From a virus: a stretch of 64,000 nt of DNA. The stretch is from positions 1-64,000 of IMG/VR virus record IMGVR_UViG_3300046804_001743; one strand, given 5' to 3'. This document shows positions 1-64,000 of this stretch, one piece after another. The notes beneath the pieces were generated by a model. It was not told the origin of the DNA, did not search any database, and worked only from the letters and a program-made list of their open reading frames with translations. The translations under genes were made by a program, and so were the position numbers. The number at the start of each line of letters is the position of its first letter. The stretch's first letter is position 1.

Positions 1-232
1 AGATTATTTCTATATGCTAAAAACTAAAAAGAATGCACCAGTAGAACAATGTATTCGTTACTTGGTTATGTTAGAAGACTGGGCGCCCGGGCACATAGTA
101 CAGTTAGGTGATTTATTTTTAACTGATTGGAGAGCCGGTGATGTTTGGTATTTTGATCATACTGTTCCTCACTGGGCTGCTAACTGCGGTACAACGAACT
201 TTTATAGTTGTCAAGTGAGTACATTAAAATGA
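1..232 (+). CDS. C-terminal fragment of cupin/2OG-oxygenase-like protein (gene starts upstream of window)
   Basis: Frame is open to the window edge. The tail ...APGHIVQLGD..AGDVWYFDHTVPHWAANCG is paralogous to the C-terminus of the 1957..2493 protein (APGHIFVYKD..AGDLFQFENSNDIHGAANIG). Confidence 0.5.
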   Translation, partial: DYFYMLKTKKNAPVEQCIRYLVMLEDWAPGHIVQLGDLFLTDWRAGDVWYFDHTVPHWAANCGTTNFYSCQVSTLK

Positions 233-1359
233 ATATACTAGAATTTAATCCAGGATGGAGTAAAGACATAGCGGTGTGCTTTGTTGATAATACACGGTTA
301 TACAATAGCAATGCTAGAGAGCTAATTAAAAATCAAGCCGATGGGGTGCTAGCTAATCTATACAACAAAGGTTACACAATATTTCAATGGATTGATGAAG
401 ATGCTTTATTAAAACATGTCTCAACTTTGGATTATAAATTTGCACTTGTGTTTAGTACAGGAACAGAATTTATCAATGGCACTGCGTTCTTCGATGCATT
501 AGAAATATTAAAACAAAAAGACTTCTTAGTTGCAGGTCACGTATTAGATAGAAGCGATGCTTACTACGAATTGCATCATCAGTGTTATGTTATTAACTTA
601 GAGAAGTATAGAAACTTAAACTGTCCATTAGTAGGACAACAAGAGTTAGGAAGTAAGCATATACAAACTATGCCTAAAAGAAGTAAAGAAAGCATACACG
701 ACGATTACACTCCTTTTTGGGTAACTTATGGAGATTACGCTCGAGAAGAATATCAACATAAGTGTCACGGTTGGAACATACTAAGTGTAGCATTTGAAAA
801 TAAAGAAAATGTTGTTGTGTTTGGTAGCGACCTTAGAGATAACAAGAAACATTTCTATCCTGAAAATCCAAGAGACTTTAATAAACAGTTGGGCTGGGCA
901 TATAGTCGTTTAAATTACTGTCACGATACATTTGTACATACCAACAACACAGAGACTATACACCTGCCGGTTAAACAGTACGACCAAATTGTAACTCCTG
1001 CAAGCGGAGTTTGGTTCAATGAATATTTGTCGCCAACTGCAACGGTTATAATGTATGATTACAATAAGTCTTCATTAGAATACTGGAAGTTAAAATATCC
1101 TAGTTTTAAATTTGTACAATGTGACTTACTAAGTGATAGCAATTTAGTAGACTACATAGATACTAGTATTCCGAACACACTTGTAAACTTATCAAATATT
1201 TTTAACTATGAAGGAACGACATTCTTTTATAGTTTAGCATATAGGAAGCACAAAGAGGCCGAACTCGAGCAAGCAATTAAAAGTGCTATTCCTACAGCGG
1301 AGATTTATTTTAGTTTAAGAGCTAGTGTTACAGAAACTATTCCTACGTGGCATCTATAA
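208..1359 (+). CDS. hypothetical protein (383 aa)
   Basis: Long ORF with ATGA-type overlap with the upstream gene. No motif recognised. Confidence 0.5.
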   Translation: MSSEYIKMNILEFNPGWSKDIAVCFVDNTRLYNSNARELIKNQADGVLANLYNKGYTIFQWIDEDALLKHVSTLDYKFALVFSTGTEFINGTAFFDALEILKQKDFLVAGHVLDRSDAYYELHHQCYVINLEKYRNLNCPLVGQQELGSKHIQTMPKRSKESIHDDYTPFWVTYGDYAREEYQHKCHGWNILSVAFENKENVVVFGSDLRDNKKHFYPENPRDFNKQLGWAYSRLNYCHDTFVHTNNTETIHLPVKQYDQIVTPASGVWFNEYLSPTATVIMYDYNKSSLEYWKLKYPSFKFVQCDLLSDSNLVDYIDTSIPNTLVNLSNIFNYEGTTFFYSLAYRKHKEAELEQAIKSAIPTAEIYFSLRASVTETIPTWHL

Positions 1360-1960
1360 ATTTAATTATTAAATCAGCTAGCTCTTGATTTTTTAAAAGA
1401 CCATCTATATGATTCGGAGCCATATCCGATCCGCCTGCGGCAAAGTCTTTAAGTATAACAGGAATTACTTGACCAGTTTGCCATTCATATATGTTATCAA
1501 AACACCATAGATGTATTATTTTAGTACCTGTTAGTTTAGCAAGAATTTCTCTGTCAAACTTGTATAGAGCCGATGCTATTTCTTCCTTAGCCTTATTGTC
1601 GTCATACAAGAACTGAAAGTATTTTTTTGCGGCATCAACTGTTTTATAATTAAAAATATTTGATAACTTTATATCTTTTAATTTTAAATTAACAGTATTT
1701 CCGTAAGATAAGTTTCTAACAGTAGGATGGTAAATCCTATTTCGATCCGTCCAACAGAATATACAAACATCTGGTGTTTCAACCGAGGGAAACTGTTTTA
1801 AAATAACATCCCATACGCTACTGCCGCCCTTACCTAAATTTACAATATCAGCAGAGTAATGATTTTTAACTTTAGTTAGGTAAGTTTCGTAGCCATTGAT
1901 TATACTATGGGGATTATTAAACTCTTCGCAAAAGCTGTCGCCGAAGAATCCGATCTTCAT
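1343..1960 (-). CDS. SGNH/GDSL-like hydrolase or acyltransferase
   Basis: N-terminal MKIGFFGDSF (GDS block I) and a C-terminal D..PNHIDG block V-like motif. Confidence 0.5.
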   Translation of the reverse strand: MKIGFFGDSFCEEFNNPHSIINGYETYLTKVKNHYSADIVNLGKGGSSVWDVILKQFPSVETPDVCIFCWTDRNRIYHPTVRNLSYGNTVNLKLKDIKLSNIFNYKTVDAAKKYFQFLYDDNKAKEEIASALYKFDREILAKLTGTKIIHLWCFDNIYEWQTGQVIPVILKDFAAGGSDMAPNHIDGLLKNQELADLIIKFIDAT

Positions 1961-2493
1961 AGATACTCCGTAACTAATAGCATAAGGCGAGGTGTATGAC
2001 CAATGTTTGCGGCACCGTGTATATCATTTGAATTTTCAAACTGAAACAGGTCTCCTGCTTTATATCCAGTGATCATCTCATCTTTATAAACAAATATGTG
2101 TCCTGGTGCATAATCTTGCAAAGGCATCCAATACCTTTTACAATCTCTATCATAAACATGTGGGTCAGTATGCATGGGCATAAACTGTCCAGGAGTTAAT
2201 TTAGTAAACCACCAATGCACATCCCCTGTTGTCCAAAAAGGTGCAATGTTTAAATTTAAATCTTTTTCTTCATAGACCCACCAATGGACTGCATTAAGGT
2301 CGTAGCCTGCTTCACTTGCTAATTGGTATTCTCTGCTTTCTGCTAAAAATTTTGGGGGCCAGTCTCTAGGGCGTGCCTGACCGTTATTAGTTAAAATTTT
2401 ATGTTCCCATAGCGGATCTATCCAACTATAATAATTACCTATGAATTTCATTCTACTCTCGGGCCGTTGGCAATAAATGTAGCACATATCCAT
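1957..2493 (-). CDS. cupin / 2OG-Fe(II) oxygenase-like protein
   Basis: HTDPH ... IHGAANIGH pattern (HxD...H). Paralog of the truncated first ORF. Confidence 0.45.
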   Translation of the reverse strand: MDMCYIYCQRPESRMKFIGNYYSWIDPLWEHKILTNNGQARPRDWPPKFLAESREYQLASEAGYDLNAVHWWVYEEKDLNLNIAPFWTTGDVHWWFTKLTPGQFMPMHTDPHVYDRDCKRYWMPLQDYAPGHIFVYKDEMITGYKAGDLFQFENSNDIHGAANIGHTPRLMLLVTEYL

Positions 2494-3047
2494 TTCTCAC
2501 CTTCGGTGATCATTGTCGACTCATGTACTCCTGACTGGTTAATAGACTCGTCAGGATAATCATATTCTAACCAAACCATAGAACCTTTCTTTGGTTTGAT
2601 AGAGAACTCTAGTATAGGAAAATGTAATTCGCCGCCTTGGTAGTTGTCATTTAAATAAAAAATAGCAGTATGCTTTCTATCGCCGCCTTTAGCATAGTAA
2701 TTAATACGTGTTGGTTCTACAGGATAGTCAACATGTAAATCAAAAAATTGCCCTTCGTCGTAACGATATATGTCTCCTGCTTCGATATGGCTTCTTGGTA
2801 CGCCCGTTACTTTAGTGATGATTGCCCAGAAGTACTCTCTAATTTCTTGTGGAGTATCCCAGCTGATATTTCGCTGTTCAATGCCTTCGTGAACTTGACC
2901 ATCAGATTGTTGATACGATTCCCATCCGGCTCTCGGATTCATTCCAGCTTTAGTAAACTTATTAATAACATAATCGCAAAATTCGTTATCAACCACATCT
3001 TCATATAACACTACACGAGGGATTTCACTGTAAACAATCTCTTTCAT
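2448..3047 (-). CDS. 2OG-Fe(II) oxygenase (prolyl 4-hydroxylase-like)
   Basis: FDLHVDY (HxD) ... GGELHFP ... VHES second His. P4H-like layout. Confidence 0.6.
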   Translation of the reverse strand: MKEIVYSEIPRVVLYEDVVDNEFCDYVINKFTKAGMNPRAGWESYQQSDGQVHEGIEQRNISWDTPQEIREYFWAIITKVTGVPRSHIEAGDIYRYDEGQFFDLHVDYPVEPTRINYYAKGGDRKHTAIFYLNDNYQGGELHFPILEFSIKPKKGSMVWLEYDYPDESINQSGVHESTMITEGEKWICATFIANGPRVE

Positions 3048-3048
3048 A

Positions 3049-3966
3049 TTAGTATCCTGTTAAGTGATTAATACCTAGCTTTTTACGAAATTCGTCTGTA
3101 AACACACAGTCTACTCTCATGCCGTATTCCTGTTCGTTAGAATGATCACCACCGTGCCAATCTTCGTCGTTCCAAAAGGCTGCATTAGAATTTATATAGA
3201 ATTTACTTTCTGTGTCCGGATCCCATATATAGAACCCTCTCTTAGTTCTGTACCTTATATGAATAAACTCGTGTCGATGTGTAGTATAATAATTATTTTC
3301 AAAGACACCGTTTGTTGCATCCAAGTCTCTGTGTTCAAATGCTTTGCCATTATGATCACAAAGGAAGAATATTACACGACCTATTTGGCTTATAATATTA
3401 GTATCTACCAAATTTTCAACCCAGCTTACAACACCTGGAAAATATTGTTGGATAGGCGTTCTTTGTCGAGCTCCGTTACGATCGTTCCAATCGCCTTCCT
3501 CCCATAAGAAATAATATATGTAAGGATCATTTGCACCAAGCACTGACTTTAAATAACGAGTAAACAAGTTTCTCTGTTTGTAATCTTTAAAGTCACTAGG
3601 GAAAATATCTTTACCTGCAATCTTAATAGGGTGATCGTCTGGCAAACTTTGGTACTCATTAAATGCTTGGTAAATTGGCTTCCAATCTATTGTATAGCTC
3701 ATGTCATCAAACTTATAGCCAGGCGCCATCCATGTGCCTTCCTTAGCATAGTCTCTTGCTAACGCAAAACCTTTGCAAATTTCAGGGTGCAAAGATTTGA
3801 ACCCGTCTATATCTAAAAACGGATCCAAATTAATATAGGGCTTATTGTCAATACCTTTAATCATAACAATACTTAGCTGATAAGTACTGCATGATAACCG
3901 GTTATGAGTATTACTACAATGATGTTCCAGGCAAAGGACTTTGCCGTAACAATCTAATCTACACAA
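3049..3966 (-). CDS. hypothetical protein (possible oxygenase-like); true start may be the internal MIKGIDN
   Basis: ORF with FEHRDLD and HEFIH segments. Start is uncertain because it overlaps the divergent 3891 gene. Confidence 0.4.
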   Translation of the reverse strand: MCRLDCYGKVLCLEHHCSNTHNRLSCSTYQLSIVMIKGIDNKPYINLDPFLDIDGFKSLHPEICKGFALARDYAKEGTWMAPGYKFDDMSYTIDWKPIYQAFNEYQSLPDDHPIKIAGKDIFPSDFKDYKQRNLFTRYLKSVLGANDPYIYYFLWEEGDWNDRNGARQRTPIQQYFPGVVSWVENLVDTNIISQIGRVIFFLCDHNGKAFEHRDLDATNGVFENNYYTTHRHEFIHIRYRTKRGFYIWDPDTESKFYINSNAAFWNDEDWHGGDHSNEQEYGMRVDCVFTDEFRKKLGINHLTGY

Positions 3967-4586
3967 GTCTTATAAGCAAGGACCATAAAACATTTTGCCA
4001 ATGGTATTACAACGACACAGAATATCATCGAGGCCAGAATCAAGTTGTCGATCCTGCATTAATGGAAGAAAAATGGTTAAGGGAAGTAAACTACATTACA
4101 CAAATGCGTAATACTTTTCCTGACCTTGTCCCAAATATTACTAATATCGATTTAGAAAGGCGCAGACTGTACTTTGAAATCGACGGACCAGACTTTTGGC
4201 AATTAGCAGGCCCTACTATACAAGACTACGATAGTGTACTTCCAGATTGGCGTGAGCAAATGCTAAACATTTTTAAAGCGCACAAGGCATTAGGCATTTA
4301 CAAATACAGCTTGCATCCTAGTAGTTACTTTGTTGTTAACGGTAAACTCAAAAGTATTAACTATTTCTTTTGTTATAGAGATCAAGATCCTAATATTAGT
4401 ATTCGTAGTGTGTTAAGCCATATAAGTGAAGACAGGCAAGCAGACCTATTTCCTAAAATGGCTGCAATGGGCATTAACGTAGATGCTCCTACTAGTTTTA
4501 AAGATATACAGATGTTAGCATTTGAAAGTTTCAAAACAAACTTCCCCGCTGACTTTATGGAAGAAGCTAAAAGTATCTATGAATAA
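3891..4586 (+). CDS. hypothetical protein
   Basis: ORF ends in an ATGAATAA overlap with the next radical SAM gene. Confidence 0.45.
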   Translation: MITGYEYYYNDVPGKGLCRNNLIYTSLISKDHKTFCQWYYNDTEYHRGQNQVVDPALMEEKWLREVNYITQMRNTFPDLVPNITNIDLERRRLYFEIDGPDFWQLAGPTIQDYDSVLPDWREQMLNIFKAHKALGIYKYSLHPSSYFVVNGKLKSINYFFCYRDQDPNISIRSVLSHISEDRQADLFPKMAAMGINVDAPTSFKDIQMLAFESFKTNFPADFMEEAKSIYE

Positions 4587-5739
4587 AACATATTGTGCTT
4601 TGCCATTTAGAGAAACAATGCTTGTGCCAGGAGATGTGCTATTGTTATGCTGTAGACACGACACTAATGTAATCATAGAAGAAAATTTTGAAAAAAGTTT
4701 TAAGTCTGGCAAAATACAAGAAATACGAGAATTGATGCTAGAAGGTAAGCCCGTCGCTGGTTGCGAACAATGTTATATAGAAGAAGAGCAAGGTGTAGAA
4801 TCGATGCGTCAACAAAGCATAAAGAAATACGGTGTTGTTGAGGATATCGAACTACAGGGAATACATATACAATTTGATAACGTTTGTAATTTAAAATGTA
4901 GGATGTGTACTTCTACTTCAAGTCATTTACTTCACAACGAAGAAACAGAATTATATGGTAAAGCTATTAGTTGGCAAAAGTTTGTAGTAGCAGATAGGTA
5001 TAAAGAAATTGATACTTCTAAATTAACAGTTATAAGACTGCATGGTGGCGAACCATTTATGAGCAAAAGGGCTGAGGACTTTTTTAAAAGTATTACAAAG
5101 TCAGGCCGTATTAATCAAGTCAGCATTGTTATACCTACTAACGGAATGATTAGACCATCTAATGATTTCTTAGAAGCATTAGAAAATTGCAATGTTTTAT
5201 CTATTGCGGTTAGTATTGATGCATATGGTGGATTTAACGATTATTTTAGAAGTAAGTCAGAATTTAATACAGTGATAGAGAATTTAGATTTCTTTTGCTC
5301 ACTAATTGATTCTAGAAAACCTGGGACTACTAACATTAGTGTTGTTACAACTGTTAATGTATATAACGTAAATAAGTTAACCGAATTAGATTCGTTTTTA
5401 ACTTCGCGTTATAACAATTTAAAATTAGTAAAGTCAATGCTACACGGCCCTGACTACCTACGAATTTCTTGTTTACCAAAAGAATACAAAGATAAAATTC
5501 GCCATACTTTAGAATTATATCCCGATGTTCTAAAAATGTTAGACAAAGAAGATACAAACTACTTTGAAGAATTTATTTTTTATCATAATACTTTAGACAA
5601 ATTAAGACATGAGTCTCTAGAAAACTTTAATATAGAGCTTTCTCAGTATATTAAGTCTTACAAAGTTGCTAAAGAAATAACAACAGAAAGCATGGCTAAC
5701 TTCTACAATTTTGTGGACCCAGGAATTTTTAATGACTAA
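4579..5739 (+). CDS. radical SAM enzyme with Cys-rich N-terminal domain
   Basis: N-terminal YCALPF...LLCC...GCEQCY domain, then CNLKCRMC (CxxxCxxC) and LHGGEPF. Start at the ATG overlapping the upstream stop. Confidence 0.8.
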   Translation: MNKTYCALPFRETMLVPGDVLLLCCRHDTNVIIEENFEKSFKSGKIQEIRELMLEGKPVAGCEQCYIEEEQGVESMRQQSIKKYGVVEDIELQGIHIQFDNVCNLKCRMCTSTSSHLLHNEETELYGKAISWQKFVVADRYKEIDTSKLTVIRLHGGEPFMSKRAEDFFKSITKSGRINQVSIVIPTNGMIRPSNDFLEALENCNVLSIAVSIDAYGGFNDYFRSKSEFNTVIENLDFFCSLIDSRKPGTTNISVVTTVNVYNVNKLTELDSFLTSRYNNLKLVKSMLHGPDYLRISCLPKEYKDKIRHTLELYPDVLKMLDKEDTNYFEEFIFYHNTLDKLRHESLENFNIELSQYIKSYKVAKEITTESMANFYNFVDPGIFND

Positions 5740-6706
5740 ACCCTACTTAAAACTTCTTGATATCTATTACGGAGCAAAGTGTAATCTTTCTTGTAATCAA
5801 TGTGATACAAGAAGCGATGTTATTAGAACAGCAGATAACGATCCTAATATTGAAACAATATTAGAAGGAATAACTTTAGCAAAAGAAAAATTCGAAATTG
5901 ATTTGTATAGTGTACTAGGAGGAGAGCCGTTACTTTATCTAGATAAGATCGATATCATACTCGAACACATTCGAAAAATAGATCCTAATGCAAAGATACA
6001 ATTTTCTACCAATGGTACATTACTTTCTAAAAAGATAGACGACGTTGTTAGCATTATGCAAAAACATAATTGTGGACTATTTGTCTGTAACCATTTTGCG
6101 GCATTTGATGTAGATATGACTGCAAGAATAACTGATAGTGTAGACTATCTAGTTAATCGCCTAGGGTTATCTAGAGGAGATGCTAATAAATTCTTTAAAG
6201 AATTTATTCAATTAGATAATCCAAGAAAAGATCCGTTTTTTCAAAAGTGGATTAAACAACACGAAGATTACTTTTTAGGTGAGCAACCAGACGACCATTA
6301 CTATCATAACGGTAATATCTTTGTGCATTTTAGACCGCAATATGATTTTAAAAAGAATCATTACATGAAAGATGGAAAACCTAAACCTCATATGACAGGT
6401 CTTCCTCATATATCTTTTAAAGAAGGATGCAGTAGTGTTTTATGTAACTTTTTAATAGATAAAAAAATTTATAAGTGTGCGGCATTGGGAACTTTAAAAA
6501 AGTTCTTAGAGTTTCATGGAAGTTTAGATGATCCAGATTGGAAAAAATACTTAGACTACAAGTGTTTAGATTTAGAAACTTGCTCCGAAGGTGATGCATA
6601 TAAATTCAGTATTGGTAAATTTTGTGCAGTTGCAGAATGCGACATGTGCGGAACTAGCAGTTTTAAAAGAACAGAAGAGTTTGTAATAAATGTACACAGT
6701 CGTTGA
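5732..6706 (+). CDS. radical SAM enzyme with C-terminal Cys-rich (SPASM/twitch-like) region
   Basis: CNLSCNQCDT motif and VLGGEPLLY. C-terminal cysteines C..C...C..C.C. Confidence 0.75.
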   Translation: MTKPYLKLLDIYYGAKCNLSCNQCDTRSDVIRTADNDPNIETILEGITLAKEKFEIDLYSVLGGEPLLYLDKIDIILEHIRKIDPNAKIQFSTNGTLLSKKIDDVVSIMQKHNCGLFVCNHFAAFDVDMTARITDSVDYLVNRLGLSRGDANKFFKEFIQLDNPRKDPFFQKWIKQHEDYFLGEQPDDHYYHNGNIFVHFRPQYDFKKNHYMKDGKPKPHMTGLPHISFKEGCSSVLCNFLIDKKIYKCAALGTLKKFLEFHGSLDDPDWKKYLDYKCLDLETCSEGDAYKFSIGKFCAVAECDMCGTSSFKRTEEFVINVHSR

Positions 6707-7244
6707 ATGGCGGGAAGATTTAGACCTTACTGCATTTTATAAAGAGGCAGAAGAAAAAGGATTTGCTAATAATAGCAGTCAGCGTGTGATGATTGATTGT
6801 TTTAGAAATGAGCAAAAATGGAACGCTTGGATTCTGTACGAAGACAGTAATGCAATTGGTAGTGTTGCCGCTCACTCGTTTGACGACGTCATGGGGCCCG
6901 GTAGTTATAGGATACTTACAAGATGTTGTGTTCTACGAGGTGCAAGATCAAGTGGTGGAATGATGACTGCTAATGTTGCTATAGGACAACATCAAAATTT
7001 AACTGATCAATTTTTATTACCGGCCTGTATTAACTGGGCAGGCAACAACGTGTATGCAACATCCAACGAAAGCAAAGTTGCTAGCCAACGGTTTGTGCAT
7101 AGAACTTATTTTCCCACTTTAGAAAAAATAGGTGTTGTAGAAAAAGTCAAAGATGTTTTTTACAGAGGAACTGAGCAAACAGTATGGAAAATACATGTTA
7201 ATAATTTCTATGAGAATTTAAATCGTTATCCTAGATGGATTTAA
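6690..7244 (+). CDS. hypothetical protein (184 aa)
   Basis: ORF between radical SAM genes. No motif recognised. Confidence 0.4.
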   Translation: MYTVVEWREDLDLTAFYKEAEEKGFANNSSQRVMIDCFRNEQKWNAWILYEDSNAIGSVAAHSFDDVMGPGSYRILTRCCVLRGARSSGGMMTANVAIGQHQNLTDQFLLPACINWAGNNVYATSNESKVASQRFVHRTYFPTLEKIGVVEKVKDVFYRGTEQTVWKIHVNNFYENLNRYPRWI

Positions 7245-8166
7245 TAGGAATATTTTTAAATTTCTTTTTAAAGTTCGGATCAAGTGTAAACTTTATGTTG
7301 TGTAATTTAACGTCCTGTTGTTTGTCAAAGGCGCATAGTTTACATACTTCTATCGACTGTTTTAAATCGTACTCGATAAATTTCTTAACTGCATCATAAC
7401 CGTCAAGCGGGTCACACGGTTTATATTTTTCTAAAATCTCCTGTGCTTCAGGCACATACTTTACTTGATGTTTGGCTTCAGGGTAATTTGTAGTAGCCGG
7501 ACAATGGTACATTAATCCGTGTTGTATATTGTATTCTGTATGCCATCCACACGCTTCAAAACTCTTTTCTTGATCGCCTCCCATATGGAAGTGAACAGTT
7601 CCGTCTTCTACACGTTGATGATATGGTTGGGCAAATCTTGTAAATTCTTCTAATCTTAAAATTAGTTTGTTGTTTAACAAATACTTTATTGCCTTGTTTT
7701 GTTGTAGTGGAATATATTCCTCTTCAATTACCTGCAAAGAATCCACCCAGGGTTCGAGAACTGCAAGTGCATCTTCTTTCATTTCTTGGAACTTTTCTTC
7801 AGAATCATAGTGGCAAGCAACTCTAAGATGTGCATTACCATCGCTAATTATTAACCTAGCTAGATCAATACGCTTTCGTAATCTTGTTCCGTTGGTTGGA
7901 ATCTCAATGTGTGCGTTAGGCCATAGGCGCCTAATATTTAAAAACCATTCATCTAAGTTAGGATGTAAAAACATCTCGCCGCCTGCAAACGCAACATTGT
8001 CAGTATCTAAATACTCTGCCCATCTTTCAAAACGATCCTCGCTATCAGTCCAGTTAAAGTTTCCAGTAAAGTCATAACAAGCCAAGCCACCGCAATGGCT
8101 GCAAGTTAAGTTGCAAAGGTTGTTTACTACAACCGAAAGATATGTATCAAGTTTAATTTTTTGCAT
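7231..8166 (-). CDS. radical SAM enzyme (SPASM/twitch-like C-terminus)
   Basis: CNLTCSHC and FAGGEMF. The C-terminal motif IPIKSI is shared with the 16159 paralog (IPIKSV). Confidence 0.75.
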   Translation of the reverse strand: MQKIKLDTYLSVVVNNLCNLTCSHCGGLACYDFTGNFNWTDSEDRFERWAEYLDTDNVAFAGGEMFLHPNLDEWFLNIRRLWPNAHIEIPTNGTRLRKRIDLARLIISDGNAHLRVACHYDSEEKFQEMKEDALAVLEPWVDSLQVIEEEYIPLQQNKAIKYLLNNKLILRLEEFTRFAQPYHQRVEDGTVHFHMGGDQEKSFEACGWHTEYNIQHGLMYHCPATTNYPEAKHQVKYVPEAQEILEKYKPCDPLDGYDAVKKFIEYDLKQSIEVCKLCAFDKQQDVKLHNIKFTLDPNFKKKFKNIPIKSI

Positions 8167-8761
8167 TTGTAATTTGTGAAACTTCTAATGTTGGATTAAT
8201 TCTTTTAAGTTCAGATACCAAGTGCGGAGTTAACTTCCATCTAAATTCAACTTGTCTTATTGTAGGTTTCTGTGCCCAGAATATAATAGTGTCAACAATG
8301 TCATCTTTAGGTGTTGTGTAATCGCTGATAAAAGAAAACGGATTATCAGAATCTACTACGGTTCCTTCAATAAACCCTAAATCTAAATGTAGTAACGGAA
8401 TTCCGTTAGGATCTAAGCTAATACGTCTACATGCATCTGCTAGTTCTTGCTTATCATGCACATACTGAGTAGGTATAACATCTGGATAGAAGCGACTTAC
8501 ACTACCCATAACAACCATCATATCTACTTTGTCTTTAAGTGCTTCTAGTAATTTTAATTGCTGACGATCTCTATAGGCGTTATTAATGAATAGTTCACAA
8601 CCGCTAGCTTCATCTATTATACGATCAAAGTCTTTGTCGATGTCATAACCGTTGCTACGGCTCATACCTATAATTTCTCTACAACTACCTTCTTTAAATT
8701 TTTCGTAGATAGCTTTACCAATGCCGCCAGTATGACCAGTGATAATAATCTTTTTATCCAT
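8153..8761 (-). CDS. short-chain dehydrogenase/reductase (SDR)
   Basis: MDKKIIITGHTGGIGK Rossmann motif and an NNAY motif. Confidence 0.6.
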   Translation of the reverse strand: MDKKIIITGHTGGIGKAIYEKFKEGSCREIIGMSRSNGYDIDKDFDRIIDEASGCELFINNAYRDRQQLKLLEALKDKVDMMVVMGSVSRFYPDVIPTQYVHDKQELADACRRISLDPNGIPLLHLDLGFIEGTVVDSDNPFSFISDYTTPKDDIVDTIIFWAQKPTIRQVEFRWKLTPHLVSELKRINPTLEVSQITNAKN

Positions 8762-9212
8762 TCGGTTCTCCGTGTACAAATGATACACAAGTTACTTTAG
8801 GGTTAGCTAACCAAAAATCAATAGTTTTGCCTATTAGCTCTGGGTTATTATAACTGTCCCCTGTTAAATCTAAAAGTAAGAAATCTGTTTTGTTTTGTGT
8901 ATTAGCAAGTTCTAACACACGTTGTTTCAATTCTTTTTTATGCTGACTATATACAGGCATGTTATGATCTGTGTAATCAGCGGCAACACTACCCATAACA
9001 ACCATCCTACTGATTTTAGAATACAAATTGTTAACTAGATCTATCTGAATACCGTTGCCATATGCATTGTTAATATACAGATCGCAACCTAGTGCAGGTG
9101 CTATCTTATCGTCTCCACGATTCAATTCGATAACAGTATGCCCTTTACTACTAAAGTAATTTGTTAGTTCTTTACCTAAACCCCGTGTTGTGCCCGTAAT
9201 TACTATTTTCAT
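8754..9212 (-). CDS. SDR-like protein (short paralog)
   Basis: MKIVITGTTRGLGK and YINNAYGNG. Paralog of the previous gene. Confidence 0.5.
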   Translation of the reverse strand: MKIVITGTTRGLGKELTNYFSSKGHTVIELNRGDDKIAPALGCDLYINNAYGNGIQIDLVNNLYSKISRMVVMGSVAADYTDHNMPVYSQHKKELKQRVLELANTQNKTDFLLLDLTGDSYNNPELIGKTIDFWLANPKVTCVSFVHGEPNG

Positions 9213-9214
9213 AC

Positions 9215-9760
9215 TTACCACAGATTTAAAATATATTTTGGTTCTAATCCGCAGTTACTGCCAGCATGCCAGTATCTCCTATCGTCCCATTTAAATGTGG
9301 CGCCTTGTGGTTGATTATAAAAGCAACGACCTTCAGCAATAAAAATATGACCAAACTTTGGTTTTCCTATATGACAATGGTATCTAACCTTTGGAGGCAA
9401 CTTTGACAGTTCTTCTTCGTGGTCATTAACATCCCAATGCCACGGAGCAAAATGCCCAACATCTACTTTACTGATCCATGCAGTATGGTAGTTTTCAATT
9501 TTAAATATTTCACAAAACTTTGCTACTGATCGCTCATCAAATTGTTTTCCTGGAATGTACATACTCCAACCTACTGTACCACCTTCAGAGATATTTTTGT
9601 ATTTTGCACGTTCCCATAAGTTAGCTACTTCGTCTAAGCCAGGAATGTTGTCACCTTTTTTGTGACTAGGTCCAATGTACTCCGGCGATGTATTAGCACA
9701 CTGGAGAATTATTTCATCCCAGCTGATCTGATCAGCACAATTTCCAATGTATTCAATCAT
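9215..9760 (-). CDS. cupin-type oxygenase-like protein
   Basis: HWDVNDHEE ... WHAGSNCG (HxD...HxAxNxG signature shared by five paralogs). Confidence 0.45.
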   Translation of the reverse strand: MIEYIGNCADQISWDEIILQCANTSPEYIGPSHKKGDNIPGLDEVANLWERAKYKNISEGGTVGWSMYIPGKQFDERSVAKFCEIFKIENYHTAWISKVDVGHFAPWHWDVNDHEEELSKLPPKVRYHCHIGKPKFGHIFIAEGRCFYNQPQGATFKWDDRRYWHAGSNCGLEPKYILNLW

Positions 9761-10371
9761 CTCGGCTTTCCTAAAAAATGAAACAGATAATAAGGCTCAT
9801 ACCCACAGTTAGTGCCAGCATGCCAGGTTTTATAATCATTCCATTCGTAAATCTCATGCTGTGCAATATTATAAAATGCATCTTGTCCTTCTAACAACAG
9901 TACATGACCATCTTGCGGTTTGTCCATAAATGCTACCCAACGTTTTAATTCGCCTTCTGCAAGCCACTCTTTTTCTCTATCTTCTACATCCCAATGATAA
10001 GGAACACATCGTCCAGGCCAGAGCTCGCTAACAAATACACGCCTTGGATCTGCGTTTACTAAGTCTGCAAACTTGTTCTGCACTTCTATATCAAAATGCA
10101 CACCAGGATAGTAATCGTACCATTCGATTAAAGATAAATCATAGCCAGCATCATTCCATAATTTAATAACTTCTCGATATGATCCAAGTAAAGCAGGATC
10201 TTCCTGCCAGCTTGATTCTGACCTGTCTACTACTGTTTTCACAGAATTAAAATCTCCGTCAGAACTGTTTCTGCAGATTTTTACAATTTCATCCCAATCA
10301 ATAATACCCTTAGTTGTTCCAACGTATTTCGCCATAAATGTATTCCAAAGTTTCTCCTGCCCACTTAACAT
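9757..10371 (-). CDS. cupin-type oxygenase-like protein (tandem paralog)
   Basis: HWDVEDREKE ... WHAGTNCGYEP. About 35-40% identical to the 9215 protein. Confidence 0.45.
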   Translation of the reverse strand: MLSGQEKLWNTFMAKYVGTTKGIIDWDEIVKICRNSSDGDFNSVKTVVDRSESSWQEDPALLGSYREVIKLWNDAGYDLSLIEWYDYYPGVHFDIEVQNKFADLVNADPRRVFVSELWPGRCVPYHWDVEDREKEWLAEGELKRWVAFMDKPQDGHVLLLEGQDAFYNIAQHEIYEWNDYKTWHAGTNCGYEPYYLFHFLGKPR

Positions 10372-10984
10372 GATTACGCATAGACTGCTGGTACATTACT
10401 TCTAAATTATAATGTGTTTCCGTACGCACAGTTTCGTTTAATCTAAACCTAGCAGTTTCGTGTACTATTGCATCCATGTATTTTGTTTCTATTAACGGAT
10501 TAGACGATGAGATGCACCCATACCAATCAATAGTTTTCATAGTTCCGCTCTTATCTAAAAAATGACAATGCGGATACATTGTAAGTTTATAAATTCCTTC
10601 GTGAACTAAATCTAACATAATGTTCTTGAGGGGCTCACGCCATTCGACATGTTCTCCTCTATGTAGCATTTCATTAAAGGTGTAACCGTTCCATTCAAAA
10701 AATATTTTTTTATTTTTGTAATCGATATCTAAGATGTTTGGTGCATACTGCTTATGTTTAAATTTTAGCAGATGATTAACTTCGTTTTGAAAGAACCACT
10801 CACACACTTCTTCATTATACAAATCTCTAGTTTCATACAATCTTTGATATTTGTTTTGCCAGTCATAGTTTGCACAAAACACAGTCCTGTCTGGACTAAT
10901 CAAAGGTTCGTAAGTTTGTTGTGCAAGACATAGCTCGCCATCGTCACCGTACTTAAAGAAAGGTTTCCAATTATCAATGTTCAC
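10310..10984 (-). CDS. hypothetical protein (possible kinase-like fold)
   Basis: ORF only. The HCHFLDKSG segment gives a weak kinase-like hint. Confidence 0.35.
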   Translation of the reverse strand: MNIDNWKPFFKYGDDGELCLAQQTYEPLISPDRTVFCANYDWQNKYQRLYETRDLYNEEVCEWFFQNEVNHLLKFKHKQYAPNILDIDYKNKKIFFEWNGYTFNEMLHRGEHVEWREPLKNIMLDLVHEGIYKLTMYPHCHFLDKSGTMKTIDWYGCISSSNPLIETKYMDAIVHETARFRLNETVRTETHYNLEVMYQQSMRNHVKWAGETLEYIYGEIRWNN

Positions 10985-11645
10985 GCTTAACTTTGAACCT
11001 TCTTAAATCTAAGTCTTGTAATTCTTCTACTACATGTTCTGCCAGACCAAAAGTAACAACTGTATCCTTATAGGAAAAGTTATCTAATGTACCTTCTTGA
11101 TTCTTGCGATTAAGCCAGGGGCTTATAATTGTATCGAATTGATAACGATAATCAAACTGTTCGTAAGCAGGTGTAATTTCAAAATTTATTAAATTTGTAA
11201 AATGACTATGTTTTAAAGGTTCTCTTACTACTAACTGTTTACGAGCAACACTACCATAATTTCCTGCTGTATGAATTTTATTAGCAAACATATAGCGCCA
11301 ATGCCCGTCTAGACGTTGGTTGTACATTTGCTGTTCTTCTAAGTCTATCAAAAAGGAATGTACTCCTGATAAGTTTAAATGCCAGCGATTGTCTATGTCG
11401 GCATGTGCCATATAACTTTGATTAGGCTCAAGCGTGATGACACGAGCCTCTCCTATTGTATATGGAAGCGTTCCTAAAACCTGCTCCCAAGGAGTACCTC
11501 TATATTCTTCTTTGAGTTCCCATTTATCATAAAAGAAGTTTCCTGTAGGCTTGTTAAGTGCTACACGTTCTCCTTCTAAAGGATGTTCAGTTAAGGCTTG
11601 TTGAATTAACTCTTTTGGGCATTGCCACATGGTTACGTTTATCAT
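10974..11645 (-). CDS. cupin-type oxygenase-like protein
   Basis: AHADIDNRWH ... IHTAGNYGS matches the HxD...HxAGxNxG family signature. Confidence 0.45.
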   Translation of the reverse strand: MINVTMWQCPKELIQQALTEHPLEGERVALNKPTGNFFYDKWELKEEYRGTPWEQVLGTLPYTIGEARVITLEPNQSYMAHADIDNRWHLNLSGVHSFLIDLEEQQMYNQRLDGHWRYMFANKIHTAGNYGSVARKQLVVREPLKHSHFTNLINFEITPAYEQFDYRYQFDTIISPWLNRKNQEGTLDNFSYKDTVVTFGLAEHVVEELQDLDLRRFKVKREH

Positions 11646-11684
11646 GAAATATTTATATGCTACTATAACTCACTTAAATATATC

Positions 11685-12362
11685 ATGGATTTGTATCTAA
11701 ACCCAAAATGGACAAAGATTGGCATCAGCATCAGCGGAGGTGCTGATAGTGCATTATTGGCATTTTTAATATGTTCCAATACCAGTGCTGACATTCATTT
11801 TACAAATCAAATTAGACTTTGGAAAACTCGTCCATGGCAAGAGTATGTAGCCGACAATGTTATTAATTGGTTTAAAGATCGATTCACAAATAATTTTTAT
11901 GTACACAAGAATCTAATACCTCCTGAATTAGAATGGGCTGACAAAGGTCCAACTATAGTTGACGAATATGGAAAGTTAAAAAGTGGTAACCAAATTATAT
12001 TAAGATCCCACAACGAGTACATTGCACACAAATATAACCTAGAAGCGTTATATGGCGGTATTAATAAGAATCCAGATATTGATATCGAAGGATCGTTAGA
12101 TGACAGAAACGAAGGGCATATACCTCCGCACTTTGTACATAACGGTATTGACATTTGTCACCCATTTGTGTATACTAGAAAAGATTGGATAATCAAACAG
12201 TATTACAAACACAACATCTTGGATTTGCTAGAACTCACTCGCAGTTGCGAAGGAGAGTTTGAAGGAATAGATTATACAACTTATACACCTGGACAATATG
12301 TTCCTGTTTGTAAAAAATGTTTTTGGTGCAAGGAAAGAGAATGGGCTCACCAAGGCTTATAA
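11685..12362 (+). CDS. PP-loop ATP pyrophosphatase (QueC/TilS-like adenine-nucleotide alpha hydrolase)
   Basis: KIGISISGGADSALLA is the SGGxDS PP-loop. The start could be upstream (the ORF is open from 11622). Confidence 0.6.
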   Translation: MDLYLNPKWTKIGISISGGADSALLAFLICSNTSADIHFTNQIRLWKTRPWQEYVADNVINWFKDRFTNNFYVHKNLIPPELEWADKGPTIVDEYGKLKSGNQIILRSHNEYIAHKYNLEALYGGINKNPDIDIEGSLDDRNEGHIPPHFVHNGIDICHPFVYTRKDWIIKQYYKHNILDLLELTRSCEGEFEGIDYTTYTPGQYVPVCKKCFWCKEREWAHQGL

Positions 12363-12961
12363 CATTCGGATGCTCATATACATTTGGTCAAGCGTTGCCT
12401 GACACAGATGGGTCATATCCTAGCAACATGGCATGGCCTAAGATATTAGGCAATATGCTAGACAGAAATGTAATTAATAAAGGAAGACCTGGTTCTAGTA
12501 ATCTTGAAATCTTGTTTAGCTTACTAAATTTTTCTTTTAAGAAAGACGATATAGTAGTAATAGGTTGGACTCATGTTAACAGAGATTACATTTTTAATAA
12601 AACTAAAAATATAGCGTTAGGTGCATGGTCGGATGATAACATTTTAAGTAACTGGGTGCAAGTGCATAACGATTACGATTTGTCAGTTAGGTCAGGACTC
12701 TATATACATCATGCAGAATTATTTTTAGATTCGTTAGGAATAAGGCAGTATCATTTTCGAGCAATCGGATCGGCCACTTTTGTAGATAAAATAGTAAATG
12801 CTTTCACAGAAATTAAACCTCTTTATACTAATAAACTTAAACATCAGATAAAGAAAAGAATTTTATACAAAAAAGATCTAGCGTTAGATAATGCCCATCC
12901 GGGAGTAGAATCGCACTTACATGCCGCTAAAGAACTTTACAAGATAATAAATGAACAGTAA
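12341..12961 (+). CDS. SGNH-like hydrolase/acyltransferase, variant GCS motif
   Basis: LITFGCSYTFGQ (block I with Cys in place of Asp) and DNAHPGVESH (block V DxxHP). AAGGAAAGAGA RBS before the ATG. Confidence 0.5.
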   Translation: MGSPRLITFGCSYTFGQALPDTDGSYPSNMAWPKILGNMLDRNVINKGRPGSSNLEILFSLLNFSFKKDDIVVIGWTHVNRDYIFNKTKNIALGAWSDDNILSNWVQVHNDYDLSVRSGLYIHHAELFLDSLGIRQYHFRAIGSATFVDKIVNAFTEIKPLYTNKLKHQIKKRILYKKDLALDNAHPGVESHLHAAKELYKIINEQ

Positions 12962-14210
12962 AACATTTTGTATGCATCCTTTTACAGGATTAGCCACTAG
13001 AGAAGATGGAGCAATTAAAATATGCTGCCGCAGTCAACCTATTGGCTGGATACAGGAACAAAGCCTAGAAGAAGCATGGAACGGCGACAACATGAGACTA
13101 GTTCGCCAGCAGGTACTTTCAAACGAAAGACCAGAGGTATGCAAGCCATGTTTTGATCTTGAAGACCAAGGTGTAGAAAGTTTACGCCAACGTCATATTA
13201 AAGGCGAAATACCAGAAGCAAGGATAAACCTGTATCCACACGCTTTAGAAAAATTACATCCAGAAATGACCATGCCGTTTGAATTTCCTACTATGGAAAT
13301 TAAACTCAACAACTTGTGTAATTTAAAGTGCCGTATGTGTAACCCATTAGACAGCACTAACTGGAAAGATTGGGATTCTGTCGTTCCTTTCTATAAAAAA
13401 GAAAATAACTATCTTGTTCCAACTATAGAAAAATTAGTTAAGACACCTGGGCAATATATTGGCCCGTTTGACGATACAGATAACTGGTGGGCTAGTTTTG
13501 AAAAACTATTGCCGCACTTTAGACGTGTAGAGTTTGCTGGCGGTGAACCGCTAATGGATCCTCAACACTATAAAATTTTAGATATGTTAAAACCTTATGG
13601 TAGCAACATTGAAATTAAGTATGCCACAAACGGCACTACATTAGGAATTAGCAAAGGAAGAACTATTCATGACTACTGGCCTCATTTTAGAAGCGTTGCC
13701 GTTAACGTCAGCATTGACGGCATTCACAATGTTTACAATTACATTCGTGGCAACGGTGACTTTAATCAAGTTGAAGAAAATATTAAAGAAATAAAAAAGA
13801 TACCAAACGTAAGTCGTGTAGTCGGTGCGTTTACAGCACAAGCAGGCAACATACTACAAGCGGCGGCCTGCATTGATTACTTTCTTAACAAGTTAGGCAT
13901 TGTGTTCTATAGTCATAGGGTAAGTTATCCCAATGTACTTTCAGCACAGGTGTTACCTAATGAATTGAAACAAGTAGCAATTAACAGATTGCGAGAAATT
14001 AGTATGCGTGTTTCCACATTTGATATTGTTAAGCAACATCCTATATTAGAAAAAATTACACAACAACAGATACAGGACAATATTAATTACCTACAAGCAA
14101 AAGATGAAAGCCATCGTTGGCAAGAATTTTTAGAATTTAATCGTGCGTTAGATGCTACACGCAACCAAAGCCTTTTAGATACTGTTCCAGAGTTTAAAGC
14201 GTATGTATAA
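12951..14210 (+). CDS. radical SAM enzyme with Cys-rich N-terminal domain
   Basis: FCMHPF...ICCRSQP...CKPCFDLEDQGVESLRQ N-terminal domain, then CNLKCRMC and FAGGEPLMD. Confidence 0.8.
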   Translation: MNSKTFCMHPFTGLATREDGAIKICCRSQPIGWIQEQSLEEAWNGDNMRLVRQQVLSNERPEVCKPCFDLEDQGVESLRQRHIKGEIPEARINLYPHALEKLHPEMTMPFEFPTMEIKLNNLCNLKCRMCNPLDSTNWKDWDSVVPFYKKENNYLVPTIEKLVKTPGQYIGPFDDTDNWWASFEKLLPHFRRVEFAGGEPLMDPQHYKILDMLKPYGSNIEIKYATNGTTLGISKGRTIHDYWPHFRSVAVNVSIDGIHNVYNYIRGNGDFNQVEENIKEIKKIPNVSRVVGAFTAQAGNILQAAACIDYFLNKLGIVFYSHRVSYPNVLSAQVLPNELKQVAINRLREISMRVSTFDIVKQHPILEKITQQQIQDNINYLQAKDESHRWQEFLEFNRALDATRNQSLLDTVPEFKAYV

Positions 14211-15087
14211 AGTTACTAGTCGCTGGCCTCACCAAACAAGCATTAAGGTAGAATGGAACCTTGGCAAACGCTGTAACTACGATTGTAGTTATTGTCCTGC
14301 GGCAATACACGACAACACTAGCCCGCATACTGATATTGAGATACTCAAAAAAACTATTGATAAGTTACAAACATTGGGTAAACCTATACGTCTAAGTTTT
14401 ACAGGCGGGGAGCCTTGTGTACATCCTAAGTTCCAAGAACTAATAACTTATGCAAGGTATAAAAATATTTCTTGGATTAGTGTAACTACAAATGGTACTC
14501 GCCCGTATGAGTTCTATCGTATAATACCAGTTAACCAATGGGTGTTTAGTATACACTTAGAATACGACTGGATGCGTGTAATAAACACATTAACAAAATT
14601 AGCAGACAAAACAAATTTTAAATTAATTGGACAAATTATGGCACATCATGATCATATGGGTTCGGCTAAAATTGTTAAGGGTATGTTAGATCAGTATCAA
14701 ATACCTAATACAGTTAGGCGCATACGTTGGACAGAAGGAGACCATGATTTGTTCGATGATATGCGTTATCATCCAGATGACTTAAACTGGATTAAGGAAC
14801 AGGATGCTACTATATCAGGTAACTGTATAATTGATGATAAAGATGTTATACATAGTAATGACGTTATTAAGCTACACCTAAACAAGTATAAAGACTGGTC
14901 CTGCAATGCAGGCATAGAAAGTTTAATGATTAACTGGGACGGCGAGGTTCATCGTGCTACTTGTCGTGTTGGCGGAAGTTTAGGTAACATATACGACGGC
15001 ACATTTGCCCAACCAGAAGATCCTGTTATATGTACTAGAAATTTTTGTACCTGTGCCGCTGACATACCTATAACAAAATTAAAATGA
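14203..15087 (+). CDS. radical SAM / SPASM-twitch domain enzyme
   Basis: CNYDCSYC and FTGGEPCVHP. C-terminal W.CNAG...CRVGG...C....C.C is a SPASM-like cysteine pattern. Confidence 0.8.
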   Translation: MYKVTSRWPHQTSIKVEWNLGKRCNYDCSYCPAAIHDNTSPHTDIEILKKTIDKLQTLGKPIRLSFTGGEPCVHPKFQELITYARYKNISWISVTTNGTRPYEFYRIIPVNQWVFSIHLEYDWMRVINTLTKLADKTNFKLIGQIMAHHDHMGSAKIVKGMLDQYQIPNTVRRIRWTEGDHDLFDDMRYHPDDLNWIKEQDATISGNCIIDDKDVIHSNDVIKLHLNKYKDWSCNAGIESLMINWDGEVHRATCRVGGSLGNIYDGTFAQPEDPVICTRNFCTCAADIPITKLK

Positions 15088-16181
15088 TTAATACTACTGC
15101 TATAAGACTTAAAACACCCGAGTCCTTAATGGTCACTTGGGATATCATTAGAAGGTGTAATCTAGATTGTACATACTGCGAATCTACACGGCATGACAAT
15201 CGAAGTCCGCTACCTTCTTTAGAGGAATTAATAACTACATTCGACTTTGTAAAAAAATATACTGATTTGTACAATAGCCAGCGTGTTGACAAAATTGGAA
15301 CTAACATCGATTTCACGGGTGGCGAACCGACTATTAATCCTGCGTTCTGGTCTTTGATTGATTACATTAAACAGCATAAAGATTTTAGATTAAGTCTAAC
15401 AACAAACGGTACATGGGGACCTTCATTTACAGAAAAGATATTAGACAACTTTGGCCATGCAACAATTAGTTGGCATGCAGAAGATGCATTAAAAGAACGC
15501 ACAGTTAAAAATATTCTAGATTTGCATGAGGCTAATATTGGGTTACAGGCTAATGTAATGTTGCATTGTGACTACTTTGATGAAGCAACTGCTCTATGTG
15601 AAATGTTTCGAGACAAAGGAATTAAAGTAAATCCAGTACCTATCGGCGATGGTAACTTAGTTCGTAAGGGGTGGTTTATTGATGCCGATGGTACTAACAG
15701 AAGAACCAGTCATGAGTATACAGAAAAACAACAGGATTGGTTTTACAATTGGATGGGGCAACCTAGAAAGGCCACGGCATCAGCAGAAGGAACTAATGTA
15801 GGGAGAGCTTGCTGTGGTGGTAGATGCACACAGGGGCTAGTTAACGGAGAGTGGCAAGAAGTTAAATTAGTTAACAATTGGTTTAAAGATTGGTACTGTA
15901 CTGTTAATTGGTATTTCTTGCACATTGAACAAAACACAGGAAAAGTTTTCCATCATCAAACTTGTCAGGCAACACATACTGGTAGGGGGCCAATTGGAAA
16001 TCTTAACAACACAGAGTCTATTCTCAGCAACGTCAGAGAGATGTTGTCAGGCTCAGTTAAACCTATTGTATGTCCTAATCAGAGATGTGGTTGCGGAATG
16101 TGTGTACCAAAAGCCAAAGACATTAGCGTGTTTAAAGAGCTTTGGAGTTCTACTACAACTATACCGATTTTATTGGAATAA
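15084..16181 (+). CDS. radical SAM / SPASM domain enzyme
   Basis: CNLDCTYC and FTGGEPTINP. Many C-terminal cysteines (CCGGRC...CPNQRCGCGMC). Confidence 0.8.
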   Translation: MINTTAIRLKTPESLMVTWDIIRRCNLDCTYCESTRHDNRSPLPSLEELITTFDFVKKYTDLYNSQRVDKIGTNIDFTGGEPTINPAFWSLIDYIKQHKDFRLSLTTNGTWGPSFTEKILDNFGHATISWHAEDALKERTVKNILDLHEANIGLQANVMLHCDYFDEATALCEMFRDKGIKVNPVPIGDGNLVRKGWFIDADGTNRRTSHEYTEKQQDWFYNWMGQPRKATASAEGTNVGRACCGGRCTQGLVNGEWQEVKLVNNWFKDWYCTVNWYFLHIEQNTGKVFHHQTCQATHTGRGPIGNLNNTESILSNVREMLSGSVKPIVCPNQRCGCGMCVPKAKDISVFKELWSSTTTIPILLE

Positions 16182-17133
16182 ATTTAGAAATTTGTATTTC
16201 GCCGCCGCACATACAAACATCTTTGTTACACACGATTGATGTAATCTTAGGTTTAAATTTATTTACAAACTCTGGATCGTAAATGTTGTAGTGAAATGCT
16301 TCGTTGTAGATTTTTTGTTTACAAGTACCAGCAATAACACCGTCCTGAAACACCTCTATGTAATCTACACCAAGGTTACAATTCCATCCTTTGAACCTAT
16401 TTAGGTTATTTAAGAATAGCCAGTTATCTTCGACTAAAGTTTTCTTCCCATCGATAACAGCCCACAGCCTTCTGCGTTTACTTACTTTTAAACTGAACCA
16501 CCAAAATAAATTAGGCCAGCGTTTTAATTGTACAGAAAGATATTTCATCTGTTCTTCGTCATGCAAAGACTGGCCGTTGATCTGCACAGCCTTAGCAACT
16601 ATAGGCCAACGCTTTTTACTTTTTCGTAACTGTTCAATTAGACCTTTACATTTGTCAAATGCAAACGGATCCATTAGCACATTAGCTACTATATTGTTCT
16701 TGTTAGTATACAAAAAGTCAGCAACTTCTATAATGTGATCTATCTTTGCGTATTCGTGGTGTACAGATATTTCAACTACATCAAAGCAGTTAGCATTTTC
16801 TTGCCACCAGTTTAATTTCCTTGTTGCATTTGTAGATATTTTAATTATGACATCATAGTTGGCTTTTAGGTGATTACAAAATTTTGGCAGGTCTTTCCAT
16901 AATGTAGTTTCGCCACCAATGATAAAAAATTCAAATTTATTCTTTCCCTGTTGCTTGTATGTGTTAAGCAAGTGATCAAAGTTCTTGATAAGTAAATCAA
17001 CGTCCGGCCATGGAACATTACCTTCATTACTTCCCGGAAAACAATAGTGGCACTTATAATTACAAAGGTTGCCGGGCATGTATTCGATCCTAAGTAGGTC
17101 AGGTTCGTCGTTATTAATAATCTGTGTAATCAT
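16159..17133 (-). CDS. radical SAM / SPASM-twitch domain enzyme
   Basis: CNYKCHYC and IIGGETTLW. C-terminal WNCNLG...C...CNKDVCMCGG. Its 3' end overlaps the convergent 15084 gene by 23 nt. Confidence 0.8.
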   Translation of the reverse strand: MITQIINNDEPDLLRIEYMPGNLCNYKCHYCFPGSNEGNVPWPDVDLLIKNFDHLLNTYKQQGKNKFEFFIIGGETTLWKDLPKFCNHLKANYDVIIKISTNATRKLNWWQENANCFDVVEISVHHEYAKIDHIIEVADFLYTNKNNIVANVLMDPFAFDKCKGLIEQLRKSKKRWPIVAKAVQINGQSLHDEEQMKYLSVQLKRWPNLFWWFSLKVSKRRRLWAVIDGKKTLVEDNWLFLNNLNRFKGWNCNLGVDYIEVFQDGVIAGTCKQKIYNEAFHYNIYDPEFVNKFKPKITSIVCNKDVCMCGGEIQISKFIPIKSV

Positions 17134-18512
17134 AATAGATGTGCTAGTTCCGGAAATATTTCTTTGAAAGAAGTACCACGCAACTTATCTAATCTCTCTA
17201 TATACTCTTTAAATGCTAGCAATTGACTGCTATGATCTTCAGCATCCATAAAGTCTAATACTGCTTGCCATCGCTTCCAACCATATGGATTCTTTTTCCA
17301 GAAGTCTTCATCTTGCCTATAATTTTCGTATAACCAATTAGCTAGCTCGGCAAAACTTCTACGGACTTCTGCTTTATCCTCTGCAGGTAAACATCTAATG
17401 CTTAGGAATGTTGGAATATACAACAAGTGCATATTGACAATTCCGCCGCCTGCTTGGATACCGCCCGTTACATTTTCTAAGTTAATCTTCTTAAAATTCT
17501 GTGTAATTTTCCACTTGGCAAAATCTGCTAAATGCTTGATGTTTAAAATTTGTATAGCAGTAGCAATTGATACTTGTATATTGTCAGGAGTGTTATCTAA
17601 CTTATGTAAATTCTTTTCAATGGTATTCCAATCACTAGGGTAGCGAATGTAATAGTTGCGGTCACCTACTGCGTCTATGCTAAAACCAACTTTAACTTTT
17701 TTAAACTGTTTCCAGAGATCAATAATTTCGTCGTCAACAAGCAATCCGTTTGTGTTATATCTTACAAGTATTTTGTCTGCATATCCTTGCCTGATAATTT
17801 CCTCTAAGAACCACTTATGTTCTCTAATCATTAATGGTTCGCCACCGGCAAAGTATACTTGTTTTAAGTTTGGAATCTGTGCATACATTTCTTTCCAGAA
17901 GTCTGGATTCTCATGCCAGAAATTATTAAAGTCTTTTCGATCCCATTGCATCTGTTCTTTAAGTTCTTTGGCTTGGAATAAAGGGTAAATCTTTTTATGA
18001 TCTGCTACCCATTGACTACTATCATGTGGACTGCACATAACACACTTTAAATTGCAAGTGTGCCCTAAACGCAAATCTAAGTAAACAAGTTTTTCTGGTA
18101 CTGTGCCATCTTCTTGTGTTTGGGTGATGAGCTCAGGAATATCAATTCCTTCTTCCATCCAGGACCCTGTTTCCCAGATGCGCTTGCTAGCAACACCTTT
18201 TGATTCTTCAGCAATACACTTACTACAACTAGCAGGAATTTTTCCTTCTAGCATAGTCAAACGTACATCACGCATATATTCATTATTCCATGCGCTCATA
18301 GGAGTTTCTTTGCCGAAGTTAGCAGGAACTCCTTTTTCATTTTTAACTAAACCCACTGTATGGTTTTCACCTGCTCCACTGGCATTGGCACTACAGCATA
18401 GTCGCATGTCTCCATTTGGCCGTGTGGCAAAGTGTATCCATGGCAATATGCAGAAAGTTTTGCTTCCTGATGCGGCTTCAATTTTATCTTGCCAGTGCTT
18501 AATTGTGTTCAT
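17130..18512 (-). CDS. radical SAM enzyme with Cys-rich N-terminal domain
   Basis: TFCILPW...LCCSANAS...CSKCIAEESKGVASKR, then CNLKCVMC and FAGGEPLMI. Confidence 0.8.
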   Translation of the reverse strand: MNTIKHWQDKIEAASGSKTFCILPWIHFATRPNGDMRLCCSANASGAGENHTVGLVKNEKGVPANFGKETPMSAWNNEYMRDVRLTMLEGKIPASCSKCIAEESKGVASKRIWETGSWMEEGIDIPELITQTQEDGTVPEKLVYLDLRLGHTCNLKCVMCSPHDSSQWVADHKKIYPLFQAKELKEQMQWDRKDFNNFWHENPDFWKEMYAQIPNLKQVYFAGGEPLMIREHKWFLEEIIRQGYADKILVRYNTNGLLVDDEIIDLWKQFKKVKVGFSIDAVGDRNYYIRYPSDWNTIEKNLHKLDNTPDNIQVSIATAIQILNIKHLADFAKWKITQNFKKINLENVTGGIQAGGGIVNMHLLYIPTFLSIRCLPAEDKAEVRRSFAELANWLYENYRQDEDFWKKNPYGWKRWQAVLDFMDAEDHSSQLLAFKEYIERLDKLRGTSFKEIFPELAHLL

Positions 18513-19110
18513 TTTGTGTACCAATTATCATAAATCTTTTATATAAAGGCAGTTCTAATTCGCCTGCCCATAGGACATGAATGCCGCATTGTGTTTTAAA
18601 TTCTTCTAAGTCTTTAGCGATACGAACATGTTCTGGTATGTTGTAATTATTACTTTGTAATACTAGCAGGCTGTTGTGAGGATGCCCACTTAACCATTCT
18701 TCGTACTGTTCCTGTGTTATGTGTTCGCAACTGGTATTGATAATAATATCAGCATCACTACGCATAGTACACATATCGGCGGTTACTGCACGAAACCTTC
18801 CTGATTCAAATTCCATTTGATTCATACGGTTAGCAATCGCTTCACAGTCTGGATCAATGTCAATACTTCTAATGTTGTTAACAAAAAGCTCACTTTGAAA
18901 TATAAGGCTTGCTAGTGTCCCCACCCAGCCACCGTGAATATCAATGCTAGGCCAAGTTTTAAAATTACCTCGTTGTTTAACTAATTCTTTAATGAGCCAT
19001 TCCTTACTGCTCATTTGTCCTCGCCAGAAAGCATCAAGGGTCCGCATAGGGTCCTTGCTCTCACGGATGGCACACATCCAATGATGTAGGTGTTCTGTAT
19101 CAACTAACAA
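18499..19110 (-). CDS. putative SAM-dependent methyltransferase
   Basis: IDIHGGWVGTLA (glycine-rich motif I-like) followed by IRSIDIDPD (acidic motif II-like). Confidence 0.4.
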   Translation of the reverse strand: MLVDTEHLHHWMCAIRESKDPMRTLDAFWRGQMSSKEWLIKELVKQRGNFKTWPSIDIHGGWVGTLASLIFQSELFVNNIRSIDIDPDCEAIANRMNQMEFESGRFRAVTADMCTMRSDADIIINTSCEHITQEQYEEWLSGHPHNSLLVLQSNNYNIPEHVRIAKDLEEFKTQCGIHVLWAGELELPLYKRFMIIGTQNEHN

Positions 19111-20077
19111 ATTGTGCTCCTAGTTTATCAAACTTGCCGCATTGTTTACTGCATTCTATTAAAGGCTTTACTGCCCATGTGTCTTCTATCTTTTTAAAGA
19201 ATCCTAGATTAAAGATTTCTTCTAGTGTATTTTGTGTTAGGCTAGGAAATATCCCTATGGCATCCATATACTCAACACGATTATCTTGGTTAGGCAGTTG
19301 CCAAGAAAAGTCTAACCAACAGCAAGGACTTACTATGCCGTTAGCACTAATATAAATCTGTTTGTACTTTTGTGCCTTACATTGTATCTCAGCAGACTCA
19401 ATGTTTATTACCTTAGGCGTGTAACTTTTACTAATTTCTGTAGGATATAAAATGTGTGTGGTCTTGCCCGACTCGTCTAATACATTAAATTTTCCATCTT
19501 TAAAACGGCTAGTGTGTTTTACTTGGAAATGTTTAAATCCTAATAGTTGGCTCATTTCCCTGCAGATGTCTACCTCATTTTCGTTATGTTCAAACACTAG
19601 CATATCCCAAGTTGCTTCACCACCTGCTTTAATAAACAATTTTGCGTTGTCTAAAATCTTAACCCAGTCAGTGCCCACACGATACAATGCGTGTGTGTTA
19701 ATTAATCCATCTATACCAAACCTAACTTGTACACCCACGGCTGCGAGCCCCTTCCAGAACTGCCAGCTTCTGGCACTTCCGTTAGTATTCATGCTTAAAC
19801 GAATTGTAGGATTTGTTTCTCTCAAGTACTGAAATATTTTTAGACAATCTTGTGCTATAATAGGATCACCTAAATTGCCGCACATAAACAAACTGTCTAA
19901 CTGTTTTATAAAACTAACAGGGAACCATTCTTTAAATTGCTCTAGGGTTATTTCATTTAACGACATAAGAGGATTAATGGGACCACCATTGATGCGGCGT
20001 GGACACATTGGACAACGTGCTTGGCACTTGCTAGTCAATTCTAAGTGTACGTCTCTAATATCTTCTAGTTTATACAT
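19100..20077 (-). CDS. radical SAM enzyme (Cys-rich C-terminus)
   Basis: CQARCPMC near the N-terminus and GNLGDPI. C-terminal CCW...C...C cysteines. Confidence 0.75.
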   Translation of the reverse strand: MYKLEDIRDVHLELTSKCQARCPMCPRRINGGPINPLMSLNEITLEQFKEWFPVSFIKQLDSLFMCGNLGDPIIAQDCLKIFQYLRETNPTIRLSMNTNGSARSWQFWKGLAAVGVQVRFGIDGLINTHALYRVGTDWVKILDNAKLFIKAGGEATWDMLVFEHNENEVDICREMSQLLGFKHFQVKHTSRFKDGKFNVLDESGKTTHILYPTEISKSYTPKVINIESAEIQCKAQKYKQIYISANGIVSPCCWLDFSWQLPNQDNRVEYMDAIGIFPSLTQNTLEEIFNLGFFKKIEDTWAVKPLIECSKQCGKFDKLGAQFVS

Positions 20078-21024
20078 TTTGGTATTTTACTGTCCGCCGA
20101 ACTTACGCAGGTTGGTGTAATACAGCGTTGAGGTTGTTTAAATAATTTAAAGTTATCTAATGTGCCTAATAGTTCGTCATGGCAGCTATAACTTCTTTTA
20201 ACCTCATTACCTCTTATTATAACACTCTGATAGCCTGCATTGCAAGCCCATCCTTGGAATTTGTTAAATCCAAAGGCATTAAATCTTTCTGCTTGATCTA
20301 ACAAGTGCTCTGTGCCATTTGCTTCATATAGAGCTATTTGGTAAACATCTTCACCATTGGCTCTTTGTGGAAAACCTGTACGCATTTTGTGTATCATATC
20401 CTCAGTATAACCGTCAACTACTGCACTAGCAGTTTCGTTACTTTGTGGCTTTAGTGTTACATTGATTCCTCTATCGTGTAACCTCTGCATACGGTCATAC
20501 AATTCATAAAATTTTTCAGGAACCATAACTTGGTTTACTGTAACAAATACACCCTTATCTATTAAGTAAATAATCTTATCACCAAACTCTGTTTCGTCAG
20601 CAAACTCGTGATGGAAACTGGCAGTAAGGCTTCTACGCCTGCTTAACGATGTACCAGCTAGCCACCTATCCCACCATTGGATCCCAGGACTAAGGTTAGT
20701 AGTCATATGAATACTGTCATAGAAAACTTTGGACATTAGCTCAATTGAGTGTTTGTATGCGGTAGGTTCACCTCCGCTGAAACTCCAGTGAAATTGGACA
20801 AATCCATTTTGGGCGGCTTGAAATCGTATTTCGTCTATTGTTCTTTTATAAACTTCGAGCTCTTGATGATCTGGTGTTTGGCTATTAGCATAAGGCCAAC
20901 AATAGCTACATTTATAGTTACAAAATCTACCCAAAATCCAACTCACTGAGAAAATTTGGTCGTTGAGCATAGTTCGTTGTCCAAAACGAACGATCTTTTG
21001 GAATGGTATGGTTGCAAAGCTCAT
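20065..21024 (-). CDS. radical SAM / SPASM-twitch domain enzyme
   Basis: CNYKCSYC and FSGGEPTAY. C-terminal WACNAGY...C...C..C. Probable ATG at 21024 (the ORF track starts at a GTG, 21030). Confidence 0.8.
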   Translation of the reverse strand: MSFATIPFQKIVRFGQRTMLNDQIFSVSWILGRFCNYKCSYCWPYANSQTPDHQELEVYKRTIDEIRFQAAQNGFVQFHWSFSGGEPTAYKHSIELMSKVFYDSIHMTTNLSPGIQWWDRWLAGTSLSRRRSLTASFHHEFADETEFGDKIIYLIDKGVFVTVNQVMVPEKFYELYDRMQRLHDRGINVTLKPQSNETASAVVDGYTEDMIHKMRTGFPQRANGEDVYQIALYEANGTEHLLDQAERFNAFGFNKFQGWACNAGYQSVIIRGNEVKRSYSCHDELLGTLDNFKLFKQPQRCITPTCVSSADSKIPKCIN

Positions 21025-21052
21025 TGACACTATTTACAAACGGATATATAAT
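21024..21052 (+). promoter_or_regulatory. sigma70-consensus promoter (TTGACA-17nt-TATAAT)
   Basis: TTGACA at 21024-21029 and TATAAT at 21047-21052 with a 17-nt spacer. The predicted TSS (about 21059) coincides with the start of the tRNA-like element. Confidence 0.6.
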
Positions 21053-21058
21053 TATGCT

Positions 21059-21177
21059 GTAGACGTGAGTGGAACTTGGTATACCTCCCCCGGCAGTATG
21101 TAACAAACTACTGTTGGGGGGCTAAGGCCTAGCCCATAGTGGCGGCTTTGCAGGTTCAAATCCTGCCGTCTACACCA
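21059..21177 (+). ncRNA. tRNA-like element (canonical acceptor stem, T-arm and CCA; non-canonical 119-nt body)
   Basis: 5' GTAGACG pairs perfectly with 3' CGTCTAC, followed by A-CCA. T-arm GCAGG-TTCAAAT-CCTGC. U8 is present. The body instead forms a long hairpin CCCCCGGCAG/CTGTTGGGGG with a 14-nt loop, plus a second hairpin GGGCTA-AGGCC-TAGCCC. It is too long for a standard tRNA. Confidence 0.4.
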
Positions 21178-21185
21178 TTTTAACT

Positions 21186-21200
21186 ACACACTGAGGCACA
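21186..21200 (+). promoter_or_regulatory. conserved 5' leader / RBS motif ACACACTGAGGCACA (copy 1)
   Basis: Identical 15-mer also at 27607-27621. In both places it sits immediately before the ATG, with GAGG 5 nt upstream. Confidence 0.5.
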
Positions 21201-21201
21201 A

Positions 21202-21528
21202 ATGAAAAAGGCACTTTTTGGTTTATTGTTTATTGCTACCGCAGTACAGGCAGGTATGGAAAAAGATGCGTATGAGAAATACGACATGACCAATCTGAAG
21301 ACTGATCAATCTCTTATTAAGATTGTTACAGTTGACGATGTCAAGGCCGCTTGTAATAGACTGCGTGTAAGCGAAGGTCTCAAACCATTTACCTTTAGTG
21401 TTGAAGCCTGTAGTGTTTGGCCTAAGGACGGATCCTTTAAGAGCTGTACAGTCTACATTGGAAAGAAAACTAACAACGACATCCTTGGTCACGAAATCCG
21501 TCATTGCTTTGTAGGCAACTTTCACTAA
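21202..21528 (+). CDS. small secreted protein with C-terminal HExxH-like motif
   Basis: Signal peptide MKKALFGLLFIATAVQA. C-terminal GHEIRHCFVGNFH. Confidence 0.5.
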   Translation: MKKALFGLLFIATAVQAGMEKDAYEKYDMTNLKTDQSLIKIVTVDDVKAACNRLRVSEGLKPFTFSVEACSVWPKDGSFKSCTVYIGKKTNNDILGHEIRHCFVGNFH

Positions 21529-22079
21529 TGTCTAAAGTATCATCAAGCCCGGACCGAAACACTTTCCAAAAAGAAGCATATCTAGAACGATGTGCCAAAG
21601 ATGGTAAAGAGCCTAGTAAGGCATACCTTGAAATGTGGGAAAACACAGCCAAGCAACACGCAGAATGGGCAGAGAAAGAACATAAGAACGACATGGAGTA
21701 CGACCTTCGTACCTGTGAATGGATGCTAGACAAAGTGCGCCAAAGCGATACCTACGCCCAAAACCTATACGCGGCCATGTGTAATATGACTTGGCAAAGC
21801 CGTGAGTTTTGGCAAGAACTAAAAGGTGAAACTTGGTCTTGCTCTTGGAGATATGCTGGCGGTATAATTGCTGACATGCGTCAAGAGGGTGATTACATTG
21901 ATTGGTACTGTTCAGGTATGGGCGGACTCAATCAAGAGTACGAGGGTGAAGAAACTAACGAAGAATGGCAAAAGCGTACAGGTTATGTTCCTGAAGGTTT
22001 TGTAACTGATGAAATCGAATTAGACCTTAACCGCTTGGGTTGGAGACCAGTTCCTTATGACGACGACAAATTAACTTAA
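21528..22079 (+). CDS. hypothetical protein
   Basis: ORF starting at the TAATG overlap (MSKVSSS...). Trp/Cys-rich. Confidence 0.45.
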   Translation: MSKVSSSPDRNTFQKEAYLERCAKDGKEPSKAYLEMWENTAKQHAEWAEKEHKNDMEYDLRTCEWMLDKVRQSDTYAQNLYAAMCNMTWQSREFWQELKGETWSCSWRYAGGIIADMRQEGDYIDWYCSGMGGLNQEYEGEETNEEWQKRTGYVPEGFVTDEIELDLNRLGWRPVPYDDDKLT

Positions 22080-22089
22080 TAAATAAAAG

Positions 22090-22272
22090 ATGGAAAATAA
22101 AGAACAATTCGTTTTTACCGCAGAGGATATTTTTGAAGAAATCCCAGGAGATCCAGAAAATGTCAGAATGAAATTTCCCGAAGAAGTTTTAAAACTTACA
22201 GGTTGGAAAGAAGGTGATGTGCTAGATATTGAAGTCAAAGACGGAAAGATCGTTGTAACAAAACATGAGTAA
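22090..22272 (+). CDS. AbrB/SpoVT (swapped-hairpin) domain-like small protein
   Basis: EVLKLTGWKEGDVLDIEVKDGKIVVTK resembles the AbrB/MazE/SpoVT domain. Overlaps infA by 8 nt. Confidence 0.45.
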   Translation: MENKEQFVFTAEDIFEEIPGDPENVRMKFPEEVLKLTGWKEGDVLDIEVKDGKIVVTKHE

Positions 22273-22483
22273 AGACGACATCATCGAACTCACAGGCACA
22301 GTTGAAGAAGTTTTACCTGGTAACATGTTTAGAGTAAAGGCTGATAATCTTGATACAGTTTTGCTCTGCTACATGGGTGGTAAATTGAAGCAACACAAGA
22401 TTAGAATAATCTTAGGCGATAAGGTAAAGATGGAGGTTAGTCCATATGACCTTACAAAAGGTAGAGTAACTTATAGGTTGTAA
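22265..22483 (+). CDS. infA: translation initiation factor IF-1 homolog
   Basis: 72 aa. Aligns along its full length to bacterial IF-1 (S1-like OB fold): TGTVEEVLPGNMFRV...IRIILGDKV..PYDLTKGRV, which is my recollection of E. coli IF-1 GTVLETLPNTMFRV...IRILTGDKV..PYDLSKGRI. Confidence 0.85.
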   Translation: MSKDDIIELTGTVEEVLPGNMFRVKADNLDTVLLCYMGGKLKQHKIRIILGDKVKMEVSPYDLTKGRVTYRL

Positions 22484-22484
22484 C

Positions 22485-23159
22485 ATGAACTCAGTAATGG
22501 AAACAGTTTGCTCAGTGTGCCATAAAGTACAGGCAGCTAGCAAATATGGATCGAAGTTTCCTCAGGTTCTAAAAACTCTACGCAAAGAATTTAAAATACA
22601 CGATATAGAATTAAAGATTAGAAGTCGCAAAGATAAGGCTCTCGATTCTGCTGAATTTTATGTTCATGCTTATTACGACTCTTTTGATGACAGTAATCTA
22701 GATATACCGATAGAAGTTATTGTCAACAACAACTTTGACAAAGAACAAGTTTGGGATTCAAAACAAGTTGAAGACTTTTTAGTACAAGTCTATGATGCAG
22801 TCGTTCACGAGAAAAAACACCAACGTCAGAGTAAAAAAAGAAACTATGAGCAATATTGGGATCATCCCGATGGCGGCTATCACTATCACGAATACTTACA
22901 AGATCCAGATGAGCTAGATGCTTACTCATTAAGTATTGCAATCGAACTATGCAGGACATTGGGCAAACACAGAGCGTTAAAGTACATGCCTAAATTTACC
23001 AAATTGGCTAAAATGAAGATTGGAGGCCAATATGTTAGTCCAAATTTAAATGCCTATGTTAGCCATTTTGATCAGCCAGTAAGCCCTTTGCTAAGACGTT
23101 TAGCCAAAAAAATCTACATACGTTTGAAAAAGATTGACACAGATTACGTTTTCCCGTAA
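22485..23159 (+). CDS. HExxH zincin-like protein (paralog of 31718)
   Basis: VVHEKKHQRQ, then a downstream DPDELDAYSLSIA motif. The same layout recurs in the 31718 protein (VLHEIIHTRQ ... DRDEMGAHSFNLA). Confidence 0.45.
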   Translation: MNSVMETVCSVCHKVQAASKYGSKFPQVLKTLRKEFKIHDIELKIRSRKDKALDSAEFYVHAYYDSFDDSNLDIPIEVIVNNNFDKEQVWDSKQVEDFLVQVYDAVVHEKKHQRQSKKRNYEQYWDHPDGGYHYHEYLQDPDELDAYSLSIAIELCRTLGKHRALKYMPKFTKLAKMKIGGQYVSPNLNAYVSHFDQPVSPLLRRLAKKIYIRLKKIDTDYVFP

Positions 23160-23190
23160 AATAATAACATAATCAATCATTTGAGCGATA

Positions 23191-23892
23191 ATGGAAAAGA
23201 ATCCTTCATTCCCACTCCAGACGGTACTGGAACTAGCCTGTGCGGCTCAACGCCTTAACAAAGAATACATTAAGGTAACTGAGCCAATCTATTCTGATGA
23301 CAATAAACTAATGTCCTACAAATGGGATAATAAGATATTGATTTTGACAACATTGGACCCAAATAGGTTCAAACCCTCAGAGGACTCCCTCAAGCCGCCA
23401 TTGCTTTGTACTAACCGAGATGATGCAGAATTGGCTGACGAGATCAGAAAGTACTATAAACGGTTATTGTTTTCCGCCATACAAGGGGATAACGAATTCC
23501 AAACTGAGGTTAACGCACTACTCAGTTCAGAGACAGTTGCAACAAACAAACTTGGATTCATTGCCTGTTTGCCTAGTGTTTATAAAAGAGACTATGGACG
23601 ACACCAGTTAGAAAAAAAGATTAAAACTGCTGACGTAGGTTGGCTAGGAGAAGTGGGAGATTTGCTTTTAGATAAAGACTGCGAAGTCCTAAAATGCCAA
23701 CGCTCGAAAAACTTTGATGCTTTTAACATTGATGCTATAATTGATAACAAAATAGTTTCTTGGATGAGCAAATATGAGCTAAAACTAGGGCCTACTGTTG
23801 TAGTCAAAGCTAAGGTTAAGGATCAAGGATTTCATTGGTCTCATAAAGAAACTCCTGTAACTAGATTAAATTTTGTGAAAGCCGCACAATGA
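23191..23892 (+). CDS. hypothetical protein
   Basis: ORF only. Confidence 0.4.
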   Translation: MEKNPSFPLQTVLELACAAQRLNKEYIKVTEPIYSDDNKLMSYKWDNKILILTTLDPNRFKPSEDSLKPPLLCTNRDDAELADEIRKYYKRLLFSAIQGDNEFQTEVNALLSSETVATNKLGFIACLPSVYKRDYGRHQLEKKIKTADVGWLGEVGDLLLDKDCEVLKCQRSKNFDAFNIDAIIDNKIVSWMSKYELKLGPTVVVKAKVKDQGFHWSHKETPVTRLNFVKAAQ

Positions 23893-24368
23893 ACGAAGAT
23901 CAAGAATTTGAAGAGTACGAAGAGTTTGCTAAAAAGATGGAAATTGAATATCCACGTATGTTCAGCGGCCACTATGGCGGCTTTGCTGTAGGCAAGGGAT
24001 GGTGGCCACTAATTGAAAAACTCTGTGGAACCATTCAACGTCACATTGATTGGGCTAATGATACTCGTAGTGCTTTGCTTATTTCAAACCCCTACGGTCA
24101 TAAAATTCCAGACGCAGTAGAACAAGTTGTTGTCCAACAGATTAAAGAAAAGTTCGGTACACTTCGTTTTTATTACGAAGGCGGTGACGAATACATCCAA
24201 GGTGCAACAACCCTAGCAGAGAACCTAACAGGACACTTATGCGAAGAATGTGGTGGATTTGGTAAAGTTAGGCACGGCGGTTGGGTGCGTGTACTATGCG
24301 ACCAACATGAAGCAGAGCGTCAAGCTCGTATCGAAGAACAAGCAAAGAAAGATGGATTAGAACTATGA
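23889..24368 (+). CDS. hypothetical protein with C-terminal CxxC...C..H zinc-ribbon-like motif
   Basis: CEECGGFGKVRHGGWVRVLCDQHE. Confidence 0.4.
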   Translation: MNEDQEFEEYEEFAKKMEIEYPRMFSGHYGGFAVGKGWWPLIEKLCGTIQRHIDWANDTRSALLISNPYGHKIPDAVEQVVVQQIKEKFGTLRFYYEGGDEYIQGATTLAENLTGHLCEECGGFGKVRHGGWVRVLCDQHEAERQARIEEQAKKDGLEL

Positions 24369-24643
24369 CTGACGAAAAAGATAAAGAATTTAAAATTGAG
24401 TTTGCACCTGGATGCTTTGATCAATTCGAAGGCTCTCAAGAAGAACTAGATGAAATGGTAGCTGAGATTCAAAAGCTATTTGCATCTAAAACCCGTGAAG
24501 AGATTGAAGCAATGAGTAAGCCGTTGAGCGAAGAGGACTTTGCTGAACTTCCTGAAGATATTCAAGTTCAACTAGTTCAAACATTTTCTAACCTAAACAC
24601 TGATGAGGACTCTGATAATGGCTCTAATAAAAGACTTCATTGA
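24365..24643 (+). CDS. hypothetical acidic protein
   Basis: ORF with ATGA overlap. Very acidic. Confidence 0.4.
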   Translation: MTDEKDKEFKIEFAPGCFDQFEGSQEELDEMVAEIQKLFASKTREEIEAMSKPLSEEDFAELPEDIQVQLVQTFSNLNTDEDSDNGSNKRLH

Positions 24644-25199
24644 GGCTGTAGACTTCAAAATTACCGGCGGTAGTGAATACACTTGGGACTGTTTTGGCCC
24701 CAACGCTCGATATTTAGACTGTGCCGATAACGAAGGTTATAATGGAACTTATAGCATTAATGCCGTTTTTGATAGTGTAACACAAGAGGTATACACTATT
24801 GAAGTTTGGGACTATGTTAATGATCGAGAATATCGTTGGATCGATAAAGCATACATTAAAGATCACATGAAAGCATGTGCTAAACACGAAGTAGACCTAT
24901 ACGAGTCTATGGATGGACGCAACTATATCGACTTAGATTTGGCAGAAGACATTTTGGAAAAAGCTAATGCTTTAGTTAACGGTGTCCAATACGATACTCG
25001 TGTCAAAGTACCGGTTGACTTTACTGATGAAGAACTGCTAAAATATATGAAAATGGCGCACGAACGTGATATGACCTTTAACCAATTTGTTGAAGAAGCA
25101 TTGCGTTTTGCAATTGAAGAACATCAAGCTGGGCATTTAACTAAAGAAGATGCTCAGAAATTTATAAGAGAACGAAATGAAAATCACCCTAGCATCTGA
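24603..25199 (+). CDS. hypothetical protein
   Basis: ORF only. Confidence 0.4.
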   Translation: MRTLIMALIKDFIEAVDFKITGGSEYTWDCFGPNARYLDCADNEGYNGTYSINAVFDSVTQEVYTIEVWDYVNDREYRWIDKAYIKDHMKACAKHEVDLYESMDGRNYIDLDLAEDILEKANALVNGVQYDTRVKVPVDFTDEELLKYMKMAHERDMTFNQFVEEALRFAIEEHQAGHLTKEDAQKFIRERNENHPSI

Positions 25200-26031
25200 T
25201 CTCCATTTAGAGTTTACAGACTGCTACGACCTTAAGAACGAGAACAACGCCGATGTGTTGATTCTCTCTGGTGATATCATGATTGCCGAGGATCTCTACG
25301 ACCATCCTGTCGTTCCTAGTATTTACGAGTACGGTTCATTTGCTGAACTGGGTCGTAAGCAAAAGCGTGTACAAACATTCCGTGATTTCCTAAAACGCAT
25401 GAGCAATACATTTGCTAATGTTATCTATGTTGCTGGCAACCACGAATTCTATCACGGTAAATGGGTCAAGGGTATTGAGTATCTCCGTCAGGAATGTTCT
25501 CAGTTGCCTAACGTTCATTTCTTAGAACGTGATTGTGTTAAAATACAAGATGTTACCTTTGTCGGTGGCACCTTGTGGACTAACATGAACAAGGGCGATC
25601 CACTGACACTTCATGCCGTTCGCGACATGATGAACGACTTCCGTATCATTCGTAACGACGAAAAAGGTTACACCCAACTCAAGCCGCATGATACTGTTGT
25701 TCGTCACAAACAAACACTTGAATATATTCGTAGTGTTGTTGCTGAAAAGCATGACGAAAAGTTTGTTGTTGTAGGACATCACAGTCCAAGTTTCCAAAGC
25801 ATACACGAATCGTATAAACACGAAACTTTAATGAACGGTGCTTACCACAGCGACTTGAGTGAGTTTATTTTAGATCATCCACAGATTAAACTGTGGACAC
25901 ACGGTCACACCCATCACTGTTTTGATTACACGATAGGTGAAACTCGTGTTGTGTGTAACCCACGTGGCTATGTAAGCGATGGTTATAGTGAAGACACCGG
26001 ATGGAATCCTAATATTATTTTGGAGGTATAA
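25177..26031 (+). CDS. calcineurin-like metallophosphoesterase
   Basis: Motifs D.H (DLHLE), GDIMIAED, VAGNHEFYHG, GHHSP and GHTHH. Confidence 0.75.
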   Translation: MKITLASDLHLEFTDCYDLKNENNADVLILSGDIMIAEDLYDHPVVPSIYEYGSFAELGRKQKRVQTFRDFLKRMSNTFANVIYVAGNHEFYHGKWVKGIEYLRQECSQLPNVHFLERDCVKIQDVTFVGGTLWTNMNKGDPLTLHAVRDMMNDFRIIRNDEKGYTQLKPHDTVVRHKQTLEYIRSVVAEKHDEKFVVVGHHSPSFQSIHESYKHETLMNGAYHSDLSEFILDHPQIKLWTHGHTHHCFDYTIGETRVVCNPRGYVSDGYSEDTGWNPNIILEV

Positions 26032-26226
26032 ATGAGTAACGAAAATCTAGTCCCCCCTGTTCAACCCACAGTAGTTGAAATGGTAAAACTAACAGGTGCT
26101 AATACAGCCCAATTTATGGAACAAGTTGCAATCCATATCGAAAAACTTGAAGCTGAAGTTGTTCGGCTAACTAATCGTGTTCAAGAACTAGAAGGTCAAA
26201 ATGGAACAAGTCCTGCAACTGAATGA
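26032..26226 (+). CDS. small coiled-coil protein
   Basis: 64-aa ORF with a heptad-like LEAEVVRLTNRVQELE segment. Confidence 0.35.
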   Translation: MSNENLVPPVQPTVVEMVKLTGANTAQFMEQVAIHIEKLEAEVVRLTNRVQELEGQNGTSPATE

Positions 26227-26500
26227 AAAGGAATTAAGACTTTTCAAAAGGTGGCTTAAAGGTCATTTGGCTTTTGGGCCTGTTAAGGTAACTTTTGTAA
26301 AGAAGGACGGTACTGAGAGAGTGATGGAGTGTACTACTGCTCCATCGCTTGTACCTCAAGAACCTGTTGTTGAAGACATCTCTCCTAAAAGAGAAAAGAA
26401 AATCAACGAAGATGTTTGTCCAGTTTACGACATTGAATCGCAAGGGTGGCGTAGTTTCCGTTGGGATAGTATTAAACAAGTAAGATTGGAAATAAAATGA
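26201..26500 (+). CDS. hypothetical protein
   Basis: ORF only. Confidence 0.35.
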   Translation: MEQVLQLNEKELRLFKRWLKGHLAFGPVKVTFVKKDGTERVMECTTAPSLVPQEPVVEDISPKREKKINEDVCPVYDIESQGWRSFRWDSIKQVRLEIK

Positions 26501-26946
26501 AAATTGGACTTAGTTACAGTCGATGCGTTCGCGACATCGTTGAGGGCAAAGTGGACATTAAAGACATCCTAGTTATTGTTGCTCGTACAGACTTTGACCC
26601 AAATAATGATGAACAATGGCAGGGTATTTGGCAGGGGTATGGTGGCGGCAGTAATGGCGACCGTATGCGCGGCATCTTTAGTGCTGGCAATCCAGAATGG
26701 TTTGAGTACGGTGACGAGGACGAAGAAAAGTTTCGAAATGTAAGTCGTGAGCTTTGGAATCAAGGCAAGTTCCATCAGCCACGCCAGTTTGGTGCTTATC
26801 CAAAACGATTGCCCTATATTTGGTTAGATACTATACTACCTAGTGAAGAGCTAGATAAAGCACCAGGTGTTAAGGCCGCTTGGGAAAAGTTCCAAATGCT
26901 TGCAGGCCTTAGCAGTGTTCAACTCGATGATCATCATATTGCGTGA
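26497..26946 (+). CDS. hypothetical protein
   Basis: ORF with ATGA overlap. Confidence 0.4.
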   Translation: MKIGLSYSRCVRDIVEGKVDIKDILVIVARTDFDPNNDEQWQGIWQGYGGGSNGDRMRGIFSAGNPEWFEYGDEDEEKFRNVSRELWNQGKFHQPRQFGAYPKRLPYIWLDTILPSEELDKAPGVKAAWEKFQMLAGLSSVQLDDHHIA

Positions 26947-27209
26947 AATATCTTTTAATTTTAGCAGTAGCAGTTTTAGTAGGGTGTAGCGATGCTAGAC
27001 CTGCTAATCCTATGCTAACCTATGAGCAATTAAAATCTTTTCAAGTAGACTGCGAAAAGAAAGAAGAACAGCTCAAACAATTAAACTATATTAAAGCAAG
27101 AAAAAACTTTCCAGAAAACCCAGAAGACATTACAGACGAAATGGACAGGGCCTACAATAGTAGGCTCAAAGCAACCATTTGGTGGTATACCTACAGGTGC
27201 GAACAATGA
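26943..27209 (+). CDS. small lipoprotein
   Basis: MKYLLILAVAVLVGCSD (lipobox LVGC). Confidence 0.5.
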   Translation: MKYLLILAVAVLVGCSDARPANPMLTYEQLKSFQVDCEKKEEQLKQLNYIKARKNFPENPEDITDEMDRAYNSRLKATIWWYTYRCEQ

Positions 27210-27553
27210 AAAAATTAATAGCCATTTTATTGTTCGCATCATCAGCTGTTTGGGCCGACGAATGCCGTGTTACTAGTGCAACTGCCCAAATTGGTAGCGA
27301 GCTCAAAACCGAAACTATTACTGTTTGCAAAGAAGGTGAAATGATTTCCCAACGAATTAAAGTTGGTGATACTGTTTTGGAAACAGAAGTTGGGCAAAGT
27401 AATGTTAGAGTTGGCTACTTTAAGTACCGAAATAGTACTTGTAAACTGTTCACAGAGCGTCTAACTGAAAAGGGCAAGCTCAGAGTTAATCACGGAGTCA
27501 TTTGCCAAATTGATAATAGTCCAACAAATTGGCTAGTAGTAGATAAATGGTAA
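27206..27553 (+). CDS. small secreted protein
   Basis: MKKLIAILLFASSAVWA signal peptide. ATGA overlap with the upstream gene. Confidence 0.5.
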   Translation: MKKLIAILLFASSAVWADECRVTSATAQIGSELKTETITVCKEGEMISQRIKVGDTVLETEVGQSNVRVGYFKYRNSTCKLFTERLTEKGKLRVNHGVICQIDNSPTNWLVVDKW

Positions 27554-27562
27554 GATTGGTTC

Positions 27563-27591
27563 TTGACATTTGACTAAGGTCACTGTATAAT
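27563..27591 (+). promoter_or_regulatory. sigma70-consensus promoter (TTGACA-17nt-TATAAT)
   Basis: TTGACA at 27563-27568, 17-nt spacer, TATAAT at 27586-27591. Followed by the conserved leader motif. Confidence 0.6.
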
Positions 27592-27606
27592 TAGGCTATG
27601 TTCAAC

Positions 27607-27621
27607 ACACACTGAGGCACA
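27607..27621 (+). promoter_or_regulatory. conserved 5' leader / RBS motif ACACACTGAGGCACA (copy 2)
   Basis: Identical to 21186-21200. Precedes the ATG at 27626. Confidence 0.5.
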
Positions 27622-27625
27622 CACA

Positions 27626-27787
27626 ATGACAAAATGGATTGTAATCCTTGCTATTGTTATTTTGGCACCTACATTTGTTATTAATGTCATGTCTAACGGT
27701 GTTAACTTCGTTAGCACACAGGGCAAGGCATTAGTAGGCGAAATGGCAAAAGAGGCTACTAAAACTGTTCAAGAGGCATCAAAATGA
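27626..27787 (+). CDS. small membrane peptide (53 aa)
   Basis: MTKWIVILAIVILAPTFVINV transmembrane segment. Not in the ORF track (under 60 aa). Sits behind the promoter and RBS. Confidence 0.45.
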   Translation: MTKWIVILAIVILAPTFVINVMSNGVNFVSTQGKALVGEMAKEATKTVQEASK

Positions 27788-27915
27788 AAACACTTGCAAA
27801 AATTGTTTTAATCTGTATGACTTTGAATTTTGCCGCTTGCTCAACTGTTGCAGGCGTTGGCAAAGACATTCAAGATACTGCTAATTGGACTAAAGATAAA
27901 ATGGGAGGCAAATAA
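27784..27915 (+). CDS. entericidin-like small lipoprotein (43 aa)
   Basis: MKTLAKIVLICMTLNFAACSTVAGVGKDIQDTAN carries the lipobox plus the GxGxDI motif of EcnA/EcnB. Confidence 0.55.
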   Translation: MKTLAKIVLICMTLNFAACSTVAGVGKDIQDTANWTKDKMGGK

Positions 27916-28472
27916 TGCGTAAATTTCTAATGCTTGTCCCGCTGGTAGCTATGTTAGCCGCTTGTGGAACCACTGATCCTTATGCCAAACGTGCAGAACA
28001 AGAACGTGAGCGTCAAGAACGATATGTAGAACGTTCTATTGACAAGGCACCTAAGTGGATGTTCGAGCTTCCTAAGAGCACTAGTGCAGTATACTCAAAC
28101 GGTACTAATACCAGTGCAAGTTGGGAAATGGCTTTACACAAGGCTAAAGCAGATGCATACGGTAAAATCTGTATGACTGCTGGCGGCACTACTAGCCAAC
28201 AGACTAAGATCTATCGTGCAGATCAAGGTAAGTCTAGTTCTGAAGTAAGCGAAATGGTAATTCGTGCATCTTGTAAAGAAGTTGATATTACAGGTGTAGA
28301 AGTTGCTGAGAAAAAGATCATGCAAGAAGGTTCTCAGTACCGTGCGTATGTTCTAATCGCTCTGCCTACAGGCGATGCTAATGTACTAAAACGTGCTAAG
28401 GATCAGCAACGTGTCAATGAGCTAGCCGCTCAACGTGCTCCTGAAGCATTTAAAGAACTGGATAAACAATGA
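27915..28472 (+). CDS. lipoprotein (LPP20-like?)
   Basis: MRKFLMLVPLVAMLAACGT lipobox. Confidence 0.5.
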   Translation: MRKFLMLVPLVAMLAACGTTDPYAKRAEQERERQERYVERSIDKAPKWMFELPKSTSAVYSNGTNTSASWEMALHKAKADAYGKICMTAGGTTSQQTKIYRADQGKSSSEVSEMVIRASCKEVDITGVEVAEKKIMQEGSQYRAYVLIALPTGDANVLKRAKDQQRVNELAAQRAPEAFKELDKQ

Positions 28473-28645
28473 TTCGTCTTTGGATAACCTTTATTGTTTT
28501 TGCTTTCCTTATCCACTTTTCAATCGTCTCCTGGCGAGCGTTGAGTGGAAAGGAAAAATGGTCGTTGACAAAGTCCATCGGCTATAGTATAATTGTTTCA
28601 CTGTTAGCAGTAGCTGTGATGACTACGATAGTAATCGTTTTTTAA
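28469..28645 (+). CDS. small membrane protein (58 aa)
   Basis: Two hydrophobic segments. ATGA overlap with the upstream gene. Confidence 0.4.
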   Translation: MIRLWITFIVFAFLIHFSIVSWRALSGKEKWSLTKSIGYSIIVSLLAVAVMTTIVIVF

Positions 28646-28653
28646 GGAGTTTT

Positions 28654-28740
28654 ATGATTAACGATTTTTGGCTTCGCCCCTTGTACTTCGTACTTGGATT
28701 TGTTGTTTGTTTTTTTCTAATGGTTAAAGGATTTATCTAA
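28654..28740 (+). CDS. very small hydrophobic peptide (28 aa)
   Basis: AGGAG RBS. MINDFWLRPLYFVLGFVVCFFLMVKGFI. Confidence 0.25.
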   Translation: MINDFWLRPLYFVLGFVVCFFLMVKGFI

Positions 28741-28741
28741 A

Positions 28742-29536
28742 ATGAAACGTTTTATTACTCTTGGTATTTTGGCCGGTGCTGTATTGATGACTGGTTGTAC
28801 CCGTATCGAAACAGGTGAGGTTGGCTTGCGTGTCGGCTTTGACAAGCAGGTTAAAAATGAGGAACTGCTACCAGGATCATTCAATCAGGTTATCATCGGC
28901 GATGTGCTTACATTTCCGGTTAAGGATGTTAACGTCAAACTTGACGACATGACTCCTATTGCCAAAGACAATAGCACTATGAAAGACTTTGACGCTATTG
29001 TTATCTATAACTTGAACCAAAGTCAAGTTGCCGAGTTGTACAATTCAAAGTCTAAGGCGTTCCATATTAGACATGACGGCGACACTTACTTGATGTTTAA
29101 CTACATTTACAATGCCGCTCGTAATGCTATCTACAAAGAAGCTCGTAAGTACGAAGCATTGGATATGGCAGATAATCGTCAAGCTATGGAGCAGGCGATT
29201 CGTGAGCAGATCCAAAAAACGTTGGTAGACGAAAAGTTAGACGGTAGCATTAGTATCGGCCAAGTGTTGATCCGTAACGTTGTTCCAGCAGATTCTGTCG
29301 TTGAAAGTGCTAACGCTCTTGTTCGTGCTAAGAACGAATTCAAGCAAAAGGAAGTTGAAGTGAAGACTGCTGAAGCAGAAGCTCGTCGTATGCAAGCGTT
29401 GGCTAATCAAGGTGCTCAAAGTATTGCCTATATGCAGGCTCGAGCACAAGCAGACATTGCTGAAGGTATCAAGAATGGTAAAGTCAATACTGTTGTTGTG
29501 CCCTACGACTTCAAAGGTCAAGTAGTGATTAAGTAA
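28742..29536 (+). CDS. SPFH/band-7 (HflK/C-, prohibitin-like) lipoprotein
   Basis: Lipobox LMTGCT, then TGEVGLRVGFDKQV... typical of the start of an SPFH domain. Ala/Glu/Gln-rich coiled-coil C-terminus. Confidence 0.6.
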   Translation: MKRFITLGILAGAVLMTGCTRIETGEVGLRVGFDKQVKNEELLPGSFNQVIIGDVLTFPVKDVNVKLDDMTPIAKDNSTMKDFDAIVIYNLNQSQVAELYNSKSKAFHIRHDGDTYLMFNYIYNAARNAIYKEARKYEALDMADNRQAMEQAIREQIQKTLVDEKLDGSISIGQVLIRNVVPADSVVESANALVRAKNEFKQKEVEVKTAEAEARRMQALANQGAQSIAYMQARAQADIAEGIKNGKVNTVVVPYDFKGQVVIK

Positions 29537-29537
29537 A

Positions 29538-29744
29538 ATGTGGAAACGGATACTGTTTCAACGTAGTGGCGGACATTACCTCTTTTGGCTGTCCGCCATT
29601 TATCTTGTTGTAGGCTTTACTAACATTGCTTACAAGTTTACTGAATCTGAATACATTCAAATAGTTTGGATTCTTTGTTTAATTATTCCGCTTGTTGTTA
29701 AACCTGTAGCACGATGGCTCAACATGCGAACACTATGGGAGTAA
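29538..29744 (+). CDS. small membrane protein
   Basis: Two TM segments. Confidence 0.4.
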   Translation: MWKRILFQRSGGHYLFWLSAIYLVVGFTNIAYKFTESEYIQIVWILCLIIPLVVKPVARWLNMRTLWE

Positions 29745-30089
29745 GTGATGAGTTTTTTAAGTTTTTTAGGATTTGGCAAAATGGTTAAAGACGGCGCAGA
29801 TGTTTTAAAGTTCCCAGAAGTAAAGGCAGTTCCAAAAATGCCAGAGGTAAAACCTCCAGAAAAACCTGCAACTGTTTTTTATAGACTTGGTATGACTGAT
29901 AATAATCGTGTTAGTTTATCAATGGGGGTCAGTGAAATCCTTATGACCAAAGAAGGTGTTGAAAACTTAATAGCCCAACTGGCTAGTTTTAGAGATACCC
30001 TTGCGGCAGAAGTTGATAATACAACGGATGATGACCCAAATGGCGGCGAACCTATTCCAGTGCCTGAAGAACAACAAAAGGTAGCGTAA
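29745..30089 (+). CDS. hypothetical protein
   Basis: ORF only. Confidence 0.4.
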   Translation: MMSFLSFLGFGKMVKDGADVLKFPEVKAVPKMPEVKPPEKPATVFYRLGMTDNNRVSLSMGVSEILMTKEGVENLIAQLASFRDTLAAEVDNTTDDDPNGGEPIPVPEEQQKVA

Positions 30090-30286
30090 TGAGCGGAAAA
30101 GGTTTTATAGCACAGCAACCCGACGAAGTTTGCGAAATGTGCGGAAAAGTGGACGAGTGTCGTCCTTACGGTCCTAACGATGAAAACATCTGTTTTAACT
30201 GCGCCATGACTAAAGTAGGCGAAGAAACAGTTAAAAAGAAAATGGCCGCTTATATCTTTGGAGAAACAGATGCCAACCCAACGTGA
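30089..30286 (+). CDS. small zinc-ribbon protein
   Basis: CEMCG...CFNC. Confidence 0.4.
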   Translation: MSGKGFIAQQPDEVCEMCGKVDECRPYGPNDENICFNCAMTKVGEETVKKKMAAYIFGETDANPT

Positions 30287-30527
30287 GCTAGAAGAAATGG
30301 AACATGACTATTTAGAAATGGATCGTGACAAGGTTCGAGCTATTTGCCATGAGATTATGAAGGACGAACTTTTTGAAGGTATGGTAGCTAAAGAAGAGTT
30401 GCGTTTACTCAAAGAAGGTCATACAATGTTAATTCCGCACGATGTAGAACATGCTCGTGCTATGTTTAAGATGGCTTGTTTTTACCTAAGCCAGTATGAC
30501 AAAGATTTTAAATTGGAAATGAAATGA
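30258..30527 (+). CDS. hypothetical protein
   Basis: ORF only. Confidence 0.35.
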   Translation: MEKQMPTQRELEEMEHDYLEMDRDKVRAICHEIMKDELFEGMVAKEELRLLKEGHTMLIPHDVEHARAMFKMACFYLSQYDKDFKLEMK

Positions 30528-30970
30528 TTAAAGAATTTATTAACATCGTTGAATCTATGGAAGGCATTACTGATAAATGGTTTGATGGTGGATTCGTAAC
30601 TTACAAACATTCTACTCCGATACATTATAAAACTGCCAGCACATCTGGTACAGTTGATACCTTAGAAGGACCAGTTGACTATCAGGCTGGACATAAAATT
30701 ATCACAGGACCTAAGGGCGAGAAGTACCCGGTTAGTCCAGAAAAGTTTTCAGAATACTATGACGACAACGGCGATGGAACAGCTACGCCCAAGAAAATTT
30801 TTAAAGTTGCCAAACTTGCTGATCACAACGGTGTTGTTAAAGCAAGCTGGGGAGATTTGAATTATAAAGCAGGCGAAGACTATATTGTGCGTCACGGTAG
30901 CAATGACTACGGGGTCGTAAAAAAAGATATCTTTGCTCAAACATACCACCTACCGAAAAATAAAGGATAA
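30524..30970 (+). CDS. hypothetical protein
   Basis: ORF only. Confidence 0.4.
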   Translation: MIKEFINIVESMEGITDKWFDGGFVTYKHSTPIHYKTASTSGTVDTLEGPVDYQAGHKIITGPKGEKYPVSPEKFSEYYDDNGDGTATPKKIFKVAKLADHNGVVKASWGDLNYKAGEDYIVRHGSNDYGVVKKDIFAQTYHLPKNKG

Positions 30971-30973
30971 AAA

Positions 30974-31594
30974 ATGCCACATCTAGTACCTACAGTTATT
31001 GAAACAGAAGCACGTGGTGAACGTGCTTATGACATTTACAGTCGTCTGCTCAAGGACCGTATTGTAATGTTAGATACAGAAGTAGACCAACATTCTGCTA
31101 GTTTGCTTGTAGCACAACTGCTATTCTTGGAAAGTCAAGGAAACGAAGATATTAACTTCTTTATCAATAGCCCCGGTGGAAGTGTTACTGCTGGTCTTGC
31201 TATTTACGATACCATGCAGTTTATTAGGCCAGATGTTGCAACTTATGTTGTTGGACAGGCTGCAAGTATGGGGTCTTTCCTTGCTCAAGCTGGCGCACCC
31301 GGAAAGCGGTTTGTTCTACCCGAAAGTCGGACAATGATTCATCGTGTAAGTTCAGGTACTCCGGGCACACGAGGAAGTGTGCATGTTCAGGAACTTGAGT
31401 TTGAAGACGCTAAACGCACCTTTGAAGAAAGTCAAAGATTGAATAAACGACTAACTGAGCTGTATGTTAAGCACAATACTGCCGGCAAGACATTCAACGA
31501 AATGTTTGAAACTATGAAGTTTGATACGTTTTTAAGTGCTCAGGCGGCTGTAGAATATGGACTAGCTGATAAAGTTATCGAAAAGCGTCCGTAA
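30974..31594 (+). CDS. clpP: ATP-dependent Clp protease proteolytic subunit ClpP
   Basis: [51 protein letters not shown] matches the bacterial ClpP core, including the active-site Ser and His context. Confidence 0.9.
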
Positions 31595-31629
31595 TTAGAA
31601 ATTAGCTATATCCAGTATACGTTGCAATT

Positions 31630-31651
31630 CTAGGGATTCTTTTATCCCTAG
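31630..31651 (+). terminator. perfect 8-bp inverted repeat hairpin CTAGGGAT-tctttt-ATCCCTAG (possible terminator or processing site)
   Basis: Hairpin downstream of clpP. No strong T-tract follows. A TATATAAT -10-like box follows at 31665. Confidence 0.35.
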
Positions 31652-31717
31652 TTCATAAAGTGCGTATATAATTGGTAGCCATAGCACACTATAAATACAA
31701 CTGTGTAGGAGTGTGCC

Positions 31718-32446
31718 ATGGCCCGTCAGGCTTTTAACTGGTCTTTGCTAGATCGTGAAATGCTGTACTCAATGCTATATAGTCTTAAATCAGAGATTGT
31801 AGACAGACGATTACCTATTGGCGAAATTACTAGTCTAATTTCTCAGCACATTAAAGCACATATTCCAGTTAAAGTTCGTAGTAGTAGATTTAACCCTGTT
31901 AAAAAAGGCGAACTTTGGGTAGGCGGCGCATACTATAGTGACTTAGATAAAAAGGGCAGAAAGCGTTTTATTGAAATTGAACTGGCATATTCCCCTAAGT
32001 TTGCTACCATGCGTATGAGCAACTATCGTTGGGAACGTGTTTGCCAACTATTTGCTGACACAGTACTACACGAAATTATACATACTCGACAATATCGTGC
32101 TAGAAACTTTAAAGCCATACCTGGCTACCAAAGCACAGCCTATTATGCAAGAACTCGCAAAGAACAAGAGTATTACGGCGACAGAGATGAGATGGGTGCC
32201 CACTCATTTAATCTAGCACAGGATATGATTGATAAATTTGGCTGGGATACTAGAGCAATTAAGGCATACTTAGATTCAAAAGTTCCAAAACGTGTTCGCC
32301 CAAATGGTTGGGGCCGTTTTATGAAAGCATTTGAGTACGATCACAACCATCCAAAAGTTCGCCAAATGAAGCGTAAGATAATGAATCAATTAGAATATGC
32401 GTATGAAGGCAAACCATTTAAGACAACAAACTACTTGACATACTGA
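31718..32446 (+). CDS. HExxH zincin-like protein (paralog of 22485)
   Basis: FADTVLHEIIHTRQY ... DRDEMGAHSFNLAQD. AGGAG RBS. Confidence 0.5.
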   Translation: MARQAFNWSLLDREMLYSMLYSLKSEIVDRRLPIGEITSLISQHIKAHIPVKVRSSRFNPVKKGELWVGGAYYSDLDKKGRKRFIEIELAYSPKFATMRMSNYRWERVCQLFADTVLHEIIHTRQYRARNFKAIPGYQSTAYYARTRKEQEYYGDRDEMGAHSFNLAQDMIDKFGWDTRAIKAYLDSKVPKRVRPNGWGRFMKAFEYDHNHPKVRQMKRKIMNQLEYAYEGKPFKTTNYLTY

Positions 32447-32482
32447 TAATTAGACTGTATAATACTTACACTAAGTTAATTA

Positions 32483-33823
32483 TTGGAGTCTAAATTGAGC
32501 GATCCTTGCTACGCCGTCATTTCCACTCTGGAAGATCACCCTAGTCGTTTAAACAAAGAAGCTATTATTCTTGCTCAAGCTGAAGCAGGTAATAAAGAAT
32601 TCTTTGAAGGCACTAGGCTCGCTCTCGACTCAATGATTACTTTTGGACTTAAACAAATACCGGAGAAAACAGATGAAGATGGCCCTGGGCTGGATTGGGA
32701 TAGTTTTACTCTCGCTATTACTGGCTTTGTTACTCGCAATGTCACCGGTAATACAGCGAGGGATATGATTCAAGCGATGATGAAATCGGCCACTAAGAAA
32801 CAGTGGAATGGTTGGTATCGTCGCATCCTTATTAAAGATTTGCGCTGTGGTGTCAGCGACAAAACAATTAACAAAGTTGTAGAAAAGAAATGGCCTGATT
32901 ATGCAGTACCTGTCTTTAGTTGTCAGCTTGCTCACGATAGTGCTAATCATGAGGCAAAGGTCACTGGCAAAAAATATATTGAAGTCAAACTCGATGGCGT
33001 TCGCGTTATTACTATTGTTCGCGCAGATGGCCGCGTTGACCAGTTTAGTCGTAATGGTAAAGAGCTGGTAAACTTTCCACACATTAAAGAACAAATCAGT
33101 GCTGTAATTAAAAAACACGGAACTACTAAGAACATAGACTTTGTCCTCGACGGTGAAGTTATGTCTAGTAGTTTCCAAGACTTAATGAAACAGGTACATC
33201 GTAAAGATAATGTACAGGCAAATGATGCTGTACTTCATTTGTTTGACTTCTTGCCACTAGCAGACTTTGAAAAAGGTCATTGGAACAAAGGTCAGGAAGA
33301 GCGTAGTGCCATGTTGTATTATTGGCACAAAACTTACAAAGAAGAAATGCCCAACGTAGCAGTTGTCGGGCATGAGCTTGTTGACTTGGAAACTAAAGAA
33401 GGCAAGAAACGTTTCAAAGAAATTAATCAGAAAGCCATTGACGGCGGATACGAAGGCATTATGATTAAGGATCCCAATGCACCTTACGAGTGTAAACGTA
33501 CCGCAAGTTGGCTTAAACTCAAGCCATTCATTGAAGTGTCTCTAAATGTTGTTGCTGTCGAGGAGGGCACTGGCAGGAACATTGGTAAACTAGGTGCCTT
33601 AGTCTGTGAAGGTGAAGATGATAATAAATCAATTCGAGTCAACTGCGGTTCTGGGTTTAGTGATTCCGACCGTGATACTTTTTGGAATGATCGTGAGACC
33701 CTTATTGGCCAAGTTGTGGAAGTCCGTGCGGACGCTATTACACAAAACCAGGATGGAAGTTACTCTTTACGCTTTCCGCGCTTCTTACATTTTAGAGGGT
33801 TTGACAATGGCGAGAAAATTTGA
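32483..33823 (+). CDS. ATP-dependent DNA ligase
   Basis: Motif I EVKLDGVR, motif III LDGEVM, motif IV EGIMIKD, motif V WLKLKP. The track start is a TTG; the true start may differ. Confidence 0.85.
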   Translation: MESKLSDPCYAVISTLEDHPSRLNKEAIILAQAEAGNKEFFEGTRLALDSMITFGLKQIPEKTDEDGPGLDWDSFTLAITGFVTRNVTGNTARDMIQAMMKSATKKQWNGWYRRILIKDLRCGVSDKTINKVVEKKWPDYAVPVFSCQLAHDSANHEAKVTGKKYIEVKLDGVRVITIVRADGRVDQFSRNGKELVNFPHIKEQISAVIKKHGTTKNIDFVLDGEVMSSSFQDLMKQVHRKDNVQANDAVLHLFDFLPLADFEKGHWNKGQEERSAMLYYWHKTYKEEMPNVAVVGHELVDLETKEGKKRFKEINQKAIDGGYEGIMIKDPNAPYECKRTASWLKLKPFIEVSLNVVAVEEGTGRNIGKLGALVCEGEDDNKSIRVNCGSGFSDSDRDTFWNDRETLIGQVVEVRADAITQNQDGSYSLRFPRFLHFRGFDNGEKI

Positions 33824-34055
33824 TATCCGTCGCTCAATGCACAAGGACATGTTATACGGTTCTTTGCTAGAGCTTAGTCAAAACGCTCGTGTTTGGCACG
33901 AAAGTTCAGTAAGTCCTGAATACAGTCACTTGACAGAAGATGGCAAGGCTGCTATCATACATGTTGTTGAGGAAATGTTTCGCGGATTGCAAACTATCCA
34001 TAAACAAGAAATCAAAGAAGAAGCAAAACGACAAACAATGGAAGCACTTAAATAA
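33807..34055 (+). CDS. hypothetical protein (82 aa)
   Basis: ATG inside the longer track ORF. TAATG overlap with mazG. Confidence 0.4.
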   Translation: MARKFDIRRSMHKDMLYGSLLELSQNARVWHESSVSPEYSHLTEDGKAAIIHVVEEMFRGLQTIHKQEIKEEAKRQTMEALK

Positions 34056-34432
34056 TGACAAACCCATTTCGTGATCAAGAAAAATTTATGCGGGCCTGTG
34101 ATCAGACCGTAGACGAACATAACGAAGCACAATACAAATTGTACCTCGACCTTATGGAAGAGGAATGGAAAGAACTCCAAGTAGCACTGGATAAAGGTGA
34201 TCGTGTAGAACAACTGGATGCACTACTTGACTTTATCGTTGTTACCACAGGTGCTATTCATTCAGCAGGATTCGATGGCGAAGGCGGCTGGAAAGAAGTT
34301 ATGAAGACAAACTTTGCCAAGGTTGATTCAGAGACTGGCAAAGTTCGTAAGCGTGAGGACGGTAAGGTTCTCAAACCCGTGGGGTGGACTCCCCCTGACC
34401 TAAAACCATTTGTTAGTAAGGAGAACAAATAA
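34055..34432 (+). CDS. mazG: MazG-like nucleotide pyrophosphohydrolase
   Basis: About 125 aa, all-alpha NTP-PPase pattern (EE..E..D with an acidic cluster). Confidence 0.65.
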   Translation: MTNPFRDQEKFMRACDQTVDEHNEAQYKLYLDLMEEEWKELQVALDKGDRVEQLDALLDFIVVTTGAIHSAGFDGEGGWKEVMKTNFAKVDSETGKVRKREDGKVLKPVGWTPPDLKPFVSKENK

Positions 34433-35130
34433 TGTTTGGACATAGTTATACTGAAGGCGGAATTATTAACTACCGCACCGCTGGCGAAGTAAATCAAGCA
34501 ATGGGCCGTGTCTACGGATATATGGGTCTTGCTACCTTAGTCAGTATGTTTGTTAGTGGATTTATAGGAACTAATCCGGAACTTGTAAAATTCTTTTTTA
34601 CAGGTATTATGCATTGGGTTGTAATCTTTGCACCGTTACTAGCGGTGTTTGGTGTTACTGTTGCCCTTAATGCGAACCCGCCAAAGGAAATTGCCCTGCT
34701 ATTACTTGCAGGTTTTGCGGCTATCATGGGCCTGAGCTTTGCTGTAATCTTTGCTGTCTATACTCTACATAGTATTGTCACAGCCTTTATGGGCGCGGCC
34801 GTACTGTTTTGCACTATGGGCTTCTACGGATACTTCACTAAGAAGAGTCTTGATAGCCTAGGAAAGTTTATGTTTGTTGGCTTGATTGCTATTGTCATTG
34901 CTAGTATTATCAATATCTTTATTGGTAGCACAGTCATGCAAATGGTGATTTCAGCACTTGCTATTGTAATCTTTATGGGCTTAACTGCGTATGATACACA
35001 GCAAATTCGTGAGATAGTTAGTACAGATTCGAGCCCTGCTGTTGAAGTGACTGGCGCCTTGACCCTGTACCTAGACTTTATCAACATTTTCCTAAGTCTG
35101 CTTCAGTTGTTTGGAGACAAGAAGGACTGA
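34432..35130 (+). CDS. Bax inhibitor-1 / YccA family membrane protein
   Basis: 232 aa with 7 predicted TM segments. C-terminal LYLDFINIFLSLLQLFG matches the BI-1/YccA family C-terminal motif. Confidence 0.6.
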   Translation: MFGHSYTEGGIINYRTAGEVNQAMGRVYGYMGLATLVSMFVSGFIGTNPELVKFFFTGIMHWVVIFAPLLAVFGVTVALNANPPKEIALLLLAGFAAIMGLSFAVIFAVYTLHSIVTAFMGAAVLFCTMGFYGYFTKKSLDSLGKFMFVGLIAIVIASIINIFIGSTVMQMVISALAIVIFMGLTAYDTQQIREIVSTDSSPAVEVTGALTLYLDFINIFLSLLQLFGDKKD

Positions 35131-35251
35131 TGTATAGAGTTTATTATTACATTTACAACAGCGTACATTCAAAAGATTTTCCTAGCCTAGAAGATGCATT
35201 TAATTTCTGGGCTAGGTTGCCCTTTGAAACATTTAGAGAGTTAATTAGATT

Positions 35252-36085
35252 ATGAGAAATAATTATTGGACTTGTTCAAAATTCGCTGATTGGGTACGTG
35301 GTACTACAAAACTTAAGATGGGTACCTCAGAGCAGTGGCACGAATGGGAATCTCGAGCAAAGAAAGATTATCCATTGCGCTGGTGGTTAGCCGAAGAAGG
35401 CCTCGACTATCTACAAAAATTTATCATGTGGCCTTTGGATAAACTATATGCTGTCAAATATTATATCAACAACAGATTTATTAGTCGCACTCATAGCCTT
35501 ACCGCTCATCCCCGGGATATTAAACCTGGCCAGTGGCAAGACGTGGGGAACCGCTTTTTGCCTTGCTTATTCAACGAGCTTGTTGATTTTGTTGAAGTGG
35601 AGTTAGCATGGTGGCACCTTGCTTGGGCAGACGCTGATGAAAAAAAGAAGTATAACGCACCGTGGTCTACAGGTTGGTTCCGTTGGAGAACATGGCGTTG
35701 CCCACAGGCTGGTCTCGACAATCTCGAATGGCAACGTAATCTACGTTGGAAAGAAGACGAGTGCGTTGAAGGTAGCCCTAATGTGGGAAAACTTACTCCG
35801 CAAGCAGAAAAGGCGCAAGAAATCTTAGACTTGTACAAGTGGTGGACTGAAACATATCGCAACCGTCCCGATCCACACGATGCTAGCGGATGGAGTGCTT
35901 ACTGCGATGCTCTTAGAAATGAGAATGGTGATCGTTGGATTGGAATCGATCCAAAAGATCCTAAACTTAAAAAGCAAGGTGACAAAGCTCACAAACTACT
36001 TCAAAAGATTGAAGCGGCCTATGAAAAAGAAGACGAAGAAATGATGATTCGTCTTATTAAAGTTCGTCATGGACTATGGACATAA
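35252..36085 (+). CDS. hypothetical Trp-rich protein
   Basis: ORF only. Confidence 0.4.
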   Translation: MRNNYWTCSKFADWVRGTTKLKMGTSEQWHEWESRAKKDYPLRWWLAEEGLDYLQKFIMWPLDKLYAVKYYINNRFISRTHSLTAHPRDIKPGQWQDVGNRFLPCLFNELVDFVEVELAWWHLAWADADEKKKYNAPWSTGWFRWRTWRCPQAGLDNLEWQRNLRWKEDECVEGSPNVGKLTPQAEKAQEILDLYKWWTETYRNRPDPHDASGWSAYCDALRNENGDRWIGIDPKDPKLKKQGDKAHKLLQKIEAAYEKEDEEMMIRLIKVRHGLWT

Positions 36086-36321
36086 GTTGGAGATTTGTTC
36101 GATCCAAAGGAAGGCGCACGTGGATTGCTGAGGTATGGAGTGATGATTCGGATCTTGCTCCTCCTCATATTGGGTTCAACGAACCTTACCCAGAAGAAGT
36201 TTATTCAGAAATTAATCAATGGTGCTTGGAAACATTTGGGTACCATGCCCGTACTGCCTATAACATTTTTGAATTTAAGAAAAAGTCAAACTTAGACTGG
36301 TTCATACTGCGCTGGCAATAA
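36076..36321 (+). CDS. hypothetical protein
   Basis: ORF only. Confidence 0.35.
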   Translation: MDISWRFVRSKGRRTWIAEVWSDDSDLAPPHIGFNEPYPEEVYSEINQWCLETFGYHARTAYNIFEFKKKSNLDWFILRWQ

Positions 36322-36341
36322 TTACAATAATAGAGGATATT

Positions 36342-37733
36342 ATGAGCGCAGAAATTGATCGCATTAAAAAAGTAATCAAAATTACTAACGAAATTAGTCC
36401 AACATTCTGTTTGGCTAAATGGCACCATACTAGCATATACCTACATACTGGCCAAACACACAGTTGCTATCATCCAAGACCGCACGAAATTCCCTTAGAA
36501 GAAATTAAGTTTAATCCGGCGGCCTTACATAATACTCCTGAAAAGAAAAAAGAACGTGCCTTAATGCTTGTTGGTGAGAAGCCAAAAGGCTGTCAGTACT
36601 GTTGGAACGTAGAAGGACTTAGTGATACGCACATTAGCGACAGGCACGATCGAAATGCTAACATTTATAAACCAGAACGTTTAGAAGAAATCAAAAATAG
36701 TCCTTGGGACTTTAACATCAATCCAGAATACATAGAACTGGCATTTAGTAACGAGTGCAATTTTAAGTGTGGTTATTGCCATCCTATGAGCTCAAGCAGT
36801 TTCCAAAGCGAAATTAAAAAGCACGGTCCGTACAATACTGTTAAAAATCATACATTGAATATTGAGTGGTTCAATCCTTATCAAGAAGATGAAAATCCCT
36901 ACATTGATGCATGGTGGAGATGGTGGCCAGAAGTTAGTAAAACTTTAAACATTTTACGCATTACAGGTGGCGAACCCTTAATGCATAAGAGTACTTGGCG
37001 GTTGTTTGATAACTTGCGTCAGGAACCTCGTCCTTATTTAGAACTTAACCTAAACAGTAATTTAGGAACCACAACAAGACATGTAGAAAAACTTGTTGAA
37101 AATGTAAACGACTTAGTTAGCAATAATAAAGTTAGAACATTTAAACTATTTTCAAGTATGGATACTTGGAATAAACGTGCAGAATACTTGCGTACAGGAT
37201 TAGACGTAGATTTGTGGGAAAAGAATTTAGATGTATATCTAACAGGAACTAAACTTCCAATTAGCATCATGTGTACATTTAATATTTTAAGTGTTACATC
37301 ATTTATAGACTTCCTTGAAAAAGTTTTAGAATGGCGTAGGAAATATCAACCGTTACTAAACCCCGATGGTTACGGTAGACGTATTAGATTTGATACTCCT
37401 TATCTAAAAGAACCTCTACAGTACGACATGTTAATTTTACCAAAGGAAGAATTTTTACCTTACTTTGATAAAATTTTAAAATTTATTAATGACAATAGAG
37501 ACGAAACTGATCCTACAAAATTTACCGATATGGAGTATGAAAAGTTTCGTAGGGTTCGTGATTACTTTGCTACAGCAAGTTACGATGAAGCAAGAGTCAA
37601 AGAAGGTCGTAAAGATTTTTATAACTGGTTTACGGAATATGATCGTAGGCGCGGCGTGAATTTCTTAGAAACATTTCCTGAAATGGCAAATTTCTGGGAA
37701 CTATGTAAATCACAAGGTGCGCCTAATGAATGA
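36342..37733 (+). CDS. radical SAM enzyme with Cys-rich N-terminal domain
   Basis: FCLAKWHH...SCYHP...GCQYCWNVEG, then CNFKCGYC and ITGGEPLMH. Paralog of the 45980 gene. Confidence 0.8.
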   Translation: MSAEIDRIKKVIKITNEISPTFCLAKWHHTSIYLHTGQTHSCYHPRPHEIPLEEIKFNPAALHNTPEKKKERALMLVGEKPKGCQYCWNVEGLSDTHISDRHDRNANIYKPERLEEIKNSPWDFNINPEYIELAFSNECNFKCGYCHPMSSSSFQSEIKKHGPYNTVKNHTLNIEWFNPYQEDENPYIDAWWRWWPEVSKTLNILRITGGEPLMHKSTWRLFDNLRQEPRPYLELNLNSNLGTTTRHVEKLVENVNDLVSNNKVRTFKLFSSMDTWNKRAEYLRTGLDVDLWEKNLDVYLTGTKLPISIMCTFNILSVTSFIDFLEKVLEWRRKYQPLLNPDGYGRRIRFDTPYLKEPLQYDMLILPKEEFLPYFDKILKFINDNRDETDPTKFTDMEYEKFRRVRDYFATASYDEARVKEGRKDFYNWFTEYDRRRGVNFLETFPEMANFWELCKSQGAPNE

Positions 37734-38460
37734 ATTAAGTGATATCTTTTCAACTAATATATTCGAAAGCTGTGAAGATTTTAAACTAGGCCAGCCATTA
37801 CCAATGGCTGTTATCGATGATTTCCTTCCTGTAACCGTTGCATTAAATCTGTATAAGGAAAGCAATAGCATACCTGACTCGTATTGGACTAAATTTACAC
37901 GCAACGGCAGTCATATGAAAGAGTGTAAAAATCTTTCAGTCGCTCCTAATGCGTTCAACCTAGTAGCATACTTACATAGTTCATACGCTCTTAGACATTT
38001 AGAAAAGATAACAGGCATAGAAAAGTTAATCCCAGACCCACATTTAGTAGGTGCAGGTTATAGCAAAAGCAGTAACGGTGACACACTAAAGATCCACAAC
38101 GATTTTAACTGGAATGAAGAACTACAGTTACACCGTGCATTATCTTTAATCATTTATATCTCTCCAGAGTGGAAAACAGAATGGGGTGGTGCTCTTGATT
38201 TTTATGATAACAAACGAGAACAAGTGATACGATCTGTTGACTGCATTTTTAATCGTTGTCTCATTTGGCAGTACAACAAATACGGGTTTCATGGCTATGA
38301 AAAACCAATAGCATGTCCTGAAGATCAATACAGGGCAACATTTAGATTATTTTACTATACTAGTAATTCTACTCATAACCCCGAGGATCCACCGCATAGG
38401 AGTCAATATTGGTTTGATCCTACTACAGGTAGTCCATACGATATACGAGAACAAAAATGA
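37726..38460 (+). CDS. 2OG-Fe(II) oxygenase
   Basis: KIHNDF (HxD), WGGALDFYD, FHGYEKP. Paralog of the 41060 gene. Confidence 0.6.
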   Translation: MNELSDIFSTNIFESCEDFKLGQPLPMAVIDDFLPVTVALNLYKESNSIPDSYWTKFTRNGSHMKECKNLSVAPNAFNLVAYLHSSYALRHLEKITGIEKLIPDPHLVGAGYSKSSNGDTLKIHNDFNWNEELQLHRALSLIIYISPEWKTEWGGALDFYDNKREQVIRSVDCIFNRCLIWQYNKYGFHGYEKPIACPEDQYRATFRLFYYTSNSTHNPEDPPHRSQYWFDPTTGSPYDIREQK

Positions 38461-39713
38461 TTTATGTAAGTACAGAAGCAGACCATCCGTTCTTTGTAGA
38501 ATTTAAAAATATAAAGGATGCTAAACTAGAACCAGAATCAGTTTACTGGCACGATCAACATGATCATCATATGAGGAATGTGTCGTTTGAAGACTTTTTA
38601 GACGAAATACATTGGGATCATATACGCAGAGATCCTACTGCCAAAATTTTATTGCATTATAGTGATGAGTATTTTAATATATTTGATTTAGAAATATATG
38701 TAAACACTATAAAGAAAAAACAAATTAATCCAGCACAAGTCTTTTTTATTGTAATCGATGAAACATGGAAGACTTGGGTTATTGATGAGTTTAGAAAGAG
38801 AGGAGTAGTTGGTATAAATGTTACTGATTATAACTTGCTTTTAAAAAAATCTGTTAGCGTAAAAAAATTAGATCTCATTGATGTAGTTGCCAACGGAGAT
38901 AGTATTAAGGGTTATTTTAAAAATCTATTATCAATTCCATTTATTCCAAAACCTGCGCCTGCAATAGAAAAAAAGTTTAGCGCATTTAGTAGAAGGTTTG
39001 ACGAGTGGCGCCTGCAGTTGTTCACTGAACTTTACCTCAAGGGTTTATTAGATCAATTTAAGTATACATTCAATAATATTGATCCGTATGCTGGAGGTGT
39101 TGGATATAATAAAATAAGAACATACGAACACGATGAAATTTTTAAACTACTGGCAAGCAAAAACTATAATATAGGTAAATTAAAAAATTGGGTAGATAAT
39201 ATGCCCTATACTTTTCCAAAGATTGATGTAACACACAAGTGGAATTTAAGATCTAACGAGTGGATCGAAAACACTGCCTTTCATTTGTTAGTAGAATCAC
39301 ATTTCAATCCGTTTAATCATTTTGAAGAATACAAAGACAAGTATGGTCCAAGAGAATTTGCACCATCTCTTATAACAGAAAAAACATGGAAAGTTATTAC
39401 ATCAGCTAGACCGTTCATTGTTTTTTCAACACCATATTTTTTAGACGACATGAGAGCATTGGGTTATAAAACGTTCCATCCTTTTATTGATGAATCGTAC
39501 GATAAAATTGAAGACCAGTACGAACGACTACACGCAATAGTAAACGAAATTGAAAGATTGAACAACCTACCAAAAGATGAGTTTGACTATTCATTTAAAG
39601 AATGTTATAATATAGCGTTACATAATCAGAAAGTATGTGAAAAGTTAACCAAAAGGTTAGTGTATAAAGATGAATTTGCCTGGGTTAACCAGTATTTGCA
39701 AAAAGGAAAATAA
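38457..39713 (+). CDS. hypothetical protein, paralog of 41839 (possible glycosyltransferase-like)
   Basis: Shared C-terminal block LGYKTFHPFIDESYD... with the 41839 protein. Confidence 0.45.
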   Translation: MIYVSTEADHPFFVEFKNIKDAKLEPESVYWHDQHDHHMRNVSFEDFLDEIHWDHIRRDPTAKILLHYSDEYFNIFDLEIYVNTIKKKQINPAQVFFIVIDETWKTWVIDEFRKRGVVGINVTDYNLLLKKSVSVKKLDLIDVVANGDSIKGYFKNLLSIPFIPKPAPAIEKKFSAFSRRFDEWRLQLFTELYLKGLLDQFKYTFNNIDPYAGGVGYNKIRTYEHDEIFKLLASKNYNIGKLKNWVDNMPYTFPKIDVTHKWNLRSNEWIENTAFHLLVESHFNPFNHFEEYKDKYGPREFAPSLITEKTWKVITSARPFIVFSTPYFLDDMRALGYKTFHPFIDESYDKIEDQYERLHAIVNEIERLNNLPKDEFDYSFKECYNIALHNQKVCEKLTKRLVYKDEFAWVNQYLQKGK

Positions 39714-40742
39714 ATGTCTAAAACAATTTTAGTAACGGGTGGAGCAGGATTTATTGCACATCACCTTATCGATAAACTACTAGCAGAAACTGACTATCGT
39801 ATTGTTACCCTAGATCGATTAGACTACAGCGGTAATCTTAATCGCCTTAATGAAGTAGTAATGGCACATCCTGTACAAGAAAGAAAACGTGTTCGTGTTA
39901 TTCATCACGATCTTAAAGCAGAGTTAAACTCGCAGATTCGTAGTCACATTGGTAAGGTAGATATGATTGCTCACCTAGCCGCTGGTAGTCATGTCGATCG
40001 TAGTATCAAGTATCCTATGGAATTCGTACAAGACAATGTTGTCGGAACTGTAAACTTAATGGACTATGCTCGCAACCTAGACAATTTAGAATTGTTTGCT
40101 TACTTTAGTACAGACGAAGTGTTTGGTCCGGCACCGGATGGCATTAGTTACAAAGAAAACGATCGATACAATTCAACTAATCCTTATAGTGCTAGTAAGG
40201 CGGCCGCAGAGGAAATGGTTGTAGCATACGAAAACACTTACGGGTTGCCTGCAATCATTACACATACTATGAACGTGTTTGGTGAGAGACAGCACCCCGA
40301 AAAGTATATCCCAATGTGTATTAAACGTGTGCGTGACAATCAAAAAATTACAGTACACAGTAATCCAGAAAAGACCAAAGCGGGATCTCGCCATTACATT
40401 CATGCTCGAGATGTTGCTGATGCTCTCATGTTCTTATACAATTACGATCTAAGTAAACTGCCCACAACATATGGCGGTGCTAAATGTCAAAAGTTTAATA
40501 TTGTCGGTGCTGAAGAATTTGATAACTTAGAGTTGGCACAGTTTATTGCGGACACACAAGGAAGACCACTTAACTATGAAATGGTTGATTTCCACAGTTC
40601 AAGACCAGGCCACGACTTGCGTTATGCGTTAGATGGTAGTAAAATGAAAGACATGGGGTGGACCCCGCAGCCGGTAAAGAAAAGACTTGCAGAAGTTATT
40701 AACTGGACTTTGGCTAACGATCGTTGGTTGGGAATTGAATGA
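39714..40742 (+). CDS. NAD-dependent NDP-sugar epimerase/dehydratase (dTDP-glucose 4,6-dehydratase-like)
   Basis: ILVTGGAGFIAHHL Rossmann motif and YSASKAAAE (YxxxK). Confidence 0.85.
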   Translation: MSKTILVTGGAGFIAHHLIDKLLAETDYRIVTLDRLDYSGNLNRLNEVVMAHPVQERKRVRVIHHDLKAELNSQIRSHIGKVDMIAHLAAGSHVDRSIKYPMEFVQDNVVGTVNLMDYARNLDNLELFAYFSTDEVFGPAPDGISYKENDRYNSTNPYSASKAAAEEMVVAYENTYGLPAIITHTMNVFGERQHPEKYIPMCIKRVRDNQKITVHSNPEKTKAGSRHYIHARDVADALMFLYNYDLSKLPTTYGGAKCQKFNIVGAEEFDNLELAQFIADTQGRPLNYEMVDFHSSRPGHDLRYALDGSKMKDMGWTPQPVKKRLAEVINWTLANDRWLGIE

Positions 40743-41059
40743 AACACGTAAGATTTGAAAACACAGGACGCCGAGGTTGGTTTGTTGGCGGTTTTCCCGA
40801 AGCCGCATTTCAAACTGACCTTGCGGAAGTATGTTATTGTACTGAGCCAGCTGGCACTGGTATTAGTCATTACCATACTGTTTGCACTGAAACTGTTTTT
40901 ATAGTTTCTGGAAGAGTAACATGTCAAGGTAAAGAATATACTAGCGGAGACATCCTTGTATTTGAACCCGGAGACATTAATGATTGTGTCTACGAAGAAG
41001 AAACTGTTATGATCGGAGTCAAAACTCCAGCAGGTAAGGATGATAAGGTATTGGTATAA
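40739..41059 (+). CDS. small cupin-like protein
   Basis: 106 aa. Beta-rich. Sits between sugar-modifying genes. Confidence 0.35.
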   Translation: MKHVRFENTGRRGWFVGGFPEAAFQTDLAEVCYCTEPAGTGISHYHTVCTETVFIVSGRVTCQGKEYTSGDILVFEPGDINDCVYEEETVMIGVKTPAGKDDKVLV

Positions 41060-41842
41060 ATGATTGTTAACTTAGACAAGATCAAGGATGCGTTTAGCAC
41101 ATTTCATAGTGCTGAACCTTTCCCCTATTGTGTAATTGATAATTTCTTTACAGACGAAATTGCAGAACAATTAGCGTTAGAATTCCCTAACTCTGATTCA
41201 GATGTTTTTAATGGAAACTATTTTAATCAGATTGAAATTAAAAAGACATGCAATATCTGGGACCGATTCCCTGCTACTACATACAATGTCCTAACATATT
41301 TAAATAGTACAGAGTTTTTAGACATATTAAAACCATTAGTTAAACAAGATATCTTGTATGCAGACCACGGACTTCACGGTGGTGGGTGGCATATACATCC
41401 ACCTGGCGGCAAGCTAAATGTACATTTAGATTATAGCATTCATCCTAAGATGAAAAAGCAAAGAAACTATAACTTACTAGTTTATCTAAATCCTAACTGG
41501 CAAGAAGGATGGGGCGGAGAACTAGGACTATGGTCAGATAAAAATAACAAGCCCAGTGAGTTAGTTAAGGTCCTTGAACCTAAGTTCAATAGAGGAGTTA
41601 TCTTTGACACAACCGCTAATAGTTGGCATGGTCTCGAAGTGCCTAATAGTTTTCCAGAAGGACAAGACCGTAAAAGTATTGCACTATACTATCTTACAGA
41701 ACCCCCAACGAATGTTAATACTAGAGGTAGAGCCCTTTTCTCCCCAAGTAAAGAACAAGAAAACGACCCTGAAGTACTAGAATTGATCAAAAGAAGATCT
41801 CAAGTATCCGCAGGAGATGTATCAACATGGAGTCGTTCATGA
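41060..41842 (+). CDS. 2OG-Fe(II) oxygenase
   Basis: NVHLDY (HxD), WGGELGLWSD, WHGLEVP. Confidence 0.6.
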   Translation: MIVNLDKIKDAFSTFHSAEPFPYCVIDNFFTDEIAEQLALEFPNSDSDVFNGNYFNQIEIKKTCNIWDRFPATTYNVLTYLNSTEFLDILKPLVKQDILYADHGLHGGGWHIHPPGGKLNVHLDYSIHPKMKKQRNYNLLVYLNPNWQEGWGGELGLWSDKNNKPSELVKVLEPKFNRGVIFDTTANSWHGLEVPNSFPEGQDRKSIALYYLTEPPTNVNTRGRALFSPSKEQENDPEVLELIKRRSQVSAGDVSTWSRS

Positions 41843-43182
41843 ACTTTGTATTTGAAAATTTAGAAACACTTGAAAATTTTGTAGAATGCCCTGATAAAAA
41901 TCCATCAGGTGTGAGAAGATTTACACCTAGTCCGTTAGTTATTACCATGGTAAGGTATCACCAGACTAACGAAAAATTTAAAAATATGGATTTTAAAAAC
42001 ATAGCTATCAGCAATGATCCTAGAAAATTTGAAAGATATGGAATAGCATCCGGAGTAACACATGCACCTCACGATTGGTGCGGACCCGATACACAAGGAA
42101 ATGGATTTGATAAGAATTTTGCAGATCGAAAATCTTTATTTGAATTTCTCAGTCCTGTTTATCTAACAGACCTTAGAACAGGTAAAGCAACTTTACTATT
42201 AGATCAGAGTCACGAAGGCTATCACGCTGATTGGTTATTTGATTGGTTTCATAATAGCTGTGAATTTTACAAAATTAATCCTACACAAATTATTTACATA
42301 ACAGGCGATATGGATGTGTATAGAAAATATTCGCTGTGGTGTGACGAAAAGAATTTAACAGATAGAATGTGTGTTGTACCATATGCACACTTTGAAAATG
42401 CTGTTTTTACAAATGATAACAATAGGACGACAATCTTTAACCTAGGCCGTAATCCAAACTTCAACGACCAGTACAAGTATAAAAAGAAAAACTTGAACAA
42501 AATTAAAACATTTAATGCTTTACAGAAACGCCCTAGAGCACATAGAATGTGGCTGTTTAAAGAACTGTGCCTAAATAATCTTTTAGAAAATAGTATTAGT
42601 AGTATGAATTGGTTTAAGTGGAGCCATACATTCTACATGAATAAAACTATGAACATAGAGGACTACGAAAATATTATAGGGTTAACTCCAATGCTTCCAC
42701 CTAATGCTACAGGAAAATACAAAGAAGAGTTAGATGTGTTTGCGAGCGGTGACAGTGGAAAGTATCAAATGGAATTTAATTCACAAATAACATTAGATAC
42801 ATGGTTTAGTGTAATCAGCGAAGCGTCGTTTGGTGAAGACACTTGCTTCATTAGTGAAAAAACTTTTAAACTAATCTGTGTTCATCATCCATTTATTATT
42901 TTTGGAAATAAGAATTCGTTACACTATTTGCGAGAACTAGGATACAAAACATTCCACCCATATATCGACGAATCATATGATACATTAGAGTGTTGGGAAA
43001 GATTAGATGCAATTATCAATAGCATTAAAAAAATAAATGCTATACCACAAGAAGAAAAGCTAGACTGGTTTTTAGGCATGAAGGACATTTTAGAGCATAA
43101 CTATAAAGTTATGAAGCGCAACTCTTTAGACAATGCTCCGCAATCTATGATAACAATTAAAGAATATTTTCAGGAAAAATAA
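41839..43182 (+). CDS. hypothetical protein, paralog of 38457 (possible glycosyltransferase-like)
   Basis: C-terminal LGYKTFHPYIDESYD... ATGA overlap. Confidence 0.45.
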   Translation: MNFVFENLETLENFVECPDKNPSGVRRFTPSPLVITMVRYHQTNEKFKNMDFKNIAISNDPRKFERYGIASGVTHAPHDWCGPDTQGNGFDKNFADRKSLFEFLSPVYLTDLRTGKATLLLDQSHEGYHADWLFDWFHNSCEFYKINPTQIIYITGDMDVYRKYSLWCDEKNLTDRMCVVPYAHFENAVFTNDNNRTTIFNLGRNPNFNDQYKYKKKNLNKIKTFNALQKRPRAHRMWLFKELCLNNLLENSISSMNWFKWSHTFYMNKTMNIEDYENIIGLTPMLPPNATGKYKEELDVFASGDSGKYQMEFNSQITLDTWFSVISEASFGEDTCFISEKTFKLICVHHPFIIFGNKNSLHYLRELGYKTFHPYIDESYDTLECWERLDAIINSIKKINAIPQEEKLDWFLGMKDILEHNYKVMKRNSLDNAPQSMITIKEYFQEK

Positions 43183-44202
43183 ATGTATAGAAAACAAATA
43201 GCTGAAATTAACGAAAGCATCAAGACAACTAAGAAGGCTATTATATCCCTTGGCTGTTCTTTTGTTCAAGGACAAGGGGCAGTTAATCCAGAATTATACG
43301 AAGAATACAAATGGAACTATGACGGACTTGGTGTTCCTCTTTATCTCAAACTTCCCGAAAAAGAAGAAAAAGAATTACTAAAGAAGTATCCATTAGTTAC
43401 TAAACAAGGCGACGAGCTGTTTTTTAGATTCATGGAATACGAAAATGCTTTTGTCAATGTATTGTGTAAAAAATACTTCAATGGAGAATATACTCCTATT
43501 AACTTAGGTCTAGCAGGATGCGGAAACAGAGGAACAATTAAAGAACTGTATTTCTATCCAGAGGTTAACTGGAACCAGCTTGAAGAAATTATAGTTATTT
43601 ACTGCCCAAGTGGTCCGGAACGATTTGACTTTATCAACGACCAGTGGATAGATCACGGTCATTGGTTATGCATGTGGCCGCATTATAAAGATAAAGAAGA
43701 CGGCCCTCGCAAGAATTTATGGAAGGGATACAGCGATTGCGTCTACTCTGAAAAGTTTGAGGTGCTAGAACAAATTGCACATATACAAGAATTGATGTTA
43801 TGGTGCAAGTATCATAATGCAAAACTAATAATCACTCCGGGCTTTGATAGAAGATACGAAAAAGACTACTTTAAAGCTTCTCTTAAAAAAGTTATAAATC
43901 GTTCTTCAGAAGGAACTGTATTAAAGCATGGAACTATTTTTCCATTAGACTTTGGACAGAAAGAAAATATTAATAAAATAATGGAATTGTGGCCCTGGGA
44001 TAGTATGTTTAAACCAGATGGCTACGAAACGTTTGCTGATTTATGTGTAGCACAAGAAAAGGTTAAAGACGATCATTTCTTTAACTACTTAGGAGCAGGG
44101 TCTCCTAATGGATGGATAACCGCATGTGCTCATCCTACTGCAAAAGGCCATGACTTATTTGCTAAAATATTACATAACCATATTACTAAAAACAAAAAAT
44201 GA
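43183..44202 (+). CDS. SGNH-like protein, variant GCS motif
   Basis: ISLGCSFVQGQG near the N-terminus and a C-terminal AHPTAKGHD block. Confidence 0.45.
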   Translation: MYRKQIAEINESIKTTKKAIISLGCSFVQGQGAVNPELYEEYKWNYDGLGVPLYLKLPEKEEKELLKKYPLVTKQGDELFFRFMEYENAFVNVLCKKYFNGEYTPINLGLAGCGNRGTIKELYFYPEVNWNQLEEIIVIYCPSGPERFDFINDQWIDHGHWLCMWPHYKDKEDGPRKNLWKGYSDCVYSEKFEVLEQIAHIQELMLWCKYHNAKLIITPGFDRRYEKDYFKASLKKVINRSSEGTVLKHGTIFPLDFGQKENINKIMELWPWDSMFKPDGYETFADLCVAQEKVKDDHFFNYLGAGSPNGWITACAHPTAKGHDLFAKILHNHITKNKK

Positions 44203-45101
44203 GAATCACACGAGTAAAAGAAACTGTAGGAACAATCACAGCAGACGATCCTGAAATGATCGAATCGTTTCGATTACGCAGTCCTGTTGTTGCAAAAAAT
44301 CCAATCGACTTAAAGTATTATTCTAATTATTACAACGGTAATACTGATCAAGGATCAATGCCGAGTCCAGGAGTTCATAAATTTCTAAACGGTAACGAGC
44401 GGGCACAGGCTAACCCAGACTATAAAGATTTTAGTTATTTCATAAACGATATAGGTTTTAGAGACCAATATCCTCCAAAAGAAACACAAGGGATATTTGG
44501 TTTCTTTGGATGCAGTATGACATTAGGCGAGGGTTTAGATACGGTTGATAATTTTCCGCATCGCGTATCTAAGCATTTTAACAAACAACATTTAAATCTT
44601 GGTTTGCCTGGTATCGGTGCATACAGGATTGCATTAATTTTTGCGGCGGCGGCAAATGTTTGGAATATAGAAACCGCGGTAGTTACCTTTCCTAACTGGG
44701 CAAGATTCCACTATGTTGACACTAAAAACAACATGAAACTGATTCATTTGCCTTATAGCATAGATAACAAGGAATGCGAAATTGTTAGAAATGACATCTT
44801 AAATGATTTTTCTGACCAGTATATGTTATCAGCTACCAAGGATGCAATAAATTATATTCTTATGGTTGCAAAATTAAAAAATATTAATTTAGTTTTATCT
44901 GCTTGGGACCCTGATGTTAGTAGAATTATAGAAGCAATCACAGGATATGATGTTCCTAAATACAACCTATGGAATCCTTTTAAGGAAAGGATACCTGGAG
45001 ATTTTGCCAGAGACTATATACACCCAGGAGTCAACATTGTTGATACCTATGTAGAAAAACTTAAAGACACAATCAATAGAAAACACTATGTCAGACTCTA
45101 A
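44199..45101 (+). CDS. SGNH-like protein, variant GCS motif
   Basis: FGFFGCSMTLGEG and DYIHPG (block V). Confidence 0.45.
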   Translation: MRITRVKETVGTITADDPEMIESFRLRSPVVAKNPIDLKYYSNYYNGNTDQGSMPSPGVHKFLNGNERAQANPDYKDFSYFINDIGFRDQYPPKETQGIFGFFGCSMTLGEGLDTVDNFPHRVSKHFNKQHLNLGLPGIGAYRIALIFAAAANVWNIETAVVTFPNWARFHYVDTKNNMKLIHLPYSIDNKECEIVRNDILNDFSDQYMLSATKDAINYILMVAKLKNINLVLSAWDPDVSRIIEAITGYDVPKYNLWNPFKERIPGDFARDYIHPGVNIVDTYVEKLKDTINRKHYVRL

Positions 45102-45987
45102 ACAATTAACCATTGTTATAGTAACTTACCACGGAGACTTTCCATTACTGGAAAGATGCCTAACTTCCTTTGAAAAATATATAAATCTAGATCAAGTTAA
45201 GGCTATTAAAATTATCCTTAACGATCTTCCTATATACACAAACGCATTGCAGAGTATTATAAACAAGTATACTAATTTAAAACTTGAATTAGTTTCGTCT
45301 GCAACATTAGAACCGGTTATTACAGAATATTTTAATTGGAATACACAACAACTTTTTAAGCTTCTAGCCTGTAATGTAGTTGATACTGAGTGGTACTTAA
45401 TACACGACTGCAAAGATTATTATGTCAAGCACGTAGACTTCTTTAAAGACTGTTTTACAGATGACGGCAGAGCTATCACAAAATTAGATCACACACAGTA
45501 TAGTGATTATAACAGACACGGGGGAGGATTTTTGCCCTTCAACCTGGCTTATGAAATTGCCTGTAATGTCTGGGGTATTAGCAGACAAGATACTGCCATC
45601 TGGCATTTGCCCACTGTAACACCGTTCTTTGTTAAAACAGATACAATGAAAGGTATGGTGCGTGAATTAAAATCTATGATAAGAGGGTTCTTTCCTTACC
45701 TATTTAATCTTGCTATAAATGAGCAACGTGTAGCAACTGAATTTTTACTTTATAGTGCATACTGTTTTAGTAAGAACCAATTAGCTGACTATGCTGACTG
45801 GAGTATTAATACTGCCTATTATAGTAAATTAAAACAATCAAAGGATCTAAGAATTTACTTCCCACCTAATCCACAAGAAAATGAAAAATATTTTCATAAC
45901 GGACAGATTTGGCAATTTAATGAAGGTACTTGGAAGCCTGCTGTTGCTACACATGTTTCTTATACAGAGGAAAAGTTAGATGAGTAA
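45088..45987 (+). CDS. hypothetical protein (possible GT-A glycosyltransferase)
   Basis: N-terminal LTIVIVTYHGDF resembles GT2 N-termini. Weak. Confidence 0.35.
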   Translation: MSDSKQLTIVIVTYHGDFPLLERCLTSFEKYINLDQVKAIKIILNDLPIYTNALQSIINKYTNLKLELVSSATLEPVITEYFNWNTQQLFKLLACNVVDTEWYLIHDCKDYYVKHVDFFKDCFTDDGRAITKLDHTQYSDYNRHGGGFLPFNLAYEIACNVWGISRQDTAIWHLPTVTPFFVKTDTMKGMVRELKSMIRGFFPYLFNLAINEQRVATEFLLYSAYCFSKNQLADYADWSINTAYYSKLKQSKDLRIYFPPNPQENEKYFHNGQIWQFNEGTWKPAVATHVSYTEEKLDE

Positions 45988-47491
45988 CTACAACCAAGCG
46001 GCAGACATCGCAGAACATCAACTAAAATTTATTAGCAAATCAATGTGCTATGCTAAGTGGGCACAAGTGTCTATGCACCTTACTAATGGCATGACACAGA
46101 GTTGTTACCATCCGCCGCTACATAAAATAGATACTGCACTATTAAAAGAAAATCCCAGCGCATTGCATAACACCGATCAAAAAAAGCAAGAGCGTAAAAT
46201 GATGTTAAAGGGCGACCGCCCAGCAGGGTGCGAGTATTGTTGGAAAATTGAAGATGTAGGCGGAAGAAGTGATAGAATTTATCGTTCAGGAGAATACTGG
46301 GCACAAAATGCTAGACTAGATATATTTGAAGCCATAGATACTGGCAACGTAGATCCGCGATATGTTGAGGTTAACTTTAATCAAGCCTGTAATTTTAAAT
46401 GTATGTATTGCAGTCCGCACCTGTCAACTGCATGGGAAGATGAAGTAGAAAAATTTGGACCTTACGAAGTACTAAACTCGTCTGGACAATTAACAGAACA
46501 CAACAACATCAATGCACTAAAGAGCAGTGGTTTCATGCCTCTAAAAGTTAGGCAAGATGAGAACCCATACGTAGAAGCATTCTGGCGTTGGTGGCCTCAG
46601 TTGTATAAAAAATTAGAAGTATTGCGTATGACAGGCGGAGAGCCGCTTATGGATGTCAACACATTTAAGGTGCTAGACTATATCTATCAGCACCCAAATC
46701 AATGGTTAGAAGTAAGTGTAACTACTAATATGTGCCCGCCTAAGCCGGAACTGTTTAACAAGTTTATTGATAGTCTAAAAAAATTAGAAGAAATACAAAT
46801 ATGGGAAGATAAAGAACGATTCAATCCTGGATCCGGTAATCACTGGTACGTAAACATGGCTGTTAAAAATTTTGCTGTGTTTGTTAGTTTAGATAGCGTA
46901 AGTGATCAAGCTGAGTATATTCGATCGGGTTTAGATTACACAACCTTACAAAAAAATGTAACACATTTATTAGACGACACTTGCAATACTACGCTGACCT
47001 TTATCAATACATTTAATGCTTTAAGTGTTCCTAAGTTCAAGGATTTTTTAAAATACATACTAGAGCTTCGCACAAAGTATAATCGTCAAGCTCAGGGTAT
47101 CAAATATATCCCAATTCACGATCCATACCATACACATCCAGATCACCAAGTACATCCAAGACAACGTGTATGGTTTGACGTACCTTTGTTAAGGAATCCT
47201 GCTTGGCAAAATATACATATATTGCCTGAAGAGTTTGAACAGTATTTAGATGATGCTATTAAGTTTATGGAAGATAATTTCGAAATGGGGAACTTTGATG
47301 GCTTTTACGATTTTGAAATTGAAAAAGTAAAAAGAAATTTAAAAATTATGAAGGAAAGAAATCCTAATCAAACTATTAACAGAAAAAATTTCGTAAATTA
47401 CTTCCAAGAGTATGATCGTAGAAAGAACACTAATCTAGTAAAAACCTTCCCAGAATTAGAAAATGTTTATAACGATTGGAGAAAAATATGA
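45980..47491 (+). CDS. radical SAM enzyme with Cys-rich N-terminal domain
   Basis: CYAKWAQ...SCYHPP...GCEYCWKIED, then CNFKCMYC and MTGGEPLMD. Confidence 0.8.
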   Translation: MSNYNQAADIAEHQLKFISKSMCYAKWAQVSMHLTNGMTQSCYHPPLHKIDTALLKENPSALHNTDQKKQERKMMLKGDRPAGCEYCWKIEDVGGRSDRIYRSGEYWAQNARLDIFEAIDTGNVDPRYVEVNFNQACNFKCMYCSPHLSTAWEDEVEKFGPYEVLNSSGQLTEHNNINALKSSGFMPLKVRQDENPYVEAFWRWWPQLYKKLEVLRMTGGEPLMDVNTFKVLDYIYQHPNQWLEVSVTTNMCPPKPELFNKFIDSLKKLEEIQIWEDKERFNPGSGNHWYVNMAVKNFAVFVSLDSVSDQAEYIRSGLDYTTLQKNVTHLLDDTCNTTLTFINTFNALSVPKFKDFLKYILELRTKYNRQAQGIKYIPIHDPYHTHPDHQVHPRQRVWFDVPLLRNPAWQNIHILPEEFEQYLDDAIKFMEDNFEMGNFDGFYDFEIEKVKRNLKIMKERNPNQTINRKNFVNYFQEYDRRKNTNLVKTFPELENVYNDWRKI

Positions 47492-48243
47492 GAAAGATTG
47501 TTTTAGTTACAGGAGGATTTGACCCCTTACACTCCGGACATATTTCTTACTTCAAAGAAGCGCGAGCACTAGGTGACATGTTGATTGTCGGTATCAACAG
47601 TGATGCTTGGCTTGAGCGTAAAAAGGGCAGAGCATTCATGCCCTGGAAAGAACGCTACATGATTGTGAGTAAGATCAAGTATGTTGATCAAGCTACATAT
47701 TTCAATGACGAAGACGGTAGTGCTGTGGCGTTTATTGAAGACATGAAACAACAATATCCCAATGACGAAATCATCTTTGCCAACGGTGGTGATAGAACCG
47801 CTACAAACATTCCAGAGATGGTATGTAAGGATGTGGTCTTTAAATTCGGAGTCGGCGGTGAAGATAAATCTAACAGTAGTAGCTGGATTCTTGACGAATG
47901 GAAGGCTCCTAAAACAGAAAGACCGTGGGGTTACTATCGAATTATTCACGAAGTTCCAGGAACCAAAGTTAAAGAACTTACTATTGACCCTGGACAAAAG
48001 CTCAGTTTGCAAAAGCACTTTAAAAGAAATGAATTTTGGTTTGTAACACACGGTGCTTGTGACGTTGTTAGCTGTTTGAGTAACGGCTACATGATGCCTG
48101 TAGTGCTACTCAAAGAACACCTACACCATTTTGTACCAAAAGGTGAATGGCACCAAATTCGAAATCCGTACCAAATTCCTTGTAAAATTGTAGAAATCCA
48201 ATTTGGCGAGCTGTGTGACGAGTCAGATATTGAGCGTAGATAA
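47488..48243 (+). CDS. sugar-phosphate cytidylyl/adenylyl-transferase fused to a C-terminal cupin
   Basis: VLVTGGFDPLHSGH (HxGH nucleotidyltransferase motif, as in TagD or RfaE domain II). C-terminal beta-rich cupin-like half. Confidence 0.7.
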   Translation: MRKIVLVTGGFDPLHSGHISYFKEARALGDMLIVGINSDAWLERKKGRAFMPWKERYMIVSKIKYVDQATYFNDEDGSAVAFIEDMKQQYPNDEIIFANGGDRTATNIPEMVCKDVVFKFGVGGEDKSNSSSWILDEWKAPKTERPWGYYRIIHEVPGTKVKELTIDPGQKLSLQKHFKRNEFWFVTHGACDVVSCLSNGYMMPVVLLKEHLHHFVPKGEWHQIRNPYQIPCKIVEIQFGELCDESDIERR

Positions 48244-48246
48244 AGG

Positions 48247-48275
48247 TTGACAGCACTATATTTTGGTGCTACAAT
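48247..48275 (+). promoter_or_regulatory. sigma70-consensus promoter (TTGACA-17nt-TACAAT)
   Basis: TTGACA at 48247-52, TACAAT at 48270-75. AGGAG RBS at 48294-98 before the ATG at 48308. Confidence 0.6.
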
Positions 48276-48307
48276 ATACATATTGTTAAACATTAGGAGT
48301 GATTCAC

Positions 48308-49513
48308 ATGGCAACAAAAGCCGCTACTAAAACTCGTGTAACCAAAAAGCAAGTTATTGCTCACCGTACTCGCGCTGTTAAAGATACCAGCCCTGTTTGG
48401 GAAGGTTGCGAGACTTGGAGCGGTGATGAGTTCCATCGCTTCTTCCGCAAAGCAATGGACTACTACCGCCTTGAAAGCGATATTAAAACTTACAAGCCTG
48501 TAGTTATCCGATGGATGGAAAGTGTTGGCTGTACTAAGTCAGACATTGCCGCTTTTAAGAAAGTTAAAGACAGTCGTGTTGGAACTACAATGGGTGCAGT
48601 TGCGGCCTGTTTGAATCGTGGTATGCAACCACAACGGGCTGACTTTAATCAAGGTCGCGATACTGCGGCGTGGCTTCGTGCTGAGATTGTTAAAGTCATT
48701 AACGAAGGCAAAGACGACGTTGATCCAGAAGTAGCAGCCGCGGAAAAAGAAGCAGAAAAGTCAACTGTTTATACTCCTAGTATCCAAGAACGTGTGCGTG
48801 ATGCGGCTATGAACATGACTGAAGAATTGGAAGATGCATACCACGCTTTCCAAACTGATCCAGAAAACTTTGATCCCAAAGCATTTAAGATTGTAAACTT
48901 GCTTCGTGGCAAGGGCGTAAAAGCCGCACATGCTCGTATTATTAAAGAGTTTTATGCCCGTGACTTGGCGGAACTAACTGAGCTTGCTAGCGGTAAAGCT
49001 GACGAGCAGTTGCGTGAAGGTTATAGTCATCGTAGCCGTAAACAAATTAAAAACTTCATTGCGTTCTTGCAAGAGATCGAAAGTGCTTGTAAAATGCTTA
49101 TGGAAGAGGCAAAAGTTAACAAGAAGCCTCGTGCTAAAAAGGCTGTACCTGCTGAAAAGATTGTTGGTAAACTCAAGTATCTTAAGACGTTTGAAGCTCT
49201 TAAACTTGTGTCTATTAACCCTGCAGACATCCTTCGTGCTAAGGAACTGTGGGTTTACAATACTAAAACCCGTAAGTTGGGCAAATATGTGACTACAGAG
49301 TTCAGTGAGTTGGGTGTAAAAGGCACTACAATTACAGGCTTTGATGAGCATAACAGTATTTGTAAGACTATCCGTAAGCCTGAAGAAAAGCTCAAAGAGT
49401 TTAAAGCGGCAGGTAAAGTGGCGTTGCGTAAGTTCTTGGACGATATCAACGCTACAGACACCAAAATGAACGGTCGTATTAACGAAGATACTATCCTGCT
49501 TAAAGTGCAGTAA
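48308..49513 (+). CDS. hypothetical Lys-rich protein (possible virion or scaffold protein)
   Basis: Strong promoter and RBS. About 400 aa, helical and charged. Confidence 0.5.
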   Translation: MATKAATKTRVTKKQVIAHRTRAVKDTSPVWEGCETWSGDEFHRFFRKAMDYYRLESDIKTYKPVVIRWMESVGCTKSDIAAFKKVKDSRVGTTMGAVAACLNRGMQPQRADFNQGRDTAAWLRAEIVKVINEGKDDVDPEVAAAEKEAEKSTVYTPSIQERVRDAAMNMTEELEDAYHAFQTDPENFDPKAFKIVNLLRGKGVKAAHARIIKEFYARDLAELTELASGKADEQLREGYSHRSRKQIKNFIAFLQEIESACKMLMEEAKVNKKPRAKKAVPAEKIVGKLKYLKTFEALKLVSINPADILRAKELWVYNTKTRKLGKYVTTEFSELGVKGTTITGFDEHNSICKTIRKPEEKLKEFKAAGKVALRKFLDDINATDTKMNGRINEDTILLKVQ

Positions 49514-49558
49514 GTATAAACAAAACATGGATAAATACTCAAAAGAGAGTGTTTATCC

Positions 49559-51022
49559 ATGGACTCATTACAAAATAGCATTAATCAATTAATACAATCA
49601 GCATTAGAAAATTCTGCTGGCAATTTTAAGCACACTGGCGACTTATTAATTAACGGAACTCTTACTGTTGATACTGTAAATGTTAATAATTTAATTACAG
49701 AACATGGTAATTTAGCCAATCCCGGAAACTGGGTAACTATAACAGAAGACGAGTTAAGCGGCAAAGGATTTAGTTGGACATGGGGTGACGGCGGTACAAA
49801 GTTATTGTACAGAGACGGCAATAGACTTTGGACCAGCGGAGACTTTGATCTAGGATCTAACAAGTCTTACAAAATTAATAATGTACCTGTGTTGTCTGCA
49901 AGCGAGCTTGGCCCGCAGGTCACAAAAAGTAAACTTAGAGAGCTAGGAACATTAAACAGTTTAACAGTTTCTGGCGATGCAACTATTTCTGATTTTGCAG
50001 TTTTTAACAGCACAGTAAATCGATTAGGTCTAGGAACAGATCAGCCCAATGCAATCCTAAGTATTTTAGACAACGGGATTGAAATTGTAACGGGTGCGGC
50101 AGGTAACAATCTAGCCTGCTTTGGTACGTTTACTAATGATAGTTTAGAAATTATTACTGATAATACAACTCGCGTTACATTCAAGAATGATGGCGAAGTT
50201 ATTTTTGGCAATGAATCTACTAAGACTGCTAACGTAACTGTCTACGGAACCCTCAAAGTAGAAAATTTATTAACTGATAATAGATTAGATCGATACAGTT
50301 CTTTAGAGTTTAAAGCATCAACTGGTAGAACAGAGTATGGTTTAGGATTAACTTGGACCGGTACAGGCAACAGTAAAAACTTCCTACTAATGCCTGATCC
50401 AAGTAGATTGTGGTCTAGCGAAAGTTTAGAACTTGCAGAAGAAAAATCTTTTTACATTAATGGTTCTGAAGTATTGAGTAAAAATGCTCTTGGCACTAAT
50501 GTCACTAAATCTAATCTAGCTACATTAGGCACTTTAGAATCGTTAAGCGTACAAGGCGAAGCTACGTTCTTTGGAGATGTTAATGCATCTCACAACCTAT
50601 TAAGAGCAAAAAATATTGTACTTGATGCGTACAGTAATAGGCTATCAATTACCAACTTAGGTGTTGATTCTAGTGAATCGTTCAGTATTAAAATTGACAA
50701 CGACGAAGCACTACACGCAGATAAACATTCTATAAGTATTGGTAATAAAAACAATAATAGAAAACCAGTTAAGGTATTTGGTCCATTAAGTATCGGCGCA
50801 AGCAATCCCGATCCAGATGCTATGCTCAGTGTTAACGGAGACGTTATACTAGGCGGCAAGAAATTTACCAGCGGTACATCAGCACCAGTGACAGGAAACG
50901 GCACTCAGGGAGATATATGCTGGAATTCAAATCCTCAACCTAATAGTTACGTTGGCTGGATCTGTATTTCAAGCGGTGCTCCTGGTGCATGGATGCCGTT
51001 TGGAATGATTGTAAACCGTTAA
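49559..51022 (+). CDS. fibre-like structural protein with internal repeats
   Basis: Repeated segments (SASELGPQVTKSKLRELGTLNSLTVSGDATI and SKNALGTNVTKSNLATLGTLESLSVQGEATF). Gly/Thr/Asn-rich. Confidence 0.5.
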   Translation: MDSLQNSINQLIQSALENSAGNFKHTGDLLINGTLTVDTVNVNNLITEHGNLANPGNWVTITEDELSGKGFSWTWGDGGTKLLYRDGNRLWTSGDFDLGSNKSYKINNVPVLSASELGPQVTKSKLRELGTLNSLTVSGDATISDFAVFNSTVNRLGLGTDQPNAILSILDNGIEIVTGAAGNNLACFGTFTNDSLEIITDNTTRVTFKNDGEVIFGNESTKTANVTVYGTLKVENLLTDNRLDRYSSLEFKASTGRTEYGLGLTWTGTGNSKNFLLMPDPSRLWSSESLELAEEKSFYINGSEVLSKNALGTNVTKSNLATLGTLESLSVQGEATFFGDVNASHNLLRAKNIVLDAYSNRLSITNLGVDSSESFSIKIDNDEALHADKHSISIGNKNNNRKPVKVFGPLSIGASNPDPDAMLSVNGDVILGGKKFTSGTSAPVTGNGTQGDICWNSNPQPNSYVGWICISSGAPGAWMPFGMIVNR

Positions 51023-51066
51023 TACTACTGTATAATTTGGTTTCATTGGCCTATAAATACAACACT

Positions 51067-51402
51067 ATGGGAATAATCACTAATGAACTCTACAAGCAGA
51101 TTAAAGGTTGGCGAATTTACTCTGTAATTGCGCCTGCTCTGTTTTGTGGCACAGCGGCTTTCTTATACTTACATTACGGTACAAGTTTTGAAAAAATATT
51201 CTATACGGGACTAATCATCCTTGCTGTTACCTGTATCAGTTGGTGGCATTGGAGTCTTTCAACTATGGTTACTATGCTGGCCATTATGAAAGATACTGAC
51301 GACCATTTTGAAGAAGTTGGTAAAAAATTAGAAGAATTAAGGATACAAAACGGTGGAAAACCCAACCTAACGGTTGTCAAGAATCTTGACAAAGTAGACT
51401 AA
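51067..51402 (+). CDS. small membrane protein
   Basis: Three hydrophobic segments. The start could be upstream (ORF open from 50989). Confidence 0.4.
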   Translation: MGIITNELYKQIKGWRIYSVIAPALFCGTAAFLYLHYGTSFEKIFYTGLIILAVTCISWWHWSLSTMVTMLAIMKDTDDHFEEVGKKLEELRIQNGGKPNLTVVKNLDKVD

Positions 51403-51488
51403 ACTAGTATAATTATATTATGCGGTCTTGACGCTCACCCCGCAATATAAACTCTGCGTGTCATCAAACTTACTGAAAAGGGCAAGAG

Positions 51489-52040
51489 ATGACTTGGATC
51501 ATTGATAAAACATTTGAATTCTGCTACGGTCACAGAGTTCATACACAAACATTAAACGGCGAATATGCCGCTGACCTAAAATGCGCTTGTCGCCATTTAC
51601 ATGGACACGAGGGCAAAATGCAAGTATTCCTTACAGCGCCAAAACTAGATAACACTGGTATGGTAACTGACTTTAGACACTTAGAATGGCTAAAGAAATG
51701 GATTAACGAATATATTGATCACCAATTTATTATTGACAAGAATGACCCACTTTACTTTAAAATTATCGGCGATAGACCGTTGGTTCCTGTTTTGGTCCCT
51801 AACACTGAACATGTCGCTGGTTGGCATTTGGATCTTAGCGGACTGGAGCCAAACACACCTGAGTACGAGTACTATGAAGGATTTATGGTTGTGGACTTTG
51901 TTCCTACCAGTGAGCATCTTTCTTCTTGGATGGCGGAGCTTGTCCAAAGTAAAATGAAAGCATTAGGTGTAACTGTTCAGCGTATCGAATGGTGGGAGAC
52001 ACCTAAATCACGCTCGGTATTTTATAGAGATGGTGTATGA
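51489..52040 (+). CDS. queD: 6-pyruvoyl-tetrahydropterin synthase / QueD-like
   Basis: FCYGHRVH ... CACRHLHGHEGK (Cx5HGH zinc/catalytic motif of the PTPS/QueD family). Confidence 0.8.
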   Translation: MTWIIDKTFEFCYGHRVHTQTLNGEYAADLKCACRHLHGHEGKMQVFLTAPKLDNTGMVTDFRHLEWLKKWINEYIDHQFIIDKNDPLYFKIIGDRPLVPVLVPNTEHVAGWHLDLSGLEPNTPEYEYYEGFMVVDFVPTSEHLSSWMAELVQSKMKALGVTVQRIEWWETPKSRSVFYRDGV

Positions 52041-52177
52041 CAGAAAAAGAAATGCTCGAAAGAATTAGTCTTGCATATGAAGTATATGCAAAAGAAGTAG
52101 GCAATCGAGGCGCGATTGAACATTTTATCAGTTGGCTGTACAAGCAGTACGGTATAGTCCAAAATGATAAAAAGTAA
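52037..52177 (+). CDS. small ORF (46 aa)
   Basis: ATGA overlap with queD. Not in the track (under 60 aa). Confidence 0.3.
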   Translation: MTEKEMLERISLAYEVYAKEVGNRGAIEHFISWLYKQYGIVQNDKK

Positions 52178-52334
52178 TTTTTGGCGACTTTGGGCCAAGG
52201 CGTTAGGCGAAAAATCAGGTAATTCGGACGCAGAAGCGGACCGAATTGCTTGGATTCGTACAGTAATTGTGTTAATATACATTATCACAAACTTTTTTAT
52301 TGTAGCAGGCGTCATAAGGCATTGGAATGATTAA
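52164..52334 (+). CDS. small membrane protein (56 aa)
   Basis: Overlaps both neighbours. One TM segment (IVLIYIITNFFIVAGVI). Confidence 0.3.
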   Translation: MIKSNFWRLWAKALGEKSGNSDAEADRIAWIRTVIVLIYIITNFFIVAGVIRHWND

Positions 52335-53349
52335 ACGAATTGGCTTTGCATGTAAATGGATTGATCACCCTGATCAGGTTAATGGCATTAAACCTAAAGA
52401 TGATGCTAAACAATACAACACAGGTTCTACTACTGTAGCTTGGTTAAATAGACAAAGCAAGGATGTAGCTGAACAAAAACTATGGGACTTAATGGTCCAG
52501 AACATAGAATCTGCACGTAAACTTGTTTCAAGAGTTGGAGACTTACCCAATGACCTCTGTATGGTACGACTTAGCAGTGATATTCTTCCTGTCTACACTG
52601 AGCCTAGCTGGAGTTACTATTACCGTAAGCCTGATGTCCGAGCATATCTTGAACGAGCCTTCGCGGGTGTTGGAGAAGTGGCTCGCAGTAGGCAAGTACG
52701 GCTTAGCTTTCACCCTGGGCAGTTTTGTGTGCTGGCTTCTGATAATCCTGATATTGTTAATCGTAGCATAGAGGAATTTGAGTATCATGCAGATATGGCC
52801 AAGTGGATGGGGTATGGTAAATCTTTTCAAGATTTCAAAATTAACGTCCACATTGCGGGTAGAGCCGGTACAGAAGGTATTAGACAAGCCTATAAGAGAC
52901 TCAGTACAGAAGCCCGCAACTGTATTACAATTGAAAACGAAGAAATAAGTTATGGACTTTCAGACTGTCTCGAGCTTGCTGATATTCTCCCTATTGTCAT
53001 GGATATTCATCACCATTGGGTTAGAGAAGGGGAGTACATACAAGCGAAAGATCCTCGGGTACAACGGGTTATTGGTTCGTGGCGTGGCGTTCGCCCTACT
53101 ATGCATTATTCTGTTAGTCGTGAAGATGTACTACGAGGTCATGCCACTAATAGTCTCCCAAGCATGGAGTCTTTGCTTTTAGAAGGACACAAAAAACAAA
53201 AGTTGCGAGCTCACAGCGACTTTTATTGGAACAAGGAAGTTAATAATTGGGCAATAAGTTTCACAGACCAGTTCGACATAATGTGCGAAAGCAAGGGCAA
53301 GAATTTAGCAAGTATGGAACTGTACAAACAAATGAAGGGAATCGTATGA
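52327..53349 (+). CDS. uvdE: UV DNA damage endonuclease UvdE
   Basis: Aligns across its length to UvdE as I recall it, e.g. RLSFHPGQF and INVHIAGRAG...ITIENEE. Confidence 0.8.
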   Translation: MIKRIGFACKWIDHPDQVNGIKPKDDAKQYNTGSTTVAWLNRQSKDVAEQKLWDLMVQNIESARKLVSRVGDLPNDLCMVRLSSDILPVYTEPSWSYYYRKPDVRAYLERAFAGVGEVARSRQVRLSFHPGQFCVLASDNPDIVNRSIEEFEYHADMAKWMGYGKSFQDFKINVHIAGRAGTEGIRQAYKRLSTEARNCITIENEEISYGLSDCLELADILPIVMDIHHHWVREGEYIQAKDPRVQRVIGSWRGVRPTMHYSVSREDVLRGHATNSLPSMESLLLEGHKKQKLRAHSDFYWNKEVNNWAISFTDQFDIMCESKGKNLASMELYKQMKGIV

Positions 53350-53537
53350 TAACACGCGAAAAGCTAATCAACCACGTTGAGCATCTTAAAGAAAAACACG
53401 ACGAACTAGACAAGCAAATTCAAGAATTATACGAACATCATACTGCTGACTTAAAAGTTGAAGAACTTAAAAAGAAAAAGCTCAAACTTAAGGACGAGAT
53501 TGAGCAGACTAATCGAAAGATTAATGACATAAAATAA
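53346..53537 (+). CDS. small coiled-coil protein
   Basis: ATGA overlap with uvdE. Heptad-rich. Confidence 0.4.
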   Translation: MITREKLINHVEHLKEKHDELDKQIQELYEHHTADLKVEELKKKKLKLKDEIEQTNRKINDIK

Positions 53538-53556
53538 AAGGGCCATTGGCCCTTTT
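53536..53556. terminator. bidirectional rho-independent terminator
   Basis: AAAAGGGCC-att-GGCCCTTTT hairpin between convergent genes. T-tract on the + strand, A-tract (T on the - strand) on the other side. Confidence 0.7.
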
Positions 53557-53557
53557 A

Positions 53558-53845
53558 TTATTGTGCTTTAGGTGCTTTAGGCTTGCGTGGCTTACTTCCG
53601 CCTTGCTTTTTTGGAGCAGCCTGTTTCTTAGGTGCGCCACCTTTTTTACCACCCTGCTTTTTGGCAGGTTTTTCTTCTGCAACTACAACAGTTTCACTAG
53701 TAGTTGAAACTACAGGATTAACCGCTGGATCAACAGATACAACTACTGTTGGTGCTGGTGCTGGTGTTTCAACTTTGTATGGTGCTTCTGTTGCTGAAGC
53801 TTCTGCTGGTTTACTGCCAAATAACTTTTTTAAAAATCCTAACAT
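53558..53845 (-). CDS. Lys/Ala/Pro-rich histone H1-like DNA-binding protein
   Basis: C-terminal KKQGGKKGGAPKKQAAPKKQGGSKPRKPKAPKAQ. Confidence 0.5.
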   Translation of the reverse strand: MLGFLKKLFGSKPAEASATEAPYKVETPAPAPTVVVSVDPAVNPVVSTTSETVVVAEEKPAKKQGGKKGGAPKKQAAPKKQGGSKPRKPKAPKAQ

Positions 53846-54004
53846 AATGGATTCCTCCTTCGTGACATATTTATATAGCTAAATATTATCAACAAATAGT
53901 CAAGAGCCAATTTACCCGTAGTCGCAAAATGCTACCTGAACTTTTAAACTTGCCGAAACTGGGAAAAAGCAAGCATCAGGGTCCTTGGATGCCCAGTTGA
54001 CCTC

Positions 54005-54577
54005 TTGACAGAGTATTTACTAAAGTATATGTATAATTTTATAAAAACGATTATTGAAGGCAAAGTACCTAAAACTTTAAAACAAGCAAAGCTACCTTAC
54101 GAAAAAACAGACCTAGGAAGAAGTTTAAGCAAGCAGACACTAGAATATCACTATGGTAAACTTTACAAAGGCTATGTAGATCGTTTTAACAATAGTGAAG
54201 GCGATGCAGATTTCAACGAAGCCGGTGCATTTTTACACGAAATATACTTTACACAGTTTAAAAAACCCTCAAGTAATAACAAACCTAGCGGCAGTTCTGA
54301 AGAGTTTATTAATAAACACTTTGGTGGATTTAAAAAGTTTCAAGAAACTTTTGAAAAAGAAGCTATGAAAATTCAAGGTAGCGGATGGGTGTACCTTGCC
54401 AAAGACGGCAAAATAAAAACTATCGTCAATCACGAAATCAAGCAAGATATTGTGCTATTAATTGATTGGTGGGAACATGCTTGGGCATTAGATTATCAAG
54501 CAGATAAGAAAAAGTATTTAGAAAATCAATGGAAGATTGTTGACTGGGAATCTGTCAACTCTAAAGTTGGTCAATAG
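54005..54577 (+). CDS. Fe/Mn superoxide dismutase-like protein with degenerate metal ligands
   Basis: LPYEK...LEYHYGKLYKGYV and DWWEHAWALDYQADKKKYLENQWKIVDWESV, versus my recollection of SOD HHGKHH...DVWEHAYY..NRR..Y...W.VVNW. The N-terminal His ligands are replaced. The start is uncertain: a promoter-like TTGACA overlaps the 5' end. Confidence 0.55.
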   Translation: MTEYLLKYMYNFIKTIIEGKVPKTLKQAKLPYEKTDLGRSLSKQTLEYHYGKLYKGYVDRFNNSEGDADFNEAGAFLHEIYFTQFKKPSSNNKPSGSSEEFINKHFGGFKKFQETFEKEAMKIQGSGWVYLAKDGKIKTIVNHEIKQDIVLLIDWWEHAWALDYQADKKKYLENQWKIVDWESVNSKVGQ

Positions 54578-54848
54578 TTTTCATACTGCTAGCAGGCATA
54601 TCCCAAACTTTACGTGCTTCAACGCCCTTGCTCTGGGCAAACTTCTTAGCATCACAGTCTCCGCATACATGATATACAGAGTTGTTTAATCGCTTAGGAT
54701 CCATGTTCCCTTTGTCTCGTTTAAACACGCCTTGGCAACAGTCACATCGAAACACTAATACAGTCTTTTTTCTTAGATAAGCATGTACGGTTCCGTACTT
54801 ACTTGTTCTGTAATGACTATGCTGTTCGTATTCTTGGCCTAAGTACAT
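54561..54848 (-). CDS. hypothetical zinc-finger protein
   Basis: CDCC...C.DC cysteines. Convergent with the SOD-like gene. Confidence 0.4.
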   Translation of the reverse strand: MYLGQEYEQHSHYRTSKYGTVHAYLRKKTVLVFRCDCCQGVFKRDKGNMDPKRLNNSVYHVCGDCDAKKFAQSKGVEARKVWDMPASSMKTIDQL

Positions 54849-54908
54849 AATTGTATTTACATTAAGGTTATAAAAATGTTTTGCTAAATATGAAGTAGAG
54901 GACTAAAA

Positions 54909-55232
54909 ATGATTAATATTTCTCCATCAGCAAAAACTAAAATACAAGACCTGCTCGACGAAGAAAACAATCCCAATCTTAGCTTACGCACCTTTGTACA
55001 AGGCGGCGGCTGCTCTGGTTTTAGTTACGGATTTACGTTCGACGACGTAATAAACGAAGACGACTTCATCCTTGATATAGGTCGCTGGAAAATCTTAGTT
55101 GACAGCATGAGCATGACCTACTTAACAGGTGCAGAAATAGACTACAAAGAAGAGCTTATGGGCTCACAATTTACAATAAAAAATCCTAACGCAACTACTA
55201 CTTGCGGTTGCGGATCGAGTTTCGGGGTATAA
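54909..55232 (+). CDS. Fe-S cluster A-type carrier (IscA/ErpA/HesB family)
   Basis: [11 protein letters not shown] and a C-terminal CGCGSSF (the three conserved Cys). Confidence 0.8.
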
Positions 55233-55238
55233 AATAAT

Positions 55239-58200
55239 ATGGCAAAACAAATAATTGATATCGGTGTACAGGGCAACGACGGTACTGGTGACAGTATCCG
55301 TGAGTCGTTTAGAAAAGTCAATGAAAACTTTACAGAACTGTATGCTGTTTTTGGTATAAGCGGAAAAATCCTCTTCACTAGCCTAGGTGATGCGCCTGCA
55401 TCGTATAGCAGAGATCAAATCATTATGTCTAGCACAGCGGGTGATAAACTCACTGCTAGAACACTTGTTGCAGGTACGGGTATTGAGATTAGCGGAACAA
55501 CTGCTAGTAATAGTCCGGATGATACACAACTGATTATTAGTTCAACTAACTCTGGTCTTATTGGCGATACAAAGCCCGCGATGTCTCAACCATTGAATGC
55601 AAACTTGTTCCCAATTGGTCGCGTTCCTGAGCCAAGTCAGACTCTAGTTAACTTGTTTAACAGCGTTCATAATACTCCAACAACACTAGATCAACTGGCT
55701 ATTCCAAAGGGTTATGCAGATAGTCGCTACATTAGTGCAACCAGCGACAAAGACGGTGAAACAACTTTATCATATTCTGTTACACCTGCCTTAAAAGTAA
55801 GAAACGAGCCGTCTATTCCTTTAACTACAGATCCAGATTATGATCCAACACTTAAAGGAAATTATCTAGCCACAGAAGCAATCCAGCGCCAAGATGCTGT
55901 ATATCGCGGTGGCGATACAATGACTGGCAAACTAACACTTGCTGATCACCCAAGTCCGTTAGAAGGTTACGGTACCCCAAATAGCTCAGCTGACTTACAG
56001 GCGGCTACAAAGTTTTATGTGGATAACCAAGTGTTTTCTAGTGGTGTTAACTTGTATGTTTCTACTACCACTGGTGACGATTTACAACAAAAAACACCGC
56101 CTGGTAAAGAAGGTCGTTACTGGCAATATGCTTATAAAACTATCGGTGCGGCTGCATTGGCTGCAGAAAATTATATTAATTTAGCTAGCCAAGAACCAGG
56201 ACCTTATCGTCAAAAAATCAGCTATACACAAGGTCCAGATCAAACTTTCTCAACAATTCAAAACGTAGCATTAACAGGCGGTAATTCAACTGATCAAGGT
56301 TATGTTGATGCGTTTGATCTGTTACAGTTAAACAGAGAATTTATACAAAAAGAAACTATTGCGTACATTAATAACAAGTATGTTAACACATTAAGTTACG
56401 ATAGAACCAAAGTACAGGATCAAATTAAATTAATTTTAGACGGTGTTGGTTGGGACTTAGTGCTAGGTTCAACTTATAATATTGATACCGAAGTTACAAA
56501 ATATCTAAGTGGTACTGACAAGATTAATGCTAATCAGTTGGTCCAAACAATTGATGCCTTAAAATATGCTAGAGATCAAGTTTTAAGTTTCTCATATGCT
56601 ACTACAAACTTATCAAACTATATCGACGATGTTATTGATGCTTTATGCTTTGACTTAGTTTTCCAATCTAACTTCCAATCTATTCAAATTGGTTTAGGGT
56701 TTGGCCTTTATAGTACAGATCTAAGTAACGCTGAAATCACCGATGTTTTAAATAATTTAAAAACATCAATACTAACATTGCCTTCAGTATCCAGTGTTGA
56801 TGCCGCGGCTGCTTCTATAACCAACAATGTAGCAAATATTATTTCAATTATTAATACAGGTGAACTACCTAGCTTAACAATTACTAATTTGTCTACAACG
56901 ACAACAGGTGTTGCTAGCGCAAAGTTATTGTTGTTAAACAACATTTCATTCTTACAAGCTGAAGTTATCAGCTTCTTAAATTCTGAATATCCTAACTTAC
57001 CATACAGCAGAGTAACTTGCCAACGAGATATCAAGTATATTGTTTGGAGCTTGATCTATGATATAGTATATGGTGGAAACCAACAGACATCAGATGCAGG
57101 GCAAAGATACTGGGCAGGTACTAGCATTACTGCTACAGCAACAAACGCAACCACTGATACTATTACAGTTTCAAATACTGCTCCCCTAGGAATTGGAGAG
57201 CCAATTACCTTTAACGGCACTTCATTTGGTGGGCTAGTTAGCGGTACTACTTACTATGTTGCTAACATTTTAGATGGGTACACTATAACAATTAGCCAGA
57301 CTAGAAATGGCACATTGTTCCCTCTATCTACTGCTACAGGAACTATGACCATCAACAACAGAGTTGTTGCCGGTGTAGAAGTATATCCAACAATTGACGC
57401 TGTTAACTATATAAACAGTCTTGCACAAAAAATTGTTAAGAACGAGACACCAACTACTGTTTACCAGCAAAGTGTTAAACAATATAAAAATGACACTTTA
57501 CTAGAAGGTAGCACTACAGTTAGCACAATCAATACGCTACTATCTAATGTTAGTTCAATAATTTTAAATCAAGATGCTGACGCCGTAACAACACCATCAG
57601 TTGTTCCTGCTCCAACTGTATTAAAAACAGCAAGAACTGCTATACTTGCTAACAAGAACACTTATAAATCTTCAGCATTGAATTATGTTAATAACAATTT
57701 CCCCGTTATTAATGATCCTGCTACTTTAGCAGATATTACTGATATTTTCCAAGTAGGTGTTGATCTGTTAACATTAGGAATTACAAACAGGGTAGTTCCT
57801 ACATACGCCGCGTCAACACAAGGTGTAGGTTATACTAATGCTTCAACATTAATTAAAGAAAACATAGATTTTATTGCAGACGAAGTTTTAGGAAAATTAA
57901 CTACAGATGAACCATCTTATGTAAGTGATCCAGACTTCAACGAAGATGAATTTGTAAGAAATATCAAAGACTTTGTCGAAGCCTCAATCTATGAAATTAC
58001 ATACTCGACAAACAGTAATACTGTAACATCAGCAAGTATTGCTAAAGGTACCTACTTACAGTCTCTTATCTACGACGTTAACGCAGGTACTTGGGATCAA
58101 ATTTACGTTGACGCAGTATTATATGCAGGAGACTTATGTGCTAACGTAGCAGTAAACAATAGTCCTGTAACTTTATATTCTTCAACATCACAGTATAAAA

Positions 58201-61200
58201 ACTTAACTTTAACTGGTGGTGCTGTTGCTAACGATATTATTAGTAGTACATTTAATATTATTACTAACATCGCCAAGGGCAATGCTGCCCCAACATTGGT
58301 GTATCCTTCAACAACTGGAAAAGATGCAGATTTTATTTCTGCACAGACTTTAATTTCTGCAAACAAAGACGCTATTGCTTCTGCAACCACTGTGTATCTT
58401 GATGCAACATATCAAGGCGGATTTAGCTACGATGAAACAACATGCTCTAGAGATGTTGGATTAATTGTTGACGGTCTAAGCATTGACGTTATTACTGGCG
58501 GAACTTATCAGGCAATTTTTGCGGGTAAGAGCTATTATCGAAATGCCAGTGCTAAGGCCGTAGCGATTGGTACACAATATACTGAAACATTAGACGCATT
58601 AAACTTCCAAAAAGAACTAATGATTCAAGTAATGAATCAAACTGTTGCTAGTCGTTATCAAACAGTTAAAGCACAATACTTTAACCCTCTCAAAGTTGCA
58701 GACACTGATGCTGTGACTGGTATGGCTAGAAACTTTGATATTATTTTAAGTATTATTGAAAACGGTATTGGTGCTGCCCCTGTTCCTAGTTTTGGTTCAG
58801 GTATTTGGAATATTACACTAGACAACGGTGGCAATGGTTATGTTGACCAAGGTCAGCCAGGCAACGTTGACATTATTCCTGCTAAGGTAATTGTAGGAGT
58901 TGACAGCGAAACTGTAACAGGCTCTGGTGCTTATGCTAGCATTGTAAAATACGAGCCAGGTGTAACAGAACCATTAGATACTTTACAAGTTAGATTAACT
59001 AAACCAGGTTTCTTCCAAGTTGGGGAACAAGTCGAGTTTGGTGAAACAGTTAGAGATTTACATATTGTTATTCAAGTTGAATCTGGTATCTACTACGAAG
59101 ATTATCCAATTCGTTTGCCGGCTAACGTTAGCTTAAGAGGTGACGAATTCCGTAGAACAATTATTCGCCCACGTGACAGAATCAGTCAATCTCCATGGCG
59201 CAAAGTGTTCTTCTACCGTGATGCTATTATCGATGCTTTAGAATTAGGTCCATACGATTATAGTACAGACTATGCTGATACTGTTACAGCTAGCTCTGTA
59301 TACCTAAGCGGTACAACAAATAAAATTGTTATTACGTTAGGTGTTGGACAAGTACCTTCTAGCTGGATCGGCAAAGTCTTAATGGATGACTACCAAGTTA
59401 CGCCAGGTGACTATAGCAAGCGTGGTCGTGCTGTTATTGACTCAGTCAGCGGCAACATCATGAACTGCTCAGTGATTTATCCTTTCCAAAATCCAGGAAC
59501 AGTTGCCATCGGCGATTGGCACTTATATGGAACTGTCAACTATGGACGTCACTACTTAACAGACCCGCTAGATATTACAAGTCCTGCAAAGAACAACAAG
59601 AAAATTGACGTATTCTTAACTAACGATGCTAACCGTATTAGTAACGTAACATTCCAAGGACATGGCGGATTTGCTATGGTGCTTGACCCAGAGGGTCAAA
59701 TTAAGACTAAGTCACCATATGGTCAAGTTTGTTCATCATTCAGTCAGTCTATTAACCGCAAGACATTTGCTGGTGGCCAGTTCATTGACGGTTTTAGTGG
59801 ACGCTTATTTGGTCGTATTATAAACGTTGAATACGATGCTATTACATCACTATATCAATTATACAAAGGTAACGGCTACACTGATGGAACCTATACAGAT
59901 GTTCCGTTGATTGGAACAACAGCAACAGTTACTGGAACACAAGCTACAGCAAACATTATAGTTTCTGGAAACCAAGTACAGTCAGTTACTATTAACAACG
60001 GTGGTATTGGATACAAAGAAGACGATGTATTAACTTGTGAAGTTCTTGGCGGCGGTTCAGGATTTACTGTTCAAGTTTATACTGTTACTGGTAACGGTAA
60101 TGGTATCCAGATCACTGTACAAGGCGAAACAAACAGCGGTCTAGACATTCGTCCTCCACAACCGCCATGTGCTTTCTTTGTACAGGGAAATCGTTATCAA
60201 ATTAACGACGTTGTAAGTTTTGATAGTACAACTGCTACTGTTGTTCTTACACTTGATGTAGGCACACCATATAACATTGCGGCACAATACGACAACGAAA
60301 AATGCTCACGAGATGTTGGACTTATCATAGATGCAGCCTGCTATGACATGGTATTAGGAACTAACTACCAGTCAATTGTTGCAGGACGAGCATACACAAG
60401 ATTAGATGCAGCCACAGTTATTAACAGTCAAAAACTTTTAACACTTGCTGGATTTAACAAAGCAAAAGACGAAGCAATCATCGCAGTACCTACAGGTTCT
60501 CAATACGATACTGCAAGGTCCACAATCAGTGCTAACCTTGGAATAGTTAACACAATTATTGATCAAGGTATTTCTGGTGCTCCGTCAATTACATACCCAA
60601 CTGCTTCTGGAATCAGCACTACAAATGCTGTTAGAGTAAAAAATAACTTGCAGGCAAACCGTGCATTTATACAACAAGAAATTACAGCATGGATTGCACA
60701 AAACTATGTAGTTAAAAATATTCCTAACTACTCAGCTGTAACTTGCCAAAGAGACGTAGGATATATCATCGATGCTATATGCTACGACATTATGTATGGC
60801 GGTACTAGTGCAACCTGGGTTTCTGCGTTAGCATACTTTAGACAAAGTATTATCGGCGAAACTCCTACTAGCACCATTCCTGGAGAAGAAACAGTTACAG
60901 TAGCAGCCTATACTAGAATGTTAACTGTAATGCAACAGATTGTGCTTAACACAACTGTTACTAAATCAAATGGTAATACCGCTGTACAGGATAAATCAAC
61001 AACTGCTATTTTAAACACAGATTCAGAATATACTAAAATCAATACGTTAGTATCTATTATTAGGGATTACATAACCGCAGGTGGTGACGAAACTGGTATT
61101 ACTGCATTTGCTAATCCTACAATCACAGGATTAAATGCTGACTTGTTAGCGGCAAGAACCGCTATTCAAAGTAGTAAAGATACAATAAGACAAGATGTAA

Positions 61201-64000
61201 TTGATTTCTTAAACTCTGGTGGTAACTTACAAATTAACATCGAAGGCGGTGGTAACAAGTCTATGCTTGCTAACGACTTTGCGATGATTAACGATTTAGG
61301 TTACGCTATCATTGCAACCAACGGTGGTGTAACAGAACAAGTTTCAACATTCACTTACTATGCTCATACACACTATTGGGCTAACAACGGCGGCCAGATT
61401 CGTTCTGTTGCTGGTTCTAATGCACACGGAACATACGCTCTACGTGCTTCAGGTTATGATGTAACTGAAAAACCAGATTCAGTTAACTTGGCCCAGAACA
61501 TGGTTCAAGTGGCTAAAGTATATAAACGAGGATTATTTACAACTCAAATGACTCCAACTGCTACTAAGCAGGCGTTGTCAATTTATATCACTAACTACGA
61601 ATACATACCATTTAATATTTCTGAAGCAGAAATTGATCATAGCGCATCAGGTGGTACTGTTACTCGATACGAAATTAGCAGTATTGAACACACCACTGTT
61701 ACTTACAACGGGTTTAATATTCTTAAACTTAACCTAAGCACAGCTGGTAATAACGGTACTTCAAGCACTGGTCTTGCGTCGGCTCTATACGATGGACAAT
61801 TAGTTACTTTACGTTCTTTACAAAACTTAAAGTTCTATAACATTGACAACGTTAAACCAACTAGACCAAGTACAGCGTTACAATACGTTGATAACTTAGG
61901 TGATATCTATCGCGTTATTGCTTATAACTTAACAGAATCAACTGGTGAATTGTTAGATGCTAATATTGCAGTATTACAAACAGACTCATCATTCTCTTAC
62001 TATAAGTTTATTACAGACCTTGTTAACCTAGGTTATGTTGATCCTGATTTTGATCTAGCTATTACTAGTATTTCAGGATCTGGTAGTAAAGTAACTATCA
62101 ACTTTGCCCCACAAACAACCGCACCGTTTGAGGTTGGAGAATATATTGTAGTTCAGGGTGTTACACCATCCGCATATAACGGTACATGGTTAGTTACAGA
62201 CAGCGACGTGTCGTACATTAAATTTGAAAGTACAACTACTGCCGCAATGACTATTCCTGGTGTTATTGGTAACAAGACTATGGGTCTTACTGTTGGCGAC
62301 TATAAGATTGCAGTTGCGCCTATTACTGTTCAAACAACTATAGATCAAATTAACAAAGGAATTTATATTACCAGTTATGCTGGTAGAACACATAGAATTG
62401 TCAGCTATACCAGCGAAGTAAGTACACCAACTGCACAGTATGTCAGTGGTGGCATTTTAACTACTACAATGATCGTTAGTAGTGCAGTTGGTGACATTGT
62501 TTACGGTATGAGAGTAAACGGCACTGGCTTTACAACACAAACTGTTGTCAGCTATACTCCAGCAGTTTCTCCATCAACATTGGCTACTATTGAACTAAGT
62601 GCTGTAGCAAGCACAACACCTAGTGGAACAATTACATTTGGTATTGCTGTTCCATCTTACCTAAGTATTGATCCAAACCCAATTACTAACCTTGCAGGCG
62701 ACGGTACAACAATCAAGGCCATGGGTTATGTAAGCAAAACTGTTCCAGCCACAGGATACAAATTTGTTACTTATGATGTTGCATGGCAACCAGACAGTTT
62801 GCCAATTGTAGACAACTTCTATAAATTTATAGGCCAGTCTACAACCAAGTTTAACGGTTATCATAAGATTGTCAGCTCTACAAGTAAGACACAATTAACT
62901 GTTACTGATACAACAGGTTTAACTGTTGGTATGGTTGTAACCAGTATTAATCCAAACGCATATATTCCAGACGGCACCACTATTGAAAGCATTGACTCTG
63001 CTACACAGTTTAGTGTAACACCGGCATGTTGGGTTCCAGCAGGTTGCGAAGTTAGCTCTACAGTTGTAGCGGTTATTGACAGAATTGACATTACTAATGC
63101 GGGCGCAGGTTACACAACACCACCAGTAATTACTATTGGTAGCGTAACTTCCGGCGGTGCTACTGTTCAAGGAACAGCGACTTGCCAAATTGATCCTGCT
63201 ACTGGTGCAATTATAAAAATTACTATTGTTAATCCAGGTTACGGATACACAAGTATCCCAGACGTTAAACTAAGTGAAGTTAAGAGCGGAGCACAATTAA
63301 CCGCTGTCCTCAGTGCAACTGCTACAAAGAATACAACTGCGTCAGCTGGTGTTATTACTAATCGAGTTACTGCTCAGTATTCATCTGATCCGGGAACATG
63401 GGTACCTGGTTTGCAAATTACAGCATCTAGCTATAATACTAAAACTGGTGCAGGCCCATACCTAGTAACTATTAACATTCCAACCCAGACCGTTGCACCA
63501 CAAGCTGGCAGCTTCTGGACATTAAGTGGCAACACTAACCCTGCGTACAACGGTACTTGGAGAGCTACTGGTGGTACTTCTGGTGCTGGTACTAGTACAA
63601 TAATTTTAAGTTTCCCAACAGATCCAGGAACATATGGTGCAGGAAGTACCGTGCTAACTCTAGAAGGTTATGTTGTAACTTCTGCAGGTATAGCTCGTGC
63701 AAGTTCAACTACTTACAATACAGTCTCTGGTTACGCAGTATCCATGACTATGCCAACTAAGATTGCGGCAACTAATGATAGTTGGGTTAAGGTATTTGGT
63801 TCTAACAATCCACTATACAATGGATTCTACCAAGTTGTTAGTGCATCAACTACTAACACTACTTTATTCTATCCATATAATCCAGACTATCAAGTTGAAG
63901 TTATAAGTTATGTAAGTAAGACAGGTTCTGGACCATATTATGTAACTTATGCAATTCCCGAACAGTTAGCGGCACCAGCAATAGGTTCAACATGGATTGT
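55239..64000 (+). CDS. giant fibre/structural protein, 5' part (>2920 aa, runs off the window)
   Basis: Uninterrupted + frame from the ATG at 55239 to the window end. N-terminal GVQGNDGTGDSIRESFRKVNENFTELY is a common phage fibre N-terminal motif. Internal repeats TC[QS]RD[VI]G.I[IV]D...D occur at least four times. Confidence 0.75.
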   Translation, partial: MAKQIIDIGVQGNDGTGDSIRESFRKVNENFTELYAVFGISGKILFTSLGDAPASYSRDQIIMSSTAGDKLTARTLVAGTGIEISGTTASNSPDDTQLIISSTNSGLIGDTKPAMSQPLNANLFPIGRVPEPSQTLVNLFNSVHNTPTTLDQLAIPKGYADSRYISATSDKDGETTLSYSVTPALKVRNEPSIPLTTDPDYDPTLKGNYLATEAIQRQDAVYRGGDTMTGKLTLADHPSPLEGYGTPNSSADLQAATKFYVDNQVFSSGVNLYVSTTTGDDLQQKTPPGKEGRYWQYAYKTIGAAALAAENYINLASQEPGPYRQKISYTQGPDQTFSTIQNVALTGGNSTDQGYVDAFDLLQLNREFIQKETIAYINNKYVNTLSYDRTKVQDQIKLILDGVGWDLVLGSTYNIDTEVTKYLSGTDKINANQLVQTIDALKYARDQVLSFSYATTNLSNYIDDVIDALCFDLVFQSNFQSIQIGLGFGLYSTDLSNAEITDVLNNLKTSILTLPSVSSVDAAAASITNNVANIISIINTGELPSLTITNLSTTTTGVASAKLLLLNNISFLQAEVISFLNSEYPNLPYSRVTCQRDIKYIVWSLIYDIVYGGNQQTSDAGQRYWAGTSITATATNATTDTITVSNTAPLGIGEPITFNGTSFGGLVSGTTYYVANILDGYTITISQTRNGTLFPLSTATGTMTINNRVVAGVEVYPTIDAVNYINSLAQKIVKNETPTTVYQQSVKQYKNDTLLEGSTTVSTINTLLSNVSSIILNQDADAVTTPSVVPAPTVLKTARTAILANKNTYKSSALNYVNNNFPVINDPATLADITDIFQVGVDLLTLGITNRVVPTYAASTQGVGYTNASTLIKENIDFIADEVLGKLTTDEPSYVSDPDFNEDEFVRNIKDFVEASIYEITYSTNSNTVTSASIAKGTYLQSLIYDVNAGTWDQIYVDAVLYAGDLCANVAVNNSPVTLYSSTSQYKNLTLTGGAVANDIISSTFNIITNIAKGNAAPTLVYPSTTGKDADFISAQTLISANKDAIASATTVYLDATYQGGFSYDETTCSRDVGLIVDGLSIDVITGGTYQAIFAGKSYYRNASAKAVAIGTQYTETLDALNFQKELMIQVMNQTVASRYQTVKAQYFNPLKVADTDAVTGMARNFDIILSIIENGIGAAPVPSFGSGIWNITLDNGGNGYVDQGQPGNVDIIPAKVIVGVDSETVTGSGAYASIVKYEPGVTEPLDTLQVRLTKPGFFQVGEQVEFGETVRDLHIVIQVESGIYYEDYPIRLPANVSLRGDEFRRTIIRPRDRISQSPWRKVFFYRDAIIDALELGPYDYSTDYADTVTASSVYLSGTTNKIVITLGVGQVPSSWIGKVLMDDYQVTPGDYSKRGRAVIDSVSGNIMNCSVIYPFQNPGTVAIGDWHLYGTVNYGRHYLTDPLDITSPAKNNKKIDVFLTNDANRISNVTFQGHGGFAMVLDPEGQIKTKSPYGQVCSSFSQSINRKTFAGGQFIDGFSGRLFGRIINVEYDAITSLYQLYKGNGYTDGTYTDVPLIGTTATVTGTQATANIIVSGNQVQSVTINNGGIGYKEDDVLTCEVLGGGSGFTVQVYTVTGNGNGIQITVQGETNSGLDIRPPQPPCAFFVQGNRYQINDVVSFDSTTATVVLTLDVGTPYNIAAQYDNEKCSRDVGLIIDAACYDMVLGTNYQSIVAGRAYTRLDAATVINSQKLLTLAGFNKAKDEAIIAVPTGSQYDTARSTISANLGIVNTIIDQGISGAPSITYPTASGISTTNAVRVKNNLQANRAFIQQEITAWIAQNYVVKNIPNYSAVTCQRDVGYIIDAICYDIMYGGTSATWVSALAYFRQSIIGETPTSTIPGEETVTVAAYTRMLTVMQQIVLNTTVTKSNGNTAVQDKSTTAILNTDSEYTKINTLVSIIRDYITAGGDETGITAFANPTITGLNADLLAARTAIQSSKDTIRQDVIDFLNSGGNLQINIEGGGNKSMLANDFAMINDLGYAIIATNGGVTEQVSTFTYYAHTHYWANNGGQIRSVAGSNAHGTYALRASGYDVTEKPDSVNLAQNMVQVAKVYKRGLFTTQMTPTATKQALSIYITNYEYIPFNISEAEIDHSASGGTVTRYEISSIEHTTVTYNGFNILKLNLSTAGNNGTSSTGLASALYDGQLVTLRSLQNLKFYNIDNVKPTRPSTALQYVDNLGDIYRVIAYNLTESTGELLDANIAVLQTDSSFSYYKFITDLVNLGYVDPDFDLAITSISGSGSKVTINFAPQTTAPFEVGEYIVVQGVTPSAYNGTWLVTDSDVSYIKFESTTTAAMTIPGVIGNKTMGLTVGDYKIAVAPITVQTTIDQINKGIYITSYAGRTHRIVSYTSEVSTPTAQYVSGGILTTTMIVSSAVGDIVYGMRVNGTGFTTQTVVSYTPAVSPSTLATIELSAVASTTPSGTITFGIAVPSYLSIDPNPITNLAGDGTTIKAMGYVSKTVPATGYKFVTYDVAWQPDSLPIVDNFYKFIGQSTTKFNGYHKIVSSTSKTQLTVTDTTGLTVGMVVTSINPNAYIPDGTTIESIDSATQFSVTPACWVPAGCEVSSTVVAVIDRIDITNAGAGYTTPPVITIGSVTSGGATVQGTATCQIDPATGAIIKITIVNPGYGYTSIPDVKLSEVKSGAQLTAVLSATATKNTTASAGVITNRVTAQYSSDPGTWVPGLQITASSYNTKTGAGPYLVTINIPTQTVAPQAGSFWTLSGNTNPAYNGTWRATGGTSGAGTSTIILSFPTDPGTYGAGSTVLTLEGYVVTSAGIARASSTTYNTVSGYAVSMTMPTKIAATNDSWVKVFGSNNPLYNGFYQVVSASTTNTTLFYPYNPDYQVEVISYVSKTGSGPYYVTYAIPEQLAAPAIGSTWI

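Follow-up and report, generated by a model that had tools for sequence, protein, structure and literature searches.

Results

The window analysed here, positions 1 to 64,000 (64,000 nucleotides) of IMG/VR virus record IMGVR_UViG_3300046804_001743, encodes twelve predicted radical SAM (rSAM) enzymes of four subfamilies, and the balance of the evidence leans towards the view that their genes belong to a distributed biosynthetic system (1.3-21 kb and 36-48 kb) which makes and tailors an unusual glycan. The first rSAM block (16.5 kb) and the block at 36-48 kb are parts of one system. A glycan product is favored, as genes for sugar-nucleotide enzymes and glycosyltransferases are interspersed among those of the rSAM core in related phages and in the orthologous bacterial loci; the 4.5-21 kb block is tied to sugars through these relatives and through the block at 36-48 kb, and among the proteins of the 4.5-21 kb block itself there is no significant sugar-enzyme match. 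The first-pass annotation of this DNA had proposed a multi-step tailoring pathway devoid of a characterized counterpart, and our analysis supports that interpretation: no NCBIfam equivalog reaches its cutoff, QueE is absent, and neither a matching characterized pathway nor a characterized homologue of the locus was found.

Radical SAM genes

The ten ORFs with a CxxxCxxC motif that had been claimed for the first block are all found in place by our ORF and motif survey (4522-21030), and the two further ones, 36342-37733 and 45980-47491, likewise combine CxxxCxxC with GGEP (NF033640, 309.5 and 308.3 bits). Positions 4579, 5732 and 21024, given as starts, belong to real ORFs but are internal ATGs of 4522-5739, 5711-6706 and 20065-21030, respectively, with the ATG at 4579 being the likely true start of the first. 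The second motif, GGE(P/M), had been assigned to all ten and is present as GGEP or GGEM in eight; 16159 has GGET, and 19100 has GGEA, located ~130 residues downstream of CxxxCxxC. Of the window's 78 ORFs with 70 or more residues, 12 contain CxxxCxxC (0.28 expected, with a maximum of 3 in 1000 residue shuffles), and in 11 a GGE follows 20-90 residues beyond it (0.001 expected from residue shuffles).

HMM searches bear out the radical SAM assignment: the gathering cutoff of PF04055 (Radical_SAM; 29.5 bits) is passed by 11 of the 12 ORFs, i.e., by all ten of the first block (34-48 bits) and by 36342, while the twelfth, 45980, scores 23 bits with the Pfam model, below cutoff, and passes NCBIfam model NF033640 (cutoff 170 bits). 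Judged by their sequences, the twelve ORFs are thus genuine radical SAM enzyme genes:

4522..5739, + strand: rSAM subfamily A; PF04055 37.5 bits, NF033640 213.6 bits; CNLKCRMC at residue 122, GGEP at residue 175
5711..6706, + strand: rSAM subfamily C, Cys-rich C-terminus; PF04055 44.3 bits; E 1e-8 to 7231; C240, C245, C256, C291, C305, C310 and C313 kept in orthologues
7231..8166, - strand: rSAM subfamily C; PF04055 34.3 bits; CNLTCSHC, GGEM; C-terminal Cys invariant (8/8 sequences)
12951..14210, + strand: rSAM subfamily A, conserved core; NF033640 322 bits; SPASM at residues 7-67; homologues at 64 related loci
14203..15087, + strand: rSAM subfamily B, conserved core; PF04055 47.8 bits; Cys invariant in 38/38 orthologues
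15084..16181, + strand: rSAM subfamily B; PF04055 45 bits; E 2e-19 to 14203
16159..17133, - strand: rSAM subfamily B; PF04055 41.7 bits; E 2e-14 to 14203
17130..18524, - strand: rSAM subfamily A, four-gene core member; NF033640 415 bits, best of the set
19100..20077, - strand: rSAM subfamily D, four-gene core member; PF04055 35.7 bits; PF13186 22.7 bits at residues 233-313
20065..21030, - strand: rSAM subfamily B, four-gene core member; PF04055 38.4 bits
36342..37733, + strand: rSAM subfamily A, first gene of the second block; NF033640 309.5 bits, PF04055 32.6 bits
45980..47491, + strand: rSAM subfamily A; NF033640 308.3 bits

Subfamily A (n=5; 4522, 12951, 17130, 36342 and 45980; NF033640 214-415 bits) is characterized by an N-terminal twitch domain with four conserved Cys, followed by CN(L/F)KCxxC and GGEP; Pfam SPASM matches its N-terminus in 12951 and 17130 (residues 25-103 of the latter). 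This N-terminal auxiliary-cluster domain of five enzymes had been missed in the first-pass annotation, which had noted seven Cys-rich C-termini. The C-terminal pattern is indeed present in 14203, 15084, 16159, 20065, 5711, 7231 and 19100, but the Pfam SPASM model recognizes it only in 19100, the sole member of subfamily D, at 22.7 bits against a cutoff of 21.5. Subfamily B (n=4) comprises the small enzymes 14203, 15084, 16159 and 20065, which share a C-terminal 4-Cys motif invariant in their four-sequence alignment, and subfamily C is the pair 5711 and 7231; in both B and C the rSAM core begins directly at the protein start. Across 2-47 orthologues (39-92% identity) the Cys residues of the rSAM and auxiliary clusters are all invariant, and the predicted cluster ligands are shown to be under purifying selection. 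Among solved structures, the nearest (MoaA, BlsE, viperin, CteB and BtrN) match the generic core only, weak secondary NCBIfam matches are mostly to RiPP maturases, and a structure model of an N-twitch rSAM reaches a pLDDT of only 47.

Genes surrounding the radical SAM genes

The remaining genes of the system, and others in the window that bear on it, are as follows:

1343..4586: accessory genes of the left edge (weak PF13472 and PF05118 matches), namely
1343-1960: SGNH/GDSL-like
1957-2493: cupin-like
2448-3047: 2OG-Fe(II) oxygenase (PF13640, 2.9e-12)
3049-3966: protein without assigned function
3891-4586: kinase-fold-like (E 1e-4 to protein kinases with a 3891/10310 family profile)
6690..7244, + strand: conserved protein inside the rSAM block, at 27 related loci; no Pfam or PHROG match
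8153..12961: accessory genes between rSAM sub-blocks, each at 14-42 related loci, namely
8153 and 8754: short SDR-like proteins (weak adh_short, Epimerase and KR matches)
9215 and 9757: HxD...H cupin-like paralogues (H126, D128 and H184 invariant in the family)
10310: kinase-fold-like, same family as 3891
10974: protein without assigned function
11622: QueC-like PP-loop ATPase (invariant SGGxDS and C...CxxCxxC; phrog_1550, QueC-like, 2e-5)
12317: SGNH-like, GCS variant
18499..19110, - strand: non-rSAM partner, four-gene core member, class I methyltransferase-like by motif only
37717..45987, + strand: sugar block, namely
37717 and 41060: 2OG oxygenases
38457 and 41827: GT-B glycosyltransferase paralogues
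39714: NDP-sugar 4,6-dehydratase/epimerase
40739: small cupin
43183 and 44199: SGNH-like (GCS)
45088: DUF6492 protein
47476..48243, + strand: sugar-phosphate nucleotidyltransferase (RfaE-II/cytidylyltransferase-like; PF01467, 5e-14) fused to a mannose-6-phosphate-isomerase-type cupin (PF01050, 4e-24); TIGR02199 and TIGR01479 matches under their cutoffs
51489-52040: QueD/PTPS gene
54005-54577, + strand: Fe/Mn superoxide dismutase (PF02777/PF00081; DWWEHAW)
54909-55232, + strand: A-type Fe-S cluster carrier (PF01521; GGGCSGF...CGCGSSF)

Among the neighbors that had been named earlier, the 2OG oxygenase is confirmed at 2448-3047 (3e-12), as is the PP-loop ATPase by its invariant SGGxDS and a weak QueC-like match, while the SDR, SGNH and methyltransferase assignments correspond to sub-threshold matches or motifs. 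Protein 18499, present at 60 related loci, has no match in Pfam, NCBIfam, PHROG or PDB, and its GxGxG-like motif suggests a class I methyltransferase fold. The sugar-enzyme matches in the window are to GDP_Man_Dehyd/Epimerase (1e-50), to CTP_transf_like together with MannoseP_isomer, and to DUF6492; Wzx/Wzy, polyprenyl-phosphate transferase, NeuB and DegT were not found in the window. Fold matches of the GT-B protein include the β- and α-glucosyltransferases acting on DNA in T4, and giant viruses and a cyanophage encode fold relatives of it. Downstream of the second block, a virion structural protein gene lies at a distance of ~1.3 kb and a giant, Thr/Ser-rich and tail-fibre-like ORF of at least 2920 residues at ~7 kb. 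The dismutase and the A-type carrier (54005..55232) likely support the Fe-S enzymes.

Related phages and bacterial loci

The source element, a large uncultivated phage of myovirus-like type, encodes a DNA ligase, the virion structural protein and the tail-fibre-like giant ORF; its relatives are ~270-385 kb in size, with related IMG/VR viral contigs of up to 357 kb. The predicted rSAM locus is shown to be conserved in many related phages, in which genes for sugar-nucleotide enzymes and glycosyltransferases are interspersed within the rSAM core. This physical linkage is seen in several contigs: in one of 384 kb (L148), UDPG_MGDP_dh and epimerase genes immediately precede, in the same direction, the orthologues of 20065, 19100, 18499 and 17130; 41827-like genes lie inside the rSAM core of two contigs (L044 and L051); a nucleotidyltransferase-cupin and an SGNH-like gene adjoin 18499 and 19100 in L047, and an epimerase gene adjoins 19100 in L067. 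In phage contig L155 an orthologue of 36342 (60% identity) adjoins 2OG oxygenase, GT-B and SGNH-like genes as one module. Within the cluster some relatives also encode a flavin halogenase (PF04820; e.g., L152) and a fusion of a cold-shock domain with a 2OG oxygenase, and close relatives show extensive gene shuffling.

By sequence comparison, the four-gene core, 20065/18499/19100/17130, has orthologues at 34-49% identity in Bdellovibrionota chromosomes, i.e., in predatory bacteria of the Bdellovibrio type, where they reside in loci rich in glycosyltransferase genes. The proteins of Bdellovibrio sp. HCB2-146 (L157; JBLEQP010000001.1, 1.88-1.90 Mb) and of a Halobacteriovoraceae contig (L158) are 46-47% identical to 17130, 35-40% to 19100 and 48-49% to 20065; for 18499 the identity is 34-37% to proteins of L157, L158 and L110. 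Across Bdellovibrionota, conservation of the 17130 orthologue is 63-85%. In the Bdellovibrio locus, five GT2 genes, together with genes for a Glyco_transf_7C protein and a GNAT, are interspersed among the core genes and a 36342-like rSAM gene, and in the Halobacteriovoraceae contig GT2 genes (n=4) and a QueC-like gene accompany the core. Among neighbors of N-twitch rSAM genes (n=148; 78 bacterial/archaeal loci), the family seen most often is GT2 (8); DegT, epimerase, methyltransferase and QueC come next.

Discussion

Proposed pathway

We suggest that sugars would be activated and interconverted by the nucleotidyltransferase-cupin fusion and the NDP-sugar 4,6-dehydratase/epimerase, joined in relatives by a UDP-sugar dehydrogenase, and that at least two GT-B glycosyltransferases and the DUF6492 protein would transfer them. 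In each of the twelve rSAM enzymes, CxxxCxxC is predicted to bind a [4Fe-4S] cluster, at which SAM would be cleaved to a 5'-deoxyadenosyl radical abstracting hydrogen from sugar carbons, and the auxiliary Cys cluster (N-terminal twitch, C-terminal twitch-like or SPASM) could take or give a second electron. Dehydrogenation, epimerization, deoxygenation and C-C or C-methyl bond formation might result at unactivated positions. Further groups may be added by the HxD...H cupins and 2OG oxygenases, the short SDRs and kinase-fold proteins, as well as by the QueC-like PP-loop amidotransferase, the methyltransferase-like partner and SGNH-like acyl-esterases, while the Fe-S carrier and superoxide dismutase probably sustain the activity of the oxygen-labile enzymes in an aerobic host. 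That the rSAM enzymes act on sugars, and by which individual reactions, is our inference; the glycan may be attached to proteins of the virion (fibre or capsid) or to the surface of the infected cell.

Alternative products

Three products had been proposed at the outset, and among these a modified sugar or glycan is favored over a modified virion protein or nucleotide. Some features speak against a glycan: the 4.5-21 kb block is devoid of a significant sugar-enzyme match, the searches of the window found none of the polymer-export and sugar genes named above (Wzx/Wzy to DegT), no rSAM of the four subfamilies has a known substrate, the PF04820 halogenase and the cold-shock-oxygenase fusion better fit aromatic, peptide or nucleic-acid substrates, and P4H-type 2OG oxygenases and kinase-fold proteins often have proteins as substrates. 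It is conceivable that rSAMs, P4H-like oxygenases and kinase-fold proteins instead modify a phage protein, such as the giant Thr/Ser-rich protein that resembles tail fibres, or a peptide of ribosomal origin by crosslinks, epimerizations and hydroxylations, with hydroxylated residues subsequently being glycosylated. SPASM/twitch domains are typical of peptide maturases, and most of the weak secondary NCBIfam matches are to RiPP maturases; the PF13640 oxygenases are of P4H type, with a weak Asp/Asn β-hydroxylase match, the 3891/10310 family matches a protein-kinase-like profile, and the halogenase lies within the L152 cluster. The proximity of the second block to the virion structural protein and fibre-like genes, and of the Bdellovibrio locus to a 1959-residue Peptidase_S74 fibre-like protein, point in the same direction, but such fibre adjacency is inconsistent across bacterial loci. 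Moreover, Pfam identifies no RRE/PqqD domain on any rSAM, subfamilies B and C, beginning with the rSAM core, leave no space for a peptide-binding domain, and, because the cluster genes abut or overlap, a conserved small ORF rich in Cys or Gly is lacking; the sole small ORF recurring in relatives is helical, Cys-free and absent from the window. We regard protein or peptide maturation as unlikely.

Still less probable is hypermodification of nucleic acid, i.e., a modified or glycosylated DNA base or an RNA change for escape from host nucleases as with 7-deazaguanine or glucosyl-hmC. The QueC-like protein with its QueC-type Zn-Cys motif, the QueD/PTPS gene, the T4 glucosyltransferases among the GT-B fold matches, the cold-shock-domain fusion of relatives, and ThyX and histone-like genes near the L148 cluster would all suit such a role. 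However, the rSAMs reach at most 30 bits with QueE models (cutoffs 206-260), FolE, TGT/DpdA, dNMP hydroxymethylase and TET/JBP were not found among the 78 ORFs, PP-loop amidotransferases also occur in sugar pathways, and the orthology of the core to a GT2-flanked chromosomal Bdellovibrionota locus suggests an envelope or protein glycan. We would give equally little credence to a diffusible aminoglycoside-, nucleoside- or cofactor-like molecule that would be produced in the infected host to reprogram or protect it. Many tailoring enzymes, the halogenase of relatives and the shuffling do resemble natural-product clusters, and the closest solved rSAMs include the small-molecule enzymes MoaA, BlsE and BtrN, but searches of the window reveal no enzyme that would build a core scaffold (NRPS, PKS, cyclase, inositol synthase), and several glycosyltransferases per locus, along with the bacterial GT2 arrays, suggest a polymer or glycoconjugate.

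Comparison with known systems

Five of the twelve enzymes are members of NF033640 ('twitch domain-containing radical SAM protein', N_Twi_rSAM), a family defined by sequence only, for the function of which we found no paper; here, its five copies reside in a phage alongside three other rSAM subfamilies. The archetypal twitch sugar rSAM is BtrN, the small butirosin 2-deoxy-scyllo-inosamine dehydrogenase with one auxiliary [4Fe-4S] cluster. The N-terminal segment of 17130 aligns with its twitch domain (family profile positions 22-97 to BtrN residues 188-261, E 1.6e-4), but this domain is C-terminal in BtrN, overall similarity is marginal, and the phage lacks a 2-deoxystreptamine pathway context. 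MoaA (GTP 3',8-cyclase) is the best solved-structure sequence match to subfamilies A (E 3e-8) and D (E 2e-4), yet the phage enzymes score 20-43 bits against MoaA equivalog cutoffs of 231-325, and there is no MoaC/molybdopterin context. The Bdellovibrionota loci share the four core orthologues, a 36342-like rSAM and, in L158, the QueC-like gene; they are chromosomal, GT2-rich and likewise uncharacterized, whereas the phage has GT-B and DUF6492 proteins instead, more rSAM subfamilies and many cupin/oxygenase genes.

Viruses with their own NDP-sugar enzymes and glycosyltransferases are exemplified by the glycan genes of chloroviruses and mimivirus and the LPS-like clusters of cyanophages. To our knowledge, none of these glycosylation machineries includes an array of rSAM enzymes. 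The number of rSAM genes, described earlier as striking for one phage, does stand at twelve, but has one brief precedent in the literature: TARA_ERS488813_N000010, a T4-like marine environmental viral genome, is reported to contain 12 radical SAM genes and an A-type Fe-S carrier (Nishimura et al. 2017, PMC5332604). As far as that paper's description goes, the window resembles it in 12 rSAM genes, A-type carrier and ClpP; the genes were counted there within a discussion of Fe-S metabolism, with no analysis of subfamily, context or function. Among cultivated jumbo phages, Ralstonia phage RsoM2USA combines a 45980-like rSAM (36% identity) with an 18499-like partner (34%) and an epimerase, and in Vibrio phage K566 a 7-kb stretch contains four N-twitch rSAMs. 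The rSAM genes of RsoM2USA and K566/K567 are annotated merely as hypothetical or 'radical SAM domain-containing', and these phages, at 22-36% identity, carry one to four of them as compared with the twelve described here.

Radical SAM identity and subfamilies

Among the 78 non-overlapping ORFs of at least 70 residues in the window, twelve contain the CxxxCxxC motif, ten of them in the block at 4522-21030 and two more at 36342 and 45980 (ORFs are named by their left coordinate), and in all twelve a GGE motif lies downstream. The ten-plus-two arrangement described in the first-pass annotation was thus found as stated, with correct coordinates, three of the given starts falling on ATGs inside the longest ORFs. 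When residues were shuffled within the 78 ORFs, a mean of 0.28 and a maximum of 3 CxxxCxxC ORFs arose versus the twelve observed, and CxxxCxxC combined with GGE within 20-90 residues was observed in 11 ORFs versus 0.001 expected. In the Pfam profile search that had been proposed as a check, eleven of the twelve exceed the gathering score of 29.5 bits for PF04055 (Radical_SAM; range 32.6-47.8 bits), including ORF 36342 (32.6 bits) and all ten ORFs of the 4522-21030 block (34-48 bits), which are hence radical SAM (rSAM) domains; ORF 45980 stays below threshold at 23 bits, yet attains 308 bits on NCBIfam NF033640. Motif and profile together place all twelve ORFs in the radical SAM superfamily, and reductive cleavage of SAM to the 5'-deoxyadenosyl radical is predicted for them. 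The CxxxCxxC motif, which ligates the SAM-binding [4Fe-4S] cluster, is retained without change in almost every orthologue (at least 37 of 38 sequences). Orthologues from related phages (39-92% identity) keep the three rSAM cysteines and the auxiliary cysteines invariant or nearly so while the remaining cysteines vary, and the genes are therefore under selection to bind clusters.

All-against-all comparison combined with NCBIfam defined four subfamilies.

Radical SAM subfamilies in the window (subfamily; members; features)
A; 4522, 12951, 17130, 36342, 45980; NF033640 'twitch domain-containing radical SAM protein', 214-415 bits versus a cutoff of 170
B; 14203, 15084, 16159, 20065; small, starting with the rSAM core; invariant C-terminal C-x19-C-x19-C-x4-C
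C; 5711, 7231
D; 19100; C-terminal SPASM, 22.7 bits versus 21.5, residues 233-313

NF033640 membership requires a full-length HMM score of 170 or more; the members of subfamily A score 213.6 (4522), 322.3 (12951), 415.0 (17130), 309.5 (36342) and 308.3 (45980), and the seven other rSAMs, scoring at most 57, are not members. Four cysteines N-terminal to the rSAM core of subfamily A (C25, C44, C100 and C103 in 17130 numbering) are invariant in all five paralogues and in 47-48 of 48 orthologues and represent an auxiliary cluster site; Pfam SPASM matches the N-terminus of 12951 and 17130. Subfamilies B and C exhibit no SPASM match, but possess four to seven conserved C-terminal cysteines. The earlier count of seven SPASM/twitch-like C-termini is borne out as a Cys-rich pattern (subfamilies B, C and D), and shrinks to 19100 only when a C-terminal match to Pfam SPASM (PF13186) is considered. 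None of the rSAMs reaches the cutoff of a functionally defined NCBIfam equivalog (MoaA, QueE, viperin, anSME, NirJ, RiPP maturases), and no match to a well-characterized pathway, e.g. a queuosine operon, emerged, in keeping with the uncharacterized pathway initially envisaged. MoaA, viperin, anSME, NirJ and AhbD were rejected as identities, all scores being far under the cutoffs. The closest solved structures align to the generic rSAM core only, and an AF2 model of an N-twitch rSAM built from a five-sequence alignment was unusable (pLDDT 47.5).

Sugar enzymes and accessory enzymes

The rSAM genes are accompanied by sugar enzymes, accessory enzymes of varying certainty and two Fe-S- and oxygen-related proteins.

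Sugar, accessory and support genes (coordinates; strand where assigned; description)
1343-1960, 12317-12961 (+), 43183-44202 (+), 44199-45101 (+); SGNH-like proteins, GCS replacing GDS in three (weaker assignment)
1957; weakly Asp/Asn-hydroxylase-like, grouped with the HxD...H cupin-like family (weaker assignment)
2448, 37717, 41060; PF13640 2OG oxygenases (firm)
3891/10310 family; two kinase-fold-like proteins, E 1e-4 to protein kinases (weaker assignment)
9215, 9757; HxD...H cupin-like family (weaker assignment)
11622-12362; +; PP-loop protein with invariant SGGxDS and QueC-like Cys motif (firm)
18499; methyltransferase-like (weaker assignment)
Two short SDR-like proteins (weaker assignment)
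39714-40742; GDP-mannose-4,6-dehydratase/epimerase-type SDR, PF16363 1e-50, PF01370 1e-48
45088-45987; DUF6492
47476-48243; cytidylyl/adenylyltransferase domain fused to a mannose-6-phosphate-isomerase-type cupin
54005-54577; +; Fe/Mn superoxide dismutase, DWWEHAW
54909-55232; +; A-type Fe-S cluster carrier, IscA/ErpA-like, CGCGSSF

Several accessory assignments are based on motifs or sub-threshold matches: of the neighbours named at first pass, the 2OG oxygenases and the PP-loop protein are firm, and the SDR, SGNH, cupin and methyltransferase-like proteins are of this weaker kind. ORFs 3049, 6690 and 10974 yielded no assignment. Profile searches against PDB sequences gave a weak kinase-fold match for 3891/10310 only, and 18499, DUF6492 and the cupin-like and PP-loop families had none; nine of ten accessory proteins have no match in PHROGs. 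Block I of SGNH/GDSL proteins is normally Gly-Asp-Ser, which is retained at 1343-1960 and reads Gly-Cys-Ser in the three other proteins, all family matches being sub-threshold. Superoxide dismutase and the A-type carrier probably serve the twelve Fe-S enzymes in a supporting role.

A conserved system of large phages

Related IMG/VR loci number 68 (17130 protein 61-92% identical, contigs of up to 357 kb), and other assemblies contributed related contigs of 273, 375 and 384 kb. Compared over stretches of about 20-21 kb, relatives harbour up to 11 CxxxCxxC ORFs per 21 kb around the 17130 orthologue; the rSAM array is thus conserved across a clade of large phages that is abundant and uncultivated. 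A core comprising 20065, 19100, 18499, 17130, 16159/15084, 14203, 12951, 11622 and 10974 recurs, each in 37-65 of the 68 loci, and orthologue maps reveal that non-core genes come and go and that gene order is shuffled even between close relatives.

Genes of the second block (∼36-48 kb) are found within or beside this core in relatives, namely 41827-like genes in L044 and L051, a 44199-like gene in L015, a nucleotidyltransferase-cupin and an SGNH-like gene in L047, and an epimerase in L067. On the 384-kb phage contig (L148), genes for a UDP-glucose/GDP-mannose dehydrogenase (UDPG_MGDP_dh) and an NDP-sugar epimerase/dehydratase directly precede the orthologues of 20065, 19100, 18499 and 17130 in the same orientation, with a CMP-sugar-synthetase-type cytidylyltransferase (CTP_transf_3) near the core; another phage contig carries a module of 36342-like rSAM, 2OG oxygenase, 41827-like and SGNH-like genes. 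The 4522-21030 block and the second block are one system, not two. A CSD-P4H-type 2OG oxygenase fusion and a flavin-dependent halogenase (PF04820), both absent from the window, are located inside the rSAM cluster of close relatives (L149:7215-8042, L152:7243-8073, L152:18022-19248), and neither fits a pure sugar pathway easily.

The window also encodes an ATP-dependent DNA ligase, ClpP, a metallophosphoesterase, a UvdE endonuclease, an IF-1 homologue, QueD/PTPS and a virion structural protein. The ORF list looks empty at 55-64 kb because one giant ORF fills the region (55239-64000, +; ATG at 55239; at least 2920 residues, rich in Thr, Ser and Gly, running past the window end); stop-codon reassignment was rejected for this reason. 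Its product shows a weak resemblance (23-26% identity over ∼400 residues) to tail-fibre and structural proteins from T4-like cyanophages. The 72-residue IF-1 homologue (22265-22483, +; PF01176, 1.5e-19) flanks the rSAM cluster in the window and in L149-L153, and host-physiology genes are found in the 21-35 kb region (27900-32450, +), with ClpP assigned to the ORF at 30974-31594 (6e-61) and, at the level of the region, a Bax1-inhibitor family membrane protein, an SPFH/Band-7 protein with an NfeD-like partner and a MazG/PRA-PH-like protein. Megablast of the 4522-21030 block against 50,697 phage genomes found nothing, and tblastn of the 17130 protein against deposited phage genomes found four distant records only; single proteins have their nearest isolates among jumbo or T4-like myoviruses (PA5oct, RsoM2USA and Cr30, for example).

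A counterpart in Bdellovibrionota

When 185,579 species genomes were scanned with an N-twitch profile, matches came mostly from Bdellovibrionota (Bdellovibrionales, Pseudobdellovibrionaceae, Bacteriovoracaceae and Oligoflexia), many of whose loci contain tandem rSAM arrays, e.g., 8 of 9 ORFs in L100 and 10 rSAM-motif ORFs within 17 kb in L075. These loci are chromosomal and flanked by DnaG and ATP synthase genes. Other rSAM-dense loci in the set compared (L069-L146, L157, L158) belong to Planctomycetales (L138), Bacteroidales (L133) and Legionellales (L130). Across the phylum, including the cultured Bdellovibrio sp. HCB2-146 and Halobacteriovoraceae, the 17130 orthologue is 63-85% identical. 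In HCB2-146, counterparts of 19100, 18499, 20065, 17130 and 36342 (34-49% identical to those of the phage) are intermingled with genes for five GT2 glycosyltransferases, a Glyco_transf_7C protein and a GNAT, in a locus adjoining a 1959-residue Peptidase_S74 fibre-like protein. On the Halobacteriovoraceae contig, the core genes occur with four GT2, a QueC-like gene and three additional N-twitch rSAMs. Around N-twitch rSAMs (148 neighbours, 78 genomes), GT2 is the commonest family, followed by DegT, epimerase, methyltransferase and QueC. A literature search on Bdellovibrio with rSAM and glycosyltransferase returned nothing relevant. The similarity may hint at the phage host or at an old exchange of genes between phages and predatory bacteria; as to Bdellovibrionota being the host, it is suggestive only.

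Function of the locus

Gene linkage points to a locus that probably builds and tailors an unusual glycan. Enzymes that activate and interconvert nucleotide sugars are present (39714, 47476 and the core neighbours in L148), and so are glycosyltransferases. No Wzx/Wzy, ABC transporter or initiating polyprenyl-phosphate transferase was found among the 78 ORFs; a phage devoid of export and polymerization genes could borrow host functions or glycosylate proteins directly. In the pathway that we propose, sugars would be activated and interconverted and then transferred by GT-B and DUF6492 enzymes, the twelve rSAMs would tailor sugar carbons by predicted radical chemistry, with the twitch/SPASM clusters possibly providing a second redox site as in BtrN-type chemistry, and hydroxylation, reduction, phosphorylation, amidation, methylation and acylation might ensue. 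Virion fibre or capsid proteins and the surface of the infected cell are both plausible acceptors. O2-dependent oxygenases share operons with the O2-labile rSAMs; along with the Fe-S carrier and superoxide dismutase, this suggests that the host is aerobic and that clusters have to be both supplied and protected. A parallel association is known from a marine T4-like viral genome encoding 12 rSAM genes with an A-type Fe-S carrier (PMC5332604).

Maturation of a protein or peptide, which we consider unlikely, would account for the SPASM and twitch domains, the P4H-type oxygenases, the kinase-fold proteins, the halogenase in L152 and the fibre genes close by. However, neither a precursor peptide nor an RRE domain was found: no RiPP precursor gene lies beside the rSAMs, where window genes abut or overlap, the sole recurrent small ORF of the relatives is Cys-free, helical and not in the window, and none of the twelve rSAMs carries an RRE/PqqD-like Pfam domain. 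A RiPP precursor system was rejected because there is neither a candidate peptide nor an RRE domain. A hybrid in which hydroxylated residues of a fibre protein become glycosylated is compatible with both the glycan and the protein reading.

Hypermodification of nucleic acid appears quite improbable. QueC-like and QueD genes, the cold-shock-domain-oxygenase fusions of relatives and the resemblance of GT-B to T4 DNA glucosyltransferases speak for it, but the window lacks QueE, FolE, TGT, a hydroxymethylase and a TET domain, and the bacterial counterpart resembles an envelope or protein glycan locus. QueD/6-pyruvoyl-tetrahydropterin synthase (PTPS; 51489-52040, +; PF01242, 1e-26) is 39 kb away from 11622, which is itself weakly QueC-like (phrog_1550, 2e-5; no Pfam match in the window; a faint precomputed PF06508 match for the L148 orthologue). 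Since the best QueE models give the twelve rSAMs 18-30 bits versus cutoffs of 206-260, and neither FolE nor a TGT/DpdA transglycosylase occurs within the 64-kb window (the relatives' genomes reach ∼380 kb), a complete queuosine/7-deazaguanine operon was rejected. No scaffold enzyme is present for a diffusible small molecule, an equally doubtful product; a phosphonate pathway (a lead from PMC8942020) was rejected as irrelevant.

Carrying the glycan reading further, one may speculate that the rSAMs perform undescribed radical editing of sugars (epimerization, C-C branching, cross-linking), common to two kinds of bacterial predators, i.e. jumbo phages and Bdellovibrionota, and possibly decorating prey-attack fibres, with the four-gene core of a subfamily B rSAM (20065), the methyltransferase-like partner (18499), the SPASM rSAM (19100) and the N-twitch rSAM (17130) as conserved catalytic unit; we rate this full picture as rather a long shot.

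Significance and comparison with known systems

Some of the most difficult reactions in biology depend on radical SAM enzymes, few of which, to our knowledge, act on carbohydrates. Here, four uncharacterized subfamilies are present in twelve copies in 64 kb with all cluster ligands strongly conserved, and environmental assemblies, in which the system is widespread, contain thousands of homologues. Should sugars prove to be the substrates, the locus would contribute a series of new reactions for tailoring glycans, and phages would be shown to invest heavily in oxygen-sensitive chemistry, equipped with their own Fe-S carrier and superoxide dismutase. The link to Bdellovibrionota likewise raises the questions of which host this phage group infects and whether genes have moved between phages and predatory bacteria.

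The rSAM superfamily, the NF033640 sequence family and virus-encoded glycosylation are already known, and 12 rSAM genes have been counted in one marine phage (PMC5332604). A literature search on the N-twitch rSAM family returned nothing relevant; the searchable literature appears to contain no description of the four-subfamily composition, of the linkage between rSAM genes and those for sugar-nucleotide enzymes and glycosyltransferases, of the four-gene core and its conservation, of the orthology of that core with Bdellovibrionota loci rich in glycosyltransferases, or of GT-B glycosyltransferases as the identity of a large viral family labelled 'hypothetical'. As for BtrN, the twitch segment of subfamily A alone aligns to its twitch domain (E 1.6e-4, 24 bits), and the phage rSAMs lack the 2-deoxystreptamine gene context that would mark a BtrN-like sugar dehydrogenase. 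Among cultivated jumbo phages, Vibrio phage K566 carries a cluster of four N-twitch rSAMs that spans 7 kb (161.5-168.3 kb) and has a PagP-like gene close by, and Ralstonia phage RsoM2USA a 45980-like rSAM, an 18499-like partner and an epimerase (215.9-218.7 kb), the genes being annotated as hypothetical or generic rSAM. These small versions of the system provide usable experimental models and, along with the orthologous core in cultivable Bdellovibrio, render the question testable.

Follow-up and report, generated by a model that had tools for sequence, protein, structure and literature searches.

The archetypal twitch enzyme among radical SAM proteins is BtrN, the butirosin 2-deoxy-scyllo-inosamine dehydrogenase, whose substrate is carbohydrate-like; its single auxiliary [4Fe-4S] cluster has four cysteine ligands (PMC9012708). 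In the same review, SPASM and twitch domains are described as C-terminal extensions (PMC9012708). MoaA and the cytosylglucuronate decarboxylase BlsE, which use nucleotide or nucleoside substrates, are also of the twitch type, and the auxiliary cluster of MoaA is ligated by three cysteines and binds the substrate. Here we analyzed a stretch of 64,000 nucleotides (positions 1 to 64,000 of IMG/VR virus record IMGVR_UViG_3300046804_001743; the window) that encodes five radical SAM paralogs, A to E, in which a cysteine-rich module precedes the core.

Family assignment of five radical SAM paralogs

All five paralogs are encoded by cleanly translating ORFs (Table 1) and match the NCBIfam model NF033640 (N_Twi_rSAM) over profile positions 1 to 397/398, with scores of 214-415 bits against a curated cut-off of 170 bits. 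It is very probable that A to E are N_Twi twitch radical SAM enzymes of this family. They are diverged, with pairwise identities of 20-36% (36% between D and E), and no sixth full-length paralog was found in the window. Each core carries CN[LF]KCxxC, and GGEP is invariant in the alignment; Pfam PF04055 matches all five, four of them above the gathering score and E at 23.0 bits vs. 29.5. In the AF2 model of paralog A (pLDDT 94.4, pTM 0.91), the barrel resembles radical SAM structures. The CX3CX2C motif starts at residue 103-153, with ~90-125 residues containing four or five cysteines ahead of it. For paralog C, the ATG at 18512, which gives a 460-residue protein 100% identical to database protein P0001, is more likely the start than the TTG at 18524, four codons upstream.

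Table 1. Features of the window, with positions counted from its first nucleotide.
Feature	Position	Strand	Basis or remark
Paralog A, N_Twi radical SAM, 386 aa	4579-5739	+	NF033640 213.8 bits; AF2 model; twitch Cys 6, 24, 62, 65; CX3CX2C 103-110
Twitch domain of A	4579-4848	+	AF2 secondary structure; Cys alignment and profile match to BtrN
Paralog B, N_Twi radical SAM, 419 aa	12951-14210	+	NF033640 322.3 bits; Pfam SPASM; twitch Cys 7, 25, 64, 67; CX3CX2C 123-130
Twitch segment of B	12951-13235	+	
Paralog C, N_Twi radical SAM, 460 aa	17130-18512	-	NF033640 415 bits; Pfam SPASM; twitch Cys 21, 39, 96, 99; CX3CX2C 153-160
Twitch segment of C	18138-18512	-	
Paralog D, N_Twi radical SAM, 463 aa	36342-37733	+	NF033640 309.5 bits; twitch Cys 23, 42, 84, 87; CX3CX2C 139-146
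Twitch segment of D	36342-36671	+	
Paralog E, N_Twi radical SAM, 503 aa	45980-47491	+	NF033640 308.3 bits; twitch Cys 23, 42, 84, 87; CX3CX2C 137-144
Twitch segment of E	45980-46309	+	
Radical SAM protein, 325 aa, C-terminal four-Cys twitch	19100-20077	-	Pfam SPASM on 233-313
Short radical SAM gene	5711-6706	+	
Short radical SAM gene	7231-8166	-	
Short radical SAM gene	14203-15087	+	
Short radical SAM gene	15084-16181	+	
Short radical SAM gene	16159-17133	-	
Short radical SAM gene	20065-21030	-	
P4H-type 2OG-Fe(II) oxygenase	37717-38460	+	
Paralog of this oxygenase	41060-41842	+	
Paralog of this oxygenase	2448-3047	-	
GT-B fold glycosyltransferase, fucosyltransferase-like	41827-43182	+	No Pfam or PHROG match
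Paralog of this glycosyltransferase	38457-39713	+	
NDP-hexose 4,6-dehydratase-like SDR	39714-40742	+	TIGR01181 247 bits, cut-off of 365 not reached
Small cupin ORF after the SDR	40739-41059		Cupin_2, sub-threshold
Cytidylyltransferase-like and mannose-6-phosphate-isomerase-type cupin fusion, sugar-nucleotide enzyme	47476-48243	+	Directly 3' of paralog E
Second fibre or virion protein	49559-51022	+	
Giant tail-fibre ORF, >2,900 aa	55239-63998	+	Extends past the window end

The initial annotation had proposed five radical SAM paralogs with a shared N-terminal cysteine-rich module and no SPASM tail. The first point is confirmed by the full-length NF033640 matches and the alignment, and the second holds because only one to three unconserved cysteines lie downstream of the core. 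Pfam SPASM matched none of the five C-termini, and the full SPASM motif (CX9-15GX4C...CX2CX5CX3C...C; seven or eight cysteines, AuxI and AuxII) is absent from A to E, in which the conserved non-core cysteines number four.

The same annotation could not place the architecture in a named family. The view that it is novel and unnamed draws on Pfam by itself, which labels three of the five just 'Radical_SAM', on source databases, which label them AslB, MoaA or PFL-activase, and on the literature, in which searches for NF033640, for N-terminal twitch or SPASM domains and for radical SAM enzymes in jumbo phages returned nothing on the N_Twi family and no biochemical study of any NF033640 member. However, NF033640 was curated for exactly such an architecture and all five proteins pass it at full length, which makes this view barely credible. 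The family is very large, with ~6,800 clusters at 50% identity matching at E ≤1e-30. The N-terminal-twitch architecture is already catalogued, and this resolves the main point raised by the earlier reader.

The AslB, PqqE and MoaA labels in source databases are over-annotations, and assignment to NF033640 corrects these common metagenome mislabels together with that of PFL-activase. Membership of A to E in the MoaA, anSME, PqqE, viperin, QueE and BlsE families was rejected, as similarity is far under the family cut-offs: no paralog exceeded 42.5 bits with the MoaA model (cut-off 284), BlsE gave 20 bits against 400, and the PqqE and anSME models were not among the listed matches in the NCBIfam profile search. 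In a Lake Baikal virome paper, radical SAM genes of phages were assigned to PQQ biosynthesis, a reading that is unsupported for the N_Twi family.

The N-terminal module and its place in the chain

The four conserved cysteines of A to E precede CX3CX2C, which places the twitch N-terminal to the core. The module runs in the order Cys, β-hairpin, Cys, helices, CxxC and then E..G..S.R; in the AF2 model of paralog A these elements are C6, strands E12-16 and E20-22, C24, helices 37-54 and C62-x2-C65. Residues C6, C24/25, C62, C65, E69, S75 and R77 (A numbering) are invariant in the alignment of the five and kept across 120 homologs. The sharing of this module goes far beyond chance. The five to six conserved cysteines initially counted come down to four, the second cysteine of the reported 'CC' being present in 80 of the 120 homologs. 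Two of the reported motifs hold in part: C-x2-P-F/W is found in A, B and C and not in D and E, which have C-x-A-K-W, and G-C-x-x-C is found in A, D and E and not in B and C.

The finding of a known domain in the N-terminal region had been set beforehand as the refutation of novelty, and a SPASM/twitch domain was found there. Pfam SPASM (PF13186) matches residues 7-67 of B (E 1.1e-7) and residues 25-103 at the N-terminus of C (E 1.5e-4), both above the gathering score. A profile of the five paralogs reaches BtrN residues 157-242, the C-terminal twitch region, with E ~1e-4, and the four invariant cysteines pair one-to-one with BtrN C169, C187, C232 and C235; a profile of the N-terminus only, searched against the PDB, returned BtrN at E 0.28, with one chance match ranked above it. 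B12-binding and MTTase UPF0004 domains had no Pfam match in the N-termini at E up to 1. With the region placed in a common domain of known type, the claim of novelty fails. The accompanying suggestion that the module may bind an auxiliary Fe-S cluster fared better and is supported as likely by the SPASM match and the BtrN cysteine alignment.

From these comparisons of sequence, the module is a SPASM-type, half-SPASM twitch domain with a putative [4Fe-4S] site. Four-cysteine motifs of the form C..C...CxxC are capable of binding zinc, and the module could instead be read as structural and zinc-binding, or as a degenerate domain that carries no cluster. This is very unlikely, however, given that both Pfam SPASM and NF033640 assign the module, that its cysteines have one-to-one partners in the twitch region of BtrN, and that the order of secondary structure elements predicted by AF2 is that of a twitch domain.

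The window also encodes a radical SAM protein (19100-20077) with the twitch at the C-terminus, whose cysteines (233, 252/253, 309 and 313) are conserved in 29 homologs. N_Twi_rSAM is the family closest to its core, which scores 57 bits with NF033640 over profile positions 109-337. In hhalign comparisons with N_Twi, core aligned to core with E 5e-15 and N-terminus to C-terminus with E 0.0044; re-ordering (permuting) the protein gained just 0.5 bit in hmmsearch. This protein appears to be an unpermuted cousin of A to E, and the permutation signal, although clearer in hhalign than in hmmsearch, is modest.

Gene neighborhood and related phage loci

The window is DNA of a large tailed phage, as follows from tail-fibre PHROG matches (phrog_4527, phrog_5342 and phrog_677 on the fibre and virion ORFs), from more than 500 N_Twi family matches in IMG/VR, and from the homologs that the jumbo phages RsoM2USA and K566/K567 carry. 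Megablast of the window against cultured phages and tblastn against plasmids gave no match, and a scan of GTDB genomes gave just one 3.6-kb MAG fragment and one match at 29% identity. No tRNAs and no Rfam matches are present in the window, and many neighboring genes match neither PHROG nor Pfam.

Radical SAM genes number 12 in the window: the five N_Twi genes, the gene at 19100-20077 and six short ones. The gene cluster of the paralogs lies upstream of the tail-fibre genes. When 80 related loci were compared (79 viral contigs and one metagenome contig), N_Twi members were found mostly in tandem arrays, which reach 10 copies in 20 kb, two-module fused N_Twi proteins were common, and the top non-radical-SAM neighbor was a GT-B, fucosyltransferase-like glycosyltransferase, at 31 of the 80 loci. 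In large environmental phages, the N_Twi family is thus amplified as arrays that lie beside glycosyltransferases. The locus of a close relative has a UDP-glucose dehydrogenase, an epimerase and a CMP-sugar-synthetase-like gene. Oxygenases of the P4H and Asp/Asn-hydroxylase types recur in the clusters; oxygenases like these fit a protein substrate as readily as a sugar.

Candidate substrates and comparison with known enzymes

We favor the reading that A to E are N_Twi twitch enzymes tailoring sugars or glycans, with the auxiliary cluster as a relay, at a probability of roughly 0.55 for the whole statement. Sugar or glycan tailoring is suggested by the context, namely seven more radical SAM genes, two GT-B genes, and 4,6-dehydratase-like, nucleotidyltransferase, cupin and 2OG oxygenase genes; taken alone, a sugar or glycan as the substrate stands somewhat short of an even chance, and the fact that the majority of SPASM/twitch enzymes modify peptides counts against it. 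By analogy with known twitch enzymes, the core cluster would cleave SAM, and the resulting 5'-deoxyadenosyl radical would abstract a substrate hydrogen atom. The putative N-terminal [4Fe-4S] cluster would most likely accept or relay electrons, a role also proposed in BtrN and SuiB, and would be unable to bind substrate in the manner of MoaA because four cysteines would ligate it. The most likely role would be radical tailoring (of the oxidation, epimerisation or decarboxylation type) of nucleotide sugars or an assembled glycan, each paralog handling a separate step or position, and the target glycan would probably be on the virion or infected-cell surface.

Tail-fibre genes a short way downstream, the recurrent oxygenases, and the presence of SkfB, anSME, SuiB, EpeE and CteB among the top structural neighbors are consistent with a different substrate. 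A to E could be protein or peptide maturases, introducing epimerisations or cross-links into structural proteins of the phage, for example the giant tail fibre, alongside the 2OG oxygenases. We regard this as rather unlikely. The commonest partner besides radical SAM genes is a glycosyltransferase, no RRE or other peptide-binding domain was detected in A to E by Pfam or NCBIfam, and no fibre homologs were found beside the arrays in other loci. The clusters also have no small precursor ORF, nor any precursor-peptide-sized gap, the sole gap being occupied by the cupin ORF, although a precursor may lie at a distance.

An action on free nucleotides or phage DNA, with base or sugar hypermodification countering host nucleases, is improbable. 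MoaA, viperin, BlsE and QueE, neighbors of A to E by structure and sequence, use nucleotide or nucleoside substrates, and a QueC-like PP-loop ATPase and a QueD/PTPS are present in the window. However, the similarity to QueE, viperin and MoaA falls far short of the family cut-offs, the window yielded no DpdA/TGT, dNMP hydroxymethylase or kinase, and five to 10 diverged paralogs per locus fit one DNA modification poorly.

Extending the sugar or glycan reading, large phages might carry expandable arrays of circularly permuted radical SAM enzymes that, with GT-B glycosyltransferases and 2OG oxygenases, make up a combinatorial radical tailoring system and so vary a glycan or glycoprotein on the virion or host surface, an idea we consider doubtful. 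If true, it would give phages a means of varying their surface and would be a source of new radical chemistry on carbohydrates; we found no description of such a system. One characterized member would show whether a twitch domain works as a relay from the opposite end of the barrel, and could uncover new radical sugar chemistry as well as what these phages decorate.

The cysteine spacing and flanking sequence of the A to E module align with those of BtrN. With BlsE and MoaA only ~195 residues align, at 17-22% identity, and the module has four cysteines against the three of the MoaA auxiliary cluster. A to E belong with the SPASM maturases (anSME/AslB, PqqE and SkfB) to a common superfamily clade, with an auxiliary-cluster domain of one origin, but unlike them they have no second auxiliary cluster, C-terminal seven-cysteine motif, RRE or adjacent precursor peptide. 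They differ from the literature definition of a twitch enzyme in having the domain ahead of the barrel rather than behind it. NF033640, titled 'twitch domain-containing radical SAM protein', shares with A to E the N-terminal four-cysteine twitch, the CX3CX2C core and the helical C-terminal region, with no structural difference; A to E are phage-encoded in multi-paralog arrays, whereas the model was made to annotate bacterial and archaeal genomes.

The N-terminal domain of the five paralogs

Five open reading frames (paralogs A–E in the table) carry a Cys-rich N-terminal module ahead of a radical SAM core, as the initial annotation had proposed: each translates cleanly, the CN[LF]KCxxC motif lies 100–150 residues from the start in all five, and all match NCBIfam NF033640, "N_Twi_rSAM, twitch domain-containing radical SAM protein", over profile positions 1 to 397/398. 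Their scores of 214–415 bits exceed the curated cut-off of 170 bits. The architecture had not been placed in any named family from sequence alone, a claim open to overturning by assignment of the module to a known domain; since NCBIfam curates exactly this architecture, the claim falls on its own terms. Pfam SPASM also scored above its gathering score on the N-termini of B (residues 7–67, E 1.1e-7) and C (E 1.5e-4), and Pfam gave no B12-binding or UPF0004 match in A–E. The paralogs share 20–36% pairwise identity. For protein C the most likely start is the ATG at 18512, because the version beginning there has an identical 460-aa counterpart among database proteins.

Upstream of the core motif each paralog has four or five cysteines, and downstream only one to three, unconserved. 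Among 120 homologs (32–100% identity), four N-terminal cysteines and no more are conserved (6, 24, 62 and 65 in protein A numbering), rather than the five to six first suggested; Cys25, beside Cys24, occurs in only 80 of the 120. Downstream of the CxxC, E69, G72, S75 and R77 are conserved. In the AlphaFold2 model of protein A (pLDDT 94.4, pTM 0.91) the elements run Cys, β-hairpin, Cys, helices, CxxC, the order of the twitch topology.

Features located in the window
Feature	Coordinates	Strand	Remarks
Paralog A	4579-5739	+	stop-free translation
QueC-like PP-loop ATPase	11622-12362	+	weak similarity to QueC, SGGxDS motif; inside radical SAM cluster
Paralog B	12951-14210	+	stop-free translation
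Paralog C	17130-18524	-	stop-free translation; start as initially annotated
C-terminal-twitch cousin	19100-20077	-	core best vs NF033640; SPASM/twitch match C-terminal
Paralog D	36342-37733	+	stop-free translation
Cupin, 106 aa	40739-41059	+	Pfam Cupin_2, below threshold
Paralog E	45980-47491	+	stop-free translation
QueD/PTPS	51489-52040	+	40 kb from QueC-like gene

Phage origin and gene content

The source is a large tailed phage. A single frame, open for more than 2,900 aa (55233-63998, +; ORF start 55239), leaves the window at its 3' end. It encodes a giant tail fibre, as shown by matches to PHROG tail-fibre families at its N-terminus (MAKQIIDIGVQGNDGTGDSIRESF...) and in internal regions; for the ORF at 49559-51022 the matches are to virion and tail-fibre families. 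Metagenome contigs as long as 384 kb carry near-identical relatives, and GTDB genomes held essentially nothing similar. More than 500 N_Twi members occur in IMG/VR. Among cultured phages, homologs turned up only in jumbo phages, namely Ralstonia RsoM2USA (344 kb) and Vibrio K566/K567 (255 kb), and Vibrio phage KVP40 gave a structural match. In the ~90% identical locus L003, on a 384-kb contig, the 18499-type gene and paralog C are separated by four additional genes, one of them a 2OG oxygenase (L003 7690-10007 vs. window 17130-19110); close relatives thus differ in the gene content of the cluster.

Seven radical SAM genes beyond A–E bring the window to twelve. An HMM built from the five paralogs found six weaker radical SAM ORFs there and no sixth full-length paralog. 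Ten of the genes fall inside ~17 kb (4500-21100), and at least four types are present: N_Twi, four ~300-aa paralogs (starting at 14203, 15084, 16159 and 20065), the 5711/7231 pair and the C-terminal-twitch gene at 19100. At 28742-35130 and 52327-54577 lie auxiliary genes atypical of phages, encoding SPFH/Band 7, ClpP, ATP-dependent DNA ligase, a Bax inhibitor-1 family membrane protein, UvdE UV endonuclease and Fe/Mn superoxide dismutase.

Arrays, partners and candidate substrates

We examined 80 related loci (79 IMG/VR viral contigs and one metagenome contig). At least two N_Twi genes occur in 65, with up to ten per ~20 kb, often head to tail. Their most frequent partners are short radical SAM genes (31 loci), the GT-B family (31), the C-terminal-twitch cousin (29), the 18499-type protein (23) and SDRs (18); drawn as they are from the best-scoring subset, the loci give only indicative frequencies. 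A search of all 1.84 billion representative proteins returned 6,794 clusters at E ≤1e-30; 36 of the 147 top-ranked matches taken from it reach at least 700 aa, and most of these contain the full N_Twi module twice, with a CX3CX2C in each copy. Among database proteins P0382–P0519, about a quarter of the top representatives are such tandem fusions, of 750–1,400 aa, one of them with three matched stretches.

With family, domain identity, conserved ligand set and genomic company of A–E established, gene context points tentatively (probability roughly 0.45) to nucleotide sugars or a glycan as substrates. The window encodes an NDP-hexose 4,6-dehydratase-like SDR at 39714-40742, with a small cupin behind it, and a nucleotidyltransferase-cupin fusion. 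The cupin ORF fills the sole gap of the second cluster, directly after the dehydratase-like gene, and is a candidate keto-sugar isomerase or epimerase. A three-gene set is duplicated across 36342-47491, comprising N_Twi (D/E), a P4H-type 2OG oxygenase (37717/41060) and a GT-B glycosyltransferase (38457/41827), with copies 28–36% identical.

The window has three P4H-type 2OG oxygenases, and such protein-hydroxylase-like enzymes within the clusters would suit a protein or fibre substrate, which we consider unlikely, though not negligible; the clusters leave no room for a precursor-peptide gene. Three small, mutually related ORFs (1957-2493, 9215-9760, 9757-10371 (-)) give a faint Asp/Asn β-hydroxylase (cupin) signal, and PF05118 genes are clear in two related loci, L084 and L085. 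Structural neighbours that use nucleotides, the presence of QueC-like and QueD genes and a resemblance to T4 BGT would point to a nucleotide or to DNA as substrate, a reading that appears improbable; the two Que genes may reflect a link to 7-deazaguanine or a step of sugar amidation.

Relation to known twitch enzymes

By analogy with known twitch enzymes, the core cluster would cleave SAM and a hydrogen atom would then be abstracted from the substrate, with the predicted four-Cys N-terminal cluster acting as electron acceptor or relay, not as substrate-binding site. An SAH/MTA nucleosidase would remove 5'-deoxyadenosine too. Phage genomes from Lake Baikal viromes join this gene with radical SAM genes and methionine adenosyltransferase, read there as PQQ-related (PMC7678222). 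In published phage papers, genes of this kind carry loose labels, as PQQ or "antibiotic" maturases, and our literature search found no publication on the N_Twi/NF033640 family and no description of phage array expansion, fusions or glycosyltransferase partnership, on which the moderate residual interest of the finding rests.

The core of the cousin at 19100 matches NF033640 at 57 bits (profile positions 109–337). Its Cys233, 252/253, 309 and 313 are retained across 29 homologs, and its C-terminal twitch shares the "PCC" doublet of the N_Twi module. Profile-profile alignment pairs core with core (E 5e-15), and a second, crossed alignment pairs the N_Twi N-terminus with the cousin's C-terminus (E 0.0044). 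The pair fits a circular permutation of domain order, with modest statistical support.

SPASM and twitch domains have been described as C-terminal extensions, and the auxiliary [4Fe-4S] cluster of BtrN has four cysteine ligands (PMC9012708). The five-paralog profile matches the C-terminal twitch region of BtrN (residues 157–242) at E ~1e-4, and a profile of the N-termini only, in a weak match (E 0.28), aligns BtrN C169, C187, C232 and C235 with the four invariant N_Twi cysteines. Unlike in BtrN, where the twitch domain is C-terminal, in A–E it precedes the core.

What the first reader, a model, noticed from the sequence alone, without database searches (positions are those of the whole stretch)
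21024..21204. Consensus promoter firing directly into a 119-nt tRNA-like element ahead of a conserved leader
A perfect TTGACA-17-TATAAT promoter predicts a TSS at about 21059. That is exactly the 5' end of an RNA with a perfect 7-bp acceptor stem, U8, a canonical T-arm (GCAGG-TTCAAAT-CCTGC), discriminator A and encoded CCA. Its body is non-canonical: a long 10-bp GC hairpin with a 14-nt loop, a second hairpin, and an overall length of 119 nt. It could be an unusual tRNA, a tRNA-like processing signal (an RNase P/Z substrate defining the mRNA 5' end), or something else. The same leader 15-mer follows the second consensus promoter at 27563. The - strand radical SAM gene starts at 21024, so this is also a divergent control region.
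Basis: seen in the sequence. Interest (0 to 1): 0.7.

Follow-up and report, generated by a model that had tools for sequence, protein, structure and literature searches.

The report
Leaderless anticodon-less tRNA-Leu mimic RNA
An uncultured, probably large phage makes, as the first product of a strong early promoter, a conserved 119-nt tRNA-shaped RNA that keeps every feature known to let E. coli leucyl-tRNA synthetase charge tRNA-Leu but has no anticodon loop, so it is a tRNA mimic rather than a decoding tRNA, and its role is unknown.

Summary
A perfect TTGACA-17-TATAAT promoter (21024-21052) places the start site on G21059. That is nucleotide 1 of a 119-nt tRNA-like RNA ending in ACCA at 21177.

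It belongs to a large family found only in uncultured phage contigs:
- I collected 84 distinct copies, 95-119 nt long. There were none in 185,579 bacterial and archaeal genomes, none among 50,697 deposited phage records, and no Rfam family.
- Covariation is strong: 17 of 27 pairs show compensatory changes, and 96.8% of cells are paired against about 45% in slid controls.
- In all 84 copies, exactly 6 nt separate the -10 box from nucleotide 1. A73 is invariant and CCA is encoded in 83 of 84.
- The arm where the anticodon arm should be is hypervariable, from 4 bp plus a tetraloop up to 13 bp. It cannot decode.
- The invariant parts are A73, A15:U48, G18G19, A20a and the T-loop. This is the published E. 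coli LeuRS identity set, and LeuRS does not need an anticodon arm.
- The family model scores tRNA-Leu as the best or second-best real tRNA in all four phage tRNA sets tested.

Best reading: a trans-acting tRNA-Leu mimic that needs no RNase P and is probably chargeable. It heads an early operon that also encodes phage IF1. Its target is unknown. A cis-acting 5' mRNA module remains the main rival.

The parts
21024..21029 (+). -35 hexamer TTGACA; its first base overlaps the ATG of the minus-strand radical SAM gene
   Evidence: In the family the -35 box is TTGACA in 57 of 84 members and TTGACT in 22 of 84.
21047..21052 (+). -10 hexamer TATAAT after a 17-nt spacer
   Evidence: The spacer is 17 nt in 83 of 84 members, and the -10 box ends exactly 6 nt before nucleotide 1 in 84 of 84.
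21059..21177 (+). The tRNA-like RNA (119 nt), from the predicted transcription start G1 to the encoded CCA
   Evidence: Scores 106.3 bits against family model R1; the next best hit in the window is 9.7 bits.
21059..21065 (+). 5' strand of the 7-bp acceptor stem (GTAGACG)
   Evidence: Pairs with 21167-21173. Five of the 7 pairs show compensatory changes in the family and 99% of cells are paired.
21066..21086 (+). U8 plus the D-arm-like block UGAGUGGAACUUGGUAUACCU. It contains A14, A15, G18G19, U20 and A20a. The D stem is irregular, with only two Watson-Crick pairs and one covarying 13:22 pair.
   Evidence: Invariant in 35-36 of 36 distinct copies retrieved through the neighbouring protein, not through the RNA sequence. 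The 13:22 position covaries: G:U 43, U:A 21, C:G 1, G:G 19.
21087..21120 (+). Long hairpin in the anticodon-arm position: 12 pairs plus the 10-nt loop UGUAACAAAC. There is no 7-nt anticodon loop.
   Evidence: More than 40 different versions occur among 84 family members, including plain UUCG or CUUG tetraloop hairpins.
21125..21148 (+). Long two-part variable arm: a 4-bp helix, a UA bulge, then a 4-bp helix with a small loop
   Evidence: Both helices show compensatory changes: pair 72:90 in 46 sequences and pair 78:86 in 35 sequences.
21149..21149 (+). U48, the predicted partner of A15 (Levitt pair)
   Evidence: Invariant in A1 (T91 of the element) and in 37 of 37 sequences of A3.
21150..21166 (+). 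T-arm: GCAGG / UUCAAAU / CCUGC
   Evidence: Three of 5 pairs show compensatory changes and 100% of cells are paired. U54, U55, C56 and A58 are invariant.
21167..21173 (+). 3' strand of the acceptor stem (CGTCTAC)
21174..21177 (+). Discriminator A73 and the encoded CCA
   Evidence: A73 is present in 84 of 84 members and CCA in 83 of 84.
21178..21201 (+). U-rich linker (UUUU 21178-21181) and the ordinary early-gene leader, with the ribosome-binding site GAGG at 21193-21196. This is the predicted site of 3' processing.
   Evidence: T occupies positions +1 to +4 after the CCA in 58, 74, 77 and 71 of 84 members. The same 15-mer leader occurs at 27607 directly after another promoter.
21202..21528 (+). 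First gene of the operon: a 108-aa protein with a signal peptide, four invariant Cys and a C-terminal GHExxHCxxGxxH
   Evidence: This family follows the element in 68 of 84 members.
22265..22483 (+). Phage-encoded translation initiation factor IF1, in the same operon. It is context, not part of the RNA.
   Evidence: TIGR00008 infA scores 92.2 bits against a cut-off of 61. A homologue lies 0.7-2.8 kb downstream on the same strand in 88 loci.
20065..21024 (-). Divergent radical SAM gene that abuts the promoter. It is context, not part of the RNA.
   Evidence: Pfam Radical_SAM. A homologue lies directly upstream in 103 loci, including the L009 subclade. It has no tRNA-modifying signature.

Best explanation
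This is a stand-alone RNA gene for a tRNA-Leu mimic that has no anticodon.

Proposed sequence of events:
1. Host sigma-70 RNA polymerase starts exactly at nucleotide 1. This is inferred from the promoter geometry. The mature 5' end is therefore made by initiation and needs no RNase P.
2. The RNA folds into a class-II tRNA shape: acceptor stem, T-arm, D-loop/T-loop elbow and a long variable arm. This is shown by covariation.
3. Its 3' end is freed at the encoded CCA by cleavage or trimming in the U-rich linker. This step is inferred.
4. The free RNA cannot read codons, because the arm in the anticodon position is a variable plain hairpin. This is shown.
5. It keeps the whole set of features that E. 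coli LeuRS needs, and LeuRS ignores the anticodon arm. I therefore predict that the host LeuRS charges it and that it acts in trans, very early in infection, on tRNA-handling machinery.

The likeliest roles are:
- a decoy or sponge for host factors that attack or sense tRNA bodies, variable arms or CCA ends;
- a leucine carrier that the ribosome cannot consume.

The target itself is not identified.
For: Real structured RNA:
- 84 distinct homologues were collected. 17 of 27 pairs show compensatory changes. 96.8% of cells are paired against 32-54% with slid partners, and 0 of 500 shuffles reach the observed value.

Not a decoder:
- The anticodon-position arm has more than 40 forms, from 12 to 34 nt, some of them plain tetraloop hairpins.
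- With introns allowed, ARAGORN calls only 30 of 84 members, with ten different identities and three unassigned. It calls none in the window.
- Rfam tRNA scores 26.3 bits against a gathering score of 29 on the shortest variant, and gives no separate tRNA hit for the window copy, where the best match of the tRNA/tmRNA clan is 5.9 bits.

Leaderless:
- Exactly 6 nt lie between the -10 box and nucleotide 1 in 84 of 84 members, and the spacer is 17 nt in 83 of 84.

Leucine-like:
- A73 is present in 84 of 84. A14/A15, U48, G18G19, U20-A20a, U54, U55, C56 and A58 are invariant, including in the 36 copies retrieved without reference to the RNA sequence.
- These are the E. coli LeuRS determinants. tRNA-Leu lacking the anticodon arm is still charged (Giege and Eriani 2023, PMC9976931, read).
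- Model R1 ranks tRNA-Leu as the best or second-best real tRNA in four sets. T4: Leu 33.9 bits, Ser 26.6. T5: Leu 35.4, His 29.9. L016: Leu 34.0. L108: a 94-nt class-II tRNA 32.8, then Leu 29.8.

An independent cassette rather than a leader of one gene:
- It precedes the HExxH gene, an Hc1 gene, an orf191 homologue, a cupin and an AAA_33 kinase.
- 17 of 80 HExxH loci show no match to the element at all. In those examined the gene follows a plain promoter or a decayed copy (L177). An 18th locus (L167) keeps only the 3' half.
- The leader after the CCA equals the leader that directly follows another promoter.

Other support:
- The consensus promoter implies early, high expression by the host polymerase.
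- The element occurs only in phage contigs: 0 hits in genome contigs.
- Background for the decoy idea: defence nucleases do cut class-II tRNA variable loops, and phages answer by overproducing tRNA (PMC13096335).
Against: - There is no expression, end-mapping or charging data. The phages are uncultured and the host is unknown.
- The D stem is irregular. It has one extra nucleotide and only two Watson-Crick pairs plus the covarying 13:22 pair. This could hinder LeuRS.
- The identity rules come from E. coli and may differ in the real host.
- The invariant +1 position and the constant presence of an ORF 13-61 nt downstream (13-45 nt in all but one copy) are also what a cis-acting 5' mRNA element would show.
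- Most copies come from one phage clade with conserved gene order. Linkage to IF1 or to the radical SAM gene is therefore not independent evidence.
- No partner protein was identified in the operon.
Confidence: 0.5

Rival explanations
1. It is a cis-acting 5' module of the early mRNA. The tRNA-shaped fold stays attached. Its base-paired 5' end protects the transcript from 5'-end-dependent decay, or it sets the processing or translation of the operon.
For: - The element begins exactly at the predicted +1 in 84 of 84 members. That is where a protective 5' stem must sit (established knowledge on 5'-terminal stem-loops in E. coli mRNAs, from memory).
- An ORF follows 13-61 nt after the CCA in 83 of 84 members; none was found within 90 nt in L080.
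- No terminator-like site lies between the element and the gene.
Against: - A mere stabiliser would not need invariant A73-CCA, T-loop, G18G19 and A15:U48.
- The downstream gene family also exists without the element.
- The same leader works without it at 27563.
- The element precedes unrelated genes.
Confidence: 0.25
2. It is a processive antitermination RNA of the HK022 put type. The nascent structured RNA, made right after an early promoter, binds the transcribing polymerase and lets it read through a long operon.
For: - It lies immediately after a strong early promoter at the head of a long run of + strand genes, from 21 kb to about 54 kb.
Against: - The conserved features are those of a tRNA (acceptor stem, T-loop, CCA, elbow), not two put-like hairpins.
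- Real tRNAs are its nearest sequence and structure relatives.
- Four other consensus promoters in the window lack the element.
Confidence: 0.05
3. It is a true decoding tRNA with an odd or intron-bearing anticodon arm, for example a suppressor or a Sec-type tRNA.
For: - ARAGORN short variants as tRNAs, and 30 of 84 members when introns are allowed.
- Rfam tRNA scores 26.3 bits on the shortest variant.
Against: - The called anticodons are inconsistent (Pro, Arg, Ala, His, Val, SeC, Gln, Ser, Thr, Leu). They rest on mismatched stems where a 7-bp stem with a UUCG loop is far more stable.
- Arm length varies from 12 to 34 nt.
- Window ORFs read normally in the standard code.
- The 3:70 pair is A-U or G-C, so there is no alanine or tmRNA identity.
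Confidence: 0.03
4. It is a decaying tRNA pseudogene or a chance fold with no function.
For: - Decayed or truncated copies exist (L177, L167).
Against: - There are compensatory changes in all four testable helices.
- There are invariant loops and an invariant promoter distance.
- Hundreds of contigs carry the element.
Confidence: 0.02

Closest known systems
tRNA-like stable RNAs of phages T4 (rnaC, rnaD) and T5 (RNA1, RNA2, RNA3)
   Same: Both are phage-encoded RNAs of about 70-145 nt, and several of them are annotated as tRNA-like. They are made by the host polymerase, do not decode, and their function is listed as unknown in the genome records. T4 rnaC has a T-arm and an acceptor-like stem. 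T4 rnaD is also 119 nt.
   Different: - They are not homologous to this family. R1 gives 15.7 bits for rnaC, no hit for rnaD, and 16.1 and 14.2 bits for T5 RNA1 and RNA2, against 88-121 bits for family members.
- They lie inside tRNA clusters and, from memory, are cut out of polycistronic precursors by RNase P.
- This family has its own promoter with the start at nucleotide 1, an encoded CCA and the leucine identity set.
Bacterial and phage tRNA-Leu (class II tRNA)
   Same: It shares the 7-bp acceptor stem, A73, the D-loop AAYUGGUA(D)A, A15:U48, a long variable arm and the T-loop. tRNA-Leu is the best-scoring or second-best real tRNA for the family model.
   Different: - It has no anticodon stem-loop.
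- The D stem is irregular, with an extra nucleotide.
- The variable arm is longer and two-part.
- Length is 95-119 nt.
- Real tRNA-Leu scores at most 35 bits against the model, compared with 88 bits or more within the family.
- It has no 5' leader.
Aminoacylatable tRNA-like structures at the 3' ends of plant RNA virus genomes
   Same: Both are viral RNAs that mimic the acceptor/T half and elbow of a tRNA without decoding, and that host synthetases can charge (PMC7749636 abstract; details from memory).
   Different: Those structures are 3'-terminal parts of RNA genomes with pseudoknotted acceptor stems and Val, His or Tyr identity. This one is a DNA-phage transcript's 5'-terminal unit, with a normal acceptor helix and leucine-type determinants.
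tmRNA tRNA-like domain
   Same: Both have an acceptor stem, a T-arm and a CCA, and neither has an anticodon.
   Different: There is no G3:U70, no tag reading frame and no pseudoknots. ARAGORN's tmRNA search is negative. Rfam tmRNA scores 5.9 bits against a gathering score of 47.
Leaderless tRNA genes of Nanoarchaeum equitans (from memory; not checked here)
   Same: The promoter is placed so that transcription starts at tRNA nucleotide 1, which makes RNase P unnecessary.
   Different: Those are ordinary decoding tRNAs of an archaeon. This is a bacterial-type sigma-70 promoter in front of a non-decoding mimic.

Membership tests
Canonical decoding tRNA | 7-bp acceptor stem, 5-bp T stem, 7-nt T loop UUCRANY | tested here: met
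Canonical decoding tRNA | 5-bp anticodon stem with a 7-nt loop carrying a conserved anticodon | tested here: not met
   In the window the arm is 12 pairs with a 10-nt loop. Across the family the arms are 12-34 nt, in more than 40 forms, some with tetraloops.
Canonical decoding tRNA | Regular 3-4-bp D stem | tested here: not met
   Only A10-U and G11-C plus the covarying 13:22 pair, with an extra nucleotide on the 5' side.
Canonical decoding tRNA | Detected by ARAGORN and by Rfam RF00005 at the gathering score | tested here: not met
   No ARAGORN gene in the window. No Rfam hit at gathering thresholds. The shortest relative scores 26.3 bits, below the gathering score of 29.
E. coli-type leucine identity set (LeuRS substrate) | Discriminator A73 | tested here: met
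   84 of 84 members. The requirement is taken from PMC9976931.
E. coli-type leucine identity set (LeuRS substrate) | A15:U48 Levitt pair, G18G19 and A20a in the D loop | tested here: met
   The bases are invariant at the corresponding positions. The tertiary pairs themselves are inferred.
E. coli-type leucine identity set (LeuRS substrate) | T-loop partners U54:A58, U55 and C56 | tested here: met
   UUC and A58 are invariant.
E. coli-type leucine identity set (LeuRS substrate) | Actual leucylation by LeuRS | not testable with these tools
   Needs an in vitro charging assay or an acid-gel northern blot.
tmRNA | G3:U70 alanine identity, tag ORF, pseudoknots | tested here: not met
   The 3:70 pair is A-U in 59, G-C in 23 and G-U in 2 members. 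ARAGORN tmRNA is negative. Rfam tmRNA scores 5.9 bits.
T4 rnaC/rnaD and T5 RNA1/2/3 | Sequence and structure homology | tested here: not met
   16.1 bits or less with model R1.
Rfam DUF2693 RNA (RF02956) | Score at or above the gathering threshold of 81.3 bits | tested here: not met
   17 bits, E = 0.41, partly driven by the TTGACA box.
Plant-virus 3' tRNA-like structure | 3'-terminal position in an RNA genome, with a pseudoknotted acceptor arm | tested here: not met
   It is the 5'-terminal unit of a DNA-phage transcript and has a plain 7-bp acceptor helix.

The most novel reading that the evidence does not exclude
The RNA is charged with leucine by the host LeuRS, or at least binds tRNA-handling enzymes as tRNA-Leu does, and the ribosome cannot use it. 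The phage makes it within seconds of entry, with no translation and no RNase P step. It would serve one of three purposes:
- to soak up host immune nucleases or toxins that attack tRNA variable arms or CCA ends;
- to feed a non-ribosomal leucyl-transfer reaction;
- to help the co-encoded phage IF1 take over translation.

That would be a new class of RNA-only phage effector. It would also give a first function for the tRNA-like RNAs of phages such as T4 and T5, which their genome records still list as of unknown function.
Probability: 0.3. Interest if true: 0.85.

Novelty: new variant of a known kind. Interest (0 to 1): 0.68.

Why it matters
- The genome records of T4 and T5 annotate tRNA-like stable RNAs and still list their function as unknown.
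- This family is large and has strong comparative signal. That signal separates what must be kept (acceptor end, elbow, leucine determinants, variable arm, exact start site) from what is free to vary (the whole anticodon arm).
- It therefore yields a sharp, cheap prediction: an anticodon-less RNA that LeuRS charges.
- The promoter is a consensus sigma-70 promoter, so the locus can probably be tested directly in E. coli even though the phages are uncultured.
- Practical point: ARAGORN mislabels the short variants as tRNA-Pro, tRNA-Arg, tRNA-Gln, tRNA-Ser or tRNA-Leu. This can distort tRNA counts and codon-usage arguments in viral metagenomics.

Tried and rejected
- **Rfam:** no hit at gathering thresholds. 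The weak hits (Plastid-ycf2, DUF2693, NsiR1) are chance or driven by the T-arm or the promoter.
- **Deposited phages:** blastn of the window locus against 50,697 records found nothing. The commonest variant hit only T-arm segments of real tRNAs.
- **Bacterial and archaeal genomes:** the D-block pattern gave 0 hits.
- **Second copy:** none in the window.
- **T4 and T5 stable RNAs, PA5oct ncRNA001 and ncRNA002:** not related.
- **Primer hypothesis:** no site in the window is complementary to the 3' terminal 10-18 nt.
- **Terminator after the element:** none found.
- **Protein-coding reading:** rejected. Lengths of close relatives differ by non-multiples of three.
- **Host inference from phage IF1:** failed. 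It is 49-59% identical to IF1 from many phyla.
- **Host or lineage inference from DNA ligase and a 404-aa protein:** only about 32-34% identity, to SPO1-like and PA5oct-like phages.
- **A tRNA-modifying role for the adjacent radical SAM gene:** no MiaB, TYW1, RlmN or QueE-type assignment.
- **Fold of the downstream HExxH protein:** confident model, but no PDB match.
- **Leaders after the other consensus promoters:** not notably structured.
- **Literature:** full-text searches found no description of this family.
- **Single-sequence MFE folds:** uninformative for the D region.
Full report
**1. The observation**

Reading the window confirms the coordinates:
- -35 TTGACA at 21024-21029, a 17-nt spacer, -10 TATAAT at 21047-21052.
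- G21059 lies 7 nt after the -10 box.
- GTAGACG (21059-21065) pairs perfectly with CGTCTAC (21167-21173).
- U8 is at 21066.
- The T-arm is GCAGG/TTCAAAT/CCTGC (21150-21166).
- The discriminator A is at 21174 and CCA at 21175-21177. The total is 119 nt.

The second hairpin is a two-part long variable arm (21125-21148).

The shared 15-mer occurs at 21186 and 27607 and contains the ribosome-binding site. The minus-strand radical SAM ATG is 21024-21022.

Several tests place the feature above chance:
- The window has five perfect consensus promoters on the + strand against 0.09 expected.
- It has a single GGTTCRANTCC.
- The element is G+C-rich, 0.54 against 0.38 for the window.
- It folds better than all 200 shuffles, with z = -3.75.

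ARAGORN finds no tRNA in the window, and Rfam finds nothing at gathering scores.

**2. It is a family**

The downstream 108-aa protein has relatives in IMG/VR. The same RNA sits upstream of those relatives, with compensatory changes.

It hit none of the 185,579 bacterial and archaeal species genomes. blastn found no member among 50,697 deposited phage records.

I extracted 84 distinct full-length copies, 95-119 nt long. I aligned them as A1 and tested the cloverleaf-like structure, with these results:
- 17 of 27 pairs have changes on both sides.
- 96.8% of cells are paired, against 32-54% when the 3' partners are slid.
- 0 of 500 shuffles reach the observed value.
- The acceptor stem (5 of 7 pairs), the T stem (3 of 5), both helices of the variable arm and the base of the long hairpin all covary.

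Model R1, built from A1, finds one copy in the window at 106 bits. The next hit scores 9.7 bits.

The carrying contigs reach 259-345 kb, so at least some of these phages are jumbo phages. The nearest cultured relatives of two window proteins are only about 32-34% identical.

**3. What varies and what does not**

The arm in the anticodon position is the variable part. More than 40 versions occur among 84 sequences:
- CCAG-CUUG-CUGG;
- a 7-bp stem capped by UUCG, UUUG or UUAG;
- longer irregular hairpins, about 35 of which have a UAGUA/GAAC internal loop. From memory, this matches the loop-E/S-turn consensus;
- the 12-pair version in the window.

Near-identical phages differ in the distal part of this arm (L093 versus L094). 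No consistent 7-nt anticodon loop exists. ARAGORN's calls are mutually inconsistent and rest on mismatched stems.

To avoid the bias of my own search pattern, I retrieved loci through the protein instead. There were 347 relatives, of which 80 were kept. Of these, 62 carry the element 25-30 nt upstream, at 88-121 bits.

In the 36 distinct copies from that set, these features are invariant or nearly so:
- the block U8-GAGUG-K-AA-Y(N)-UGGUA-D-ACCUCC;
- U48;
- UUC and A58 of the T loop;
- A73 and CCA.

One position pair in the D region covaries: G:U 43, U:A 21, C:G 1, G:G 19. The D stem is otherwise irregular.

**4. The start site**

In all 84 members the -10 hexamer ends exactly 6 nt before nucleotide 1. 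The spacer is 17 nt in 83 of 84. The hexamers are consensus or one base off in almost all members.

Ordinary tRNA genes have no such constraint. Here the mature 5' end must be made by initiation, so RNase P has nothing to remove. After the CCA comes a U-rich run, with T at +1 to +4 in 58-77 of 84 members. The phage's ordinary early-gene leader follows.

**5. Which tRNA it resembles**

I scored real tRNA sets with R1:

| tRNA set | Best real tRNA | Next |
|---|---|---|
| T4 cluster | tRNA-Leu, 33.9 bits | Ser, 26.6 |
| T5 | tRNA-Leu, 35.4 bits | His, 29.9 |
| L016, family-carrying contig | tRNA-Leu(UAA), 34.0 bits | - |
| L108, family-carrying contig | a 94-nt class-II tRNA, 32.8 bits | Leu(UAG), 29.8; two tRNA-Ser, 27.6 and 27.0 |

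The D loops align as GGAAYUGGUA(D)AC.

The review by Giege and Eriani (PMC9976931) makes these statements for E. coli:
- A73 is crucial.
- The anticodon and the long variable arm are not crucial.
- A15:U48, G18G19, A20a and the D-loop/T-loop pairs G18:U55, G19:C56 and U54:A58 are essential.
- tRNA-Leu variants lacking the anticodon arm remain active.

Every one of these bases is invariant in the family. That is the basis for predicting leucylation. It is a prediction, not a result.

**6. Cis or trans**

The element is followed by the HExxH gene in 68 of 84 copies. In the rest it is followed by one of these:
- an Hc1 histone-like gene;
- a homologue of window ORF 21504-22079;
- a cupin;
- an AAA_33 kinase.

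More distant HExxH genes have a plain promoter and no element. One locus keeps only the 3' half (L167) and one holds a decayed copy (L177).

The element therefore behaves as a separate cassette inserted between a promoter and a standard leader. This favours an RNA gene over a gene-specific leader. It does not exclude a general 5' stabiliser, because that model also predicts the strict +1 position.

**7. Context**

The operon headed by the RNA encodes a genuine IF1. An IF1 gene lies 0.7-2.8 kb downstream on the same strand in 88 loci. Phage IF1 genes have been reported in huge phages as candidates for redirecting host translation (PMC7162821).

The divergent radical SAM gene is adjacent in 103 loci and in both main subclades. 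It shows no tRNA-modifying signature.

Most copies come from one syntenic clade, so these linkages are weak evidence for a functional tie. In three contigs the element lies 2-4 kb downstream of a tRNA cluster. This recalls the placement of the T4 and T5 stable RNAs.

**8. Mechanism and rivals**

My best explanation, at confidence 0.5, is a trans-acting, non-decoding tRNA-Leu mimic.

- Shown: the structure, the lack of an anticodon loop, the conserved determinants, and the promoter geometry.
- Inferred: the start at G1, release at the CCA, charging, and the target.

The decoy idea draws on recent evidence that a defence system cuts the variable loop of a class-II tRNA and that phages escape by making more of that tRNA (PMC13096335). 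Nothing here ties this RNA to a particular defence system.

The rivals are:
- a cis-acting 5' module (0.25);
- a put-like antiterminator (0.05);
- a true tRNA (0.03);
- a pseudogene (0.02).

**9. Comparison and novelty**

The closest known kind is the set of tRNA-like stable RNAs of T4 and T5, whose functions the genome records list as unknown. This family is not homologous to them (16 bits or less). It differs from them in these ways:
- it has its own promoter with a +1 start;
- it encodes the CCA;
- it carries the leucine determinant set;
- its anticodon arm is free to vary.

It fails the tests for canonical tRNA, tmRNA, plant-virus tRNA-like structures and Rfam DUF2693. I found no description of it in Rfam 15 or in the searched literature. 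I rate it a new variant of a known kind, with interest 0.68.

Noticed in passing
window 22265-22483 (+): The phage encodes a translation initiation factor IF1 (infA equivalog, 92 bits against a cut-off of 61) in the operon headed by the tRNA-like RNA. A homologue lies 0.7-2.8 kb downstream on the same strand in 88 related loci. It is 49-59% identical to IF1 from many phyla, so it gives no host signal.
   Followed up: partly
window 21202-21528 (+): A small secreted protein family of about 100-117 aa, with four invariant Cys and a C-terminal GHExxHCxxGxxH. It has 347 relatives in IMG/VR, all unnamed. The AlphaFold model is confident (pLDDT 85.7), but Foldseek finds no PDB match (best E = 0.15).
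   Followed up: partly
window 4522-21024, 36342-37733 and 45980-47491: The window holds an unusual number of radical SAM genes: eleven with radical SAM matches, nine of them between 4.5 and 21 kb. Three (4522-5739, 12951-14210, 17130-18524) pass the cut-off of NCBIfam NF033640, twitch-domain radical SAM protein. Their substrates are unknown.
   Followed up: partly
window 21024, 27563, 28565, 32435, 51386 (+): Five perfect TTGACA-N16/17-TATAAT promoters, all on the + strand (0.09 expected). Only the first is followed by the RNA. The leaders after 28565 and 51386 are not notably structured.
   Followed up: yes
L025 7128-7223, L050 4647-4745, L072 2972-3070, L122 806-904 and others: ARAGORN calls the short (95-101 nt) family members tRNA-Pro(ggg), Arg(tcg), Gln(ttg), Leu(tag) or Ser(gct). 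This is a likely source of false tRNA annotations in viral metagenomes.
   Followed up: yes
L167 about 1416-1479; L177 about 1300-1470: Degenerate copies upstream of intact HExxH genes. L167 keeps only the 3' half, directly after a TATAAT box. L177 is a decayed version with a broken T stem.
   Followed up: partly
alignment A1 columns 34-59 (for example L094 8177-8287): About 35 of 84 anticodon-position arms carry a UAGUA/GAAC internal loop. From memory, this resembles the loop-E or sarcin-ricin S-turn motif, a common protein-binding module.
   Followed up: no
L009, L016, L022, L065, L111, L126 (downstream of the element): In one subclade the gene after the element is a 63-65-aa histone H1-like protein (Pfam Hc1). 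In L016 and L022 of that subclade the element lies 3.5-4 kb downstream of a tRNA cluster, and in L108 about 2 kb downstream.
   Followed up: partly
L108 12423-12516 (-): A 94-nt class-II-like tRNA called Ile(tat) by ARAGORN. It is the second-best non-family hit of the model over the three contigs L016, L022 and L108, and the best real tRNA in L108 (32.8 bits).
   Followed up: no
window 26201-26500 and 25177-26031 (+): A WYL_2-domain protein and a calcineurin-like phosphoesterase lie in the same early operon.
   Followed up: no
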